Shown: in pieces, positions 1-64,000 of the stretch
How the letters are laid out: each line of letters begins with the position of its first letter
How positions within the stretch are numbered: position 1 is the first letter of the stretch
From: Thalia democratica
Taxonomy: Eukaryota
DNA: 64,000 bases
Reading direction: 5' to 3'
Assembly: GCA_965202585.1 (NCBI GenBank)
Contig: OZ241834.1
Location: 35,340,001 to 35,404,000, forward strand
The notes under the pieces: generated by a model
What the model was told of the DNA's origin: nothing
Seen by the model: the letters and a program-made list of their open reading frames with translations, nothing else
Database searches by the model: none
Translations under genes and position numbers: made by a program

Positions 1-321
1 GAATTATCAAGGTTTCCGAATTTTTTTTGAAAAGTTTTTTTCAGGTTTTCAAAATTTCTTCCGGATTTTTAAAAGTACATGTTTTTCGGTCTAATTTTAG
101 TTTAAAGCCAAGTTTAAGGTTAAAGACTGTGCTAAATAGTAAAAAAAACATTGAAATGATACTGTAAAGCTACTTCAAATGTGTATTTTAATAAAAATAA
201 ATATTGATTACGAAAAAAAAATCATTTACATGACAGATTTTTTGAGTGAAACTTTACTACCTAACACATTAAAGTTATTTTTTTCCAAAATTTCCAGGTT
301 TCAAGGTTTTTTTGCACCGTG
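1..321. mobile_element. Truncated or degenerate copy of the same MITE family at the window edge
   Basis: Internal sequence (aaaagtaca...ttttagtttaaag...ctgtaaagctactt) matches copies 1-3; right TIR is degenerate. Confidence 0.7.
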
Positions 322-1699
322 AACAATTAAAAAAAGTCTGCTAAGATAAGGTACATAGCTCGATAATAAATACAAATTGCAATATTTTATACAAAGCAGT
401 TTTACTTTTACTCGTTATTTCGTTACTTGACACCAGAGACGTAGCTAGCTCAAAAGAATTGCAGAAACATACCAAACTACGTGCCTGCTTGACACCAACT
501 TCCACAATTTATTAACCAGATATATAAAAAACTCGCAAGCAACAAGCTTAAGAAAAAAATCTCAACTAGCCATCGTAACTTAAATAAGAAAAACTCTCAA
601 GACGCTAATTTGTAGGGAAGTTATACAAAAAAAGTCTTTTCTTTTTACTCACGATTAGATTAAAAGAAAATTTGATGATATTTACAACAACATTGTTTGC
701 ATTAAAGATGAAATATTTAAATCACAGCTTTTTGCTATACATTTTGTTCAGTCATTAGAACTAAAGACATACTAATGCCTAATTCAAATTATTCATAGGA
801 AGTATCTTTTTATATTATGTGAAAAATACCCTGTATATATATTCTAAATTGCAAGACAACATTTGTTGTTTTTCATTATAAGAGAGAACGCATTTATAAT
901 ACAGAGGACAATAATGTTTGAAAATCAAATGGTTTAAGTTTCAAAACACTGATGTTAGTTTTGTATCATATGTAAATTTTTATAAACTAAAGTATAAAAA
1001 GCACAAAGCCTGATTAAATAGCTTGGAATTGTAAAATCTCGTACATAAGTAGTTCATTTCAATTTAATAAAACACAAACTTTTAGCAGTACATTTTATTT
1101 AGTTATTGAACATTTTTAATAAATGCATTCTAATCAAACCAAAATTCTTCGATAAAAAACTATTAAATGCTTATAAAATGTGAAAAAAATTAAAAAATAC
1201 CTACAACTTAGTATATACAGTATAACATTATTATAAACAACAAAATGATATTATCTTACTGCTTGGAAATTTTAAGTAGAACGAACAATAAATTAATGGA
1301 TTTTTATTTAATTTCATGATCAATTTTCTAATATAACCAGAGTATATATAAAAAGAGCATTCAAAAAAAAAAGGAGATTTAAAAATTCATCCAAACTTTT
1401 TAAGTACTTGGAAAATTGTTTTTACTCGGTTTCATTTTCTTTGTCAGTATTTTTTACTGATTTTTATCAATTGGAAACAACAATTATACATAATGCATTG
1501 ATTACAAGGTAAAACAAATTGTCATTATTGTTCTGTAAAAAGGTCAGGATAACTTCTCTGACTAATACTTTTGTGAGGATCGTATATTTTAAAGTTTTAA
1601 ATGTTACAATGCACAGGGTTTCTGTCTTAAAACAAAACAGTCAACTATCATGTTGTCTTATTCTGCTTACTTATTATCGAATTCATTGATTTTCTTTTA

Positions 1700-4300
1700 T
1701 ATACTCATAACTTGTGGTTTGTTTCATCAGAGCTAATTTCGCTCTGCAAATTGAAGATTTCAAATCAATATTTTTTTTGAATCAAACCATCCGGTGAACT
1801 ACATTTTATCTAAGCAGGGTTTGTAAGAAAAAGTATTGTGACTACGTCATTTCAACAGAGAAAATAAAAACCGGCTAATACTTTTGTGAGAAAGAGATTA
1901 GACTTACAAAAAATAAAATGATAGCACATATGGATAAACGACTTAAAACATATATGTTCAACAATCATAATGGTTAAAACAATATAATTTTTTGGAATCA
2001 AATACGTTTATTTGCTTAAACTAGATTTGATTATATTAGGTTTTTGTAATCAGAGCTACATTTGCTCTCCAGATCATAGAAGCGATTTCAAGCGCGGATG
2101 TAGTGATGACTTTTATATAAAAGGATTGAAGGTAACGTTTGTGAGCGCGTCACTACAAATGAAAATATTTTCAAATGAGACAAACTGAATCGAAAATTAA
2201 ATTCAAACGCCTGAACTTTAGATTCTAAATAAAATAATCTTAAAATTACGATGGTGCATACAAATATTGCTTAGTTTTATTTATCTTACTTCTCTTTTTT
2301 TTTTTGCAGTTAATAAATCGTACAAAATTAATTTGTCTCACAAGTGTATTTAATTAACACAGTATCTATTATTATAACATTAACTTGAAGCTAAAGACAT
2401 TGTTACCTCATCAGAAGCTATATTTGGTTTTTAAGTTATAGTCTGTAAGGGCAATATTTGCTCCAGAAAATGCCGTGCAATTAAAAATTGATATGATCAT
2501 TCAGCAAAATAAGTTTTATTTACAAAAGGCTTGTAAGGTAAGGTTTGTAACATCACTACAACACAAAAAATTTAAAAACGAAACAAATTAAAAAGATTAA
2601 ACGGCTGAATTTTAAATTCAATAGACTATATCATTAAAAATTCTGATGATAAATACTTTGTATTTTGCATTTAGACAAAAAGACAGACTTAATTATTGTC
2701 ATGAGTGCGTTAAACTTAAAAGTAACTGAGTTTAAGAAAATATGTATTAAAAAACGATAGGATATTATATTACTGCACACGTTGGCACTCTAAATTTGCT
2801 GTTAACCATATCGTAAGTTTGAACTTCTGGAATTAATTATTTATTCATATGTATAATAAAATGTATAATAAAATGTATAAGGTAACGTTTGTGATTGCGT
2901 CACTATATTAGAGAAAAATTTAAAAATGAGACAAGCAGAGTCAAAAAACAAAATAAAACGACTGAATTGTAAATTGTAAAAGTAATATCATTGAAATTGC
3001 GAAGATAAATGCTTTGTGTTTTAAATTTAACCAAAAGAAAAACCTAATTGACTCATGAGTGCGTTTAGCATTAAAGTATCTGAGACAAAACAGAAGTTAT
3101 TGTATTCCGGAGCTAGATTAGCTCTTTAAATTAAATATCAAGAAAGAAATGAGAAATGTATTTATAGCAGGTTTATTATTTATTTTTATATAAAATTTGC
3201 AAGGTAGAGTTTGCGAGTGCGTCATAAAAAAAGTTAATAAGTTGAAAAGAGACAAATTGAATCAAAAGTAAATTCAAATTGAACTTTAGTTTTTAACATA
3301 ATATTTTTAGTGATGCACCACAGCTCCATATACTCTATTAATATGTAAGCAATTCCAAGCGCGGATAGTAACTGAGCAAAACTACGTTTTATCTGAATAA
3401 GATTTGTACGGTATGTTTGTGACTACGTCACTGCAACAAAGAAACATTTAAAAGAAGACAAGATGAGTCCACAGAGATATCTTTTGTAAAAAGAGACAAA
3501 ATGAGCGAAAAAAAAAAATTAAAAGCCTGAATCTTAAAACTAAAAGAAATTATCTTAAAATTGCGTCTGTGAACACGAATACTGAATAGCTTTCACTTAT
3601 TTTACATTGAATAAATGGCACAAACCTAATTAATCTCAAAGTGCATTTAGCCAACACGGTATCTTAATACTAAACTGAAGCTAAAAACATTGGTACCTTA
3701 TTATAAGATATGTTTGGTTTAAAGATGTAGTTTATAAGAGCAGCGATTGCTCCAAAATATTGCCCGCTATTGGAAATTGATATCGTTATTATCAAAACAC
3801 AATTATTTATAAAAGGCTTGTAAGGTAACGTTTGTAAGTGCGTCACTACAAAATAGATTTTTTTAATGAGACAAGTTGAGTCAAAAAAAAAAAAAAAAAC
3901 ACCTGAATTTAAAATTCTACAAGAGTTATTAAAATTTTAATGATAATATTTTGTATTTTACATTCAAAAACAAACTTAACTATTTTCATGAGTGTGTTAG
4001 GCTAATATGTATCTGAGTTTAAAAAAAAAGATGCTGTAGATGTTAGGTTGTTGTATTTCAGAGCCGCATTGGCTCTCTATATTAGGTTTATACCAAAAAG
4101 TCAGTAATATTCAGCAAGAAGTTTGTTACTTATTTGTATAAAATTTGTAAGGTAGCGTTTGTGAGTTCGTCATAACATAAGATTTTAAATTTTTATTGAG
4201 TCAAACTAAAATTCAAACTCAACTCATGTTCTGAAACCAAAATTAATAATCTTATATCAACGATGGTAATTATCATTTTTTTCATAAATCTTACTTTGTA
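1700..4300. repeat. Degenerate tandem / higher-order repeat (units about 200-400 bp, about 8 copies of a core motif)
   Basis: Core gtaaggtaacgtttgtgagtgcgtcactacaa...gagacaa recurs near 1835, 2130, 2535, 2880, 3200, 3410, 3825 and 4150; other motifs (caagcgcggat, catgagtgcgtt, cagagct...gctct) recur with it. Confidence 0.8.
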
Positions 4301-4717
4301 ATGATTGTGTTACAAAGTTCAACATGGTAATTCTGAGTGGGGTCGATGTGGTTGTTACTATTTAATCAATTTGAGTTGTGTGATAAGATATATATATATA
4401 TATCTTATAATAATATTAATATTATTATTAATATTATTATAATAAACTACAACTCACTGAAGATCACATGAAATTTTACATTTCAATGTGTGAAACAGGT
4501 GTTTAAATTATAGTTTTTATATAATTAAATAAATAAGTATATCTTACCTTATATATTATTATTTAATCAATTTGAGTTGTGTCATAAATATAAATATATA
4601 TATACTATTTTACCTAATAATCCTCAGAACCTTGGTTATTACTATTTAACCAATTTTAGTTGTGTGATAATTATGTATATTATGTAGTATTACATATATT
4701 ATAACACAACTATTAAG

Positions 4718-4751
<34 letters not shown>

Positions 4752-5024
4752 TAAATATAATTTATTGAAATGGCGATTTAAAAAATTCTGGAACATGTGT
4801 TTCATAAACCAAAGAAGATTGTTTCTAATCTTCAGCCAGTTTAAATTTAAAATAAAAAGCACTTTGGTAAACAAAGATGCAAAAGTTTACAAAAAAACAA
4901 AAACAATATGACGTAAGAATTGAACATTGTACATTACAAATATTCAGTACAAAAATCGATCTACCATCTAACTAAAGTGTTTAAGTTTAAACATTAACCT
5001 TATTTACATATATATATGTATATA

Positions 5025-5750
5025 TACTTAACAATCCTCAGAAATGCTTGATGGAACTATAGTTTTATGATGGAACTATAGTTTTATAATAAATTACATT
5101 ATAAATAATTAGATATTATAAATGACACTATTTACTTATGTTATTTTTCTCACCTAATAATCCTCAGAAATGCTTGATGAAAATATAGTTATATAATAAA
5201 TTACATCATAAATAATTAAATATTATAAATGACATTATTTATTTATGTTATTTTTCTCACCTAATAATCCTCAGAAATGCCTGATGGAAATATAGTTATA
5301 TAATAAATAACATCATAAATAATAAAATATTATAAAAGACATTATTTCTTTATGTTATTTTTCTCACCTAATAATCCTCAGAAATGCTTGATGGAAATAT
5401 AGTTATATAATAAATAAGATTATAAATAATTAATTATTTTTTACCTGATAATTCTCAGTGGGGCGTGGTGTGGTCTGCTGTCCCTCAAGTTTCTCAAAAA
5501 AACTTTGAAATTGTTCGCCATATCATTGTCCATATCCGGTACTTCCCACTAATAATAAATAAATATTAATAATTATATTGTTATTTGTGTTATATTAAGT
5601 TTGAAATCGTTCGCCATGCATTGTCCATATCCGGTACTTCCCACTAAAAAATCAAATAAATATTAATAATTATATTGTTATTCGTGTTATATTAAGTTTG
5701 AAATTATTCGCCATGTCATTATCCATGTCCGGAACTTCCTACTTAAAAAT
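5025..5750 (-). repeat. Donor-side (~117-bp unit, 3-4 copies) and acceptor-side (2 copies) echoes of SEC24 exon 20
   Basis: CTGAGGATTATTAG|GTGAGA repeats below 5444; AG|TGGGAAGTACCGGATATGGAC-like repeats at about 5600-5745. Confidence 0.85.
5445..5548 (-). CDS. SEC24: SEC24 exon 20 (WEVPDMDNDMANNFKVFLRNLRDSRPHHAPLRIIR)
   Basis: Matches the penultimate SEC24 segment (LR..RP....L.VIR); ttattag acceptor, AG|GTAAAA donor, phase 2. Confidence 0.85.
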
Positions 5751-6479
5751 CGAATTAACTATATTAATTGCTTTGAAAAAATATATAAACATTACAAACA
5801 AGTTGTAGGTGTACATGCACTTATACAGACTAAAGAACATTTTTAATTATAAACATTTTATAGAAACTAAACACACAACTGATTATACAACGAAAATTAA
5901 CTGCAATATCTAATTATGGGTTCTGAGAATACCTGAAAACTTTTGCTCTCCAAATACTATTTAAATCTAACTGAAAAAAAGTATAAACCCTTGTGTAATA
6001 AAAACAATAGTATAATACATGTAAATAAACATAAGCAATTATTATGGGCTCCCTTTAACCGTCGTAAAAATATGTAAAAGCAAGGGCAAAATAATCTAAT
6101 TCAGCTAGTCACAGGTTCCCTAATGAGAATTTCACAAACGCTGACGTATGACAAGGAAAACAGTTTAGTTCATTCTACAAACCGTTTGCTTCGGAAAATA
6201 AGTACTCATTTAAGTAAAATATCAAAAAAAAATTAAGGTGAACAGCACAAATTCTAATGATCTTTAAAAATTTTAAAAATGAAAAAAAAAACAGCTTGCC
6301 ACAGGTTCGGGAATATGTATTTGCCAACAAGTAAATAATCAAACAATATCAGATTGCAATAATTACAAATTATCTGACCATGGGTTTTAGAAATAGTTAG
6401 AACTGAGGCTAATTTTTTTGAAATATTACAATTATAATTTAACAAAACATTGGCTTCTAGGTCTATTGAAAAAAATTAA

Positions 6480-9400
6480 CTACAAAAAATCTAACCTATG
6501 GTTCAGGAATATCAGAGAACTCAAGTTAGTCTTGAATGAACTAGTGATAATCAAATGAAACAATAACAATTAAATAGTTAAATTAAATAATTGAACAATA
6601 TAAACAAAATTACCATTGGTTCAGGGATATCGGAGAACTGTGGCTTGTCAAGAACGTCTCGTATGAACTGGTGACAATCAAACAAAACAATAGCAACAAA
6701 TTAATTACAAAACATCTAACCATTGGTTCGGGGATATCGGAGAACTGAGGCTTGTCAAGAACGTCTTGTATGAACTGGTGACAATCAAATAAAACAATAA
6801 CAACAAATCAATTACAAAACATCTAACCATTGGTTCAGGAATATCGGAGAACTGAGGCTTGTCAAGAACGTCTCGTATGAACTGGTGACAATCAAATAAA
6901 ACAATAACAACAAATTAATTACAAAACATCTAACCATTGGTTCAAGAATATCGGAGAACTGAGGCTTGTCAAGAACGTCTTGTATGAACTGGTGACAATC
7001 AAATAAAACAATAACAACAAATTAATTACAAAATATCTAACCATGGGTTCAGGGATATCGGAGAACTGAGGCTTGTCAAGAACGTCTTGTATGAACTGGT
7101 GACAATCAAACAAAACAATAACAACAAATTAATTACAAAATATCTAACCATTGGTTCAGGAATATCGGAGAACTGAGGCTTGTCAAGAACGTCTCGTATG
7201 AACTGGTGACAATCAAATAAAACAATAACAACAAATCAATTACAAAACATCTAACCATTGGTTCAGGAATATCGGAGAAGTGTGGCTTGTCAAGAACGTC
7301 TTGTATGAACTGATGGCAATCAAATAAAACAATAACAACAAATCAATTACAAAACATCTAACCATTGGTTCAGGGATATCGGAGAACTGTGGCTTGTCAA
7401 GAACGTCTCGTATGAACTGATGACAATCAAATAAAACAATAACAACAAATTAATTACAAAACATCTAACCATTGGGTTCAGGGATATCGGAGAACTGAGG
7501 CTTGTCAAGAACGTCTCGTATGAACTGGTGACAATCAAATAAAACAATAACAACAAATCAATTACAAAACATCTAACCATTGGTTCAGGAATATCGGAGA
7601 AGTGTGGCTTGTCAAGAACGTCTTGTATGAACTGATGGCAATCAAATAAAACAATAACAACAAATCAATTACAAAACATCTAACCATTGGTTCAGGGATA
7701 TCGGAGAACTGTGGCTTGTCAAGAACGTCTCGTATGAACTGATGACAATCAAATAAAACAATAACAACAAATTAATTACAAAACATCTAACCATTGGGTT
7801 CAGGGATATCGGAGAACTGTGGCTTGTCAAGAACGTCTTGTATGAACTGGTGACAATCAAATAAAACAATAACAACAAATTAATTACAAAACATCTAACC
7901 ATTGGTTCAGGAATATCGGAGAACTGTGGCTTGTCAAGAACGTCTTGTATGAACTGGTAACAATCAAATAAAACAATAACAACAAATTAATTACAAAAAA
8001 TCTAACCATTGGTTCAGGAATATCGGAGAACTGAGGCTTGTCAAGAACGTCTTGTATGAACTGGTGACAATCAAATAAAACAATAACAACAAATTAATTA
8101 CAAAACATATAACCATTGGTTCAGGGATATCGGAGAAGTGTGGCTTGTCAAGAATGTCTTGTATGAACTGGTGACAATCAAATAAAACAATAACAACAAA
8201 TCAATTACAAAACATCTAACCATTGGTTCAGGGATATCGGAGAACTGTGGCTTGTCAAGAACGTCTTGTATGAACTGGTGACAATCAAATAAAACAATAA
8301 CAACAAATCAATTACAAAACATCTAACCATGGGTTCAGGGATATCGGAGAACTGTGGCTTGTCAAGAACGTCTTGTATGAACTGGTGACAATCAAATAAA
8401 ACAATAACAACAAACCAATTACAAAACATCTAACCATTGGTTCAGGGATATCGGAGAACTGTGGCTTGTCAAGAACGTCTTGTATGAACTGGTGACAATC
8501 AAATAAAACAATAACAACAAATTAATAACATAACATCTAACCATTGGTTCAGGAATATCGGAGAACTGTGGCTTGTCAAGAACGTCTTGTATGAACTGGT
8601 GACAATCAAATAAAACAATAACAACAAATTAATTACAAAATATCCAACCATTGGTTCAGGAATATCGGAGAACTGTGGCTTGTCAAGAACGTCTCGTATG
8701 AACTGGTGACAATCAAATAAACAATAACAACAAATTAACTACAAAATATCTAACCATAGGTTCAGGAGTATCGGAGAACTGTGGCTTGTCAAGAACGTCT
8801 TGTATAAACTGGTGACAATCAAATAAAACAATAACAACAAATCAATTACAAAACATCTAACCATTGGTTCAGGAATATCGGAGAACTGAGGCTTGTCAAG
8901 AACGTCTTGTATGAACTGGTGACAATCAAATAAAACAATAACAACAAATTAATTACAAAACATCTAACCATTGGTTCAGAGATATCGGAGAACTGTGGCT
9001 TGTCAAGAACGTCTTGTATGAACTGGTGACAATCAAATAAAACAATAACAACAAATCAATTACAAAACATCTAACCATTGGTTCAGAGATATCGGAGAAC
9101 TGTGGCTTGTCAAGAACGTCTCGTATGAACTGGTGACAATCAAATAAAACAATAACAACAAATCAATTACAAAACATCTCACCATTGGTTCAGGAATATC
9201 GGAAAACTGTGGCTTGTCAAGAAGGTCTCGTATGAACTGGTGACAGTAAAATAAAACAATAACAACAAATTAATTACAAAATATCTAACCATGGGTTCAA
9301 GAATATCGGAGAACTGTGGCTTGTCAAGAACGTCTTGTATGAACTGGTGACAATCAAATAAAACAATAACAACAAATCAATTACAAAATATCTAACCATT

Positions 9401-10787
9401 GGTTCAGGAATATCGGAGAACTGTGCCTTGTCAAGAACGTCTTGTATGAACTGGTGACAATCAAATAAAACAATAACAACAAATTAATTGCAAAATATCT
9501 AACCATTGGTTCAGGGATATCGGAGAACTGTAACTTGTCAAGAACGTCTCGTATGAACTGGTGACAATCAAATAAAACAATAACAACAAATTAATTACAA
9601 AACATCTAACCATTGGTTCAGGAATATCGGAGAACTGTGGCTTGTCGAGAACGTCTTGTATGAACTGGTGACAATCAAATAAAACAATAACAACAAATCA
9701 ATTACAAAACATCTAACCATTGGTTCAGGAATATCGGAGAACTGAGGCTTGTCAAGAACGTCTTGTATGAACTGGTGACAGTCAAATAAAACAATAACAA
9801 CAAATCAATTACAAAACATCTAACCATTGGTTCAGGAATATCGGAGAACTGAGGCTTGTCAAGAACGTCTTGTATGAACTGGTGACAATCAAATAAAACA
9901 ATAACAACAAATCAATTACAAAACATCTAACCATGGGTTCAGGTATATCGGAGAATTGTGGCTTGTCAAGAACGTCTTGTATGAACTGGTGACAATCAAA
10001 TAAAACAATAACAACAAATCAACTACAAAATATCTAACCATCGGTTCAGGGATATCGGAGAACTGAGGCTTGTCAAGAACGTCTTGTATGAACTGGTGAC
10101 AATCAAATAAAACAATAACAACAAATTAATTACAAAATATCTAACCATTGGTTCAGGGATATCGGAGAACTGTGGCTTGTCAAGAACATCTTGTATGAAC
10201 TGGTGGCAATCAAATAAAACAATAACAACAAATTAATTACAAAACATCTAACCATTGGTTCGGGGATATCGGAGAACTGAGGCTTGTCAAGAACGTCTTG
10301 TATGAACTGGTGACAATCAAATAAAACAATAACAACAAATTAACTACAAAATATCTAACCATTGGTTCAGGAATATTGGAGAACTGAGGCCTGCCAAGAA
10401 CGTCTTGTATGAACTGGTGACAATCAAATAAAACAATAACAACAAATTAATTACAAAACATCTAACCATTGGTTCAGGAATGTCGGAGAACTGTGACTTG
10501 TCAAGAACGTCTTGTATGAACTGGTGACAATCAAATAAAACAATAACAACAAATCAATTACAAAACATCTAACCATTGGTTCAGGAATATCAGAGAACTG
10601 TGGCTTGTCAAGAACGTCTTGTATGAACTGGTGACAATCAAATAAAACAATAACAACAAATTAGCTACAAAACATCTAACCATTGGTTCAGGGATATCGG
10701 AGAACTGAGGCTTGTCAAGAACGTCTCGTATGAACTGGTGACAATCAAATATAACAATAACAACAAATTAACTACAAAACATCTAAC
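6480..10787 (-). repeat. Tandem array, 107-bp unit, about 39 copies, made of the SEC24 exon 19 3' end plus donor and intron start
   Basis: Unit contains TTCATACAAGACGTTCTTGACAAGCCACAGTTCTCCGATATTCCTGAACCAATG|GTTAGA; period taken from 10788 vs 10681; decayed remnants extend to about 5900. Confidence 0.97.
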
Positions 10788-10985
10788 CATTGGTTCAGGG
10801 ATATCGGAGAACTGTGGCTTGTCAAGAACGTCTTGTATGAACTGGTGATCGCACTGTTTCCCTACTAGCATGTACATCTGCCACCCGCAATCCAACAGAT
10901 ACGCTCCTCTCATAGAAATCTTCTCACTTGAGGGCGGTAGCAAGTCGGGCGGAACGACGCATGTCCCGTCTTCCCTCTCCTCCGT
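10788..10985 (-). CDS. SEC24: SEC24 exon 19, gelsolin-like repeat (TEEREDG...SSEKISMRGAYLLDCG...FIQDVLDKPQFSDIPEPM)
   Basis: ORF 10665..10943; S.EK....GA.L.D.G motif; donor GTTAGA; phase 0-0. Confidence 0.93.
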
Positions 10986-11032
10986 CTGTTACGATTAAGT
11001 ATTTATTATTTGTAATATTTGTTTGTTTTGAT

Positions 11033-11265
11033 TAGTGATGTACTGGACTCACTATCCGGGTCCGGATCCGGCCGGATATTGCCATTTTTGTCTGATATCC
11101 GGATCCGGCCGGATCTTAATATGAAAAAAAAATCCGGATCCGGTTCCGGCCGGATTCTAATTTGAAAAAAAAAATCCGGATCCGGTTCCGGCCGGATTCT
11201 AGTTTGAAAAAAAAGTCCGGATCCGGCCGGATCCTAATTTAAAAAAAAAGTCCGGTACATCACTA
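11033..11265. mobile_element. hAT-type MITE (233 bp) with internal palindromic GGATCCGGCCGGAT repeats
   Basis: TIRs TAGTGATGTAC(T/C)GGAC at both ends; perfect 8-bp TSD GTTTTGAT at 11025-11032 and 11266-11273. Confidence 0.9.
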
Positions 11266-11520
11266 GTTTTGATTGAATGTTGAAATAATTATCTGAAAAA
11301 ACTAATACAAATAATGTGAATGGCACTCAAAAATATTTTTATGTAATTTAACACCAAAAAAAGTGTTTTCCATTTTTTAATAAATTGGTTGGTTTGTATT
11401 AAAAAACTTTAGTACGCGAAAATTAATATTTTAATATTTGATTGGATGTAAAACTAATAAATAAATTAAAAAAAAATCATCTTTGCTTAAAGTTAATACA
11501 ACAATAAACAAAATATTTAC

Positions 11521-11652
11521 TTGTATATCATCGACTCTGTACATGTCTGGGTGTATATCGGATAAGATGTATTTTATTGGTTGAGTTAATATTTGCAGCA
11601 TGGAGAAAACTCTGTCGTCTAACTCGGTTGCAACTCCACCTCTAAGACTTTT
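11521..11652 (-). CDS. SEC24: SEC24 exon 18 (KSLRGGVATELDDRVFSML...IHPDMYRVDDIQ)
   Basis: LD.R.F.M and HP..YRVD motifs; phase 0-0. Confidence 0.92.
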
Positions 11653-11889
11653 CTGTTGATAAAAAGTTATATAGTATTCATAAGTCAGTCATTGTTTAAT
11701 GTCAAAATTATAATAGAGACTCTCAACTTAAGTTTTGTGCTACTTTAAAAATAACCGTTGAAAAGGTAAATAAAAACAACACAACAATAGATGAAAAAGA
11801 GCTTTTAAACACATGTTTAAACAAAAAAATAGTTTTAAAACTTTAAATGCCTGACCTTTGGCAGAGTTATACAGTACAAATTTACATAA

Positions 11890-14800
11890 ATAAGTAATTT
11901 AACTAACATGTTTCAAAAATGAGAGCAAACACATAGGAAACAGTTTAAGATTTTCAGGGACATATACACCCTGGTTATTGACAGGATTAAATAAAATACA
12001 TACGCATAATATCAAGTAACATGTTTAAGAAGACTGTGAAGATACATGGGGAACAATTTCAAATTTTCAGGGACGTATAAACCCTGGTTAATGGCAGGAA
12101 CAAATAAAATACATACGCATAACATCAACTAACATGTTTAAGAAGACTGTGAAGGTACATGGGGAACAGTTTAAGGTTTTCAGGGACGTATACACCCTGG
12201 TTATTTACAGGAACAAATAAAATATATACGCATAACATCAACTAACATGTTTAAGAAGACTGTGAAGGTACATGGGGAACAGTTTAAGGTTTTCAGGAAC
12301 ATATACACCCTGGTTATTGACAGGAACAAATAAAATATATACGCATAACATCAACTAACATGTTTAAGAAGACTGTGAAGATACATAGGGAACAGTTTAA
12401 GGTTTTCAGGGACGTACACACCCTGGTTATTGACAGGAACAAATAAAATATATACGCATAACATCAACTAACATGTTTAAGAAGACTGTGAAGGTACATG
12501 GGGAACAGTTTAAGGTTTTCAGGGACATATACACCCTGGTTATTGACAGGAACAAATAAAATATATACGCATAACATCAACTAACATGTTTAAGAAGACT
12601 GTGAAGGTACATGGGGAACAGTTTAAGGTTTTCAGGGACGTATACACCCTGGTTATTTACAGGAACAAATAAAATACATACGCATAACATCAACTAACAT
12701 GTTTAAGAAGACTGTGAAGGTACATGGGGAACAGTTTAAGGTTTTCAGGGACGTATACACCCTGGTTATTTACAGGAACAAATAAAATATATACGCATAA
12801 CATCAACTAACATGTTTAAAAAGACTGTGAAGATACATGGGGAACAGTTTAAGGTTTTCAGGGACGTATACACCCTGGTTATTGACAGGAACAAATAAAA
12901 TATATACGCATAACATCAACTAACATGTTTAAGAAGACTGTGAAGATACATGGGGAACAGTTTAAGGTTTTTAGGGACGTATACACCCTGGTTATTGACA
13001 GGAACAAATAAAATATATACGCATAACATCAACTAACATGTTTAAGAAGACTGTGAAGGTACATGGGGAACAGTTTAAGGTTTTCAGGGACGTATACACC
13101 CTGGTTATTGACAGGAACAAATAAAATATATACGCATAACATCAACAAACATGTTTAAGAAGACTGTGAAGGTACATGGGGAACAGTTTAAGGTTTTCAG
13201 GGACGTATACACCCTGATTATTGACAGGAACAAATAAAATATACACGCATAACATCAACTAACATGTTTAAGAAGACTGTGAAGATACATGGGGAACAGT
13301 TTAAGGTTTTCAGGGACGTATAAACCCTGGTTATTGACAGGAACAAATAAAATAAATACGCATAACATCAACTAACATGTTTAAGAAGACTGTGAAGATA
13401 CATGGGGAACAGTTTAAGGTTTTCAGGGACGTATACACCCTGGTTATTGACAGGAACAAATAAAATAAATACGCATAACATCAACTAACATGTTTAAGAA
13501 GACTGTGAAGGTACATGGGGAACAGTTTAAGGTTTTCAGGGACGTATACACCCTGATTATTGACAGGAACAAATAAAATATACACGCATAACATCAACTA
13601 ACATGTTTAAGAAGACTGTGAAGATACATGGGGAACAGTTTAAGGTTTTCAGGGACGTACACATCCTGGTTATTGACAGGAACAAATAAAATATATACGC
13701 ATAACATCAACTAACATGTTTAAGAAGACTGTGAAGGTACATGGGGAACAGTTTAAGGTTTTCAGGGACGTATACACCCTGGTTATTGACAGGAACAAAT
13801 AAAATATATACGCATAACATCAACTAACATGTTTAAGAAGACTGTGAAGGTACATGGGGAACAGTTTAAGGTTTTCAGGGACGTATACACCCTGGTTATT
13901 GACAGGAACAAATAAAATATATACGCACAATATCAACTAACATGTTTAAGAAGACTGTGAAGGTACATGGGGAACAGTTTAAGGTTTTCAGGGACGTATA
14001 CACCCTGGTTATTTACAGGAACAAATAAAATATAAACGCATAACATCAACTAACATGTTTAAGAAGACTGTGAAGGTACATGGGGAACAGTTTAAGGTTT
14101 TCAGGGACGTATACACCCTGGTTATTGACAGGAACAAATAAAATATACACGCATAACATCAACTAACATGTTTAAGAAGACTGTGAAGGTACATGGGGAA
14201 CAGTTTAAGGTTTTCAGGGACGTATAAACCCTGGTTATTGACAGGAACAAACAAAATATATACGCATAACATCAACTAACATGTTTAAGAAGACTGTGAA
14301 GATACATGGGGAACAATTTCAAATTTTCAGGGACATAAACACCCTGGTTATTGACAGGAACAAATAAAATATATACGCATAACATAAACTAACATGTTTA
14401 AGAAGACTGTGAAGATACATTTGGAACAGTTTAAGGTTTTCAGGGACGTATACACCCTGATTATTGACAGGAACAAATAAAATATATACGCATAACATCA
14501 ACTAACATGTTTAAGAAGACTGTGAAGGTACATGGGGAACAGTTTAAGGTTTTCAGGGACGTATACACCCTGATTATTGACAGGAACAAATAAAATATAC
14601 ACGCATAACATCAACTAACATGTTTAAGAAGACTGTGAAGGTACATGGGGAACAGTTTAAGGTTTTCAGGGACGTATACACCCTGGTTATTGACAGGAAC
14701 AAATAAAATATACACGCATAACATCAACTAACATGTTTAAGAAGACTGTGAAGATACATGGGGAACAGTTTAAGGTTTTCAGGGACATATACACCCTGGT

Positions 14801-15410
14801 TATTTACAGGAACAAATAAAATAAATACGCATAACATCGACTAACATGTTTAAGAAGACTGTGAAGATACATGGGGAACAGTTTAAGGTTTTCAGGGACA
14901 TATACACCCTGGTTATTGACAGGAACAAATAAAATATACACGCATAACATCAACTAACATGTTTAAGAAGACTGTGAAGATACATGGGGAACAGTTTGAG
15001 GTTTTCAGGGACGTACACACCCTGGTTATTGACAGGAACAAATAAAATATATACGCACAACATCAACTAACATGTTTAAGAAGACTGTGAAGATACATGG
15101 GGAACAGTTTAAGGTTTTCAGGGACGTATACACCCTGGTTATTGACAGGAACAAATAAAATATATACGCATAACATCAACTAACATGTTTAAGAAGACTG
15201 TGAAGGTACATGGGGAACAGTTTAAGGTTTTCAGGGACGTATACACCCTGGTTATTGACAGGAACAAATAAAATATATACGCATAACATCAACTAACATG
15301 TTTAAGAAGACTGTGAAGGTACATGGGGAACAGTTTAAGGTTTTCAGGGACGTACACACCCTGGTTATTGACAGGAACAAATAAAATATATACGCATAAT
15401 ATCAACTAAC
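11890..15410 (-). repeat. Tandem array, 113-bp unit, about 30-31 copies, made of the SEC24 exon 17 3' end plus donor
   Basis: Unit encodes (VPVNNQ)GVYVPENLKLFPMYLHSLLKH|GTTAGT; period taken from 15411 vs 15298. Confidence 0.97.
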
Positions 15411-15598
15411 ATGTTTAAGAAGACTGTGAAGGTACATGGGGAACAATTTAAGGTTTTCAGGGACGTATACACCCTGGTTATTTACAGGAACGCCCTTCTG
15501 TTTCAAGTGATGTTTGTAACATTTCAGCAGGTCCACTAACGCGTTCATGATGGAGTCTTTCGCGTCGGTTAACGTGTGCGTCATCGCCCTATCCACCG
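15411..15598 (-). CDS. SEC24: SEC24 exon 17 (VDRAMTHTLTDAKDSIMNALVD...VPENLKLFPMYLHSLLKH)
   Basis: ORF 15402..15596; helical-domain motif L.LFP....LLK; donor GTTAGT. Confidence 0.93.
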
Positions 15599-15934
15599 CT
15601 GTTATGACGTAATAAAGTGTTAAGAATATGAATTAATTATATAAATACTTTTATTTTATTAATATGTGCCTCACTGCTCTATACACCGCTGTTATGACGT
15701 AATAACAAAACTCAAATACATGTTTAATAATATGCCAAGTCAAACGTTATTATTATGAATTCAATTAACTGGTTATTAAAATTAAAAAAAAAAGAAGCTT
15801 GTACTTTAAATGCTTGGAAAAGTTTTTATTGTTAAAGATAACTAAAAACACTACATTAACTTCACATAAAAACTGAATTAAAACCAATATAATAAATTCA
15901 ATCATAGGTATTATAAAAAAAAATAGAAACGAAC

Positions 15935-16046
15935 CCATTTTAGAGAGAAGACTAACGCAAGCTACAGCATCTGCGTTTTTGATGACTTCGATTGGATCTT
16001 TCACAACTGGGAAACACAAAGTGTGAATTCTAATACGGCGTTCACC
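15935..16046 (-). CDS. SEC24: SEC24 exon 16 (GERRIRIHTLCFPVV...LLSKM)
   Basis: ORF 15765..16061; hallmark GERRIR.HTLC motif. Confidence 0.95.
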
Positions 16047-16305
16047 CTGGAAATAAAACAAATAGTGTGAATTACTACATTAATAATTACAAAGTGTGAA
16101 TTCTAAAACGGCGTTCACCCTGAAAAATATTTAAATAAAAATAAAAATTGTGAATTCTAATGCGGCGTTCACCCTGAAAAATATCTAAATTAAAAATTAC
16201 AAAAGTGTGAATTCTAATACGGCGTTCACCCTAAAAATATAATGTGTGAGTAAAAATAGCAATAAAAACTATTAAGTGTGAATTTTTATTCTGCGTTCAC
16301 CCTAT
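16047..16305 (-). repeat. 4 copies of the acceptor plus SEC24 exon 16 5' end
   Basis: ag|GGTGAACGC...AGAATTCACA at about 16075-16110, 16150-16175, 16204-16232 and 16275-16303. Confidence 0.88.
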
Positions 16306-16579
16306 ATAATTAACAAAAATACTAAAGAGCGAACTAGTTTCTGTAATGTTTTCATTCAATCAAGTTATTTTACTTCTTCTATCTTTCTTAAGTCCTAATA
16401 ATAAACCTTATTGGCAATATATGTACTATCTTACCTTGTTAATGTTAATAAAAGCAACTTTTCTAAAAACTTTTAACCTTACTAGATGCATACAGCAACG
16501 CAGCTTGGAAGCAAACAGAATTAACTTCTAATAGTTATAACAAAAATAATAACATACATACCAACTATTGACTACAAAC

Positions 16580-16749
16580 CTTACTAGATGTATACAATAA
16601 TGCAGCTTGGAAGCAAACGGAATTAACTTCTAACGTTTCGTCAATCTGCATTTGTACAGCGTATCCGGCGTCAGGGTTTATATTTGCAAGTGCCAATAAA
16701 TCAGGCGCTCTGGAGTATTTATTGCCATAGAAAGTGTTGAATGTTAGTC
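16580..16749 (-). CDS. SEC24: SEC24 exon 15 (LTFNTFYGN...LANINPDAGYAVQM...FQAALLYTSSK)
   Basis: Conserved NPDAGYAVQM and FQ.ALLYTSSK motifs. Confidence 0.95.
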
Positions 16750-17124
16750 CTATTAAAAATAAGTAATTATAAAACGCTGTATTTTCATATATGTGTTACC
16801 ATAGAGCGTATTAAATTTTAGACCTACTACAAAAAGAAACAATAATTGAGAAGTAATTAATAAGTTAGGTGATCTACTTTATTTCTTGCTATGGAGTTTG
16901 TTGAATGTTAATTCTGAGTTGCAGTTAATTTAAAAGAATTAAAAAATAATTCAAACTCTAATGCACAAATGTATTTGCTCCCATAAAATATATTAATTTA
17001 TACATTGCAGTGAAAAATAATTTCTTAAAATTTACTTTGTATATTAAGTCTGTGTTACTCTATAAAATATCAACAAGTATTTATTTCAAAGACAACGTTT
17101 ACATTTGAAAAAACAAAAACAAAC

Positions 17125-17180
17125 CGCTACTGCATCTAATTCTCATCACAGATTCAAATCCGATCTTCCTTGTGAAGTAT
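17125..17180 (-). CDS. SEC24: SEC24 exon 14 (YFTRKIGFESVMRIRCSS)
   Basis: Near-invariant TRKIGFE.VMRIRC motif; uses a less common AAG acceptor (atttattaag). Confidence 0.92.
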
Positions 17181-17458
17181 CTTAATAAATGTATTAAATT
17201 AACATAAATAATAATAACATATTGGTATAATATGCTTGATACTTGAATATACATAAAACGACCACCTTTAGTAAAAATATACAACTATTTGAGTTTTATT
17301 TAAGTTTTAACAAATATAGACGAAAAGCCCAAATCACTGTTGAATATATATTAATATAACAGTACACAAGATAGTTAAAAAATATTACTAGGTTCACATA
17401 ACTTTATACATAACAGCTGTAATACATATTCACATATTTACGTATAAATCATACAAAC

Positions 17459-17561
17459 CTGTCGAGGTCTTGCTGGAATCTTTCTGCTTCCTGGGGATTG
17501 TGCTTGACGTGGAGACCTTTGTAATAACGAATCTCGCCCGCTGAGTGCCTGCTTGCGTTTG
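17459..17561 (-). CDS. SEC24: SEC24 exon 13 (NASRHSAGEIRYYKGLHVKHNPQEAERFQQDLDR)
   Basis: cttacag acceptor, AG|GTTTGT donor; SR.SAG..YY motif. Confidence 0.9.
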
Positions 17562-17940
17562 CTGTAAGAATAAATTTATTAATATATTAGTATAAGTATA
17601 TGTAACTTTATATTTCGAATCTCTCCCGCTGAATGTCTGCTAGCGTTTGCTGTAAGAATAAATTTATTGAAATATTAGTATAAGTATATGTAACTTTATA
17701 TTTCGAATTTGTTCCGCTGAGTGCCTGCTGGCGTTTGCTGTTAAAATAAATTTATTAATATATTAGTATAAGTATATGTAACTTTATATTTCGAATTTAT
17801 TCCGCTGAATGTCTGCTGGCGTTTGCTGTAAAATATAAGTATAAATAAAATTTTCGTATGTACAATATTTATTTATAGGTAGCTTTGTAGTAACGAATTT
17901 CTACAAATGAATGTCTGCTAACGTTTGCTGTAAGAATAAG
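17562..17940 (-). repeat. 4 tandem ~88-100-bp copies of the acceptor plus SEC24 exon 13 5' end
   Basis: cag|CAAACGC.AGCAG.CA.TCAGCGG in each copy. Confidence 0.9.
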
Positions 17941-18075
17941 GTTAGTATATTTATATATTTTATTTACGATCAAAAAAAAAACATCGGCGAAATTCTACCA
18001 AAGCAAAAGCCTGGACTTTCCTGTACCATGAGACAAGCTCAAATTAAATAAAGTTTTGATCAAACCACAAAGATC

Positions 18076-18147
18076 ATCATACCAAAAGCTTTTGGCAGAC
18101 TGAGTAAAATGTTTTCAGCTCAGTCTACCGAAAGCTTTTGGTCTGAT
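18076..18147. other. Intronic ~72-nt hairpin (24-bp core stem, 14-nt loop)
   Basis: accaaaagcttttggcagactgag (18081-18104) versus ctcagtctaccgaaagcttttggt (18119-18142): 22/24 complementary; stem extends about 4 bp further out. Confidence 0.6.
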
Positions 18148-18404
18148 AATTTAAGTAGTATAATCAAAACTGCATATGCTTTGTTTATATGTAAGCTGAT
18201 TGTGTATAAGTATTACTAGCAGGGCTTTTTAGTTTATTAAAATTTTAAAGGTCTTAACTATCTTGGAATAAAAACAAATTATATAAAAACTATGTATTTT
18301 ATTCCTTTAGTCTTCGAGGTAAAGTAGTAATTATGTTAAAAAAAAAAGTTAATGAACTTGTATAAAAACGATTTTATTTTTCCTTTATGTAAATATTAAC
18401 TTAC

Positions 18405-18459
18405 CCAATGTGGCAATGTCGATGTATCTTGAACTGAGGAAGAACATATCGATTGCGAC
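18405..18459 (-). CDS. SEC24: SEC24 exon 12 (VAIDMFFLSSRYIDIATL)
   Basis: tttttcag acceptor, G|GTAAGT donor; matches the VAVDLF...Y.DLA pattern. Confidence 0.9.
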
Positions 18460-19836
18460 CTGAAAAATTTGTATAATGTTATTGTATATAACTATTTAAG
18501 AATCTTATAAGTACAAGTTTATTCATCAACTTGAAAAACATCAATGCAGTTGCTCACACAAAAATTAAGAGATTTTTCATCCAACAAAATTTAAAGGAAT
18601 TGAAAAATTTACAAAGTGTTATTGAACATAATTTTAATATAAAGTACATAGAGTTTTTTAACTGTAACTGCAAAAGGGGTTATTTTAAACTATGACTACT
18701 TTATTTTTGCTTTTGTCAGATTAGTACGAATAAAGCTATATTATAAAACTTTATTAAAACAAGTTCAAATTCAAAAAGAACAAACGTTTTATTTAGTTAC
18801 AAATTAAACACTTAAAGCTAGCAAAAACAAACTTTAGTGCTAGCTACTAAGTAAACAGTTACTTATGTAAGTTTAAATTTGTGAACACTTACAGTAATTG
18901 TTTTCAACTAATACCAGAAAATCAAAAACAACTTGTATTGTGTCTGCAACTAAAAATTAAGTGCAAGTATGAACTTTTAAATTTAATTGATTTTTTTTAA
19001 TAAAAAACTTAAACTAACTTTTAAATAACTTTATAATTTGAAATTACTTAATGTAGTTTACTTAAAAAAAACTTCTAAGCTATTAATATTAAAAATTCAG
19101 TAGTTGAAATATAACTAGTTTGAAATCAATATTTTTCGTCTTACAAGATAATTTTTAATACGTCTGGTATTGACGTAAACAAATTTATTTCAAACTTAAT
19201 TCAATTTGCTTTAAGTTTACAAAAAAAATTTGCTGAATTAAAAAACTCAACTTTTTAATTATCAATACAACTTAAATATTAAAAACTTTAAACCGTTTGA
19301 AAAAAATATCTTTAATAAATATATTTATTGTTTAAAATTTGTACAACTTCAAATCTACCAAAGACCAAAAAAATTAAAAAGCCTATAAAAAAGTTCTTAA
19401 ACGACTCTTTTTTTTTTTGATGATTTTAACTTGAAATTGATCTGACAAATAGTTCTATTTTTTAGTAAATGTAATAGAATTGCATAAATAATGATAAATA
19501 TATAACAGCATGGTTTTATTTACAGGAAAACTTAAAACTTTTTTTTATTGTTAAAATACTGAAATGAGAACGTTTATCTAAATAGTTACGAATAAAAATA
19601 ATTAGATTAAAAAAAGATTAATAACAAATAAATGGTTAAAAACGGAGAACTTAATACATAATAAAATTAATAACATTATTATATTATAACAATACTACTA
19701 CTAATAATAACGTCTTATTGTTAGCACTAACAAAAATAAAATATTATAAATAACTGTCAACGGAGGCGGATACCTATTTATTCTTCATTTAACATTATTA
19801 TATATAACTCTTAGTTGAAGTAGGAACTCATTCATC

Positions 19837-20207
19837 CAGGGTTGCCAAAGGTTTTTGGAAATTTTTCTCCAGGTTTTTAAAAGTACACATTTTTGGGTCT
19901 ATTTTAAGTTTAAAATTAAGTTTAAGATAAGAACTGTGTTAAATAATAAAAAAAAAACATTGAAAAGATACTCTAAAGCTACTTTGAAATGTTTTTTAAA
20001 GTAAAAAAAAAGTATGATGACGAAAAAATTTTTATTTTATATGATATATTTTTTGTGTCAAATCAAAATTTTAATACTTTACATGTTAAAAGTTTTAATG
20101 AGTTTTGTTCAAAATTCCAGGTTTATTTAGTTTTCTTATTTGTCAAATTCCAGGTTTTTTAGCCTAAATTGTCAAATTCCTGGTTCTCAGGTTTATTGGC
20201 AACCCTG
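19837..20207. mobile_element. MITE, CAGGGTTGCCA-TIR family (copy 1)
   Basis: TIRs CAGGGTTGCCAA/TTGGCAACCCTG; flanks TTCATC/TTCATT (6-bp TSD with 1 mismatch); internal ttccagg repeats shared with the other copies. Confidence 0.85.
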
Positions 20208-20666
20208 TTCATTGTATTTATTTGTTTTAATTAAATATGGAAGTTTTAATAAGTCTTACCGGAGGTGGAGTATCTCTTGTTGGCTGGTTTTCGGGTACAA
20301 CACATAAAATTAGTATTTTATTTATATTGCTACCTATCTAATCTATTATTGCACCAGAAAAAAGTGTTTGATTTTTCAAGTGTTTTACTGTTTCAAAGGC
20401 TTTCTACCCTGAGTACATACAAGCTTCTCACTTTTTACTACTAGGTAAATTATGATCTTATTTTACTTCTTTTAGACTTATTCATCATTTTATTTTATTA
20501 AAGTAGTTTTAATTTTTTAATTTATTGGATAAATATACCAAAGGTCGACGTTTTACAGGAAAACACAAGATTTCGTCGGATAATTAATAATGATAAAAAC
20601 ATATTTTGTAAAATCATATTAATTATTTATATTAAAACTAAATTTATATTGTGACGTCACACCAAC

Positions 20667-20843
20667 CTGACTGGACTGACTCTCCAGCGCCATCTGGGTG
20701 TAGAAATCAGTCGACGCCCTCAACAAAATGGAGCTTATTTCCTGGGCGGCTCTCTTGTTAGGGTCCTCCCTGGGTTGAAGCTTGCCGGGTCCTATTGATG
20801 GCATCGACTGCTGGAACACACTTATCCTACCGCCAGTCTTTTT
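20667..20843 (-). CDS. SEC24: SEC24 exon 11 (KKTGGRISVFQQSMPSIGPGKLQPREDPN...STDFYTQMALESQSSQ)
   Basis: ORF 20619..20876; conserved TGGR.SVFQ and STDFY motifs. Confidence 0.95.
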
Positions 20844-22399
20844 CTGTGGAAATAATCTAATTATTTTCATGCACAAATGTATGATAAATTTATACTTTAG
20901 TATAATTTTTTTTTTCGAAACACCCTGATTCTACCACTGGTCTTTTTGTGTCAAGAACAACAAACATTTTGTTGGTTATACTTTTTTTGTTGTAAACGGG
21001 AAAGAAGGTTTGATGATATATATTCAAATAATGTTTGTTGAATTATGTCGATAAAATTAAAAAGTCAATTAAATGATACAGATGTGTATCTAGATGTGGC
21101 TTTAAATTTGTGCAGTTCTTCAAAATTTTGAGTTTAAAAAAATCAGGAATATTTATTAGCAAATAATGGTAATGTTTTAACAAACTTGAAAAACTTATGT
21201 TTTTAGTGTTAAAAGCATTAAAATAAAGAAAAAACATTGATACTTTCGGAAAATAACATAATATCTATTTTTTTTAACAAAAGTGATAAAAATATTTACC
21301 TATGTTACAATTTTTAATTTATTTTTTTTTCCTTTATAACTTTGTATATATTGAGTGTCTTGTGTACTTTTAGTAAATAGTTTATCAACTTATAAGTTGT
21401 TAATTAAGACTTTATTTTACCGAAAAATTAGTGATAGCTTGATAAAAAAAACTTAATTTATTTTTGTAAAAACTTAAAAAGAATATTTCAAAGTTTTATA
21501 GTTACTTAAACATAATATAAGATAGTAGCTAATTACAAAAAATTATAAACTTTTAAAATAAATGTGTCAAAAAACAGCTAAATTAACTTACTACAAAAAA
21601 AATGCACTAATGATCGACTTTAACAAGCTGTAGCAATGAGTTACAAATATTTTAGTAAAAAATCAATCAATTTTGAGTAAAAGTAATATATCCTGTTGCG
21701 ACTGATAATTTTAACTGATATGAGATAACTTATCTGGGCTAAGCATAATATAAATAAAAGTAAAATTCTATTTATTGGAATAAACTTACTTTGAAAATTA
21801 AAACCATTTTGTTAACTATGCATAACATATATAGATACAGTTGATTACAACTTGAGCTATAAAATAATTTTATATTTTGTTAGCATTATCTAGTTATTAA
21901 TAAAAACTTGTCGTAAAGCGTTTTACAATGAGTATTTGAGTCGTTTAAATTATGATTAAAAATTAATTAATTTTGAGTTTGTGTTTTAATTGTCGTATGT
22001 AAAAAAATATTAATCCAATAAGAAACCACAAAAGCGAAAACATAAGGTCAGCCTTAGTTTCTTTAAATTACAACTAAAAATTACTTCATAAGCTTGTAAG
22101 CCAAAATTGATTTAATTTTTATAAAAATTGAGACTTGGATAAGTTTTTCAAACACTTGTATCAAATAAAACTTAAAAATTTTTACCATAATTTCAAAACA
22201 AGAAGAGCTCCGAAATTGCATAAGTGTTTATATCATTTAAAACAAATAATTACTAGTCAAAAAACAAACAAAACAACTTAAAATCAAATTAATCAAACAA
22301 CATTTCAAGGGATTGTATTAAGAGCTGCTACAAATACAGAATAAAAATAACTAAAATTGTTTTGTATAAAAAAATAATTAATATACCTATATAAAATAA

Positions 22400-23140
22400 T
22401 TATACAATATTTCAACAGACATTTTAACTGCTCCCAAAGATGAGTTTAACAAAACAAATTTAATGCAACAAACCATCATTTCTACAGAAATTTTAAGAGT
22501 AGCTCTCAAATAAGAGCATGTGTTAATATAATAAAAAAAAAAACTTGGAGATAAATAAACAAATATATATTTTATATAACAAACCATCATCTCGACTGAG
22601 ATCTTCATGGCTGCTCCCAGTGATGAATATGTGTCCGCATCGTCGTAAGGAGAATCTGGTGTCTGATGCACCGAAGGAAGATCGTTCAAGAACTCAACGA
22701 CCTGTTCCTTGCATTCGTGCAAGTTTACTAGCAAGTTCTCAGCAGTTGGAATGAAGGCATCTGTAAAGTATAAATATTTCGTTTAAGTATAAAATAGTAT
22801 TTATTAACTGGAAAACAATTTAAAGTATTCTAGATTCGTGCAAATTTACTAAGCAGTTGTCATTTGTTAGTTAAAAGGCGTCTGTAGTAAAAAAACAAGT
22901 ATCTAATATTAGTCTGTTGGTATATATCAATTATTTTAAACTCGTATGTTTATTTATTTTAATAGTTAATAAGTTCTTAGCAGTAAGTATAAATAGTTGG
23001 AATGAATGCGTCTGAAATGAAAAAGTGATTTAACATACTTGTTTTTATTATTATATATATACATTTAAAGACAATTGATTATTCTTCATTCGTGGAAATT
23101 TGCAAAGAAGTTCTCAGCAGTTGGTATAAAGTCATCTAAT
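22400..23140 (-). repeat. Decayed donor-side (2) and acceptor-side (3) echoes of SEC24 exon 10
   Basis: LRATLKISVEMM|gt at 22474-22512; SSLGAVKMSVEIL at 22405-22444; cag|D(A/D)F(IPT) copies at about 22840-22885, 22995-23020 and 23080-23137. Confidence 0.8.
22585..22760 (-). CDS. SEC24: SEC24 exon 10 (AFIPTAENLLVNLHECKE...SSLGAAMKISVEMM)
   Basis: ORF 22387..22734; conserved FIP..NLLVNL.E.KE motif; canonical splice sites. Confidence 0.93.
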
Positions 23141-25565
23141 AACGTTTATTTTTATATAATTTATAAACATAAGTTATGCAATATATTTCGATTCATGTAA
23201 ATATAAAAAAAAGTTTTCTGTTATGAGGTTAACTTGTTGTAAAGCTAGTTTTGATTATTTTCTTATTACCTACTTATCTTAGTATGTTTCTCAACAGAAA
23301 AATTTTAAGCACAAAGTAATAATTTGGTATATACATAAACATTGGTTATAAACTCAACTGTAAAACTATTTTTAGTTTTTAACAAATATTTTGCACATAA
23401 TTACACCGAACAAGAATGTAATTCATAAAACCTTTTAACTATGATACATTATTACTTAACAAAGACTGATCGCTCATTTTGAACTCAATAAGCTTTTTAC
23501 GACACCAAAAGTTTTCATTTTCACTATGATCAAGTGCTTCAAAAAATATTTTTCTTGAAAATGTGTTTCTAACTCAACTTGATTTTAAGTCGAAACAAAT
23601 TTTAGTTTGTTCACCAATTATTTCTAACATACAAGAGTTATTTGAATTAGTTGGAACTTATGATTAAGTTACAAGTTTAAAATTAATACTTAGCACATTT
23701 CAATTCTTGATTTTGTTTACAAAAACTTTTTATACAACTTATAAGTATTATAAAAAAAAACTTAATCTTAATCAATTGTTTAAAACTAATTAAACTTTTA
23801 ACAGTCTTAAACGGGACAAACTTTTGAAAATTTTTAAATACAAATTAATTTTTGTATTAGAACCTATTTTGCATTTGTATTAAAACTTATTGCATGCAGT
23901 CATCAGTGTTTAAAGCACATGCCTTACATAAGCTTTATTAAAACAACATTTTTGAAAAAAAAATGTAAAAGATAATTTTAGACCATAATAGTTGAAAGCT
24001 TATTTGCATTGTTTTTAAGCTAGAAGCACGTTTTAAGTGCTTGTCTTGCATAAGTAATAAGTTTCAGTAAAGTAAAAAACAACAATCTTGAGTATAATAT
24101 AAGTTTTTTGATGACTGTTTAAAAACAACTTATGCACACAATGTACACTTTGTATTACTAATTAATAACAATTAAAACTTGCTTATGTATTGAATACTTT
24201 TTGTGTAATGTTATAATTTTTGTTGTATATTACATTTTAAATCTTTATCTTACTTAAAATACATTGATAGAACATTGCACTGTTTATATATTTTTATTAT
24301 ACTGAACTTTTTTCAAACTTAAACTTTAATTTAAAAAACTTAAAAAAAAACAGTAGTCAACTTTTAAAAGCTGCATACTTCCTAAATAAAAAACTTTATA
24401 TCATTGTTATTTCATTGTATTAAACTGACTTTTACTGTACTAAAAAAAATCTATTTAAACACAACTTAAAATTTTGACTTACACATACCTTCTTATATCA
24501 GAATAATAAAACACATTATCAATATTTCGAACTATCAGAAGCCGTATTATAAATTCAAATTGTTGCCACGCCTGGAACTCATAAATAATTGTAAACAACC
24601 AGCTATTTCGTAATAACATTGATTTTCTCGATAGTATAAAGAATTTGGCATCAACACAAGGATTATATTGAGAAAAATATTATTAATCGAATGCAAAATA
24701 TTTGATACTTTGCACATGGTTTTGAGTTTCAAAATGAACAATAATACCACAAAAATGTTTCATTTTTTAGTTTAGCAAATATCTATAAATTTTTGAGTTT
24801 GAATAAAAAAAATATCTTTTTTTTTTAATGCAAAAAAGTTTAGAAACTTACTTAATTAATTTTCAATGAGAAATAAATTTTAAATTACAAATTTCTGCAT
24901 TCATAGTTGTTAATAATCTCAATCAAATCAATTTAAATTTTAAAAATATTCTGCAGTTAATTGATTAAAACATTTTTTCTTGTCGTACTAGTATGTTCAT
25001 AAAAATGGTTTGTAGTATTATTTTAAATTTTAGTTCTAGTTTCACTAAAAAAGGTTGTAGAATAACAAACTTTTTTATAAAAACTTGTACAAACTGAAAC
25101 CTGACTAAAAAATTTGAAAATAAATGTTTCTAGCAAACTTTTCATTAGTAAGTAGAACATATTATGACGTAACAAACCACCAAAACTTCATGGCTTTTGC
25201 ACCCATTTGCAAAAACAATTTATAAAAAATTTAAATAGTTGTGCAAAATAAAAAGCTATGGCATAAAAAGCTTACCAGTTAAAAACAATAAATTTTAAAC
25301 TTTTAAATTAAGGCAACGTTGACATATACTTGTATGAGTTTTACATAAATGATTAGTTTAATTTTTAACAATTGACACTTTGACTTGTAACACTAAAATA
25401 ATTTTATTGGTTGTTAGTCTTATACTTTTTCAAACTTGGTCAACTTTTTACTGTAATTTATTAATTATAGTTTGAAGCAACTCAATTTCAAAGCAAGTTC
25501 AATTTCGAGCAAAAAACTTTTATCGAGGTTGCAATTGTATCAAATACATTAATAATAAATATTAC

Positions 25566-25707
25566 CTTCTACATCAGACACTATTATCATCTGGGGCTGA
25601 GATTGTTCCTCAGATATTTTGTAGAACTGAATAGTTCTGTTGTAAGACAGAAATCCGATCATTGTTCGCTTGTCACCAGGTAGCTTGTCCAAGTTTTCAA
25701 TTAAGCT
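25566..25707 (-). CDS. SEC24: SEC24 exon 9 (SLIENLDKLPGDKRTMIGFLSY...QPQMIIVSDVE)
   Basis: Trunk-domain motif LPG..RT.IGF; canonical splice sites, phase 0 to 1. Confidence 0.93.
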
Positions 25708-26703
25708 CTGTGATATAAAAATATTGAGTTAAATAATGATCAAATAAATATGTTAACTTTATCTGAGCGTACAACTATGTAATATAAAAACACATGTAAA
25801 TAATGTTTACAACAAAAAAAAACATAATTTTTTCAAGTTTTTAATTAGGCTCTATGATTAAGATATGATTTTAATAATGTTTACAATTAATATACAGAAA
25901 CTTGTCGAAAAAAAAAATTTGTCTTCTTATATGATTTGTAAAGCTTATCATTGTTTAAATAGTTAAAACAACTTGGTCACTAAAGATCTGTTTTGAATGA
26001 CATATTTTATATGAAGTATTAAGAATAACAAATTTTCTTAGCCTAACAGAATTTAAATTCTTGATTTTTTATATTATGATTTGTTATTAAAAAAAAAATG
26101 AAATTTTAACTATAAAAACAATGAAAAAAACATACAATGTTTACTATAATGATTTATTTGTAAAACTAGATCATGTTTTACTACAAAATAAAACTTTGTA
26201 AATTTTATGTACTCAAAAATTTTCATAACTTTTAAAAGTTTTAATTTACTTTTTTTAGTTATTAACAGGAAACTAGGCTTTAACACACTTTCTTACTCAT
26301 TAAATTTCCGGATATTCACAATACTTTGTTAAAATAAACTTTCAATTATTTGATTTTATAATTCAATACAAAATGGTTCTTAGTCATCATATAACTTATG
26401 GTTTTTTCATTAACAAACACTGCTACTTTCGTAAATATTTTAAAATAAGTGTAAAAGTGTTTCAAATTTTAAAACTATAAAACCAGAATAAGATAAACTA
26501 AATTTTATAAGCACCAAATATATAAAACTAACCAACTTTTAGTTCAACATACTATTTTGGTAAATACTCTTTTAATTTTAAAAAACTATTTTAATTTCAA
26601 AACTATAAAACCACATTAAAATAAATTAATATTTTACTATAAGGTGCCTTATAAGCATCCAATATATATATGTAAAATAATAAACAACAAACAATTTACG
26701 AAC

Positions 26704-26810
26704 CTGGCAAACAATTTCGAGGTACCCGGTTTCAACTGCTGAATGTGAAACGTCCAACAAAATCAGGTATACGGCCGGTTGTGGAGGTCTCAACATGTAC
26801 TCTTGTGGGG
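26704..26810 (-). CDS. SEC24: SEC24 exon 8 ([35 protein letters not shown])
   Basis: Hallmark [10 protein letters not shown]...DVS motif; tttctag acceptor, CAG|GTTCGT donor. Confidence 0.95.
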
Positions 26811-28170
26811 CTAGAAATAGAATAAGTTATATATTATATTGATTCTATACTAGTTTTAACAACAAAATCAGGTATACGGCCGGTTGTGGAGGTCTCAACA
26901 TGTACTCTTGTGGGGCTAGAAATAGAATAAGTTATATATTATATTGATTCTATACTAGTTTTAACAACAAAATCAGATATACGGCCGGTTGAGGAGGTCT
27001 CAACATGTACTCTTGTGGTGCTGTGAGTAGAATAAGTTATATATTATATTGATTCTATACTAGTTTTAACAACAAAATCAGGTATACGGCCGGTTGTGGA
27101 GGTCTCAACATGTACTCTTGTGGGGCTAGAAATAGAATAAGTTATACATTATATTGATTCTATACTAGTTTTAACAACAAAATCAGGTATACGGCCGGTT
27201 GAGGTGGCCTCAACATGTACTCTTGTGGTGCTAAAAATAGAATAAGTTATATATTATATTGATTCTATACTAGTTTTAACAACAAAATCAGGTATACGGC
27301 CGGTTGAGGTGGTCTCAACATGTACTCTTGTGGAGCTAAAAATAGAATAAGTTATATATTATATTGATTCTATACTAGTTTTAACAACAAAATCAGGTAT
27401 ACGGCCGGTTGAGGTGGTCTCAACATGTACTCTTGTGGAGCTAAAAATAGAATAAGTTATATATTATATTGATTCTATACTAGTTTTAACAACAAAATCA
27501 GGTATACGGCCGGTTGTGGAGGTCTCAACATGTACTCTTGTGGAGCTAAAAATAGAATAAGTTATATATTATATTGATTCTATACTAGTTTTAACAACAA
27601 AATCAGGTATACGGCCGGTTGTGGAGGTCTCAACATGTACTCTTGTGGAGCTAAAAATAGAATAAGTTATATATTATATTGATTCTATACTAGTTTTAAC
27701 AACAAAATCAGGTATACGGCCGGTTGTGGAGGTCTCAACATGTACTCTTGTGGAGCTAAAAATAGAATAAGTTATATATTATATTGATTCTATACTAGTT
27801 TTAACAACAAAATCAGGTATACGGCCGGTTGAGGTGGTCTCAACATGTACTCTTGTGGAGCTAAAAATAGAATAAGTTATATATTATATTGATTCTATAC
27901 TAGTTTTAACAACAAAATCAGGTATACGGCCGGTTGAGGTGGTCTCAACATGTACTCTTGTGGAGCTAAAAATAGAATAAGTTATATATTATATTGATTC
28001 TATACTAGTTTTAACAACAAAATCAGGTATACGGCCGGTTGAGGTGGTCTCAACATGTACTCTTGTGGTGCTGTGAATAGAATAAGTTATATATTATATT
28101 GATTCTATACTAGTTTTAACAACAAAATCAGGTATACGGCCGGTTGTGGTGGTCTCAACATGTACTCTTG
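26811..28170 (-). repeat. Tandem array, 105-bp unit, 13 copies, made of the acceptor plus SEC24 exon 8 5' end
   Basis: Unit reads AG|(A)[18 protein letters not shown]; period taken from 26811 vs 26916; two decayed copies at about 28215-28380. Confidence 0.97.
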
Positions 28171-31100
28171 TGGTGCTGTGAGTGAAAACAATGATTATAA
28201 TTATTTGTATTAATTATTCAGCAAAATTAGACATATCTGGTTGAGGGTAACTTAACATATATTCTTGTGAAGCTAAAAATAAGTTGTACACTATAGTCAT
28301 TTTATACTAGTTTTAACAATAAAGTACGGTATATAAATGTTGCAGTGGTCTTAACAAGTATTCCTGTGGAGCTGCTAGACAAACTAAATTACAATTTAAT
28401 TTTAAAGGTAAATTAGCAAAATACAAAATACAAGCTACTATTATAATACCATTAAAATGATAAACCACTTGCCATTGAAATTAGTTTGAGAAAAATTTAC
28501 GTTGCAAAGGTCCTTAGTATTCAAAAACTGCCGTACTTTATAAAAGGTATTGAAGACGTTTCAAAAATTATATTTTATTAAAACTTCACGATTAAAATTT
28601 TATAACAAAAAAAATCACACAGAGAGAAGTTTAAAACAAAGAAAATTAATTATTGTTTCTACTTTTTTATACCAATAATGCGTTTTTGTGCAAAATCTAA
28701 AATTTAATTACACTGATTTATAATCTATACAAGATAGAAAAAAAGTATACAGTATATTTTACAATGTGTTGTAAGCTTTTGACAAGTAGGTATATAACAG
28801 GAAATTATTAAAAGCAAAATTTCATTACTATACAACAAGCTGAATTGCTTAGAAAATTAGTTTAAAAACGTTAAAATGAGTAAACCAAGATACGTTGAAT
28901 TTTACCATTTAGTTAATAAATTACTATTTTTGATCATTTTAAAATTGGTATTGAATTTGTTTGTCGTACTTTAATGTTTATTGAAAAAAAAGCCAAAGAG
29001 CAAACATTACAAAAGCAAATATTTTGTTTTTTGAAATTTATTAGCTTTTTCAAATAACAAACTTTTACACTTTAAAACTCAACGTTTAAAATTCTTGTTC
29101 GTAAAACCACTTACAATTTCATGTAAACTTACAATTTCATGTAAACTATTTGGTATTTTGCATGATAACGGTTTTTCTGCTTCAATTAACCGAAAACAAC
29201 ATCATTTCCCCAGAGAGCAAATTGAAAACACTCCAGGTAAATTTACGAAGCAAATAAATAAGAATGAAAATAGATGATTTAAAATATAAGATGCAAAAAC
29301 TATTGGAAATTAACATTAACAAAAAAACATTTTTATTTATTAGGTCTATTTCATAGAATGTTTAAAAAGTAAATAAATAAGAATGAAAATAGATGATTAA
29401 AAATATAAGATGCAGACAAAATGATTGGAAATTTCTTTAACAACAGAAAACATTTTTTCAATGTATAAGGGCTATTCCGTGAAATACTTTTTTTAGCGTT
29501 GCTTTATAGCACTAAGTCACTATTTATCCAGGTAAATATACAAAGTAAATAAATAAGAGTGAAAAATAAGTAGCTAAAATGATATTTCAAAGATAAAATG
29601 TACAGTATAGAGGTGCAAATATTATTTTAATAAAATGCAAAATTTCAAGAACATTATTTCATTTAACATAACTACTTTTTAAGTTGCTTAATAGCACAAA
29701 GTCACTATTTATAGTAATTGATAATCAAACACACTAAAAGTTTATTTACTTTAATTACACGAAATTGTAATTAAAGTAAATAAATAACAAAAAAATAAAA
29801 TAAAAAGTTAAAATTAAGTTGTTTAAATAAAAGATGCAGAAAAATTAATTGAAAATATTTTTTAACAACTTTTTTTTAAGTATCAAAACTACTCCATGTA
29901 ATTTATAATTTTAAACTGCTTAACAGTACAAAGTCATTATTTACTGTAATTTATAAGTAAACACACCATAAGTAAATAATCAAAGTAAATAAACAACAAA
30001 ACAGAAACGTCATGGTTAACAAGTGCTTACATATACACGTCATAATAACTCAGTTGTGAGAAATTAATTTACTGGAAAATTGCATTGACAAGTATAGTAA
30101 ACAACTCATGAAAACACTGTTTTTTTACAAAAAAATACATTTAATAGTACAAAATTATTATACTTATGATAATTGTACTTCGGATAAAATAAGATTAACA
30201 AACAATTTTTTTTAAATGATACTAATTAATATTGTGGGAAATTATATTGAAAAATTTCCCATTGAAGTAGTCAACAATTGATGAAAATCAATATGTTTTT
30301 GTGTGAATAAAAATATAATATAAGGGTAAAATAATTTATCGTCATAATACTTCAAACGATATCAATGAATTAACTGTTTGCAACATCATTGAATTTTTTT
30401 TTTTTGAATTTTTGTGCAGCAGACGATTCATAAAAATCAATTTATAAAGTGGAATTAAATAAAAATTAATTATTGACCTTGTATACTCAAATGTTTTTTT
30501 TGGGTAAATATGATACTTTAAATGTGTTTTAAAGAATAAATTAAAGTTTTATGTGAAAATATAAAAAGGTTCATTGGAATAAAGGTTCCAAATATAAACT
30601 TGATAGTATGTTTTTCTTTCAAATCACAAAATAACAGTAAATTATTTATATATATATATATATATTGTGATTAAAATCGTTATCTTTGATAAACAAAAAT
30701 ATTTAAATACAAACATCAAACTTGTCATAATATATGCATGAGATCTTCAAGCGCATGAAACTTGAAGATCAAATTTTAAAGAAAAGCAACCTTTTAAAAG
30801 CAACTTTTTTAAAGCAAGATTTTAAAGTGTATGTTTTTAATATACAACAATCCATGAAATACTTAAAGCCGAATTAGGCGCAATAACAAAATAATATGAA
30901 ATAGAGTTTTTTTTGATTAAAACAAACTTTTAAACAAGTATGCTTTATTATAATTTTAACTTTAATAAAATAAATTCTATTTTAGAGTGCGTATTCAATT
31001 TTAAAAGTTTCCAAAAAACACTTGAAATCGAATTAAGCGCTTACCACACATACGAAAGCATATGGAATACACAAAAAATTATATGCGAGCGCAAATGTGT

Positions 31101-32669
31101 TGCGTAAGATACTCGCTTCTCATTGGCTTAAAACTTCGTCACGCTTCGGTAATCAGACACGTTGATTTTACTTGAAACTTAAAAACGAGAGAATTAAAAG
31201 TTTTTTCTTTTTTCAAAATTTCGAGAGAATGAGTTTTTGAACGTTGGACTTTTGGTTCGGCCGAATTTTTGATGAAATTTCATGAGTAATTCGATACTCA
31301 TTACTATTTGTAATAAAAATAAATCAACAAGCTTGAAAGAAGAAAAACCCAAACTTAAAAAAACAATAAAAATTTTCAATAAAACTTACTGAAAATTTAA
31401 AAATATATTAAACTTATCAAAAACTACAATGGGTATAAACATTTATATCGAAACAATATGAGTAACTTGATATTGTAATAGAAGTTAAGTAGCATGAATT
31501 TTTATAAAATTACTCAACCAGAAATTGAAATATAATTTATTAATAATTTTTAAGAATATAAATGGTTTTAACGAAAGTGATCATTCAAGTAAAATATTAA
31601 AAAAAGTCAAAATTCATGATAAATAAGTAATTAAATAAAATATTATATAAGTATTTTGATAGTAATAAAAGTCAAGTTCTTATAATTTTGTCAACTATTT
31701 ACTAACAAAACTCACCGCAAAATTTTTAAAATTAAAATGTTTCGTATAAAATTCATTTTTACAAATTTATCGTTCAAATGAATTAATAACTTAAAATATG
31801 TAAAAAAAAAGTAATTAATTGCAAACTATTAACAAATTTTAAGTTAAAATGTACTACATTTACAAAAAAAATCGACATTCCGAACTAACAAAAGAATTTT
31901 AATCAATAGAACAATATTCAAAACAGGTTAGGAATTTATGAATGAAAAGCAGACAATAACAAAAATATTTTGAATTTTATAAAATGAAGAAAAATAAACG
32001 TAATAAGTAATAAATCAATAAAAATAAGTATTTTTGAAAAGAAGCTAAAAACTTTTATTTAATTTAACTTTAAAGTGGGTTTAAGCAAACAACTAATTAT
32101 CATTAAAAGCATCATGACTTGTTTTAAAAAAAAAACTCAGATTAGAAAATTATAAAAGCTTTAAAAAATGCATTTATTTGTTTGGTTTTTAATTGTCTTT
32201 GTATAATTTTTATAGCTTTAAATAATAATTTTATACTCTTACCTTACTTTTTTTAGTTATATATAAAACGTAAATTAATACAAACAAAAACTGATAAATA
32301 CTTTTATACTTAATCAGATTGTTTTTTATATGTTTATACATTTTTAAATAAAAAGTTCAATAAAAATGGTGTATTCATTAGGAAAAGATTATAGAATATT
32401 ATAAATGATAAAACTTTTCATATATTATCCATAATAGCGTTAATGCAACAGGTGTTTCGAACCCTGAACATCTTTACCCAATTCACTGTATACAAGACAT
32501 GAATTTAATCCAAAAACTATAACAGTAATAAAAAAGTGAAAAAAATCAATAAATATCAACTTAAAGGCTCCAACAACACGCCTAAATAACCAATAAAATC
32601 ACCTAAATCACTATTAAAATCACTAAACAAACGACAACCTGACACACTTAGTTGTGCTACATACTGTAC

Positions 32670-33382
32670 CAGTTAATCCAGTGGTGGATATGGCATACTC
32701 AGATATTGCATGGGGCTCCCTAAACGTCTTTGTAACCAGTAAAAACTCATTTAACTCTAAAAAACAATTTACCAATTAACTCAACCGTACTATTCGTGCA
32801 CTCTAACCTTGTATGAGACGCTCTAAACCCAGTAGCCCACAAAACTCATCAACTCCAATAAAACCCCTTAATTTAAAATAAAAACAATTATTCTAACCGA
32901 TAAACTCGATAGTCGAATTCGTGCACTCGGGCCTAGTGTGAGGCTCCCCATACATTTTAGTAACTCAAAAAACCCTTTACCCAATAAAACCTCTTAACAG
33001 CATCAAAAACTACTAACCAATAAACTCGATGGCCGAATTCGTGCACTCTGGCCTGGTGTGAGGCTCCCCATACGTTCTAGTAACTCAAAAAATCCCCTAA
33101 AACCCATAAAACCTCTTAACAGCATCAAAAACAACCAACCGATAAACTCGATAGTCGAATTCGTGCACTCGTGCCTTGTGTGAGGCTCCCCATACGTTCT
33201 AGTAACTCAAAAAATCCCCTTAATCCCATAAAACTTCCTAACAGCATCAAAAACAACTAACCGATAAACTCGATAGTTGAATTCGTGCACTCTGGCCTGG
33301 TGTGAGGCTCCCCATACGTTTTAGTAACTCAAAAATCCCCTTAATCCCATAAAACTTTTTAACAGCACCAAAAACAACTAAC
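32670..33382 (-). repeat. About 6 tandem ~120-bp copies of the SEC24 exon 7 3' end plus donor, decaying distally
   Basis: VT(K/R)TYGEPHTRPECTNSTIEFI|GTTAGT is recognisable in successive copies. Confidence 0.92.
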
Positions 33383-33583
33383 CAATGAACTCAATAGTCG
33401 AATTCGTGCACTCTGGCCTGGTGTGAGGCTCCCCGAACGTCTTGGTAACGGGGTGGTGCTGAAACTCTTCAGGGGTGTCGTTCAGCGAGTAGCAGATGTT
33501 GCACCTCCATTTCCTGCCGTTCTCGGTGAACGAAACAAAGGGGTTGATGTAGGTCCTGCAGCGGCGACACCTGGTGATGGTAC
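33383..33583 (-). CDS. SEC24: SEC24 exon 7, zinc finger (TITRCRRCRTYINPFV...WRCNICYSLN...GEPHTRPECTNSTIEFI)
   Basis: Sec23/24 CxxC...CxxC zinc finger; ccttcag acceptor, G|GTTAGT donor. Confidence 0.95.
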
Positions 33584-34120
33584 CTGAAGGATACGCGTTT
33601 TGTCTGTTTGGAACTATTTACACGGAAAAATATTAAGTATAAACACTTTATGTAGTTGAATTGTTTTTAATTATTGAATTTTCTAATCAAATCATTTATT
33701 TCTAAGAATCGAGAAGGTTTAATTAGTTATTGTTGATAAACATGGGTATACTTAAAAACCTTCTACCTATTAATGCAATTGTTTAACAGATTTAATAATC
33801 TGGGAAGATAAGTGCATTCATTGACACAGGGGTCTGACTACACAGATATAAGAAATTCCCCTAAATAAACATACTTTTATCTGCAGTAATAACTGGAAAA
33901 AAAATAAAAAAAAATCCTTTAAAATATGTAGTTATATGGCATACGTATTTGTTCGTATTTAACCAATTCAAATAAGTACCTGCAGTAATTACAGGCAGTG
34001 GAATTATGAGATTTTAATTACAACATGCATATTTATAAGGCAGATGATTAATATTTTTTAAATACTCAAGTATCATTCAACTAAACAACACAGCAGTTGA
34101 GCTTCAATTCAAATAAATAC

Positions 34121-34245
34121 CTGCAGTGATAACTGGAAGGGAGCTGAGGTCCTTGAAAGGATGAATTACTAATCCGAATGGAAGTTTTACTTTCGTCAGT
34201 AACTTCTGAGTTGTTGGAATTGACTTCAATGTGCACCTCATCACA
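34121..34245 (-). CDS. SEC24: SEC24 exon 6 (VMRCTLKSIPTTQKLLTKVKLPFGLVIHPFKDLSSLPVITA)
   Basis: Conserved RCTL...KLP.GL..HPFKDL motif; canonical splice sites. Confidence 0.93.
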
Positions 34246-34483
34246 CTGTTTGGAAAATATTGATTAATTATTGAAAAGGTATATTAAATTAATACTATTT
34301 TTAGCAAATATAAGCACATTTAAATACAAATTTTCAAACGAAATATGAACCCTAATCATACTTTGATCCTTAATGTTTTACTTTCTTAGATAAAAGTTTA
34401 CCACTGTCGGTGGTCAAATTCAATTAAAAGTTCGAAAGTACTTTGTAATTTACACATAAACTATTTGCAAATAAAATACTAAC

Positions 34484-34599
34484 TCAGGATTACAGTTGGT
34501 CCTGTTTGGCGGAACCAGTCTGCTTCTGTCGTCATTTGCTGTTTCAAACGCAACTGGCAGCTCTCTTTCCTTCTTCTTTGGAAACACATCACAGTTGGC
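34484..34599 (-). CDS. SEC24: SEC24 exon 5 (ANCDVFPK...RTNCNP)
   Basis: ccttacag acceptor, GA|GTTAGT donor; NCNPD motif completed by the next exon. Confidence 0.85.
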
Positions 34600-34969
34600 C
34601 TGTAAGGTAATAAAAATATAAAACAAACGTATAAAACTTGTTTGCTTAATAATGTACCAAGAATATTTTGAAACTTTAAAATTTCTACATATCTACAATT
34701 GCTCAATAAAAACAAGGAAAATAAGAATCTTTATATAATAAACTTTAATATGCTCAACCAATTTTAACAATAAAGTTTATGAACCAAATCAAGATAAAAC
34801 TATTAAACAATGTTTCAAGGTTTCATATAAAAAATTATAAGTGTTTTACTCATTCAGTAACAAACACACTAAATGAGTAAGATTTACTAAATTTCAGGAC
34901 TGTGAAAGCACATAATTGTTAAATATTCAAAGATGCTCAAATAAAAAACTAATAACAAACTTCACACAC

Positions 34970-35052
34970 CTGACAGAGATTGATTGGTTGTTCTCTACCG
35001 AGACTCATGTTCATCATACCGTTGTTCATGTTGTTGTATCCAGGCGGGTATG
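34970..35052 (-). CDS. SEC24: SEC24 exon 4 (AYPPGYNNMNNGMMNMSLGREQPINLCQ)
   Basis: ttctacag acceptor, CAG|GTGTGT donor; PINL motif typical of SEC24. Confidence 0.85.
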
Positions 35053-35457
35053 CTGTAGAAAAATTATTATCAACTTTATTAACAGTAAAAACAAGTAAAA
35101 GCTTTAAACATACGCTGCGAAACAAGTTGTGTTAAACTTACTCACAAGGATTCTTAACTAGATTTACATAATGATCAAGTATGAATATATAAACACTAGT
35201 TAACATTTAATAAAAAAAAGAGGACAATTTAAGACTTTCTAATTTAATCTACAAATATTTGTTAGGCAATTCATTGATAGAATGGTTATGAAGTAAACTA
35301 GTTTTTAATGTTTATGTTATCAATATTCAAAACCTTATTTTTTTTAATGCAGATAGTTCACCTGACCTTAAGTATCATTATGATATTACAAACATATCCA
35401 TTGAGAATATATCAACTAGTATTCAACACTTTTGTTATTAATGCATAAATATTTTAC

Positions 35458-36271
35458 CTTGCTGCCTGCCATTAGGTCCAGGTGGCATGTGACCTCCATT
35501 GAAACCCGTCGGGCGTTGCTGACCTGGTTGGGGTGGGAACCCGGGATACTGCTGCCCTGGCAACGGAGGAGCGTTCTGTCCTGGCATGGGTGGCATCCCT
35601 GACATTGGAGGAGGTGGCACAGATTGTCCCTGCATGGGGGGAGCACCTAAATTCTGATTAGGCATTGGAGGACGTCCGTTGTTCTGGGGTGGCATGGGCC
35701 CGTTGCTTGGTGGTGGGGGTTTGACTTGTTGCCCTGGTAACGGAGGGTAAGACTGCCCTGGCATTGGAGGCATTCCTGGGCGCTGACCCATTGTTGGTGG
35801 CATTCCTGGATTTTGACCTAAAACTGGGGGAGCTCCAAACGCTTTGGGAGGAAGGTTTTGCTGTTGCCCTGGCAACGGTGGCATGTTTTGGGGTTTCTGC
35901 CCCATAGAAGTTGGTGGTGGGCCAAAACTGTTCTGTCCTGGTTGAGGTTGACCTGGCATTGGTGGCATTTTGCTTGGAAACCCACTTGGTGGTTGGCTTG
36001 TTGCCATGGGAGGCCTGGACTGGTTGCTAGGTGGGGCCCCGTAGCTTTGAGGCGGAAGTTGCTGTTGTTGAGGCATGGGTGAGTTTCTTGCTGGAGGGGT
36101 GGAGCTGTTGCTAGGTGGAAGCTTGTTGCTAGGCGGTCTTGACATCATTGGTGGGGCCCCAAAGTTGTTTAGTGGGGGGTTTTGTTGGGATGGTGGTCCA
36201 TTTTGTCTGGACAAACCGCTTGGATTCGGCTGGCCACTGGGAGGTGTCATGTTAGGTGGCCTGAAGCTTGC
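35458..36271 (-). CDS. SEC24: SEC24 exon 3, Pro/Gln/Gly/Met-rich disordered N-terminal region
   Basis: ORF 35438..36250; ttttacag acceptor at 36272, donor G|GTAAAA. Confidence 0.9.
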
Positions 36272-36750
36272 CTGTAAAAATATTTAATAAATAATAACAA
36301 TAGTGTTTAATAAATAATTGTAAATGCATTTAATGAACACTTAAAAAATAGAGTTTTTACAAACTTTATTAAAAGTTAGCCTGAAAATTGTTGAGAGTTG
36401 CTTTTTTTTTATTAACTTTTTCTTTAGACTAAAATTTATTTAAATAATTAACTTTTACTGAAAACATCAAAATGCTTCAATGAACAAGGTTTTTTTTAGT
36501 AAAATAAAGTAATAAAAAAAAATTTAACTTCTCAAGTAAAATTATTAAAAATATAACGTTATAAAACTTTTTTTAATTATAAACTGACAACTTTAAAAGT
36601 TTTAATTATTGTCATTTACAAATTATGCTACTTAACTGTACACAGAAATTAACTCACTAACACGACATTATCAAATTCATCAAAAACTCAGTTAAATTTT
36701 AGATTACTATTTATTTTATTTGTTTACTTATTATCAACCAGTTTACATAC

Positions 36751-36815
36751 TTGTGGATTCATTGCAGGGTTGTAACTTGCTGGTGGCTTGTTTAAAGGTG
36801 GACCGTTTGTGTATG
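36751..36815 (-). CDS. SEC24: SEC24 exon 2 (AYTNGPPLNKPPASYNPAMNPQ)
   Basis: tttccag acceptor, GTATGT donor, phase 1 to 0 links exons 1 and 3 in frame. Confidence 0.8.
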
Positions 36816-37252
36816 CTGGAAACAATTAAATTTTTAGAAACTGATTAAAACTACAGAAGCAAATTTGCAACATGATGATACTGTGCAAATTGTCACAAGT
36901 AGATTAAAATACTAAGATGAGTTTTTAAGGTGAACTAAATTAATTATTAACAAAAAATTGTCATGAAAATTAAAAATAAAACACTTATTAATTTACAAAA
37001 AAAAACATTCTAAACTTTGGTATACTGTTGTTTAAATATTTATATTGACTAAAGAAAACGTTGAGCAAACTATTCTGGAAATTAACAGAATTCAAAAAGC
37101 GCTCAATGATGAATATGTGTAACCCACTATGAATCAACTAAAAACTCTTTGTTTAAAATTGTGTTTTCATTATATATGGCTAATCAAAAAATATACAAAT
37201 ATTATAAGCTAATCTCTAATGGCTATAAACCAATACTACTTATAAATACCTA

Positions 37253-37921
37253 CAGGGTTGCCAAATGTTTTAGGCAAAAATTTCAAGGTTTTCAAAAGTA
37301 CACATTTTTGGGGTTATAATTAGTTTAAAGCTTAGTTTAAGGTAAGAAACTGTGTTAAATAATATAAAAACTTTGAAAATATGCTATAAAGCTACTTTAA
37401 ATGTAGTTTTTAATAAAAAATATTTTTTATCTATATGATAGATTTTTGAGTCAAATTGAAATTTTAGTATTTAATATGTATATAAAGTTATTTGTGTTAA
37501 CTAAAAAAGATTGCTCAATTTACTGAAATGTAAAGAGCTTATTTAAATATAGATGTGCAAACTAAATATTTTATTTGCAATTATTATATTATTCATTTAT
37601 TATAAATAACATTACAGGTAAGCAACATTGTTATGTGCAGTTTGTAGTTTATTATTTTATTCTACTTGAAGAGGTAGCAATATTTTTGTCACCAAAACCT
37701 GGTTGTAAATAAAAAATTTAGAGGTAGCAATATTTTAATTTGCACATCTTTTTGTACTAAACATGTAAAATAATGTTAAAAAGTCCATATTTATAAGTCA
37801 TTTTTGTTCAATATTCCAGGTTTTTCCAGGTTAGTTTTCAAAATTTCCTAAATTCTAGGTTATCCAGGTATTTTAGCCTAAATTGTCAAATTCCAGGTTT
37901 CAAGGTTTTTTGGCAACCCTG
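37253..37921. mobile_element. MITE, CAGGGTTGCCA-TIR family (copy 2, longer)
   Basis: Same TIRs; perfect 6-bp TSD TACCTA. Confidence 0.88.
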
Positions 37922-38027
37922 TACCTATAAAAAAAAACATCTACAAATTTTTATTATCATAATTAATTTAAAATGTCCAAAAACACTTTCTTTGTCATTC
38001 TAAACAAAACAACAACCAAAAACATAC

Positions 38028-38319
38028 CTTGCTGCTGTGGAGGCAAGCTGTTGAAGCTGTTTTGCTTCATTCCTGGGAACTGCTGCTGACCATTTTGCTG
38101 CATGTTTCCCATTGGAGGGCCCATTTGGGGCGGAGGACCCGCATTATTTTGGGGAGGTGGACCCATGTTGCTAGGAGGTGGTCTCATGTTATTTTGGGGT
38201 GGTGGAGGTCCATAGTTATTTTGGGGAGGATAGCCCATGTTTGGGTGGTGCATGCTATTTTGTTGTTGAGAAAAGTTATTTCTGTTGTTTACGTTTGCAT
38301 AATTGTTGTTTTGGTTCAT
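38028..38319 (-). CDS. SEC24: SEC24 coding exon 1 (MNQNNNYANV...QQQ, N/P/Q-rich)
   Basis: ATG at 38319 in aaaATG context, inside ORF 37963..38370; donor G|GTATGT, phase 1. Confidence 0.85.
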
Positions 38320-41300
38320 TTTATTTGAAACTTTCTGAAACAGATTGCACTTATTTACATAAACATACAACCACTTTTATTTACAACTAAACATTTATAT
38401 AAAGTTTTAAATACATTTAATATCTATATTGCTAAATTATTGACAAAAATTACAAAAGACTTCTCTTCCAACTAATATAAAGAAGAAAATGCACAATTTT
38501 ATAAGTTTTTGATACAAAGGTAACTATATTTCTAAAAATTTAATTAAAATACTTTTTAGTTTTACATTTTTGTAAAACTAAATATAAGTATATATATAAC
38601 ATATAAACAGTTAAATAAATATACTAATTAAGTTACATAGTTTTTATAATTTATTACATTGAAAGCAAAACAGGTTGTTTTACCAACTTTTCTCAGACTT
38701 AATAAATATATAAAAAGTTTAGGTGAACTATCACTTCCAGGATCAGTACCTTAAAGATAAATATTAACAAAATGTTCAACTGCTTAATATCTTAATGAAG
38801 ATCATGTCATTTAAAAAGTCTACATATTTGGTGGATTATGGTAGGAAATTTAGTAATACAAGCTTTAGAAAACTTTGGGTAAGGTAGATTTTGGGTGAAA
38901 AATAGAAAATTATAAATTAAATAAAACTGTTGAACTATCATGATCAGTTTTATGAAATCAGTAACATATAGACCCAGGTAATGTTAAAAATAATAAACTT
39001 TTGAGACTAATACAGAAGACTGTGTGGTATAACCATATAATACAGCAAAAAATTATTAATTCAAATGAATTCTACAACCTGAAACTAGAATTCAACTTCA
39101 AATGATCACAAATTTGTTTTATTAAAAATACAAAATCTAAATATTAATAAGAAAATAAGATTCATTCAGTTACATATTTATATAATTTTACTTGGAGATT
39201 AGGAACTAAAAAGTCTATAAAAGTTAAAAAAATATTTTACATTTTCGTTAATCTATAATTATTTAGTATTTATCTTGGTATATGTAATTACTTTCAGCTT
39301 AAATCTTAAAAATATTTAGTAAACTTATTTAATGTCAATATAACAATCAAAGTTAAAAAAGTATACAAAACAAGTATTACTTTAGTATGAAAACTTTTAA
39401 TACTTTCAGAAGATACTAAAATTCATTATAAACTTTTAAGATAAAAAATATTTAGTAGTAACTTATTTTAATACTATAAAGAGTAGTATTAAGACAATCA
39501 ATAAACAAACTTTTTAAGAAAGTTTTAGATTAATAGCAGTAAGTCTTTAACTACTAAAATGTCTAATTAAACAAAAAAAATTTTAAAAATTGTACAGATT
39601 TCTCTTAGACAAAGCATATATAAAGCTTAAAGTATTAAGAAAATAAACTTTACTCAGAATTAAAAAAAAGAATTTAAAATAAACTTTTAATGAAAAGTTA
39701 AGAATTAGTTCATTATATAAGCTGAAATAATAAATTATTACAAAAATAACAAACTTTTGAAAGTCATTAACAACTTTTTTTAATACATAATTGTACATAA
39801 GCTTAATTTAACTTAAATCTTTAAACAAAAAACACTTTATTTATACCTCAATGTTACAAACTAAAATGTAATCTTAATATTTCAAAAAACTTATTTAGAA
39901 AATAAATAGTTTTTATTAAATTCTTATTCAAATAAAACTGTTGCTGTTTTTAGTAATTGTTGCTCATAAAATAAACTATAAAATCTTCTATAGCCCATTT
40001 TTTAAAAGGACATATTTTTAAACACATAATATATGTGGTAGTTTTAAATAGCAAGCTGTTGAAAACATTTTATAAAAATTACAAGGCATCAGAGTTAAAA
40101 CACCTAAGAAAAAACACTTAAATAACACAAAAAATTAGTTTAATAATTTATTAAATTAATAAAAGTAAAATAAATTAATAAAAAAATAAATCTGCTTTAA
40201 AATCATAACATTAAAACACTACTAAATCACACTAAAAAAAATTCATCATTTTTAATTAGTCAAATACCATAATAAAAGCAAACTTTAAAAAAATATGATT
40301 ACTTGTTCATTTACTTAGTTCTTACACTGCATAGGAAGTCAAATAAGGTCATAACCTTAAAAATTATTAACATGCAAAACAAAATATACTTTTGAAATAT
40401 TTACAAAGTAACAACACCTAATTAAATAATGATCAACCCTTTAAATCAAAGAGTTAGTCTAAAAAGTTGAATGTTGAACTGTATTTTAAGAAAAACAACT
40501 AGGGGACATTACTTTTAAAAAATATAATTAAAAAAATTAATTTTATAATGTGATTCATCAGTTATTGAACAAGTTAATAAATATCATTTTACTACTACAA
40601 CAAATAGCAACAAAATTTTTATAATAAATTTAGTTTATATGCATACAAAATTTTAAATCTATTAAAATAACATGGAGCTATAAAATCAATTTTTTTTGCT
40701 TTTAAAGTATTAAAAAATAAACATGAATAAGTATTTACAATAAACTTATAAAATTTTAGTTTTTTAAGTTAAACTCAAATGTTTAAGGTTTTAACACTTG
40801 TTGTTTAGGGTATTTAATATAAATTGTACATACATGACCAAAAGTATAGCTCTATTATAAAAGTCTCAACAGTCTATTTAGTCTAAGAAAGAAAAAAAAT
40901 CAATTATTTATGTAGTGCATTTTATTTGGCAGTTTGTCAAAATTAAAAATCTATTTTTTACTTGAAAAGTAAAAGTTTGTTATAAATATGTTTCAAAAAT
41001 TGTTTTATGAATGTTTTTTTTTTTACTTAATATTGTTTCATATAACTTATCTGTTTCATACAACTTACATACACTAACAATTTCTTTTGTTACTCAGGGT
41101 TGCCACTATTTATAGCAAAAAAAGCCTGTGTTTCTAAAACTATCCAGAGAACAATAATTTAGTCTCAGTTTATGAGCTAACTTAAAAATAAAATTAAAGC
41201 AAAAACTTAAAAAACATTGCTGACAAGCTAAAACACTTATTAATAATAACATAAAATTATTCACCAATACAAATTAATTAGCTTTATAACTTTAATAACT

Positions 41301-44300
41301 AAATTTTGCTTTAAAAATAACTTCAAAACATTTGAGTCTGTCTGATGTTATCTAATAAGTAAAAAAAAAACTAGCCTGAGTTGATCTTAGTATGTGACTA
41401 CTTTTTAAATATATAGAAATTAATTTTAGCATTTGATAAATGGTATTTGTTAACTAAAAAGTTATATACTTGGATTTCAAATTATAACTATAATTAAGTT
41501 TTACAAAAACTTTATTTTAAGTCTGCAAAACATACAATTATATATAACTCACTGCAGAAGCAAACAAGCAAAAAATTCATTTAAATTAATTGCAAAAACA
41601 AGATGTTAAAAATATGTATACTATTGTTTTAATGTTTCCAATTAAGTTTTTATAACTAACCTAAAAAATTTAAATTATTTTATACAGGATTTGCTAAAAT
41701 TAAAATAATGGTTATTTTCAAGAACCATATTAGTGTATATATTTTATTTTCATAACAACTTTTGTATTTTTTTCATTACCATGGTAGTTTTTTAACAATA
41801 TGTTTATTGAATGAAAACTGCATGTAAACAACAGCAAGTAAAAAAAAAATATATTCTTTTAAATGTATTTGTTATGTATGTTACAAAAATATAACACAGA
41901 ACATAAGTTCCTAACCCACATTTGATGTAGCTACTTAAAAAAACTAAAAAAACTTACTTAACTTTGTTATTTTCTTATAATCTCTAAATAAATTAACTTA
42001 GTTGGAATATAACAGCAACAGTTTCGGGAAGTACTTAATTTAAAAATACTAAAGCCCAGGCACAGTATTTGTCAAGTGTACTACTTATAGAACAACAAAT
42101 CAAGGCTTTCAATAAAATGTTCCAAATACTGAATACAATTTTCTTTGTTTTAATAAGATTTTTCTAAAGTGAGCAATTTTAGAAAGTCATGATGCCATAA
42201 TTTGAAACTTAAGGTCATAGGTGTATTTAAGGGCAGTTTTGAAACTTATACTACATAGAAGGGGAAATTTTAGAACTTAAGGAGCCATAAACTGTATTGG
42301 GCATTAGACTAACAAATGAAATACTAAAGATATTCTGGAGTTGATGATAAAAATAAAAAAGGCTTTAAATGTATTTAAGGGTGGGTTTTTTAAAAATCTT
42401 GGTGGAGGAGGAAATATTTTTCTTTATTTCTTTAAGATGGATTTATGAAAAAAAGATTGGAAAACTCTGATTAAAAAAAATCATACTTAAACAATTTTTG
42501 GCTATGCACTTATTGCCAAAATGGCAACTATGACACAAATAAAAATTGTTGGTTTTTTTTTCTTAAACTGAGTTATTTTCAAAATTTAAATGTTTTTTTT
42601 TCTTTCACCAAGTCTTCTTCAATTTAGTTATACAAATAAAAGTAAATTTACAATTTATCACTCTATTTATTAATACCAAAAATTTTAAATTCTAGGTAGT
42701 ATATATCAAGGATATGTAGGAGTGAGTAGGATTAGCATTACATTAAATAAAAAACTTAAGTAAATGTTCATTAAAGTTCAAGCTAGTAAATTATATCCTG
42801 TATAATTCTTTTACCTGCACTTTTATTAAATTAAAAGTTAACATTTTAGCTCAAGAAGTAAAATTTTAGTTCCTATGACTGGGTGGTAATAAGTTTTAAA
42901 GTAACTTTTTCCAGGTTTTTAGACTATATATTGGTAGAGATTAAAACTTAAGGTGGAAAAATGTTTCAAAAAGTATAAAAATACTGGAAAAATATTGTGT
43001 TCAATTATAAATATTAATTACTATCATCTTATCAAATTTTGGATAAATTTATTAAAACTTTTCAAAGACTAAGTTTTTTATTGATTTTTGCTGCTCAAAA
43101 TTCCAGTTATTTCAAAACTAGTTTTGTCCTGTATATTAAAAGTTATCTATATAGCCAAAAGGTTCTTTGTGCACCAGGTCCTATGATCAAATATTTTAAG
43201 CCTTTTTTTTTTATCATTTAATAAACTATAACTATTAAGTTTAAAAAAATATCAAACTCGAGGTATTTTCAGTTTTTTTTTCTTCAAGTTTTTAAATTCC
43301 AGGTTTTTAGCAAAATTGCTATCCTTTATAAACTTTTTACTGTATTTGATAGCTATTTTGGTTATGGTTAACTTAAAGTGAGCAGCAATATCAAACTGAA
43401 AATATAATACATTTAATGTCTTATTTAACCATAATTTTAGGCTAAAAAAACAATATTTTATCATTAAAACATATTATAGTATTATTAAAACAAACAGGCT
43501 ATATAAATACATCAAGAACTAAATAAATATATTGTAAACCAATGTATTTAATTAATTTTATTTTACAATATCATATTCAATATTAATTATTGTATTGGTA
43601 TAAGCACTTTATATTGTAAAATAAAAGCAATTGAATATTTAAGTTTATTAGTTTATGATATATAAGTTTAATTTTATTAATGTATTTATAAAAGATAAAG
43701 TTTTAGCCTAAAATTATGATTAAATAAGACATCAAATTTATTATAATTTAGCTTGATATTGGTGTTCACCTAAAGTTAACCATAATTGCTATTTCTTATC
43801 TCCTGTTTTACAACTATAAATTATTAATAGGTTAGCTATTTTTATGATTTTCAATGAAAACCCTTATTCAAAAACATCTACTTTAGGTTTTACTTTGTTT
43901 TAATGTTTAAACATAAAATATTGCATATTCACAAAAATCTGGTAAAAAACCTTATGATAATTTTTTATAAAGCAAAACAAACCATAAATTTAAAATATTT
44001 AGATTTCCAACCTTTGAGAAACTCTAAGTAACAAACAACTTTGAAGATATTTTACTTGTTTTCAACAAAAAATAAAAGTGTGACGTAATGGGGTGGGGGA
44101 CCTAATGACAATTTTGAAAATTCTCTGAGTTGAACTTGGCAAGATCAAAACCAAGTGGTTGACACATAATTAAAACTAACTTATTGAATTTTTTACTTGT
44201 TATGAATTAAAGTCTGCTACAAATCACTCTACTAAAAAAATTAAATTCTTATCATATAAATTCTTTTTACCTTTTATATCTGTAAATTAATTTTTATAGT

Positions 44301-45036
44301 CTATATTTAACACTAATCCACAAAACTATTTACATTTAGTACACACTTAGTGCTAGATATTTATTGATACATGAAAGTTTATGGGAAGAAGCAAAATTAA
44401 CACTTCGCCCAAAATTTTTAAACTGATTTGTGACTCATGTATCAGAACAGGTGTCATAAAAAGATAAATAATAAAAATCATTAGTTTGTGTACACCTTGA
44501 TATGAAACTAATTTAAAATCAAATAAAGAAAAATTTAACTGTTTTTAACTAATAGATATCCAAATAAAGCTTGCTTCCACTTAAAATTACTGTTTTTAAT
44601 TACAACATTTGTTTTAAAAAGTTGTGATACATTAACTGATAGATAAACTTTTCTTTAACAATAAGTTAAGTTTTATTACTTGTATTTAAATAAGCAAAAA
44701 GAATTTATTGGTTATTAGATCTTAAATATTTTTTTCGTAATATTGTTGTAAACACTATTTTAAAACAATACTTAATATCATACAAGCTTTTCTTTAGAAA
44801 CAATAATTAAGATACACTGAAACTTGTTTTATTTGTTTAGAGTCTAAACTAAAGTTTAGCTAGGTTAAATAGTTGTATATAAAAAGATAAAATTGTAAGA
44901 TCAAAAAACTAGCAAAGTCGTCGCTGCACTTCTATTTGTACATAAAAGAAATTTATCAGTCTTATTTAAGATACTTTTTTGAACTTTTAATTTATAACAA
45001 GTTTTTACACTGAACAAAAGCTTTAAAAAGTTAAAG

Positions 45037-46150
45037 TGTATTTCATAAATTTTTTAAGCAAAACAAAAATACAAAAATAAAAAATTGCTTTTTTTCAAAA
45101 GATAACTATAGCAAGCGTGCCGAGGCTGACATAGTTCTCACGAAGACAATCACTTTATAGCCAAAAAGTATTCGAGCATAAGATTTTTAGATAATACAAA
45201 CAAACGATTATAACGTATTAGAAAAAATTCTTAGAACTAGAAATTTGCCAAAACGGTCCATCTTTGTTTTATTCTAGTGTTTTATCACACTCACTTTTGC
45301 CGTAGATGACGTTTATCGTTGCAAAAGGTATAGTTTAAGACTGATCTTTTTTACTAATTACTGTCCTGGACAAGACGTTAAAAGGTATCCGTGGTGGAAA
45401 TAATAACCCAAAGGTTTTTTGCTCAACAGGTCGTAGAACCAAACTTTTTGAATACTTTTTTGTCTTTAATAAAATATAGTATAATCAAAAATAATGTTTA
45501 ATTAATACATAGGCTTATAAATGATGTTTGACAAACCCAACTGTTTCAAAACGATCAAGCTTTATTAAGAAAAGTTGTTTTTTAATTCCACACTTAATTT
45601 TATAAGTTTAAGAAACTGTATAAAATTTACAACTAGTAAATTTACGTTATACTCGAGTTCTAGCAACAATCCACAGCTTGTCCACAAAACTTTAAAACAT
45701 ATCCGTGGTGTACAACTTGCCAAAAATTTTCTTCGTTCACCTGTTCATTGAACCAACAATTATGAGCGCTTTTCTTTGTCATTAATTAAAAGTCAGTTCT
45801 ATCTTTGTTCTCTCAGTATATTAAAACAAAAACCCTACTTTAACTTTTGGAAGAATAAAAACATTTTTAATAAAAACTTAGTTAATTTGTTTGGGTTTAT
45901 AGTGCCACTTTCGCAATGTCTATAATAAAAAAACATGTTAAGAATTAGTTATACTTATGTCAAGTTATTTTCATGATGTGTAACTTTAATTAATTCTTAA
46001 AAAAGATTATAAGAAATAACAGTTTAAAATTTACATAAAGGATTATTAAACACAACAAAATATTTTTTTTCTAAAACTACGATTTAATATCTGTAACTAT
46101 GATATGCCAAAAAAGTCCTGCTTTAGTTCGTACTAAAAAAGAAAGATTAT
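45037..46150 (+). repeat. ~1.1-kb interspersed repeat, copy A (inverted relative to 60190-61452)
   Basis: For example gcaagcgtgccgaggctgacatagttctcac (about 45113) is the reverse complement of gtgagaactatgtcagcctcggcacgcttgc (about 61350); colinear along the whole length, with indels. Confidence 0.85.
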
Positions 46151-46224
46151 GGCTTTTTTTCTAAAAAACTTTAGCTCACTAAAGTAGTAGTTTTTTTAGA
46201 ACAGACTCTATTAGAGCGATTCAG

Positions 46225-46300
46225 TGTACAGTGCACATCTACAAGTGCACACCTACAGTGCACACCTACAAATGCACACCTACAGTGCACACCTACAAGT
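46225..46300. repeat. Short minisatellite (gtgcacacctaca[a]) x5
   Basis: 13-14-bp units read directly. Confidence 0.85.
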
Positions 46301-48453
46301 CTTGTTGTACCTAAAATATTACTAAAATTGAGTTTTTTAGATTTTTATTCATTTTTTTTTTAATTTTAGGTAGAACATTTATTTACAGTGGAATTAAAAA
46401 AGAATATTTACAATAAATGTTATTTTTAATGAAATCAAGTATAATAAGGAATATAATATTTTTATTTTTGTTCAGTTTGTTTGTATTAGACTTGTTTTTT
46501 TTTTTTTTGATGTTTTTCAAGTGGAATCAGTCAAGCTTTTAAAGCAATAAAAAAACCCAAACTTTTTTATAAGCTATTTTAATTTTTATTTCTATTCATT
46601 TGTATTTGTTTAAGTATAAATGAAAAAATTGAGGTGCTCTAAAATTTGATAAACAAGAAATAGAAAATTTTTCAGGCAAAAGACAATTAAAGTATTTTTG
46701 CTGATAGTTAATATTTTTTAATCATACAAAACAGATGTTTGGTAATTTTATAAGTTATTAAATATATAGCAATAAATATTTGTGATTGTATAGAAAAAGA
46801 GAAAGCTTCACTACAGTTAGTGTTACATGCATTGAGGCTATTTTCACATGAAATAGTTGTTTGTAATATTATATCATAAGAACATTGCATCAGCAAATGA
46901 GAAACAATTTTGTTTAACAAACTGAAGCGTTTCAAATCTTGAATATACATTGGCGCCTACTATTGTTAGCTGACTGGTTTCCTTTTTATCATAAAAAATT
47001 GCTTAGTTGTTAAACTTGAGTTAAAACTTTCAAATTTTTGAAAGATAGACGTTTTTATTTACACTATAATAAATATTAAAGAATTGCTTAAAAAAAAAGT
47101 AGCAAATCCCTGGGGACTAATGTAGTAAACAAAAATAATAATACTTTTATAAAATTAAAGAGATCCTTATAACATACTTTGATACTTAAACTAGACAAAT
47201 ACAATTTTTTTTAAGAAATAATTGTTTAAGTTTCGATTTTTGATGAAACTGCTTTACAATTATTTTTTTTTATTGATCGAGATAGTTTAGTTTTCAAAAC
47301 TAAATTAAAATATGTTTAGATTTTGTTATAAATTTATTTATACTACATTGTAATAACTAGATAAAGTTTTCTAAATCGCAATTAAAGTTTATTTTAAAGC
47401 AATTGATATAACAAGTGATTTAGAAAAAGTATAAAAAAATTTTTGTTTTTGTTATTATATTCAAGATTTCTTTGCTATTTTCTATAAAAAAGAGTTTAAC
47501 ATCAGAATAGACTATATTTTGAAAATAAAAATAAAGCTCAATTTCTATTTCAACATGCAATATAGACATGTAAGTAATGTAATAGTTACAACAGCTTATT
47601 TTCAATAAAGAGTTCTGTTACATGATATAACAGTTTTTAACATAATTGATTTTAATTTTAAACTAATTTTTTAACTGCGCTTTAAAAAAGCAGCTTAAGA
47701 CTGCTCAGTTTAAAATCAAAAGAATCAATTTATGACTATTATTAGTCGTAGTTATAAAAAAAGAGTCTATATGATATACTACTAGAAAAAACTTACCATA
47801 TGTAAACAACTATTATTATAATACCTTATTTCTTATCCTATTTTATTGTTTTTGTATTACACTTATTGACTTGATTGAAGTTTTAGAAAGATTTACTAAA
47901 TTGTTTTAAAATGAGACCTTATGATAGTTTTATACAAATTCAATAAAATTTCATTACAAATATTTAAATGTTTTTCTTAATTTTTAATTTGAGCAGCTTA
48001 AATATATACTTTTAACGCGAGAAATATTAGAACGATATAAGATTTATATGAAATTGTAATTCAAGAGCTTAAACCGCGCAGCTCAAACTTAGCTCAATAA
48101 AATAAGACCAAACTGAAATGTATTATTTAAAACCAAAGCTTAAAAAACATTTTCTGTACTACTTTTGTAAGTTTTCCTTTAATTATAAACTGTTAAAAAC
48201 TGTCTTTGTTTTAAAGTTGTGTTGGTAGTTTAAAAAAAAAATAACAAACAAAAACACTAAAAAGATTTATAACCTATTATTAAATTTAAACTACCAATAA
48301 GTTATGATACTTCTAATGTTATAAATAATACTAAATAATAAATAGTAATATCTGAAAGTATTCTACTAAAGACTGCCTCTATGTAAAAGTTGTACTAATT
48401 ACCAAAAAACTTACAAGTTCTGAACAGATTTGTAGTATAAGTTCAAATTCAAA

Positions 48454-48566
48454 ATGCCAAGTTACATTTCTAGTGAGGAGAGCGACTGCGAAATAGAAAA
48501 GGTTGTCGATAAAAGAACAAGGAAGGGGAAAACCCAATACCAAGTAAAATTTGTAGGCAAGGACTA
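48454..48566 (+). CDS. HP1-like gene exon 1, N-terminal half of chromodomain (MPSYISSEESDCEIEKVVDKRTRKGKTQYQVKFVGKD)
   Basis: aaaATG at 48454; EIEKVVDKR..KGK.QY.VKF.G chromodomain pattern; TA|GTAAGT donor, phase 2. Confidence 0.85.
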
Positions 48567-48962
48567 GTAAGTAATTTTATAATCACTACAAGTTTAAATA
48601 CTTATTAAATCTTTGTATATACAATTAGTACTACTTTTAATTTATAGTTTATTCTTTCAAGACTTTAATAAGCTAGGTTTCGGCAAAAGACCTCTTCAGT
48701 GCTTATATAGAATGTTTTTTAAATAGAATGAGAATAATTAATTCAATATAAACACTCATGTCTCTGAGAACACACGCTATTTTCATCAGTTTTATACATG
48801 GCTACAAAAATATTTTAAAACTTATCTAGTGACAAAGTAACCATAAGAGTAATAAAGGGAAAAAATTAATGTTATTTAAAATTACCACTCAAGTAACTTT
48901 TCTGTCTACAAATTTATTTTTGTTTTGTTCTTACATTTACTAATAAAAACGTCAATTTTCAG

Positions 48963-50117
48963 TCCCGCCAATGAATGGAAGAACGCGAGTGATCTCAGCT
49001 GCGATGACCTCATAAAAGATTATGAAGAAAGAAAGAAGAAAGGTGACGTCAACCAAAAAAACGAGGACAACATCAATGTTGAGAAGAGAAGGGCAGATCG
49101 CGACTTGAGCGACTTCATAGTGGACGACTTGGCGAAAAGTACCAAACCAAGAAAACAGCGATCAAGAAGCAGTCAGCCGAAAAACAGCCATTTAAAAAGA
49201 AAGACTTCCGACAAACTGGAAAGCGGCAAGCAAAAACTCAGCCGACCAGCAAAACGCGTTTCTGATAAAAGTGGGTCGCAAAGGGGAAACCCAACGGGTG
49301 GCCGACCCAGTAAAAGCGGACCAGAAAGTGGCCAACCGAGTAAAAGCGGGGCAAAAAGTGGTAAGCCAGATCTTAGCAGTTCTAGAAAAGACCTATTAAA
49401 AAGCAACCAACTTAAAGATAGAAAATCTAAAACCAGCCAACCAGATTTAAGAAACCCAAAAAGTAGCCTACCGGGTAACATCAAACCAAAGTCTAGCAAA
49501 TCAGATGTTAGCAAATCTGCAGCTGGCAAACCACAAAGGAGCAAATCAGAAATAAGCAAACCAAAAGGTAGCAAATCAGGTTTAAGCGAGCCAAACATTA
49601 GCCAATCACAAGCTAGCAAGCCAAGAAAAAGCCAGGCAGAAGCTAGTAAGCCGAATAACAGCAAATCAGAAGCTGGAAAGCCAAGAAAAATCCGTCCGAA
49701 AAGTGACAAACCAACAAGCCAACCAGAAACTAGACTGTTAGATGCTAGCAAGCCGAAAAACAGCGGAGCGCAGAAAAAACTTTTTGGAATAACGAAATCG
49801 CGGAAGAATAAAACAACTGACAGCCAATCAAACAACATGGAGGTTGAAACCAGCCAATCAAACAACATGGATGTTGAAATCAGCCAATCAAACAACATGG
49901 ATGTTGAAATCAGCCAATCAAGCAACATGGATTATGAAACCAGCCAATCAAATGTCAACGATACCCGCAACATCCCATCGAACATCGATAATGTTGGAGG
50001 TTCCGATGATAGGAAGCCGATCGTGCTTTCCGAAGGTCTTTTCGAGGAAGGTCGCAAGGTTGACCGGATAATCGAAGGTGGACAGCAGGGAAATGACATG
50101 GTCTTTCTGGTCAACTG
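48963..50117 (+). CDS. HP1-like gene exon 2: end of chromodomain (PANEWKNASDLSCDDLIKDYEE), long Ser/Lys-rich hinge, start of chromoshadow domain (VDRIIEG...MVFLVNW)
   Basis: ORF 48925..50136; ttttcag acceptor restores the frame from exon 1; donor TG|GTTGGT. Confidence 0.85.
49822..49950 (+). repeat. Coding 30-bp repeat (SQSNNM(E/D)VE(T/I)) x4 plus a partial unit in the HP1-like hinge
   Basis: agccaatcaaacaacatgga.gttgaaa.c tandem units. Confidence 0.92.
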
Positions 50118-50595
50118 GTTGGTAGTTTTAATTTAATTTTAAGTCTTGTGACAGATGTTTTTATGAATTATCCTTTTTTTTTGAACTGTATGCTTAACAT
50201 TATCAGTTTATATTTCAAAGTTTTAGAACTTCTAAATTTGTTAATTTTTTTTGTTAATTTTGAATTACAAAAAAATTTGTACAGTTGATACTGTTTGCAT
50301 CAGAAAGTTGCGCAAAGTTATAAAAATAGTTATGTATCACACACTTAACTAAACGGGGTTGGAATTTAAAGGGTAACTATATTTTTATACAAATTATCTA
50401 ATTTTTATTAAGTAGGCTTAATAATTACACTTTATTTATTTCGAAAACTTAAATTACTTATAGTTTTACCACTAAACTAAACAGAGTTGGAATATCCGAG
50501 TACTATATTAAATGCATACATGCTAGTTGATGATTTATTTGTCTCAAAAACTTTATTTAATTACAATTTTTTCAAATAAATTCAACCCCAAACAG

Positions 50596-50713
50596 GGTTG
50601 GAATGCCGGAATACGAGTCTGACTACGTGCACATCGATGAGTTGAAGAAGTACCATCCACAAAAGGTGATCGAGTTCTTCCAAGACAGAATTGACAGGAG
50701 CACTTTGAGAACG
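50596..50713 (+). CDS. HP1-like gene exon 3, chromoshadow core (VGMPEYESDYVHIDELKKYHPQKVIEFFQDRIDRSTLRT)
   Basis: aaacag acceptor, in frame; PQ.VI.F...R motif of chromoshadow domains; donor ACG|GTGGGT. Confidence 0.82.
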
Positions 50714-51673
50714 GTGGGTGTTAGATTTACATTATAAAAAATTTAACAGTTTTCTCGATATATTGTTTGGTGAACAGCATAACTTTTACATTTCAAAAGT
50801 TAACTTTAGTTCTTTAAGTTAAATTAAGTCAATTGAAAGGTATTTATAAGAGTTTCAAGAAATTATTTTGTAATCAATTTTTTAAGTTATGATAGGTTAA
50901 CAGCATAAGTTTTCCATTTTGATATTTAACTTAAATTCCTTAAGTTAAATTGAGTCTATGGAAAGATATTTAAATAATGTAAAATTAAACTTTGTATAAA
51001 GTGTTTAATCTAATTTTACGATACTGAAAACAAATATGTCATTTTATTTTAATTCTTTAAATTGAATTAAGTTAATGGAAAGGTATTCAAGATATGAAAT
51101 AACTTCAACAACATACTTTATAATAAGTGTTATATATATTTTGTTGTAGTTCTAAAAATAATTATACATTAATGTCGTCAAAGGTGAATAATGAATGTTA
51201 TGCCATGCTGAACTGCATTTTTATAGTAACATTATATTAGACATTATTACACCTTAAAGACAACGATTAACTTGAGAAATTGGGACTATTGCTAATCATT
51301 GTTAAAAAAACAACTTATTTAATTTAAAATTTATTCGTGATAAAAAGAAGATTTGGTTGATTTGATAATAATGTCATTAAACTTCAGTTCTTTAAGTTTT
51401 ACAAAGTCAATGGAAAGGTATTTAGGGTATACAAAAGTATAATATACTGAATATATATACTATTATATACATTAATAATATAATATTAATTTTGAATATA
51501 CAATAATAATGTTAAAGGTGAAGAATGAAGATTTGGCCGTGTTGTTTATTTGTAGTTTTTTAGTAGCATAATAGTAAACATTACTAAGCAAAACCATCCA
51601 AAGATTGCGAACCATTCAACTAATTTGGACTATTACTACTTTTAATTAAACGCTATAATCTACTACCTTATAG

Positions 51674-51796
51674 GTGGATGTTAATGATTTGGTGGTTCTC
51701 GATGAAAACATGGAAGTTATTGAGGAGGCTATGAAAAATGTGAGGATTGCGGAGGAAAATGAAGATGAGGAGTTTGCGATGATGGAAAATTTTTGA
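51674..51796 (+). CDS. HP1-like gene putative exon 4, acidic tail (VDVNDLVVLDENMEVIEEAM...FAMMENF*)
   Basis: ccttatag acceptor, phase 0, GC-richer open frame ending at TGA 51794-51796; no family motif to confirm it. Confidence 0.6.
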   Translation: MDVNDLVVLDENMEVIEEAMKNVRIAEENEDEEFAMMENF

Positions 51797-53756
51797 ATAC
51801 AACTTTATAGTTGGTAAAACGTTTGCACCTTTTGTAAACTTTTATCACAACTTTTAGAACATTTTTTTTCAATAGATGAAACTATTAGTATAAGTTGTAA
51901 AAGTTTTATAGATAAAAAAGTGTTTTAAAGCGAAACTAATGTTTATATAATATGCACCTTTTTACAGTTTCACCTTTTAGTATCTTATTTTTAATAGATG
52001 AAATTATTAGCACAAGTTATAAAAACTTTATATATGACTTATAGATTTATAAGTTTAAGTCCGACACATAATAGATTTATTTGCTTTTTATATTTTCTTA
52101 TAGATAGTTTGATTTTTGGATATGGATTATAAAAAATGATATTTCAATAGATCTATATTATATTTTTAGGATACGATTATAAAATTTTAGATTTATAGCT
52201 TAATTTTACTAAATATTTGGTTTTTCTTCTGTTGGATTTGTTTTTTGTGAAAATTTCTTGCAATTAGATAATTTTTTTTATAGGAATAATATTATTTGGT
52301 GAAAATTTAGAGTGCAAGTTTTCTTTCCCGTTAGATTTTTTTAAATGCTGCTATTTTCTTTAATTGAACAATATATAAAATATTGATTGAAATTAAAATC
52401 TGGTAGGACTTCTAAAGGTTAAACTTATGCAAACTATTAAAAAGTTAAAAAGTTCATATCTTTGATTACTCGTTTGTGTTACACAAGGTTTAGAAAAACT
52501 GGTTTTGAATAAATACTTGAGAATTTGATTTTGAGCGCTGCGTGAATTGTTGTAAAATTACAAGTAAAGTACAAGTAAAGTGTTTACACGTTAGAAGATA
52601 TTTTAAAGTAACCTATCTGGAAGATTTTTATGAATATTGTTAATCTAAAGTCGAAAGCAAGAAAAAATGTTAAAATATGGTATCTTAACATTTTTTATTC
52701 AACATAAGTTCTAACTAAAACAACTTAACAGACCTTTTTTATGGTAAATCCATAATAACTGAAGTTTTGTTACTGAATGTTATATAAGTGGTGCATAATA
52801 AGATAAATTATTTTAGAACAATAATGGTGTTTGGAATCAATATTATCAATGAAGTAAATTTATTAAGCAATTATTTTTCGCTTCAAAACAAACTTTTAAT
52901 ATTGTACACAAGAACTGGAAAGCTTACTAATAAAAAATTGATATAAAAGTATGTTTTTCAAAGTATAAAGCGTTGCAAAAAAAAAACTTGAACAACTCAA
53001 GTTATATAGTTAGAAAATCAATTTTAGAATTCTAAAGAAGTTATGTAAGGATTGACAAAATTTTTAACAAAATTGACCAGTTTTACCAGAAAAAGCCTTT
53101 CGCGAGCAGTAATTTTTATTAAAAATGCTAAAAAACGCCTTCGCTGGCTGCGTAATGTTGTAAAAGTATACAATAGAGCAAGATAAAACTCCTGAAAAAA
53201 TAAAGGTACGAAATAAGTTATAAAATGAGCACAAATGTGTTTAGAAAATCAAACTAAGACCACATTTTAAAACATCAGTTACAAACCGTCATTTGTTTGT
53301 TGTTAAAATTTTGTTTTTAACTTTACCACGGCGATGAACCTTTACTAAAGACTATCAAAGCAAACGTACTTTTTAAAAATTGATTTTTGGTCACATCGTT
53401 GCCATGTGCGCTTTGTCAAATCAAACAACGCGCCACTGCAACTGTTTCCTTCCAAGTTAACACTTTCCTTTTCAACAGACTTTTTTTGTTTTATTTGAAT
53501 TCGTGGCAACCACAAAAAAAAACCGTTGAAAAAAATAAGCTAACATTTCGAAAAATTAATTTACAGTAACCATGTTGCTACATCCGTTATATTTCTTACA
53601 AATGAAGCGTCATAAAAACACGTTACTTTTCCCCACAACGGTTTCCTTCCGGCAGTAATTTTAAACTTCCCTTTTCTACAGAGCTCGCTTGCTTTATTTT
53701 GTATGATTTAAAAGAGACCACAAAAAAAAAACCGTTGTAATGAAAAGAAAACAATG

Positions 53757-54087
53757 TCATTGTCGTTTTAGTTGAACTGACATGTGCAAATGTAGTTTTA
53801 GTTGAATTGACATGTGCAAATGTCATTTTAGTTGAATTGACATGTGCAAATGTCATTTTAGTTGAATTGACATGTGCAAATGTTGTTTTAGTTGAATTGA
53901 CATGTGCAAATGTCATTTTAGTTGAATTGACATGTGCAAATGTCATAGTCGTTTTAGTTGAATTGACATGTGCAAATGTCATTGTCGTTTTAGTTAAATT
54001 GACATGTGCAAATGTCATTGTCGTTTTAGTTGAATTGACATGTGCAAATGTCATTGTCGTTTTAGTTGAATTGACATGTGCAAAAGT
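53757..54087. repeat. Minisatellite, 30/36-bp units, 10 copies
   Basis: gtcatt(gtcgtt)ttagttgaattgacatgtgcaaat repeated. Confidence 0.95.
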
Positions 54088-56547
54088 CATGTACGAAACC
54101 AGCTGCTAAGCTGTTGCTTATGCCTATTTGGGCATAACAATAAATTCAATTATATTTACGTTAGACCTAACAAAGTTTATTACAGTTTATTAAGCTTGAA
54201 ATTCAAGCTGTAGTTTAAGGCTTCCTTTTGTATAGAGCTTGTATGTTTTATGTTGGTTCATATACACTATTGGTTTCAATTTTTTTTTTTACATGTAGTA
54301 CTCTTTATATATTATATGACATGTTTTTATGTTTAGCAATTATACAGTAAAAAAATAAATTCGAATAGTCTATATATTAAGTAAATAAATGTGAAGGTTT
54401 AAACTTATACATTTTAGAATATACTAGAGTAAAATTAAAATTGATTTAAAATACAAAAGTTACCGAAATATTTAAAAGTAACAGCACTTGGTTTTAATAA
54501 ACATATGTAAGAATGAATTTCAATGTTAAGCATCAACTCACCAAAATTCCACTTTTCTTATAAACAACTTGCTTGAATCAACAATCAGACGAAGACTTAT
54601 TTATTTATTTTGCTGCCATGGTATATTTAATTTTATTTGAAAGGTATTATATTCTAAAATGTTCAAGCTTAAAAAAATCTTCCATTTTATTCAAAAAAAT
54701 GTGTTAAGTTTTCTGTTTGTAAAAAGTTTGTAAAACTGTATTAGAGAGTGATATTGAATTTACAAATAGGTATACAAACAGAATAAATGGCTGGGGTTAA
54801 AATTGTTGCTGTGCATTTTCTTTTTATAAAAAGCATAACTTTAAAGCAGTGGTCAAAAATTACGGCCACTGAGCACAAATTTTTGCTTAGTGATGTAAAT
54901 TTTACTGACATAAATTCTATGCACGCCACAGCATTTAAAAAGAGTACTAATAAATTTTAAAACTAACAAATGCGTAGTTAAGATACATCAGAAGCAGTAC
55001 AACCAACATATAACGAAAACGAGAACATTTAAGGACCTCTTAATACAACTAAGCTTAACCTTTCTTTTAGTTTATTTTGTACATTTATCTAAAAACGTCT
55101 CAAAGAAAAATCTATTATTTGCCAATTCGATCAAAAGATATTTAATTTTATTAAAATAATTAGTTACTAGTTTAAAAGCATATGTATACATTACTAAAAG
55201 AAAAAAAAAGTAGTAAACTATGATTAGTGGGTCAAGTCTAGCCCATCGAGCAGAAGTATCTTACGAGCAAAATTAGTTTTACTAAAAACCAAATTTGGTA
55301 AAACAAAAAGCTACTTTAATATTGAAATTTAGAAAAACGCTCTTAATTTGACTATAAGTATACAAAAGTGTGTACTAAGTTCTACATTTAAAAAAAACTG
55401 TTGATTTAAAAGGTGTAAAAACTTTTTTTGAAATTGCAAAAAACTTTTAAAAGTTGCCCGCAGAAGGTTTTTAGAATCTGGTCTATTAAGGCCGCTGATT
55501 TATTGATTCATAGTTGAAGTGTTTTCTAAGGCAATAGTTAACACATAGCCTTATACAAAATTTTTATCAAAAATAAATATTTATGAGTTTAACTTGAGCA
55601 AAGAATTTCTAATATAATTTTAAAAAGTTTTATTTGGCGTAGTAGAAATAACTGAATACATGTAAAGTAAACGTTTGCGTCTGTGTTAGAGCTGTATTAA
55701 CAAAGAAACTGTTGTCAAAAGAAAGTTAAAATTTTAGCGAAGAATCCATGTGGAGAGCCTGTCTATTTTCAAATTTACTTAGAACTAAGAAGTATATGTA
55801 TAAATAAATGTTTATGTATTTTATATTTAACCAGTCTTTAGTTCCTGTTTAGTATCAAGCATTGTATGTTTGCAGCAAAAAAAAAAATTGTATCTATGTT
55901 TACAATAACTTTTCTCTCAAGTACGGGTTTCAAATACAACACGAAAATAAATATTGTTGACTAAAATGCTTCTCAAGCAAAAATATAGTTTTCAAATCTG
56001 TGTGTTTAGGGCATGGTTTTCTTAAGTAAGCGATTTTGACTGTCAGGGGTAACAATTAGTAAGGAGACGAAAAAAATGAGTAGTTAATAAACTAGATGGT
56101 AGGCAATATGTGGTAACAAGGGCATTTAGTTCTAAATATTTACCAAGGGAACTTCTGAAAATGACCTTAGTAAACTCTGAAACTATTAGTAATTTCATTT
56201 ACTATTAAAATATACAAAAAATATTACATAGTATTTAAATTCTATTTAACAACTTTTTTAACATGTTAAACTTGTTTATATTTTACTAAATAATTTGTTA
56301 GTAGTATTTAACATCATATTGTCTTGTTAATTTAAATGTTTATTGCAATCATATTCCCATTGTAAAAAATGAAACTGTTATAGTTTAAAAACTATAATGG
56401 AAACCTTAAAGTAGATTATAGTTTCAAAGTGTCAGTTAAAATTCTAAATTGAACTAAAAGTAAAGTGTATATATTATAACTAAATTCTCATTAAAACTAT
56501 TCTCTGAGTAGATTGTGCTAGGCTTTTAGGGAAGATTTAAGTTTATA

Positions 56548-56957
56548 CAGGGTTGCCACTCGTTTTTTCCAAATTTTTTTCCAGGTTTTCCAAATTTCTT
56601 CCAGGTTTTTAAAAGTATACATTTTTGGGTCTATTTTAGTTTAAAGTAAATTTATATATTAGAAATAGTGTTAAATAGTATAAAAACATTGAAAAGATAC
56701 TGTAAAGTTACTTTAAATGTACTTTTAAATAAAAAATTTTTTGATTATGTCAAAAAAATCTTATTTATATGATAGATTTTTGTGTCAAATCGAAATTTCA
56801 CTACTGCAAATGTTAAAATTATTAAAAATTCTAGGTTTTTCCAGGTTTTTTGATCAATATTCCAGGTTTTTTCAAGTTTTCTCAAATTCCAGGTTATTTT
56901 TACCTAAATTATCTAACTCCAGGTTTTTCAAGGTTTCCAGGTAAAGTGGCAACCCTG
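56548..56957. mobile_element. MITE, CAGGGTTGCCA-TIR family (copy 3)
   Basis: TIRs CAGGGTTGCCAC/GTGGCAACCCTG; perfect 6-bp TSD TTTATA. Confidence 0.88.
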
Positions 56958-57508
56958 TTTATAGCACTATTCGTTTTAAATGAAATGCTAAACATTGCAA
57001 TTTTAAAACATTTAAGGAGTCAAACTTACCAAATTCCATATCTTCTTACCTTTATTTTTTATTGAACATTGCTTAAAGAATTATTTTTGCGGTTTAGGTA
57101 GATGAAGTTAAAAAAGTAAAAAAATGGGTTATGGCTTTGCTAACGAATGTTTAAAATATCTAAAATTCTGTAAACAATCTTAATTTAAACAAAGATTTTC
57201 TTTTGTCAAGTTTTGCAATTGTGCTAGTAATTGATAGAAAGAATTAGAGTAAACTAATAAGTTTTTTTTATTTACACAAAATCATTTAAAAAATTTCAAA
57301 ATGTCAAAAAAATGCTTTTCTTTACTAAATTGTTTTAAAATTTTACACATTTAAAATAAAATTTAGGGTGTAAAACTTTTACTTTAAAAAACTTTCCGAT
57401 ATAAGTAATATTACTTGAAACAATTAACTATTTTCAAGAATGATTAGATAAAGTTTTTTATTTAAAAATTCTTATAAAATTTATTATAAGTAAAATATAC
57501 TTGTGTCT

Positions 57509-57867
57509 TAGGGCACATTTGTTACCCCTAAGATGAAAGTTTTAGAGTTTAGATTAACTTTCGTTAGTGGCAAATTAAATAAATAAAATAAAAAAGCTTC
57601 CTATCTTTACCACTGGCGCTCTTTTTACATTATTTGGAAAACAACCCTTATGTGAATTGTATGGGACCTTAAAAATTCGACCTACCAAGTTTTTAGCCGA
57701 AACTTTTTGTACAATCATCATAAAAACAAATTCTACGCGTTTTTAGACTTTTTCGTTTTTAGAAAAAGTCAATTAGTGTGGGTGTGGTAAACGCTAGAAA
57801 GCTGTATTTTTCATGTAAAAAGTTAAATTTCTCCTAACTCAAAGTTCGGGGCAACATATGCACCCTA
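57509..57867. mobile_element. Putative MITE (~360 bp) with imperfect 20-bp TIRs
   Basis: TAGGGCACATTTGTTACCCC versus the reverse complement of GGGGCAACATATGCACCCTA; possible TA TSD. Confidence 0.5.
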
Positions 57868-60189
57868 TTAAGTATATAAAGGAAATTATAGATTTTATAA
57901 TTTTCCCTTTTTGTTTGTTTTACAATAGTATTTGAATACTTGCAACATTTTTGCATTTTCACTTATTTTTGATAACTACGTTGGTGGGAGTGTATTAAGA
58001 ATCTTATAGGGAACACGGAGAAAAATGGTAAACAAAATAGAACATAACTGTTTTATTTATGTTGATATTTGCAAACATGATATAATAAAAAAAAAAAAAC
58101 TAATTAAGCTTGTCATACTTGAATTTCTCTATTTTTATTTAAAATATAATAGTTAAAAAGTAGTTTTATTACGAAGAAATAACTTTGTTTTGAATTCAAG
58201 CCGGTGATAAGGCAAAGTAAAATGTTAAAGAAGCATAAAAATAGTTGTTTTAGTGGAGAAAACCAAATTTTGGAAGTGAACAAACTACATCTTGAGATTG
58301 GAAATAAAGGCGCTGATAATTTGTTCATTTAACAACAGTACTACCAATTGTAGTAGAGGAAGACATCATATAAAACTGAACAAGGAGTACTGACCATAAT
58401 TTCATCCTTTTCGCCCTTGTGCTTGTTTTACAAAAGTATTTGAAAAGTTTTTAGTATTTTAAACTGTTTCTAGCAAATAAAAGCACAACACTATATTTTA
58501 TGAAAATTAATGAATTTGTGATTTTGAATGTACAACTCAAACTGTGAGCTGTTAAAAATACTTAATGCTTTTCAATGTTGTAGGAAGAAAGTTGTTGTTT
58601 AAAAAATTAAAATCCCAAAACTAACTGGAGATATCTCTAAAAAAAATCTGTTTAAATAATAAATAAGCTGCAAGATTGGATACTAACATTTTAGAACAAT
58701 TTTCTTTTTCCAAAACTGTATACAAAATCATATTGGCCATCTCTTGTAGCCTATTTAATATAAAAACAATATTATTAGTTGTATTACAGAATCCAATTTT
58801 TAGTAACTATACGACCTTACAAAAAAAAAACATAAAAGAAAACAGTGGTATTAGTTATCTATTGTTTAGTTATGTCTTATAATTATACAAATGAGTAGTG
58901 AATTTGCATTGTGATGTATCTTAGCTTTAATAATTTTTCTCACCAATTTCAAGCTTTCAAGAAGCTAGGTTACAGGTGCAACTCAATTTTTAAAACATTT
59001 GCAAAAATTTTAATTTAATACTGCACTTTTAATATGTTCAGATTATAAATCATTTAAAAGTTAGCCTTTTTACCTGTTTCAGTATAATAGAAAACTATGT
59101 AAACTTTAGTTATGTTAGTAGTCATACAAAATATTTTTTACATCCTTTGTGTCTTGTTAATACCTATTTTGCTAACATCTAAAACTAAATAATCTTAACT
59201 TAAAACTATTTTTATTATTTTAAATTAAAACTTTACTTGCTTGTTGTGTACATGTGGATCTAAAGTCAACATTGTGGCGTATTAGCATAATGAAACAAAT
59301 GTTAAAAAAAACGTAGAGATAAATTTTTTTGTCAGCAAATGAAAAACAGCGAGACATGTTATTGTTGAATTAATTTTGTCTAATTTAGTTTTGTTGAAAT
59401 TTTATCAATAATTTAAATACTTTTATGCTAATTATATTTTTTTTTCGAAATTAAAACAGTGCTAACTGTCATTTGAGTGTATAAAGTTTTAAATTCAAGA
59501 CCTTTGATGAAAAATAATGGTTTGAATGGTTTTAATTAGAGTTTTTGGTATTAATGAGATGTTTTTTGCTCTAATTTTCTTTTTTTATAAAAAAAATTGG
59601 TAAAAAACATACATAATTAGATATTAAACACCTTAAAAAACCACTCTAATTAAAAAGCTATTAACTATGCTACAAAAAGCTTTGTAAAAGTTACCGTTTA
59701 AATATTATTTTTTATCTATAAACTGAAAACATCATAAAACATTTATATGTTAATTTCTTTTTTACTTTAACAAAAATCTTGCTAAACTTTGGAGTTAAAC
59801 CTCATATTTTAAGCAACAAAAATAACAACAGCTTTAAAGTATTTGCTCGGGCTAGTTTTTCAAAATCACCCATAAACTAACTATATTTTAATTTATTTGC
59901 ACGGCAGTATTGAATGCAGTTTGCTTTACTGAAAGAGTTTGTGTGGTATGTCTAATTTTAAATACATATTTTATATATATATATATATACTTTTGTAGTT
60001 GTGAGGTGCACCAGAATTTATGGTAAAGTGAAAATTTGTTTTCGAGTCTGAGTCGTTGTAGACAAAGTTTTTAAGTCGTGGCTCTAAAAATTACAACACT
60101 TGTTGCACTTAATTCGTTTAAACTTGATGCATGACGTCCAGAGTGTGAAATCTCATTTAAAGCAGTTTGTATTTTAAAACTTCAAACTG

Positions 60190-61452
60190 TATTTTCTTTT
60201 ATAGTAGGAACTAAAGTAGGATTTTTTTTGGCTTGTCATACTAACATATATTACATCGTAGTTTTAGAAAAAAATATATATTGTTGTACTAAGCAATCCT
60301 TTTATGTGAATTTTAAGCTGTTAAGTATAAAAAGCTTTAAAAAGTTATTTCTTATAATTTATTCTTAAGTACAAATTAAAGTTACACATCACGAAAATAA
60401 ATTAACAAAAGTATAACTAATTCTTAACATGTTTTTTTATTATAGACGTTGCGAAAGTGGCACTATAAACCCAAATAAATTAACCAAGTTTTTATTAAAA
60501 AAATTTTTATTCTTCCAAATGTTAAAGTTCGGGTTTTTGTTTCAATATACTGAGAGAACAAAGATAGAACTACTGACTTTTAATTAACGACCAAGAAAAG
60601 CGCTCATAATAAATGGTTCAATGAACAGGTGAACGAAGAAAACTTTTGGCAAGTTGTACACAACGGATATGTTTTAAAGTTTTGTGGACAAGCTTTGAAT
60701 TGTTGCTATAACTCGAGTATAACATAAGTTTAGTTTAAATGCTGTACAGCTTCTTAAACTTATAACATTATAGTGGAATTTAAAAAAAACAATTTTTCTT
60801 AGAACAGCTTGATCGCTTTTAAAACAGTTGGATTTGTCAGAAGTAATTTATAAGTATTTGAACAATATTTTGATTATGTTATGTTTTATTGAACGACAAA
60901 AAAGTGCTCAAAAAGTTTGGTTCTAGGACCTGTTGAGCAAAGAATCTTTGGGTTATCGAGTTGCACACCACGGATACCTTTTAACGTCTTGTCCAGAACA
61001 GTAATTAGTAAATAAGATTAGTCTTAGACTAACCTTTTGCAACGATAAACGTTATCTAGGGCAGACTTGTTAAAATGCTAAGAGTTATTATGGTAATTTA
61101 GCAATGATGCTTATAAACTTTGGCTTATTTTAAGTTAGTAATTTCACGCTTGAGTAAACAAAGCAGTGCTTTTTAACATGTTCGATCTAGGGAAAAAGTG
61201 GGTGTGATAAAACACTAGAATAAAAGGAAAATGGACCGTTTTGGAAAATTTCTAGTTCTAAGAATTTTTCTAATGCCGCATAATCGTTTGTTTATATTAA
61301 ATAAAAATTTTATGCTCGAGTACTTTTTGGCTATAAAGTCATTTTCTTTGTGAGAACTATGTCAGCCTCGGCACGCTTGCTTTAATTTTTTTTTGAAAAG
61401 AAGCAATTTTTTATTTTTGTATTTTTGTTTTGCTTAAAGAATTTTATAAATA
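60190..61452 (-). repeat. ~1.2-kb interspersed repeat, copy B
   Basis: Reverse-complement match to 45037-46150. Confidence 0.85.
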
Positions 61453-64000
61453 CATACTATACTATTTATAACATACATACTATTATCACTTCAAATAACA
61501 TAAAAATAAATTAATAAACGTAAAAACAATGTTTAAATAGAAGAACTGATTGTTTTCTAGAACTAACTTTAAAATATCGATATAAACCCTGTATAATGTT
61601 AAGTAGAATTTATTTTTAAAGTTTAATACGTTATCTTAATAATAAAGCAATTAAAATAAAACTGAAAATTCTTTAATAAAAGTAAGTTATAGAAAATAAA
61701 ATTTTTTGTTTTAAGAGGAAAAATTACTTCTGCAAAAAATTTTGACAGTTTTATGATAAGTTTCTGGATTATACTAACAAATACTTTTTTTGAAAAATAT
61801 TTTTAGTTCAAAGCTGATAGTAAATAAGTATAAAACATAAAAAAAAGTACTACTTTCTATAAAAAGTAGGATATAAAAAGTTTTTGAATTTTAAAAGGAT
61901 AATATTAATTTTTAGTTTAAAAAATATTTTTTTTACAAATATCTCAGTTCTTTAGCTTTACTTTAATATACAACGCTTCTAGTAAACTAGTTGTAGAAAT
62001 TCAAAATTAAATTTAAGTAAATTGAGATTTTATCCATTTAACAAAATTTGTGTTTTTACGACTAACTTTAACTAAAATTTTTAACATGATAAAATAATCT
62101 TTGTCTTTTATTAGTAAAATAGTTTATCTCAAGAGTACTCGTTTCTAATGTGGAAATTTTTCATTTAGCAAAAAAAAAAAAAATGCATCCATCAATTTTT
62201 ACTGCGCTATCTCAACTTTCTTTATTTTTAGTTTGAACTTTTGGAAATTAGTGGTTAATGGCAAAATTAAAAAAAAATTATACAAAAAATTAACACTGCA
62301 GGTATTTAAATAAAGTACTTATTAGTATTTTAAGAAAAATGAAGTCTTATATGGACGTGAACAAACATTAATTTTCTCTAGGCCTTTATCATAATTTAGC
62401 TATTAACTATTTTAATATCTGTTTACTTAAACTTGTTACAATAAAAAATCATTCAGTGTCTTTTCCATATTTTAAGACTTTGGTAATTTCAAGATTTATA
62501 AAAAAGCCATTTACTCAACACTTAAAAACTACTTGTTTGATTGTAAACAAAAAAATTCCTTTCAGCAAGTATTACTTATTTGGTATTGTTGTAACATTCG
62601 CAACTGAAAAGAACTAATATTAACAACCAATCCCTAGTAATTATAATACAAGCTTTAGTAGGTATATTCTATAAGAAAAGCGGCTTGATTTAGTTTTAAT
62701 TGTTTTTAACCTTATTAAATCCCGGAAATAATTTTTACCTCTGTAACGATATTCCAAGTTTCACTTGAAAACCGTTATATTTTTAAGAGAAAATTAAGAG
62801 TTATAGCACTTCCAATTCTTGCCCGGTCAAAGTCTGATGAAAATAAGTGAGAAAGAGAATAAAGAGAATGAAAGCGCATTTCTCTTTTATAAAACTGCAT
62901 GATTCAACGATTTAATGTTTTTGGTCACAAGCTAATAAGGTGATATGAGAAACTGAGCTGTGTTGACAGAACCGCCAGGAGCTGCATAGACTGTTTACAA
63001 GAAAGACACTTAAATATTGGTATTGAGTTGTTTTATAATAGTTTAGTATATATATTTATAATTGCATTTGTTAAATTTAAAGATTGTTATTTATAGAAAG
63101 TATTGTAATTCTCTTATTGTACATTTTATAGCTCTTTTGATTTTCAACAAGTGATTTACTTAAAGCATTTTTTACAGTTCATAGTATAAAGCATTTTTTA
63201 CATAAGTAACATACTTTTATAGTTCTTGAAGTTTTTAACACTTAGTTTTGTACTTAATTTTGAGTATTTCCTAAAATACTATTTAGTTTTTTATAGTGGT
63301 TAATATACGGTATTTTATTACAAAATTTACATATTTATAGTTCTTGTAATTTTAATAATTGATTTGTATTCATTGAAATTCGTTTAATAGAGAAAACCAC
63401 TCAATTGTTGTGCCTGGTTATTTATAGTAGTAATCATATCTAGTAATACTTAGTCTAGGGTAAAGTTATAATTATGTCTAATCCCAATAGTAAAGTCACA
63501 CTCAGATTACATCCCAAGAGTAAACGTTCTAGAGTGAATGTTTGGTCACCAACACCCGTTGGTTTCACATCAAAAAATGTTATGCTCTGACCGTAATTGT
63601 TTCTGTAAGTTTCCATTTTTTTACTTTAAAAGACGTATATACTAAATATATGCTTAAATCTGACCATGCACAGTCAATGCTTGTTTGTGATACTACCCAA
63701 GCATCAAGTAAATAAAAAAATCACCGTTAGCTTAATTATTTTATCTAAACTTTCAAAAACAATTTTATGAATTTTAAAACAAAATTTTTAAGGATCAATA
63801 AAAATAAATAAAATCTAATTACTTTTAAAAACATACTTTGAACGAATCTATGACTTAATAAACTTTATTTTATACAGATTAAGCTAAATTATGAATACCT
63901 ACTAGTTGGGTTTGAAAAAATTATTTTATGACTATAATAAAAAGCATATATCTTTTTTATTAAGGTTTAAATAATTAGTCATAAGTTATACAAAAATGAC

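Follow-up and report, generated by a model that had tools for sequence, protein, structure and literature searches.

Tandem repeats such as minisatellites and rDNA undergo concerted evolution through unequal crossing-over and gene conversion, and pseudogenes can serve as templates for gene conversion. In intron 7 of the human F7 gene, a VNTR made of 37-bp minisatellite units has its first unit across the exon 7 donor (PMC1557585). In FGG, tandem duplication of the exon 8-intron 8 junction is pathogenic (PMC9052919). The Rogers model explains intron gain by tandem duplication of an exon segment containing AG|GT (PMC3265369, PMC2891723, PMC4974935).

The window, which is the whole stretch of 64,000 nt analysed, contains a SEC24 gene in which, at 16 of 35 junctions, an exon end together with its own splice site has been copied into the adjoining intron, giving 116 copies that are here designated echoes. 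As in the F7 VNTR, where the identical pseudo-donors are silent and the most upstream donor is used, the repeated units cross an exon-intron boundary; unlike the VNTR, which has few units, at one locus and on the donor side only (PMC1557585), echoes occur at 16 junctions of one gene and in other genes, on both sides of introns and in up to ~40 units, with codon-periodic variation common to live alleles. The FGG case likewise is a tandemly duplicated exon-intron junction (PMC9052919), but it is a single deleterious event, whereas echoes are a tolerated class. Echoes share with intron gain under the Rogers model that a short tandem duplication adds splice signals and that copied coding sequence turns intronic; here, however, an existing intron is lengthened, old intron sequence is included, and the copies then multiply and homogenise. 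The introns next to the arrays all interrupt the alignment to SEC24 relatives, and the units contain pre-existing intron sequence. Tandemly duplicated and mutually exclusive exons are also homologous coding segments lying side by side, each having splice signals and diverging as coding sequence does, but echoes are partial exons (19-81 nt, from one exon end only) with one side's splice site only, and they are absent from mRNA contigs. With systems in concerted evolution they have in common within-species homogeneity despite an old origin, mosaics, decayed edges and higher-order repeats; they differ from minisatellites and rDNA in that one terminal unit is under protein-level selection, leaving a coding signature on its non-coding sister units. 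No description of such an imprint was found in the literature; our search returned single-locus cases of junction echoes and no genome-wide description, and the chaetognath genome paper makes no mention of them.

Gene model and layout of the echoes

A tblastn search with a 1121-aa SEC24 relative, combined with splice motifs, revealed a SEC24A/B-like gene on the minus strand with 18 mapped exons in a single continuous 1022-aa frame, running from 36250 down to 5445. The exons are E1-E6 (36250-35458, 35052-34970, 34599-34484, 34245-34121, 33613-33383 and 26810-26704), E7-E12 (25707-25566, 22760-22585, 20843-20667, 18459-18405, 17561-17459 and 17180-17125) and E13-E18 (16749-16580, 16046-15935, 15598-15411, 11652-11521, 10985-10788 and 5548-5445). 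The gene matched P0002 and the Sec24B of Nymphon striatum (P0008), aa 365-1083, in tblastn; the overall alignment takes in the zinc-finger, trunk, beta-sandwich, helical and gelsolin parts together, PF04811 matches fall at exons of the gene, and a protein search with E17 gave a single match. RNA contigs supported the GT..AG joints 15598/15935, 16045/16579, 16748/17124, 17180/17459 and 17561/18405, the smallest introns thus confirmed being 278-375 nt, and a spliced SEC24 contig was also present in the same-species transcriptome (X7). The region 37966-38376 is likely an additional upstream coding exon, while the C-terminal last exon(s) were not located by this search.

Echo arrays, all on the minus strand, were read from TRF and from in-register print-outs. 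Their periods are 54-122 bp, and in the five arrays printed in register the terminal unit of a head-to-tail repeat contains the authentic exon-intron boundary. The largest one, on the donor side of E17 (6480..10787), consists of 39-40 units of 107 bp, each with a 60-nt exon tail (HQFIQDVLDKPQFSDIPEPM) followed by a 47-nt intron head starting with GTTAGAT; its distal units are decayed, GT is kept in 37 of 39 copies, and a 3-unit higher-order repeat is present. The donor side of E15 (11901..15410) carries 31 units of 113 bp, composed of 81 nt of exon tail and 32 nt of intron head, with GT kept in 31/31 copies and the live peptide encoded by 23/31. Stop codons are absent from all 70 copies of these two arrays. 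On the acceptor side of E6 (26811..28373), 13 young and two decayed units of 105 bp were found, each having a 49-nt intron tail, AG and a 56-nt exon head, with AG kept in 15/15.

Shorter series comprise 1) five units of ~122 bp on the donor side of E5 (32760..33382), decaying with distance; 2) four units of 88 bp on the acceptor side of E11 (17562..17947), the head of the nearest of which coincides with RNA joints of contigs X1 and X2; 3) four units of ~54 bp on the acceptor side of E14 (16047..16317), also present in a relative represented by a Tara metagenome contig (L027); and 4) the echoes of E18, with two units of 97 bp on the acceptor side (5549..5768) and, on the donor side (4526..5444), 3.5 units of 107 bp at 5068-5438 and copies at 4589-4627 and 4526-4553. 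E13 has a donor-side echo of 18 codons (16475..16531) with four synonymous and one replacement difference, GT kept and an ortholog in L027, as well as two weak acceptor-side echoes (16790..16910). On the donor side of E4 (33878..33998), the nearer copy reads CCT GTA ATT versus CCA GTT ATC in the live exon, 3/3 differences being synonymous, and one of the donor-side copies of E8 (22430..22510) reads AAA ATT TCT GTA GAA versus AAG ATC TCA GTC GAG. Acceptor-side echoes were also found at E8 (three, 22837..23137), E7 (weak, 25834..25858), E9 (weak, 20919..20951) and E15 (single, 15659..15705); those of E9 and E15 realigned onto the live junction and were dropped from the counts, which are conservative in this respect. 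Altogether, GT is retained in 81/83 donor copies and AG in 30/33 acceptor copies (111/116 together). The ten exons originally predicted to have boundary copies, numbered 6, 7, 8, 10 and 13 (here E4, E5, E6, E8 and E11) and 15, 16, 17, 19 and 20 (here E13, E14, E15, E17 and E18), all carry echoes, and E7 and E9 carry weak ones besides.

Reality of the arrays and their preference for junctions

Heterozygosity as high as in this genome is known to give rise to falsely duplicated sequence in assemblies, so that collapsed or expanded haplotypes, or amplification chimeras, had to be considered as the source of the arrays. Two haplotypes, however, cannot yield 39 and 31 slightly different units. In bin 15300-15490, word depth was 1052 in run X6 against ~42 for single copy (~25x) and 1487 in run X9, so both independent runs fit tens of copies. 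Contigs of X9, a sister taxon, traverse the echo regions 16149-16569 and 16715-17023, and echoes at the same junctions are found in X9 and L027; paralogous genes on another chromosome have echoes too. The evidence from outside runs, both RNA and DNA, consists of k-mer contigs, not reads. The arrays are thus real, and an artefact of assembly or library is hardly credible. Programmed or somatic collapse of the arrays, by which exon ends would be swapped, is extremely unlikely as well. Nothing was found in its favour, the word depth of ~25x single copy in X6 is near the assembled copy number, and joints deleting array units were absent from the region examined, although both are weak tests.

When 70-nt probes spanning the junctions were used, 116 matches were obtained in adjoining introns at 16/35 junctions versus two in all other introns. 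At a score of at least 50, a match was present at 9/35 junctions versus 3/86 interior-intron windows (Fisher p = 7e-4), bearing out that such copies are commoner at exon boundaries than in intron interiors. Beyond this gene the claim has a sampled basis: in 130 kb of random loci of the genome, two of five arrays look junction-derived, and two SEC24 paralogue loci on another chromosome also carry echoes. Import from a paralogue was rejected as the source of echoes, since the genome has region 22420-22780 at one locus only and the peptide specified by the homologous exon is a different one in the SEC24 paralogues. The preference for junctions over intron interiors is ~70-fold, and the mechanism proposed below itself gives no account of it; our guess is that, where the introns of two haplotypes have diverged too far for pairing, exon ends provide the sole durable homology.

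Silent-site excess, variant sharing and age

With distinct differences counted once over the 16 junctions, echoes showed 99 of 401 possible synonymous changes (24.7%), 72 of 1480 nonsynonymous changes (4.9%) and 61 of 1005 changes in the intron-derived part (6.1%). Mantel-Haenszel analysis with mutation type, including CpG, as strata gave an odds ratio of 5.3 (p = 7e-23) for synonymous versus nonsynonymous and 3.8 (p = 9e-13) for synonymous versus intron-derived changes, these very small p-values being optimistic because sites and variants inside one array are not fully independent. A base-composition artefact was rejected as the cause, since the excess persists under this stratification. The omega-like ratio was ~0.2 with shared ancestry counted once, confirming the suspicion that the silent-site bias is stronger than neutral; it was <0.3 at nearly every junction, ~0.1 for variants in at least two units and ~0.35 for singletons. 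Echoes also drift to AT-ending codons (GC>AT 53/128 possible, AT>GC 32/182), as had been predicted. Variants are about as scarce in the intron-derived part of the units as at replacement sites, which counts against simple exchange of whole units between haplotypes, as this should import intron polymorphism; we can only explain it by an exchange putatively confined to the exon-derived homology.

Variants are common to echoes and expressed alleles. The three tail variants of copy 1 of the 113-bp array recur exactly in a spliced metatranscriptome contig (X1), and in X7 the CTG at 15446 equals the consensus of that array. Among the expressed synonymous variants at echo-covered sites, 8/13 coincide with an echo variant in both site and base, where the null expectation is 17-21% (p = 5e-4), and recurrent mutation at mutable third positions could account for part of this sharing. 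Units are also mosaic: of 36 pairs of common variants in the 113-bp unit, 17 show all four gametes.

It had been claimed that copies nearest the exon are generally the most similar and that growth is therefore polarised. The first part holds for the short series, which do decay with distance, and fails for the two big arrays, in which identity shows no gradient with unit index: in the 107-bp array, copies 22 and 24 match the live exon tail at every position and identity between units peaks at lag 3, and in both arrays decay is confined to the one or two most distal units. Growth need not be polarised, because unequal exchange produces both internal 3-unit repeats and decay at the distal edge only.

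In L027, exons are 83-86% identical to those of the window and echoes occur at the same junctions. After its E15 there is one degenerate echo with the same breakpoint (intron +32 | GTTCCT) as the 113-bp array, which indicates that the founding duplication predates that species split; the array has 31 units here versus this single one in L027, which is a short-read assembly of another species. At the one breakpoint examined for it, microhomology was ~2 nt. An apparent change of serine codon from TCT to AGC in that L027 echo was discarded as evidence, an indel explaining it equally well. In their exon-derived part, 30/31 copies of the 113-bp array are 90-99% identical (mostly at least 94%) to their own live tail, and its units are thus more alike than the age of the duplication predicts, so that persistence across species goes together with homogeneity within one.

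These data bear on whether echoes might be one-off fossils, whose linked live exon was later replaced through allelic recombination with a silently divergent haplotype and which never took part in paralogous exchange. Hyperdiversity is real: 14/170 nt separate two expressed alleles of one exon, RNA variants lie nearly all at third codon positions, and introns differ by at least 10%, with indels. Moreover, all differences of the old single echoes at 22510 and 33998 from the live exon are silent. Such a passive origin is nevertheless unlikely, as 1) the ratio is likewise 0.1-0.35 for variants that segregate within one array of one haplotype, where mutation after expansion predicts 1; 2) the 113-bp breakpoint is older than a split marked by 14-17% exon divergence, and the copies still resemble the present live tail; and 3) four-gamete mosaics are present. 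Of the causes originally put forward, the one that fits the tests best is that copies pass through the live position or exchange with it and thereby archive synonymous haplotypes from a highly polymorphic population, because the ratio of ~0.2, the shared expressed alleles, the mosaicism and the resemblance to the live exon despite an old duplication all favour it.

Splicing and the proposed turnover

Transcript contigs used the outermost sites only; for example, a contig of X7 joins E14, E15 and the next exon at the live donor 15411. Depth in X7 was zero in bins 16064-16254 and 17592-17782, which lie over the two acceptor arrays checked. The inner splice sites are therefore silent at the level of contigs, which may miss rare use, and the suggestion of alternative splicing of the copies went unsupported. 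If echo units were real exons under direct coding selection, acting through micro-exon inclusion or NMD-coupled regulation, one would expect the intact splice dinucleotides and stop-free big arrays described above, and the 107- and 113-bp units can indeed be parsed as a short GT-AG intron plus an in-frame micro-exon of 54 or 63 nt. Two RNA joints also fall on the echo acceptors 16229 and 17649; they were not accepted as echo use and were read as echo-like allelic live exons, since the 25 nt on the echo side cannot separate the two. In addition to the RNA depth and the use of donor 15411, most unit lengths (88, 97, 107, 113 and 122) are no multiple of three, the required introns of 50-53 nt are far below the smallest confirmed, and selection through NMD only would leave missense changes undepleted. 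It is thus very unlikely that the units are exons.

Echoes are probably junction-anchored minisatellites that undergo concerted evolution together with the live exon end; we infer the direction and molecular form of the exchange, as well as the reason for the junction preference, from the patterns above. They would originate by tandem duplication of a 54-122-bp segment across a splice junction and, as this segment straddles the junction, the working exon end would become the terminal unit of an otherwise intronic array. The spliceosome would pick the outermost site (first donor or last acceptor), and the inner copies would be removed with the intron. Unequal exchange and gene conversion among units, the live terminal unit included, would cause growth, shrinkage and homogenisation, and in a hyperdiverse population exchange between haplotypes would let former live ends enter the array and let units of the array take up the live position. 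Protein-level selection would screen whichever unit holds that position, so that arrays fill with synonymous alleles of the live exon, above a lower background of unselected decay.

More tentatively, and with more doubt than confidence, we propose that, throughout the genome of this hyperdiverse animal, junctions give rise to long-lived minisatellites that exchange sequence with the live exon end in both directions, such that introns would be a heritable, selection-filtered archive of exon-end alleles, any of which could be re-installed by one unequal exchange; junctions would be preferred as the only lasting homology between haplotypes with non-pairing introns. If true, this would be a previously undescribed class of gene structure and a new route of intron growth. 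If general, 1) non-coding DNA could gain a protein-coding substitution signature without translation, through exchange with a selected neighbour, which would be a caveat for exon and micro-exon prediction based on dN/dS; 2) there would be a concrete, ongoing mechanism by which introns lengthen out of their own boundary sequence; 3) the spliceosome's choice of the outermost site could be studied on natural arrays in which a donor or acceptor is present in up to 40 identical copies; and 4) there would be a link between extreme heterozygosity and structural mutations of exon margins. Annotation is affected as well, in that gene prediction and read mapping will put exon ends and alleles of echo-bearing genes in the wrong place; it was noticed here that RNA contigs aligned onto echo copies instead of the live exon.

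The SEC24 gene and the arrays at its exon ends

Outside the exons, the window is AT-rich (G+C ~25%). A SEC24A/B-like gene lies on the minus strand, for which 18 exons (E1 to E18, 36250 down to 5445) were mapped by tblastn with P0002 (a 1121-aa relative) and P0008 (Nymphon striatum Sec24B) as the queries, followed by refinement of the boundaries according to splice motifs. Concatenation of E1-E18 gave a single 1022-aa frame without interruption, and RNA contigs matched five GT..AG junctions of the model exactly. A Pro/Gln/Asn-rich open frame situated 5′ of E1 (37966-38376, minus strand), similar in style to a SEC24 N-terminus, is probably an extra upstream coding exon, since E1 begins behind an acceptor and remains in frame; E4-E18 would thus be exons 6-20 of the original prediction. 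The final C-terminal exon(s) of SEC24 were searched for and not found.

TRF detected nine arrays with a period of at least 40 within the gene, eight of which adjoin an exon boundary, and in-register print-outs revealed that the terminal unit of each array is the live, i.e. working, exon end. Donor-side units consist of the exon tail followed by GT and the intron head, and acceptor-side units of the intron tail, AG and the exon head. Arrays of the former type are located 3′ of E17 (107 bp, 39-40 units), E15 (113 bp, 31 units), E5 (122 bp, 5 units) and E18 (107 bp), and those of the latter 5′ of E6 (105 bp, 13 young and 2 decayed units), E11 (88 bp), E14 (54 bp) and E18 (97 bp). A systematic search with 70-nt junction probes (45 nt of exon plus 25 nt of intron) revealed such copies, here termed echoes, in the adjacent intron at 16/35 junctions, 116 in total, compared with only 2 matches in all non-adjacent introns together. 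All ten exons originally named as carrying echoes were borne out, as was the retention of splice dinucleotides by young copies, with GT intact in 81/83 donor copies and AG in 30/33 acceptor copies. At a score of at least 50, a copy was present at 9/35 junctions versus 3/86 interior-intron windows (p = 7e-4), so that copies are enriched at exon boundaries relative to intron interiors.

The bin containing the 113-bp unit reached a word depth of 1052 in X6, an independent run in which single-copy contigs lie at ~42, and of 1487 in X9, a sister taxon sequenced independently, whose contigs traverse the echo regions at 7-10% divergence. In addition, L027, a contig from a Tara Oceans metagenome that belongs to a relative (exons 83-86% identical), had echoes at the E13 donor, E14 acceptor and E15 donor. 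By these three lines the arrays hold up as real; that they are artefacts, for instance of assembly, gained no support and is hardly credible.

Synonymous variation in the echoes and in the population

Each copy was aligned to its own live junction and every distinct difference was counted once, so that inherited changes were not multiplied; each possible single-base change was then marked as seen or unseen, and the counts were pooled across 16 junctions. Changes were seen at 99 of 401 synonymous possibilities (24.7%), 72 of 1480 nonsynonymous ones (4.9%) and 61 of 1005 in the intron-derived flank (6.1%). With 12 mutation types as Mantel-Haenszel strata, CpG being kept separate, the odds ratios were 5.3 for synonymous versus nonsynonymous (p = 7e-23), 3.8 for synonymous versus intron (p = 9e-13) and 0.66 for nonsynonymous versus intron (p = 0.04), p-values that are optimistic because variants inside one array are not fully independent. 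The originally noted predominance of synonymous differences is therefore real, and since it was obtained with shared ancestry counted once, the ratio does not lie near the neutral expectation. Individually, nearly all junctions had an omega-like ratio of <0.3; in the three big arrays it was ~0.1 for variants present in at least 2 units and ~0.35 for singletons. Stop codons were absent from the 70 copies of the two largest arrays, and the live peptide was encoded exactly by 23/31 copies of the 113-bp array and 16/39 of the 107-bp array. Silent changes in the echoes favoured A/T, in agreement with the original observation that copies are often more AT-ending than the live exon.

The source population is extremely diverse. 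Two alleles of E13 (16579-16748) expressed in one individual differed at 14/170 nt, and a second-haplotype contig (16101-16441) had 37 substitutions and 22 gaps across ~340 nt of intron; differences in RNA sit nearly all at third codon positions. A spliced contig of the metatranscriptome set X1, covering the entire E15, differed from the assembled live tail at 15446, 15468 and 15483, and precisely these three variants are found in echo copy 1 of the 113-bp array. At 15446, the base in X7, a same-species transcriptome, is the consensus of this array. Among the expressed synonymous variants at echo-covered sites (E11, E13 and E15), 8/13 equalled an echo variant in both position and base, the expected share being 17-21% (p = 5e-4).

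Array dynamics and probable exchange with the live exon end

Copies nearest the exon had originally been described as generally the most similar, but in the two big arrays identity did not fall with distance from the live exon: even units 22 and 24 of the 107-bp array show no difference from the live tail, and decay is limited to one or two units at the distal edge (90% and 77% identity in the 113-bp array). For the 113-bp unit, all four combinations were found in 17/36 pairs of common variants, and a recent 3-unit higher-order duplication was noticed inside the 107-bp array. At the E15 donor of L027, an identical 32-nt intron head followed by GTTCCT... reveals a shared unit breakpoint, with only one degenerate copy, indicating that the founding duplication is older than the split (exons 14-17% diverged, introns mostly unalignable). 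Given this age, the similarity of 30/31 copies of the 113-bp array to the present live tail (90-99% in the exon-derived part, most at least 94%) requires ongoing homogenisation that includes the live end.

Variant sharing, mosaic arrays and the old breakpoint combined with high identity make exchange with the live position, essentially one of the mechanisms originally proposed, the best-supported reading. We consider it probable that the echoes are minisatellites, anchored at junctions and evolving in concert with the live exon end within a hyperdiverse population. By exchange, alleles that were once live would enter the array, and array units would be installed at the live position; if protein selection screens the live position alone, non-coding units would come to bear a coding signature, with a ratio of ~0.2 and not 0. 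The echoes might instead be passive snapshots taken with no paralogous exchange, which is unlikely, as this is contradicted both by the within-array omega and by the old breakpoint of the 113-bp array. Somatic collapse of the arrays, also proposed originally, found no support and is highly improbable. Two main points are left unexplained by the exchange model. Within the units, the part derived from intron varies as little as replacement sites do, and it is possible that exchange is limited to exon-derived homology because the introns of other haplotypes are too diverged. Junctions are also preferred ~70-fold over intron interiors; exon ends may be the sole lasting islands of homology between haplotypes.

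Two SEC24-family paralogues ~685 kb apart on another chromosome (L016 1287-1780 and L018 1285-1780; C5 of the source genome, at 6.74 and 6.05 Mb) have in common a 98-bp × 2.5 acceptor-side array and a donor-side echo, and the arrays have therefore outlasted the gene duplication. The source genome (802 Mb, with nine chromosome-scale contigs of at least 35 Mb and at most 117 Mb) has many Sec23/24-family loci; its reads have counterparts in marine metatranscriptomes, and the source appears to be an animal of the plankton that is rich in duplicated genes. Random loci totalling 130 kb contained five arrays, two of which look junction-derived. We tentatively propose that echoes could perhaps form a class of their own throughout the genome and serve as an archive of alleles. 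The nearest described counterpart is the VNTR in intron 7 of human F7, in which the donor falls inside the first 37-bp unit and splicing takes the most upstream site, leaving the pseudo-donors silent (PMC1557585). Single events of a related kind are isolated junction duplications, as in FGG (PMC9052919), and those of the tandem-duplication model for intron gain (PMC3265369, PMC2891723). A full-text literature search found neither a gene-wide or genome-wide class of junction-derived arrays nor codon-periodic variation in such arrays.

No support for splicing of the copies, and other repeats

X7, the depth of which was restricted to exons and which is therefore a transcriptome from another sample, contained a 494-nt contig joining E14 and E15 at the live sites, with E15 ending at the live donor 15411 before the contig runs on into downstream sequence beyond the compared stretch. 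Depth of X7 over the bins of the E14 and E11 acceptor arrays was zero. Unit lengths are mostly not divisible by three, and confirmed SEC24 introns are 278-843 nt compared with 50-53 nt for hypothetical unit-internal introns. Alternative splicing of the copies, a further original proposal, is thus unsupported by these contigs, which are blind to rare use; that the units are translated or NMD-coupled micro-exons lacks RNA support and is very unlikely. Two joints at echo acceptors, 16229 and 17649, occurred in metatranscriptome contigs, where the 25 nt on the echo side are too few to decide between an echo and an allelic live exon; it fits the picture that live exon heads of that sample resemble the nearest echo.

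A second gene in the window (48880-52035, plus strand) has a Lys/Ser-rich exon with 30-bp coding repeats (49288-49996). Donor-like units (GAAAG|GTATTTA) are repeated ~120 bp apart at 50764-51430, and an acceptor-like unit (CAATAG|ATGAAAC) occurs twice, at 51863 and at 51985; both sets of units may be echoes as well. The sole purely intronic SEC24 array of period at least 40 (11097-11255) is unlike the echoes and could be a foldback element, its 41-42-bp units having an A-run as well as the palindromic core TCCGGCCGGA. The intronic element at 19693-20265 is a very high-copy dispersed repeat, with word depths of 1e5-1e6 in DNA runs and thousands in RNA runs, and both internal joints and loose ends are numerous in it; short motifs related to this element (TTTTCCAGGTTTTCCAAATTTCT) are also found at 25-76 and 56565-56609. 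Finally, AT-rich DNA at 53765-54090 contains a tandem array of ~10 units of 30-36 bp (GTTTTAGTTGAATTGACATGTGCAAATGTCAT), for which no relation to any exon was seen.
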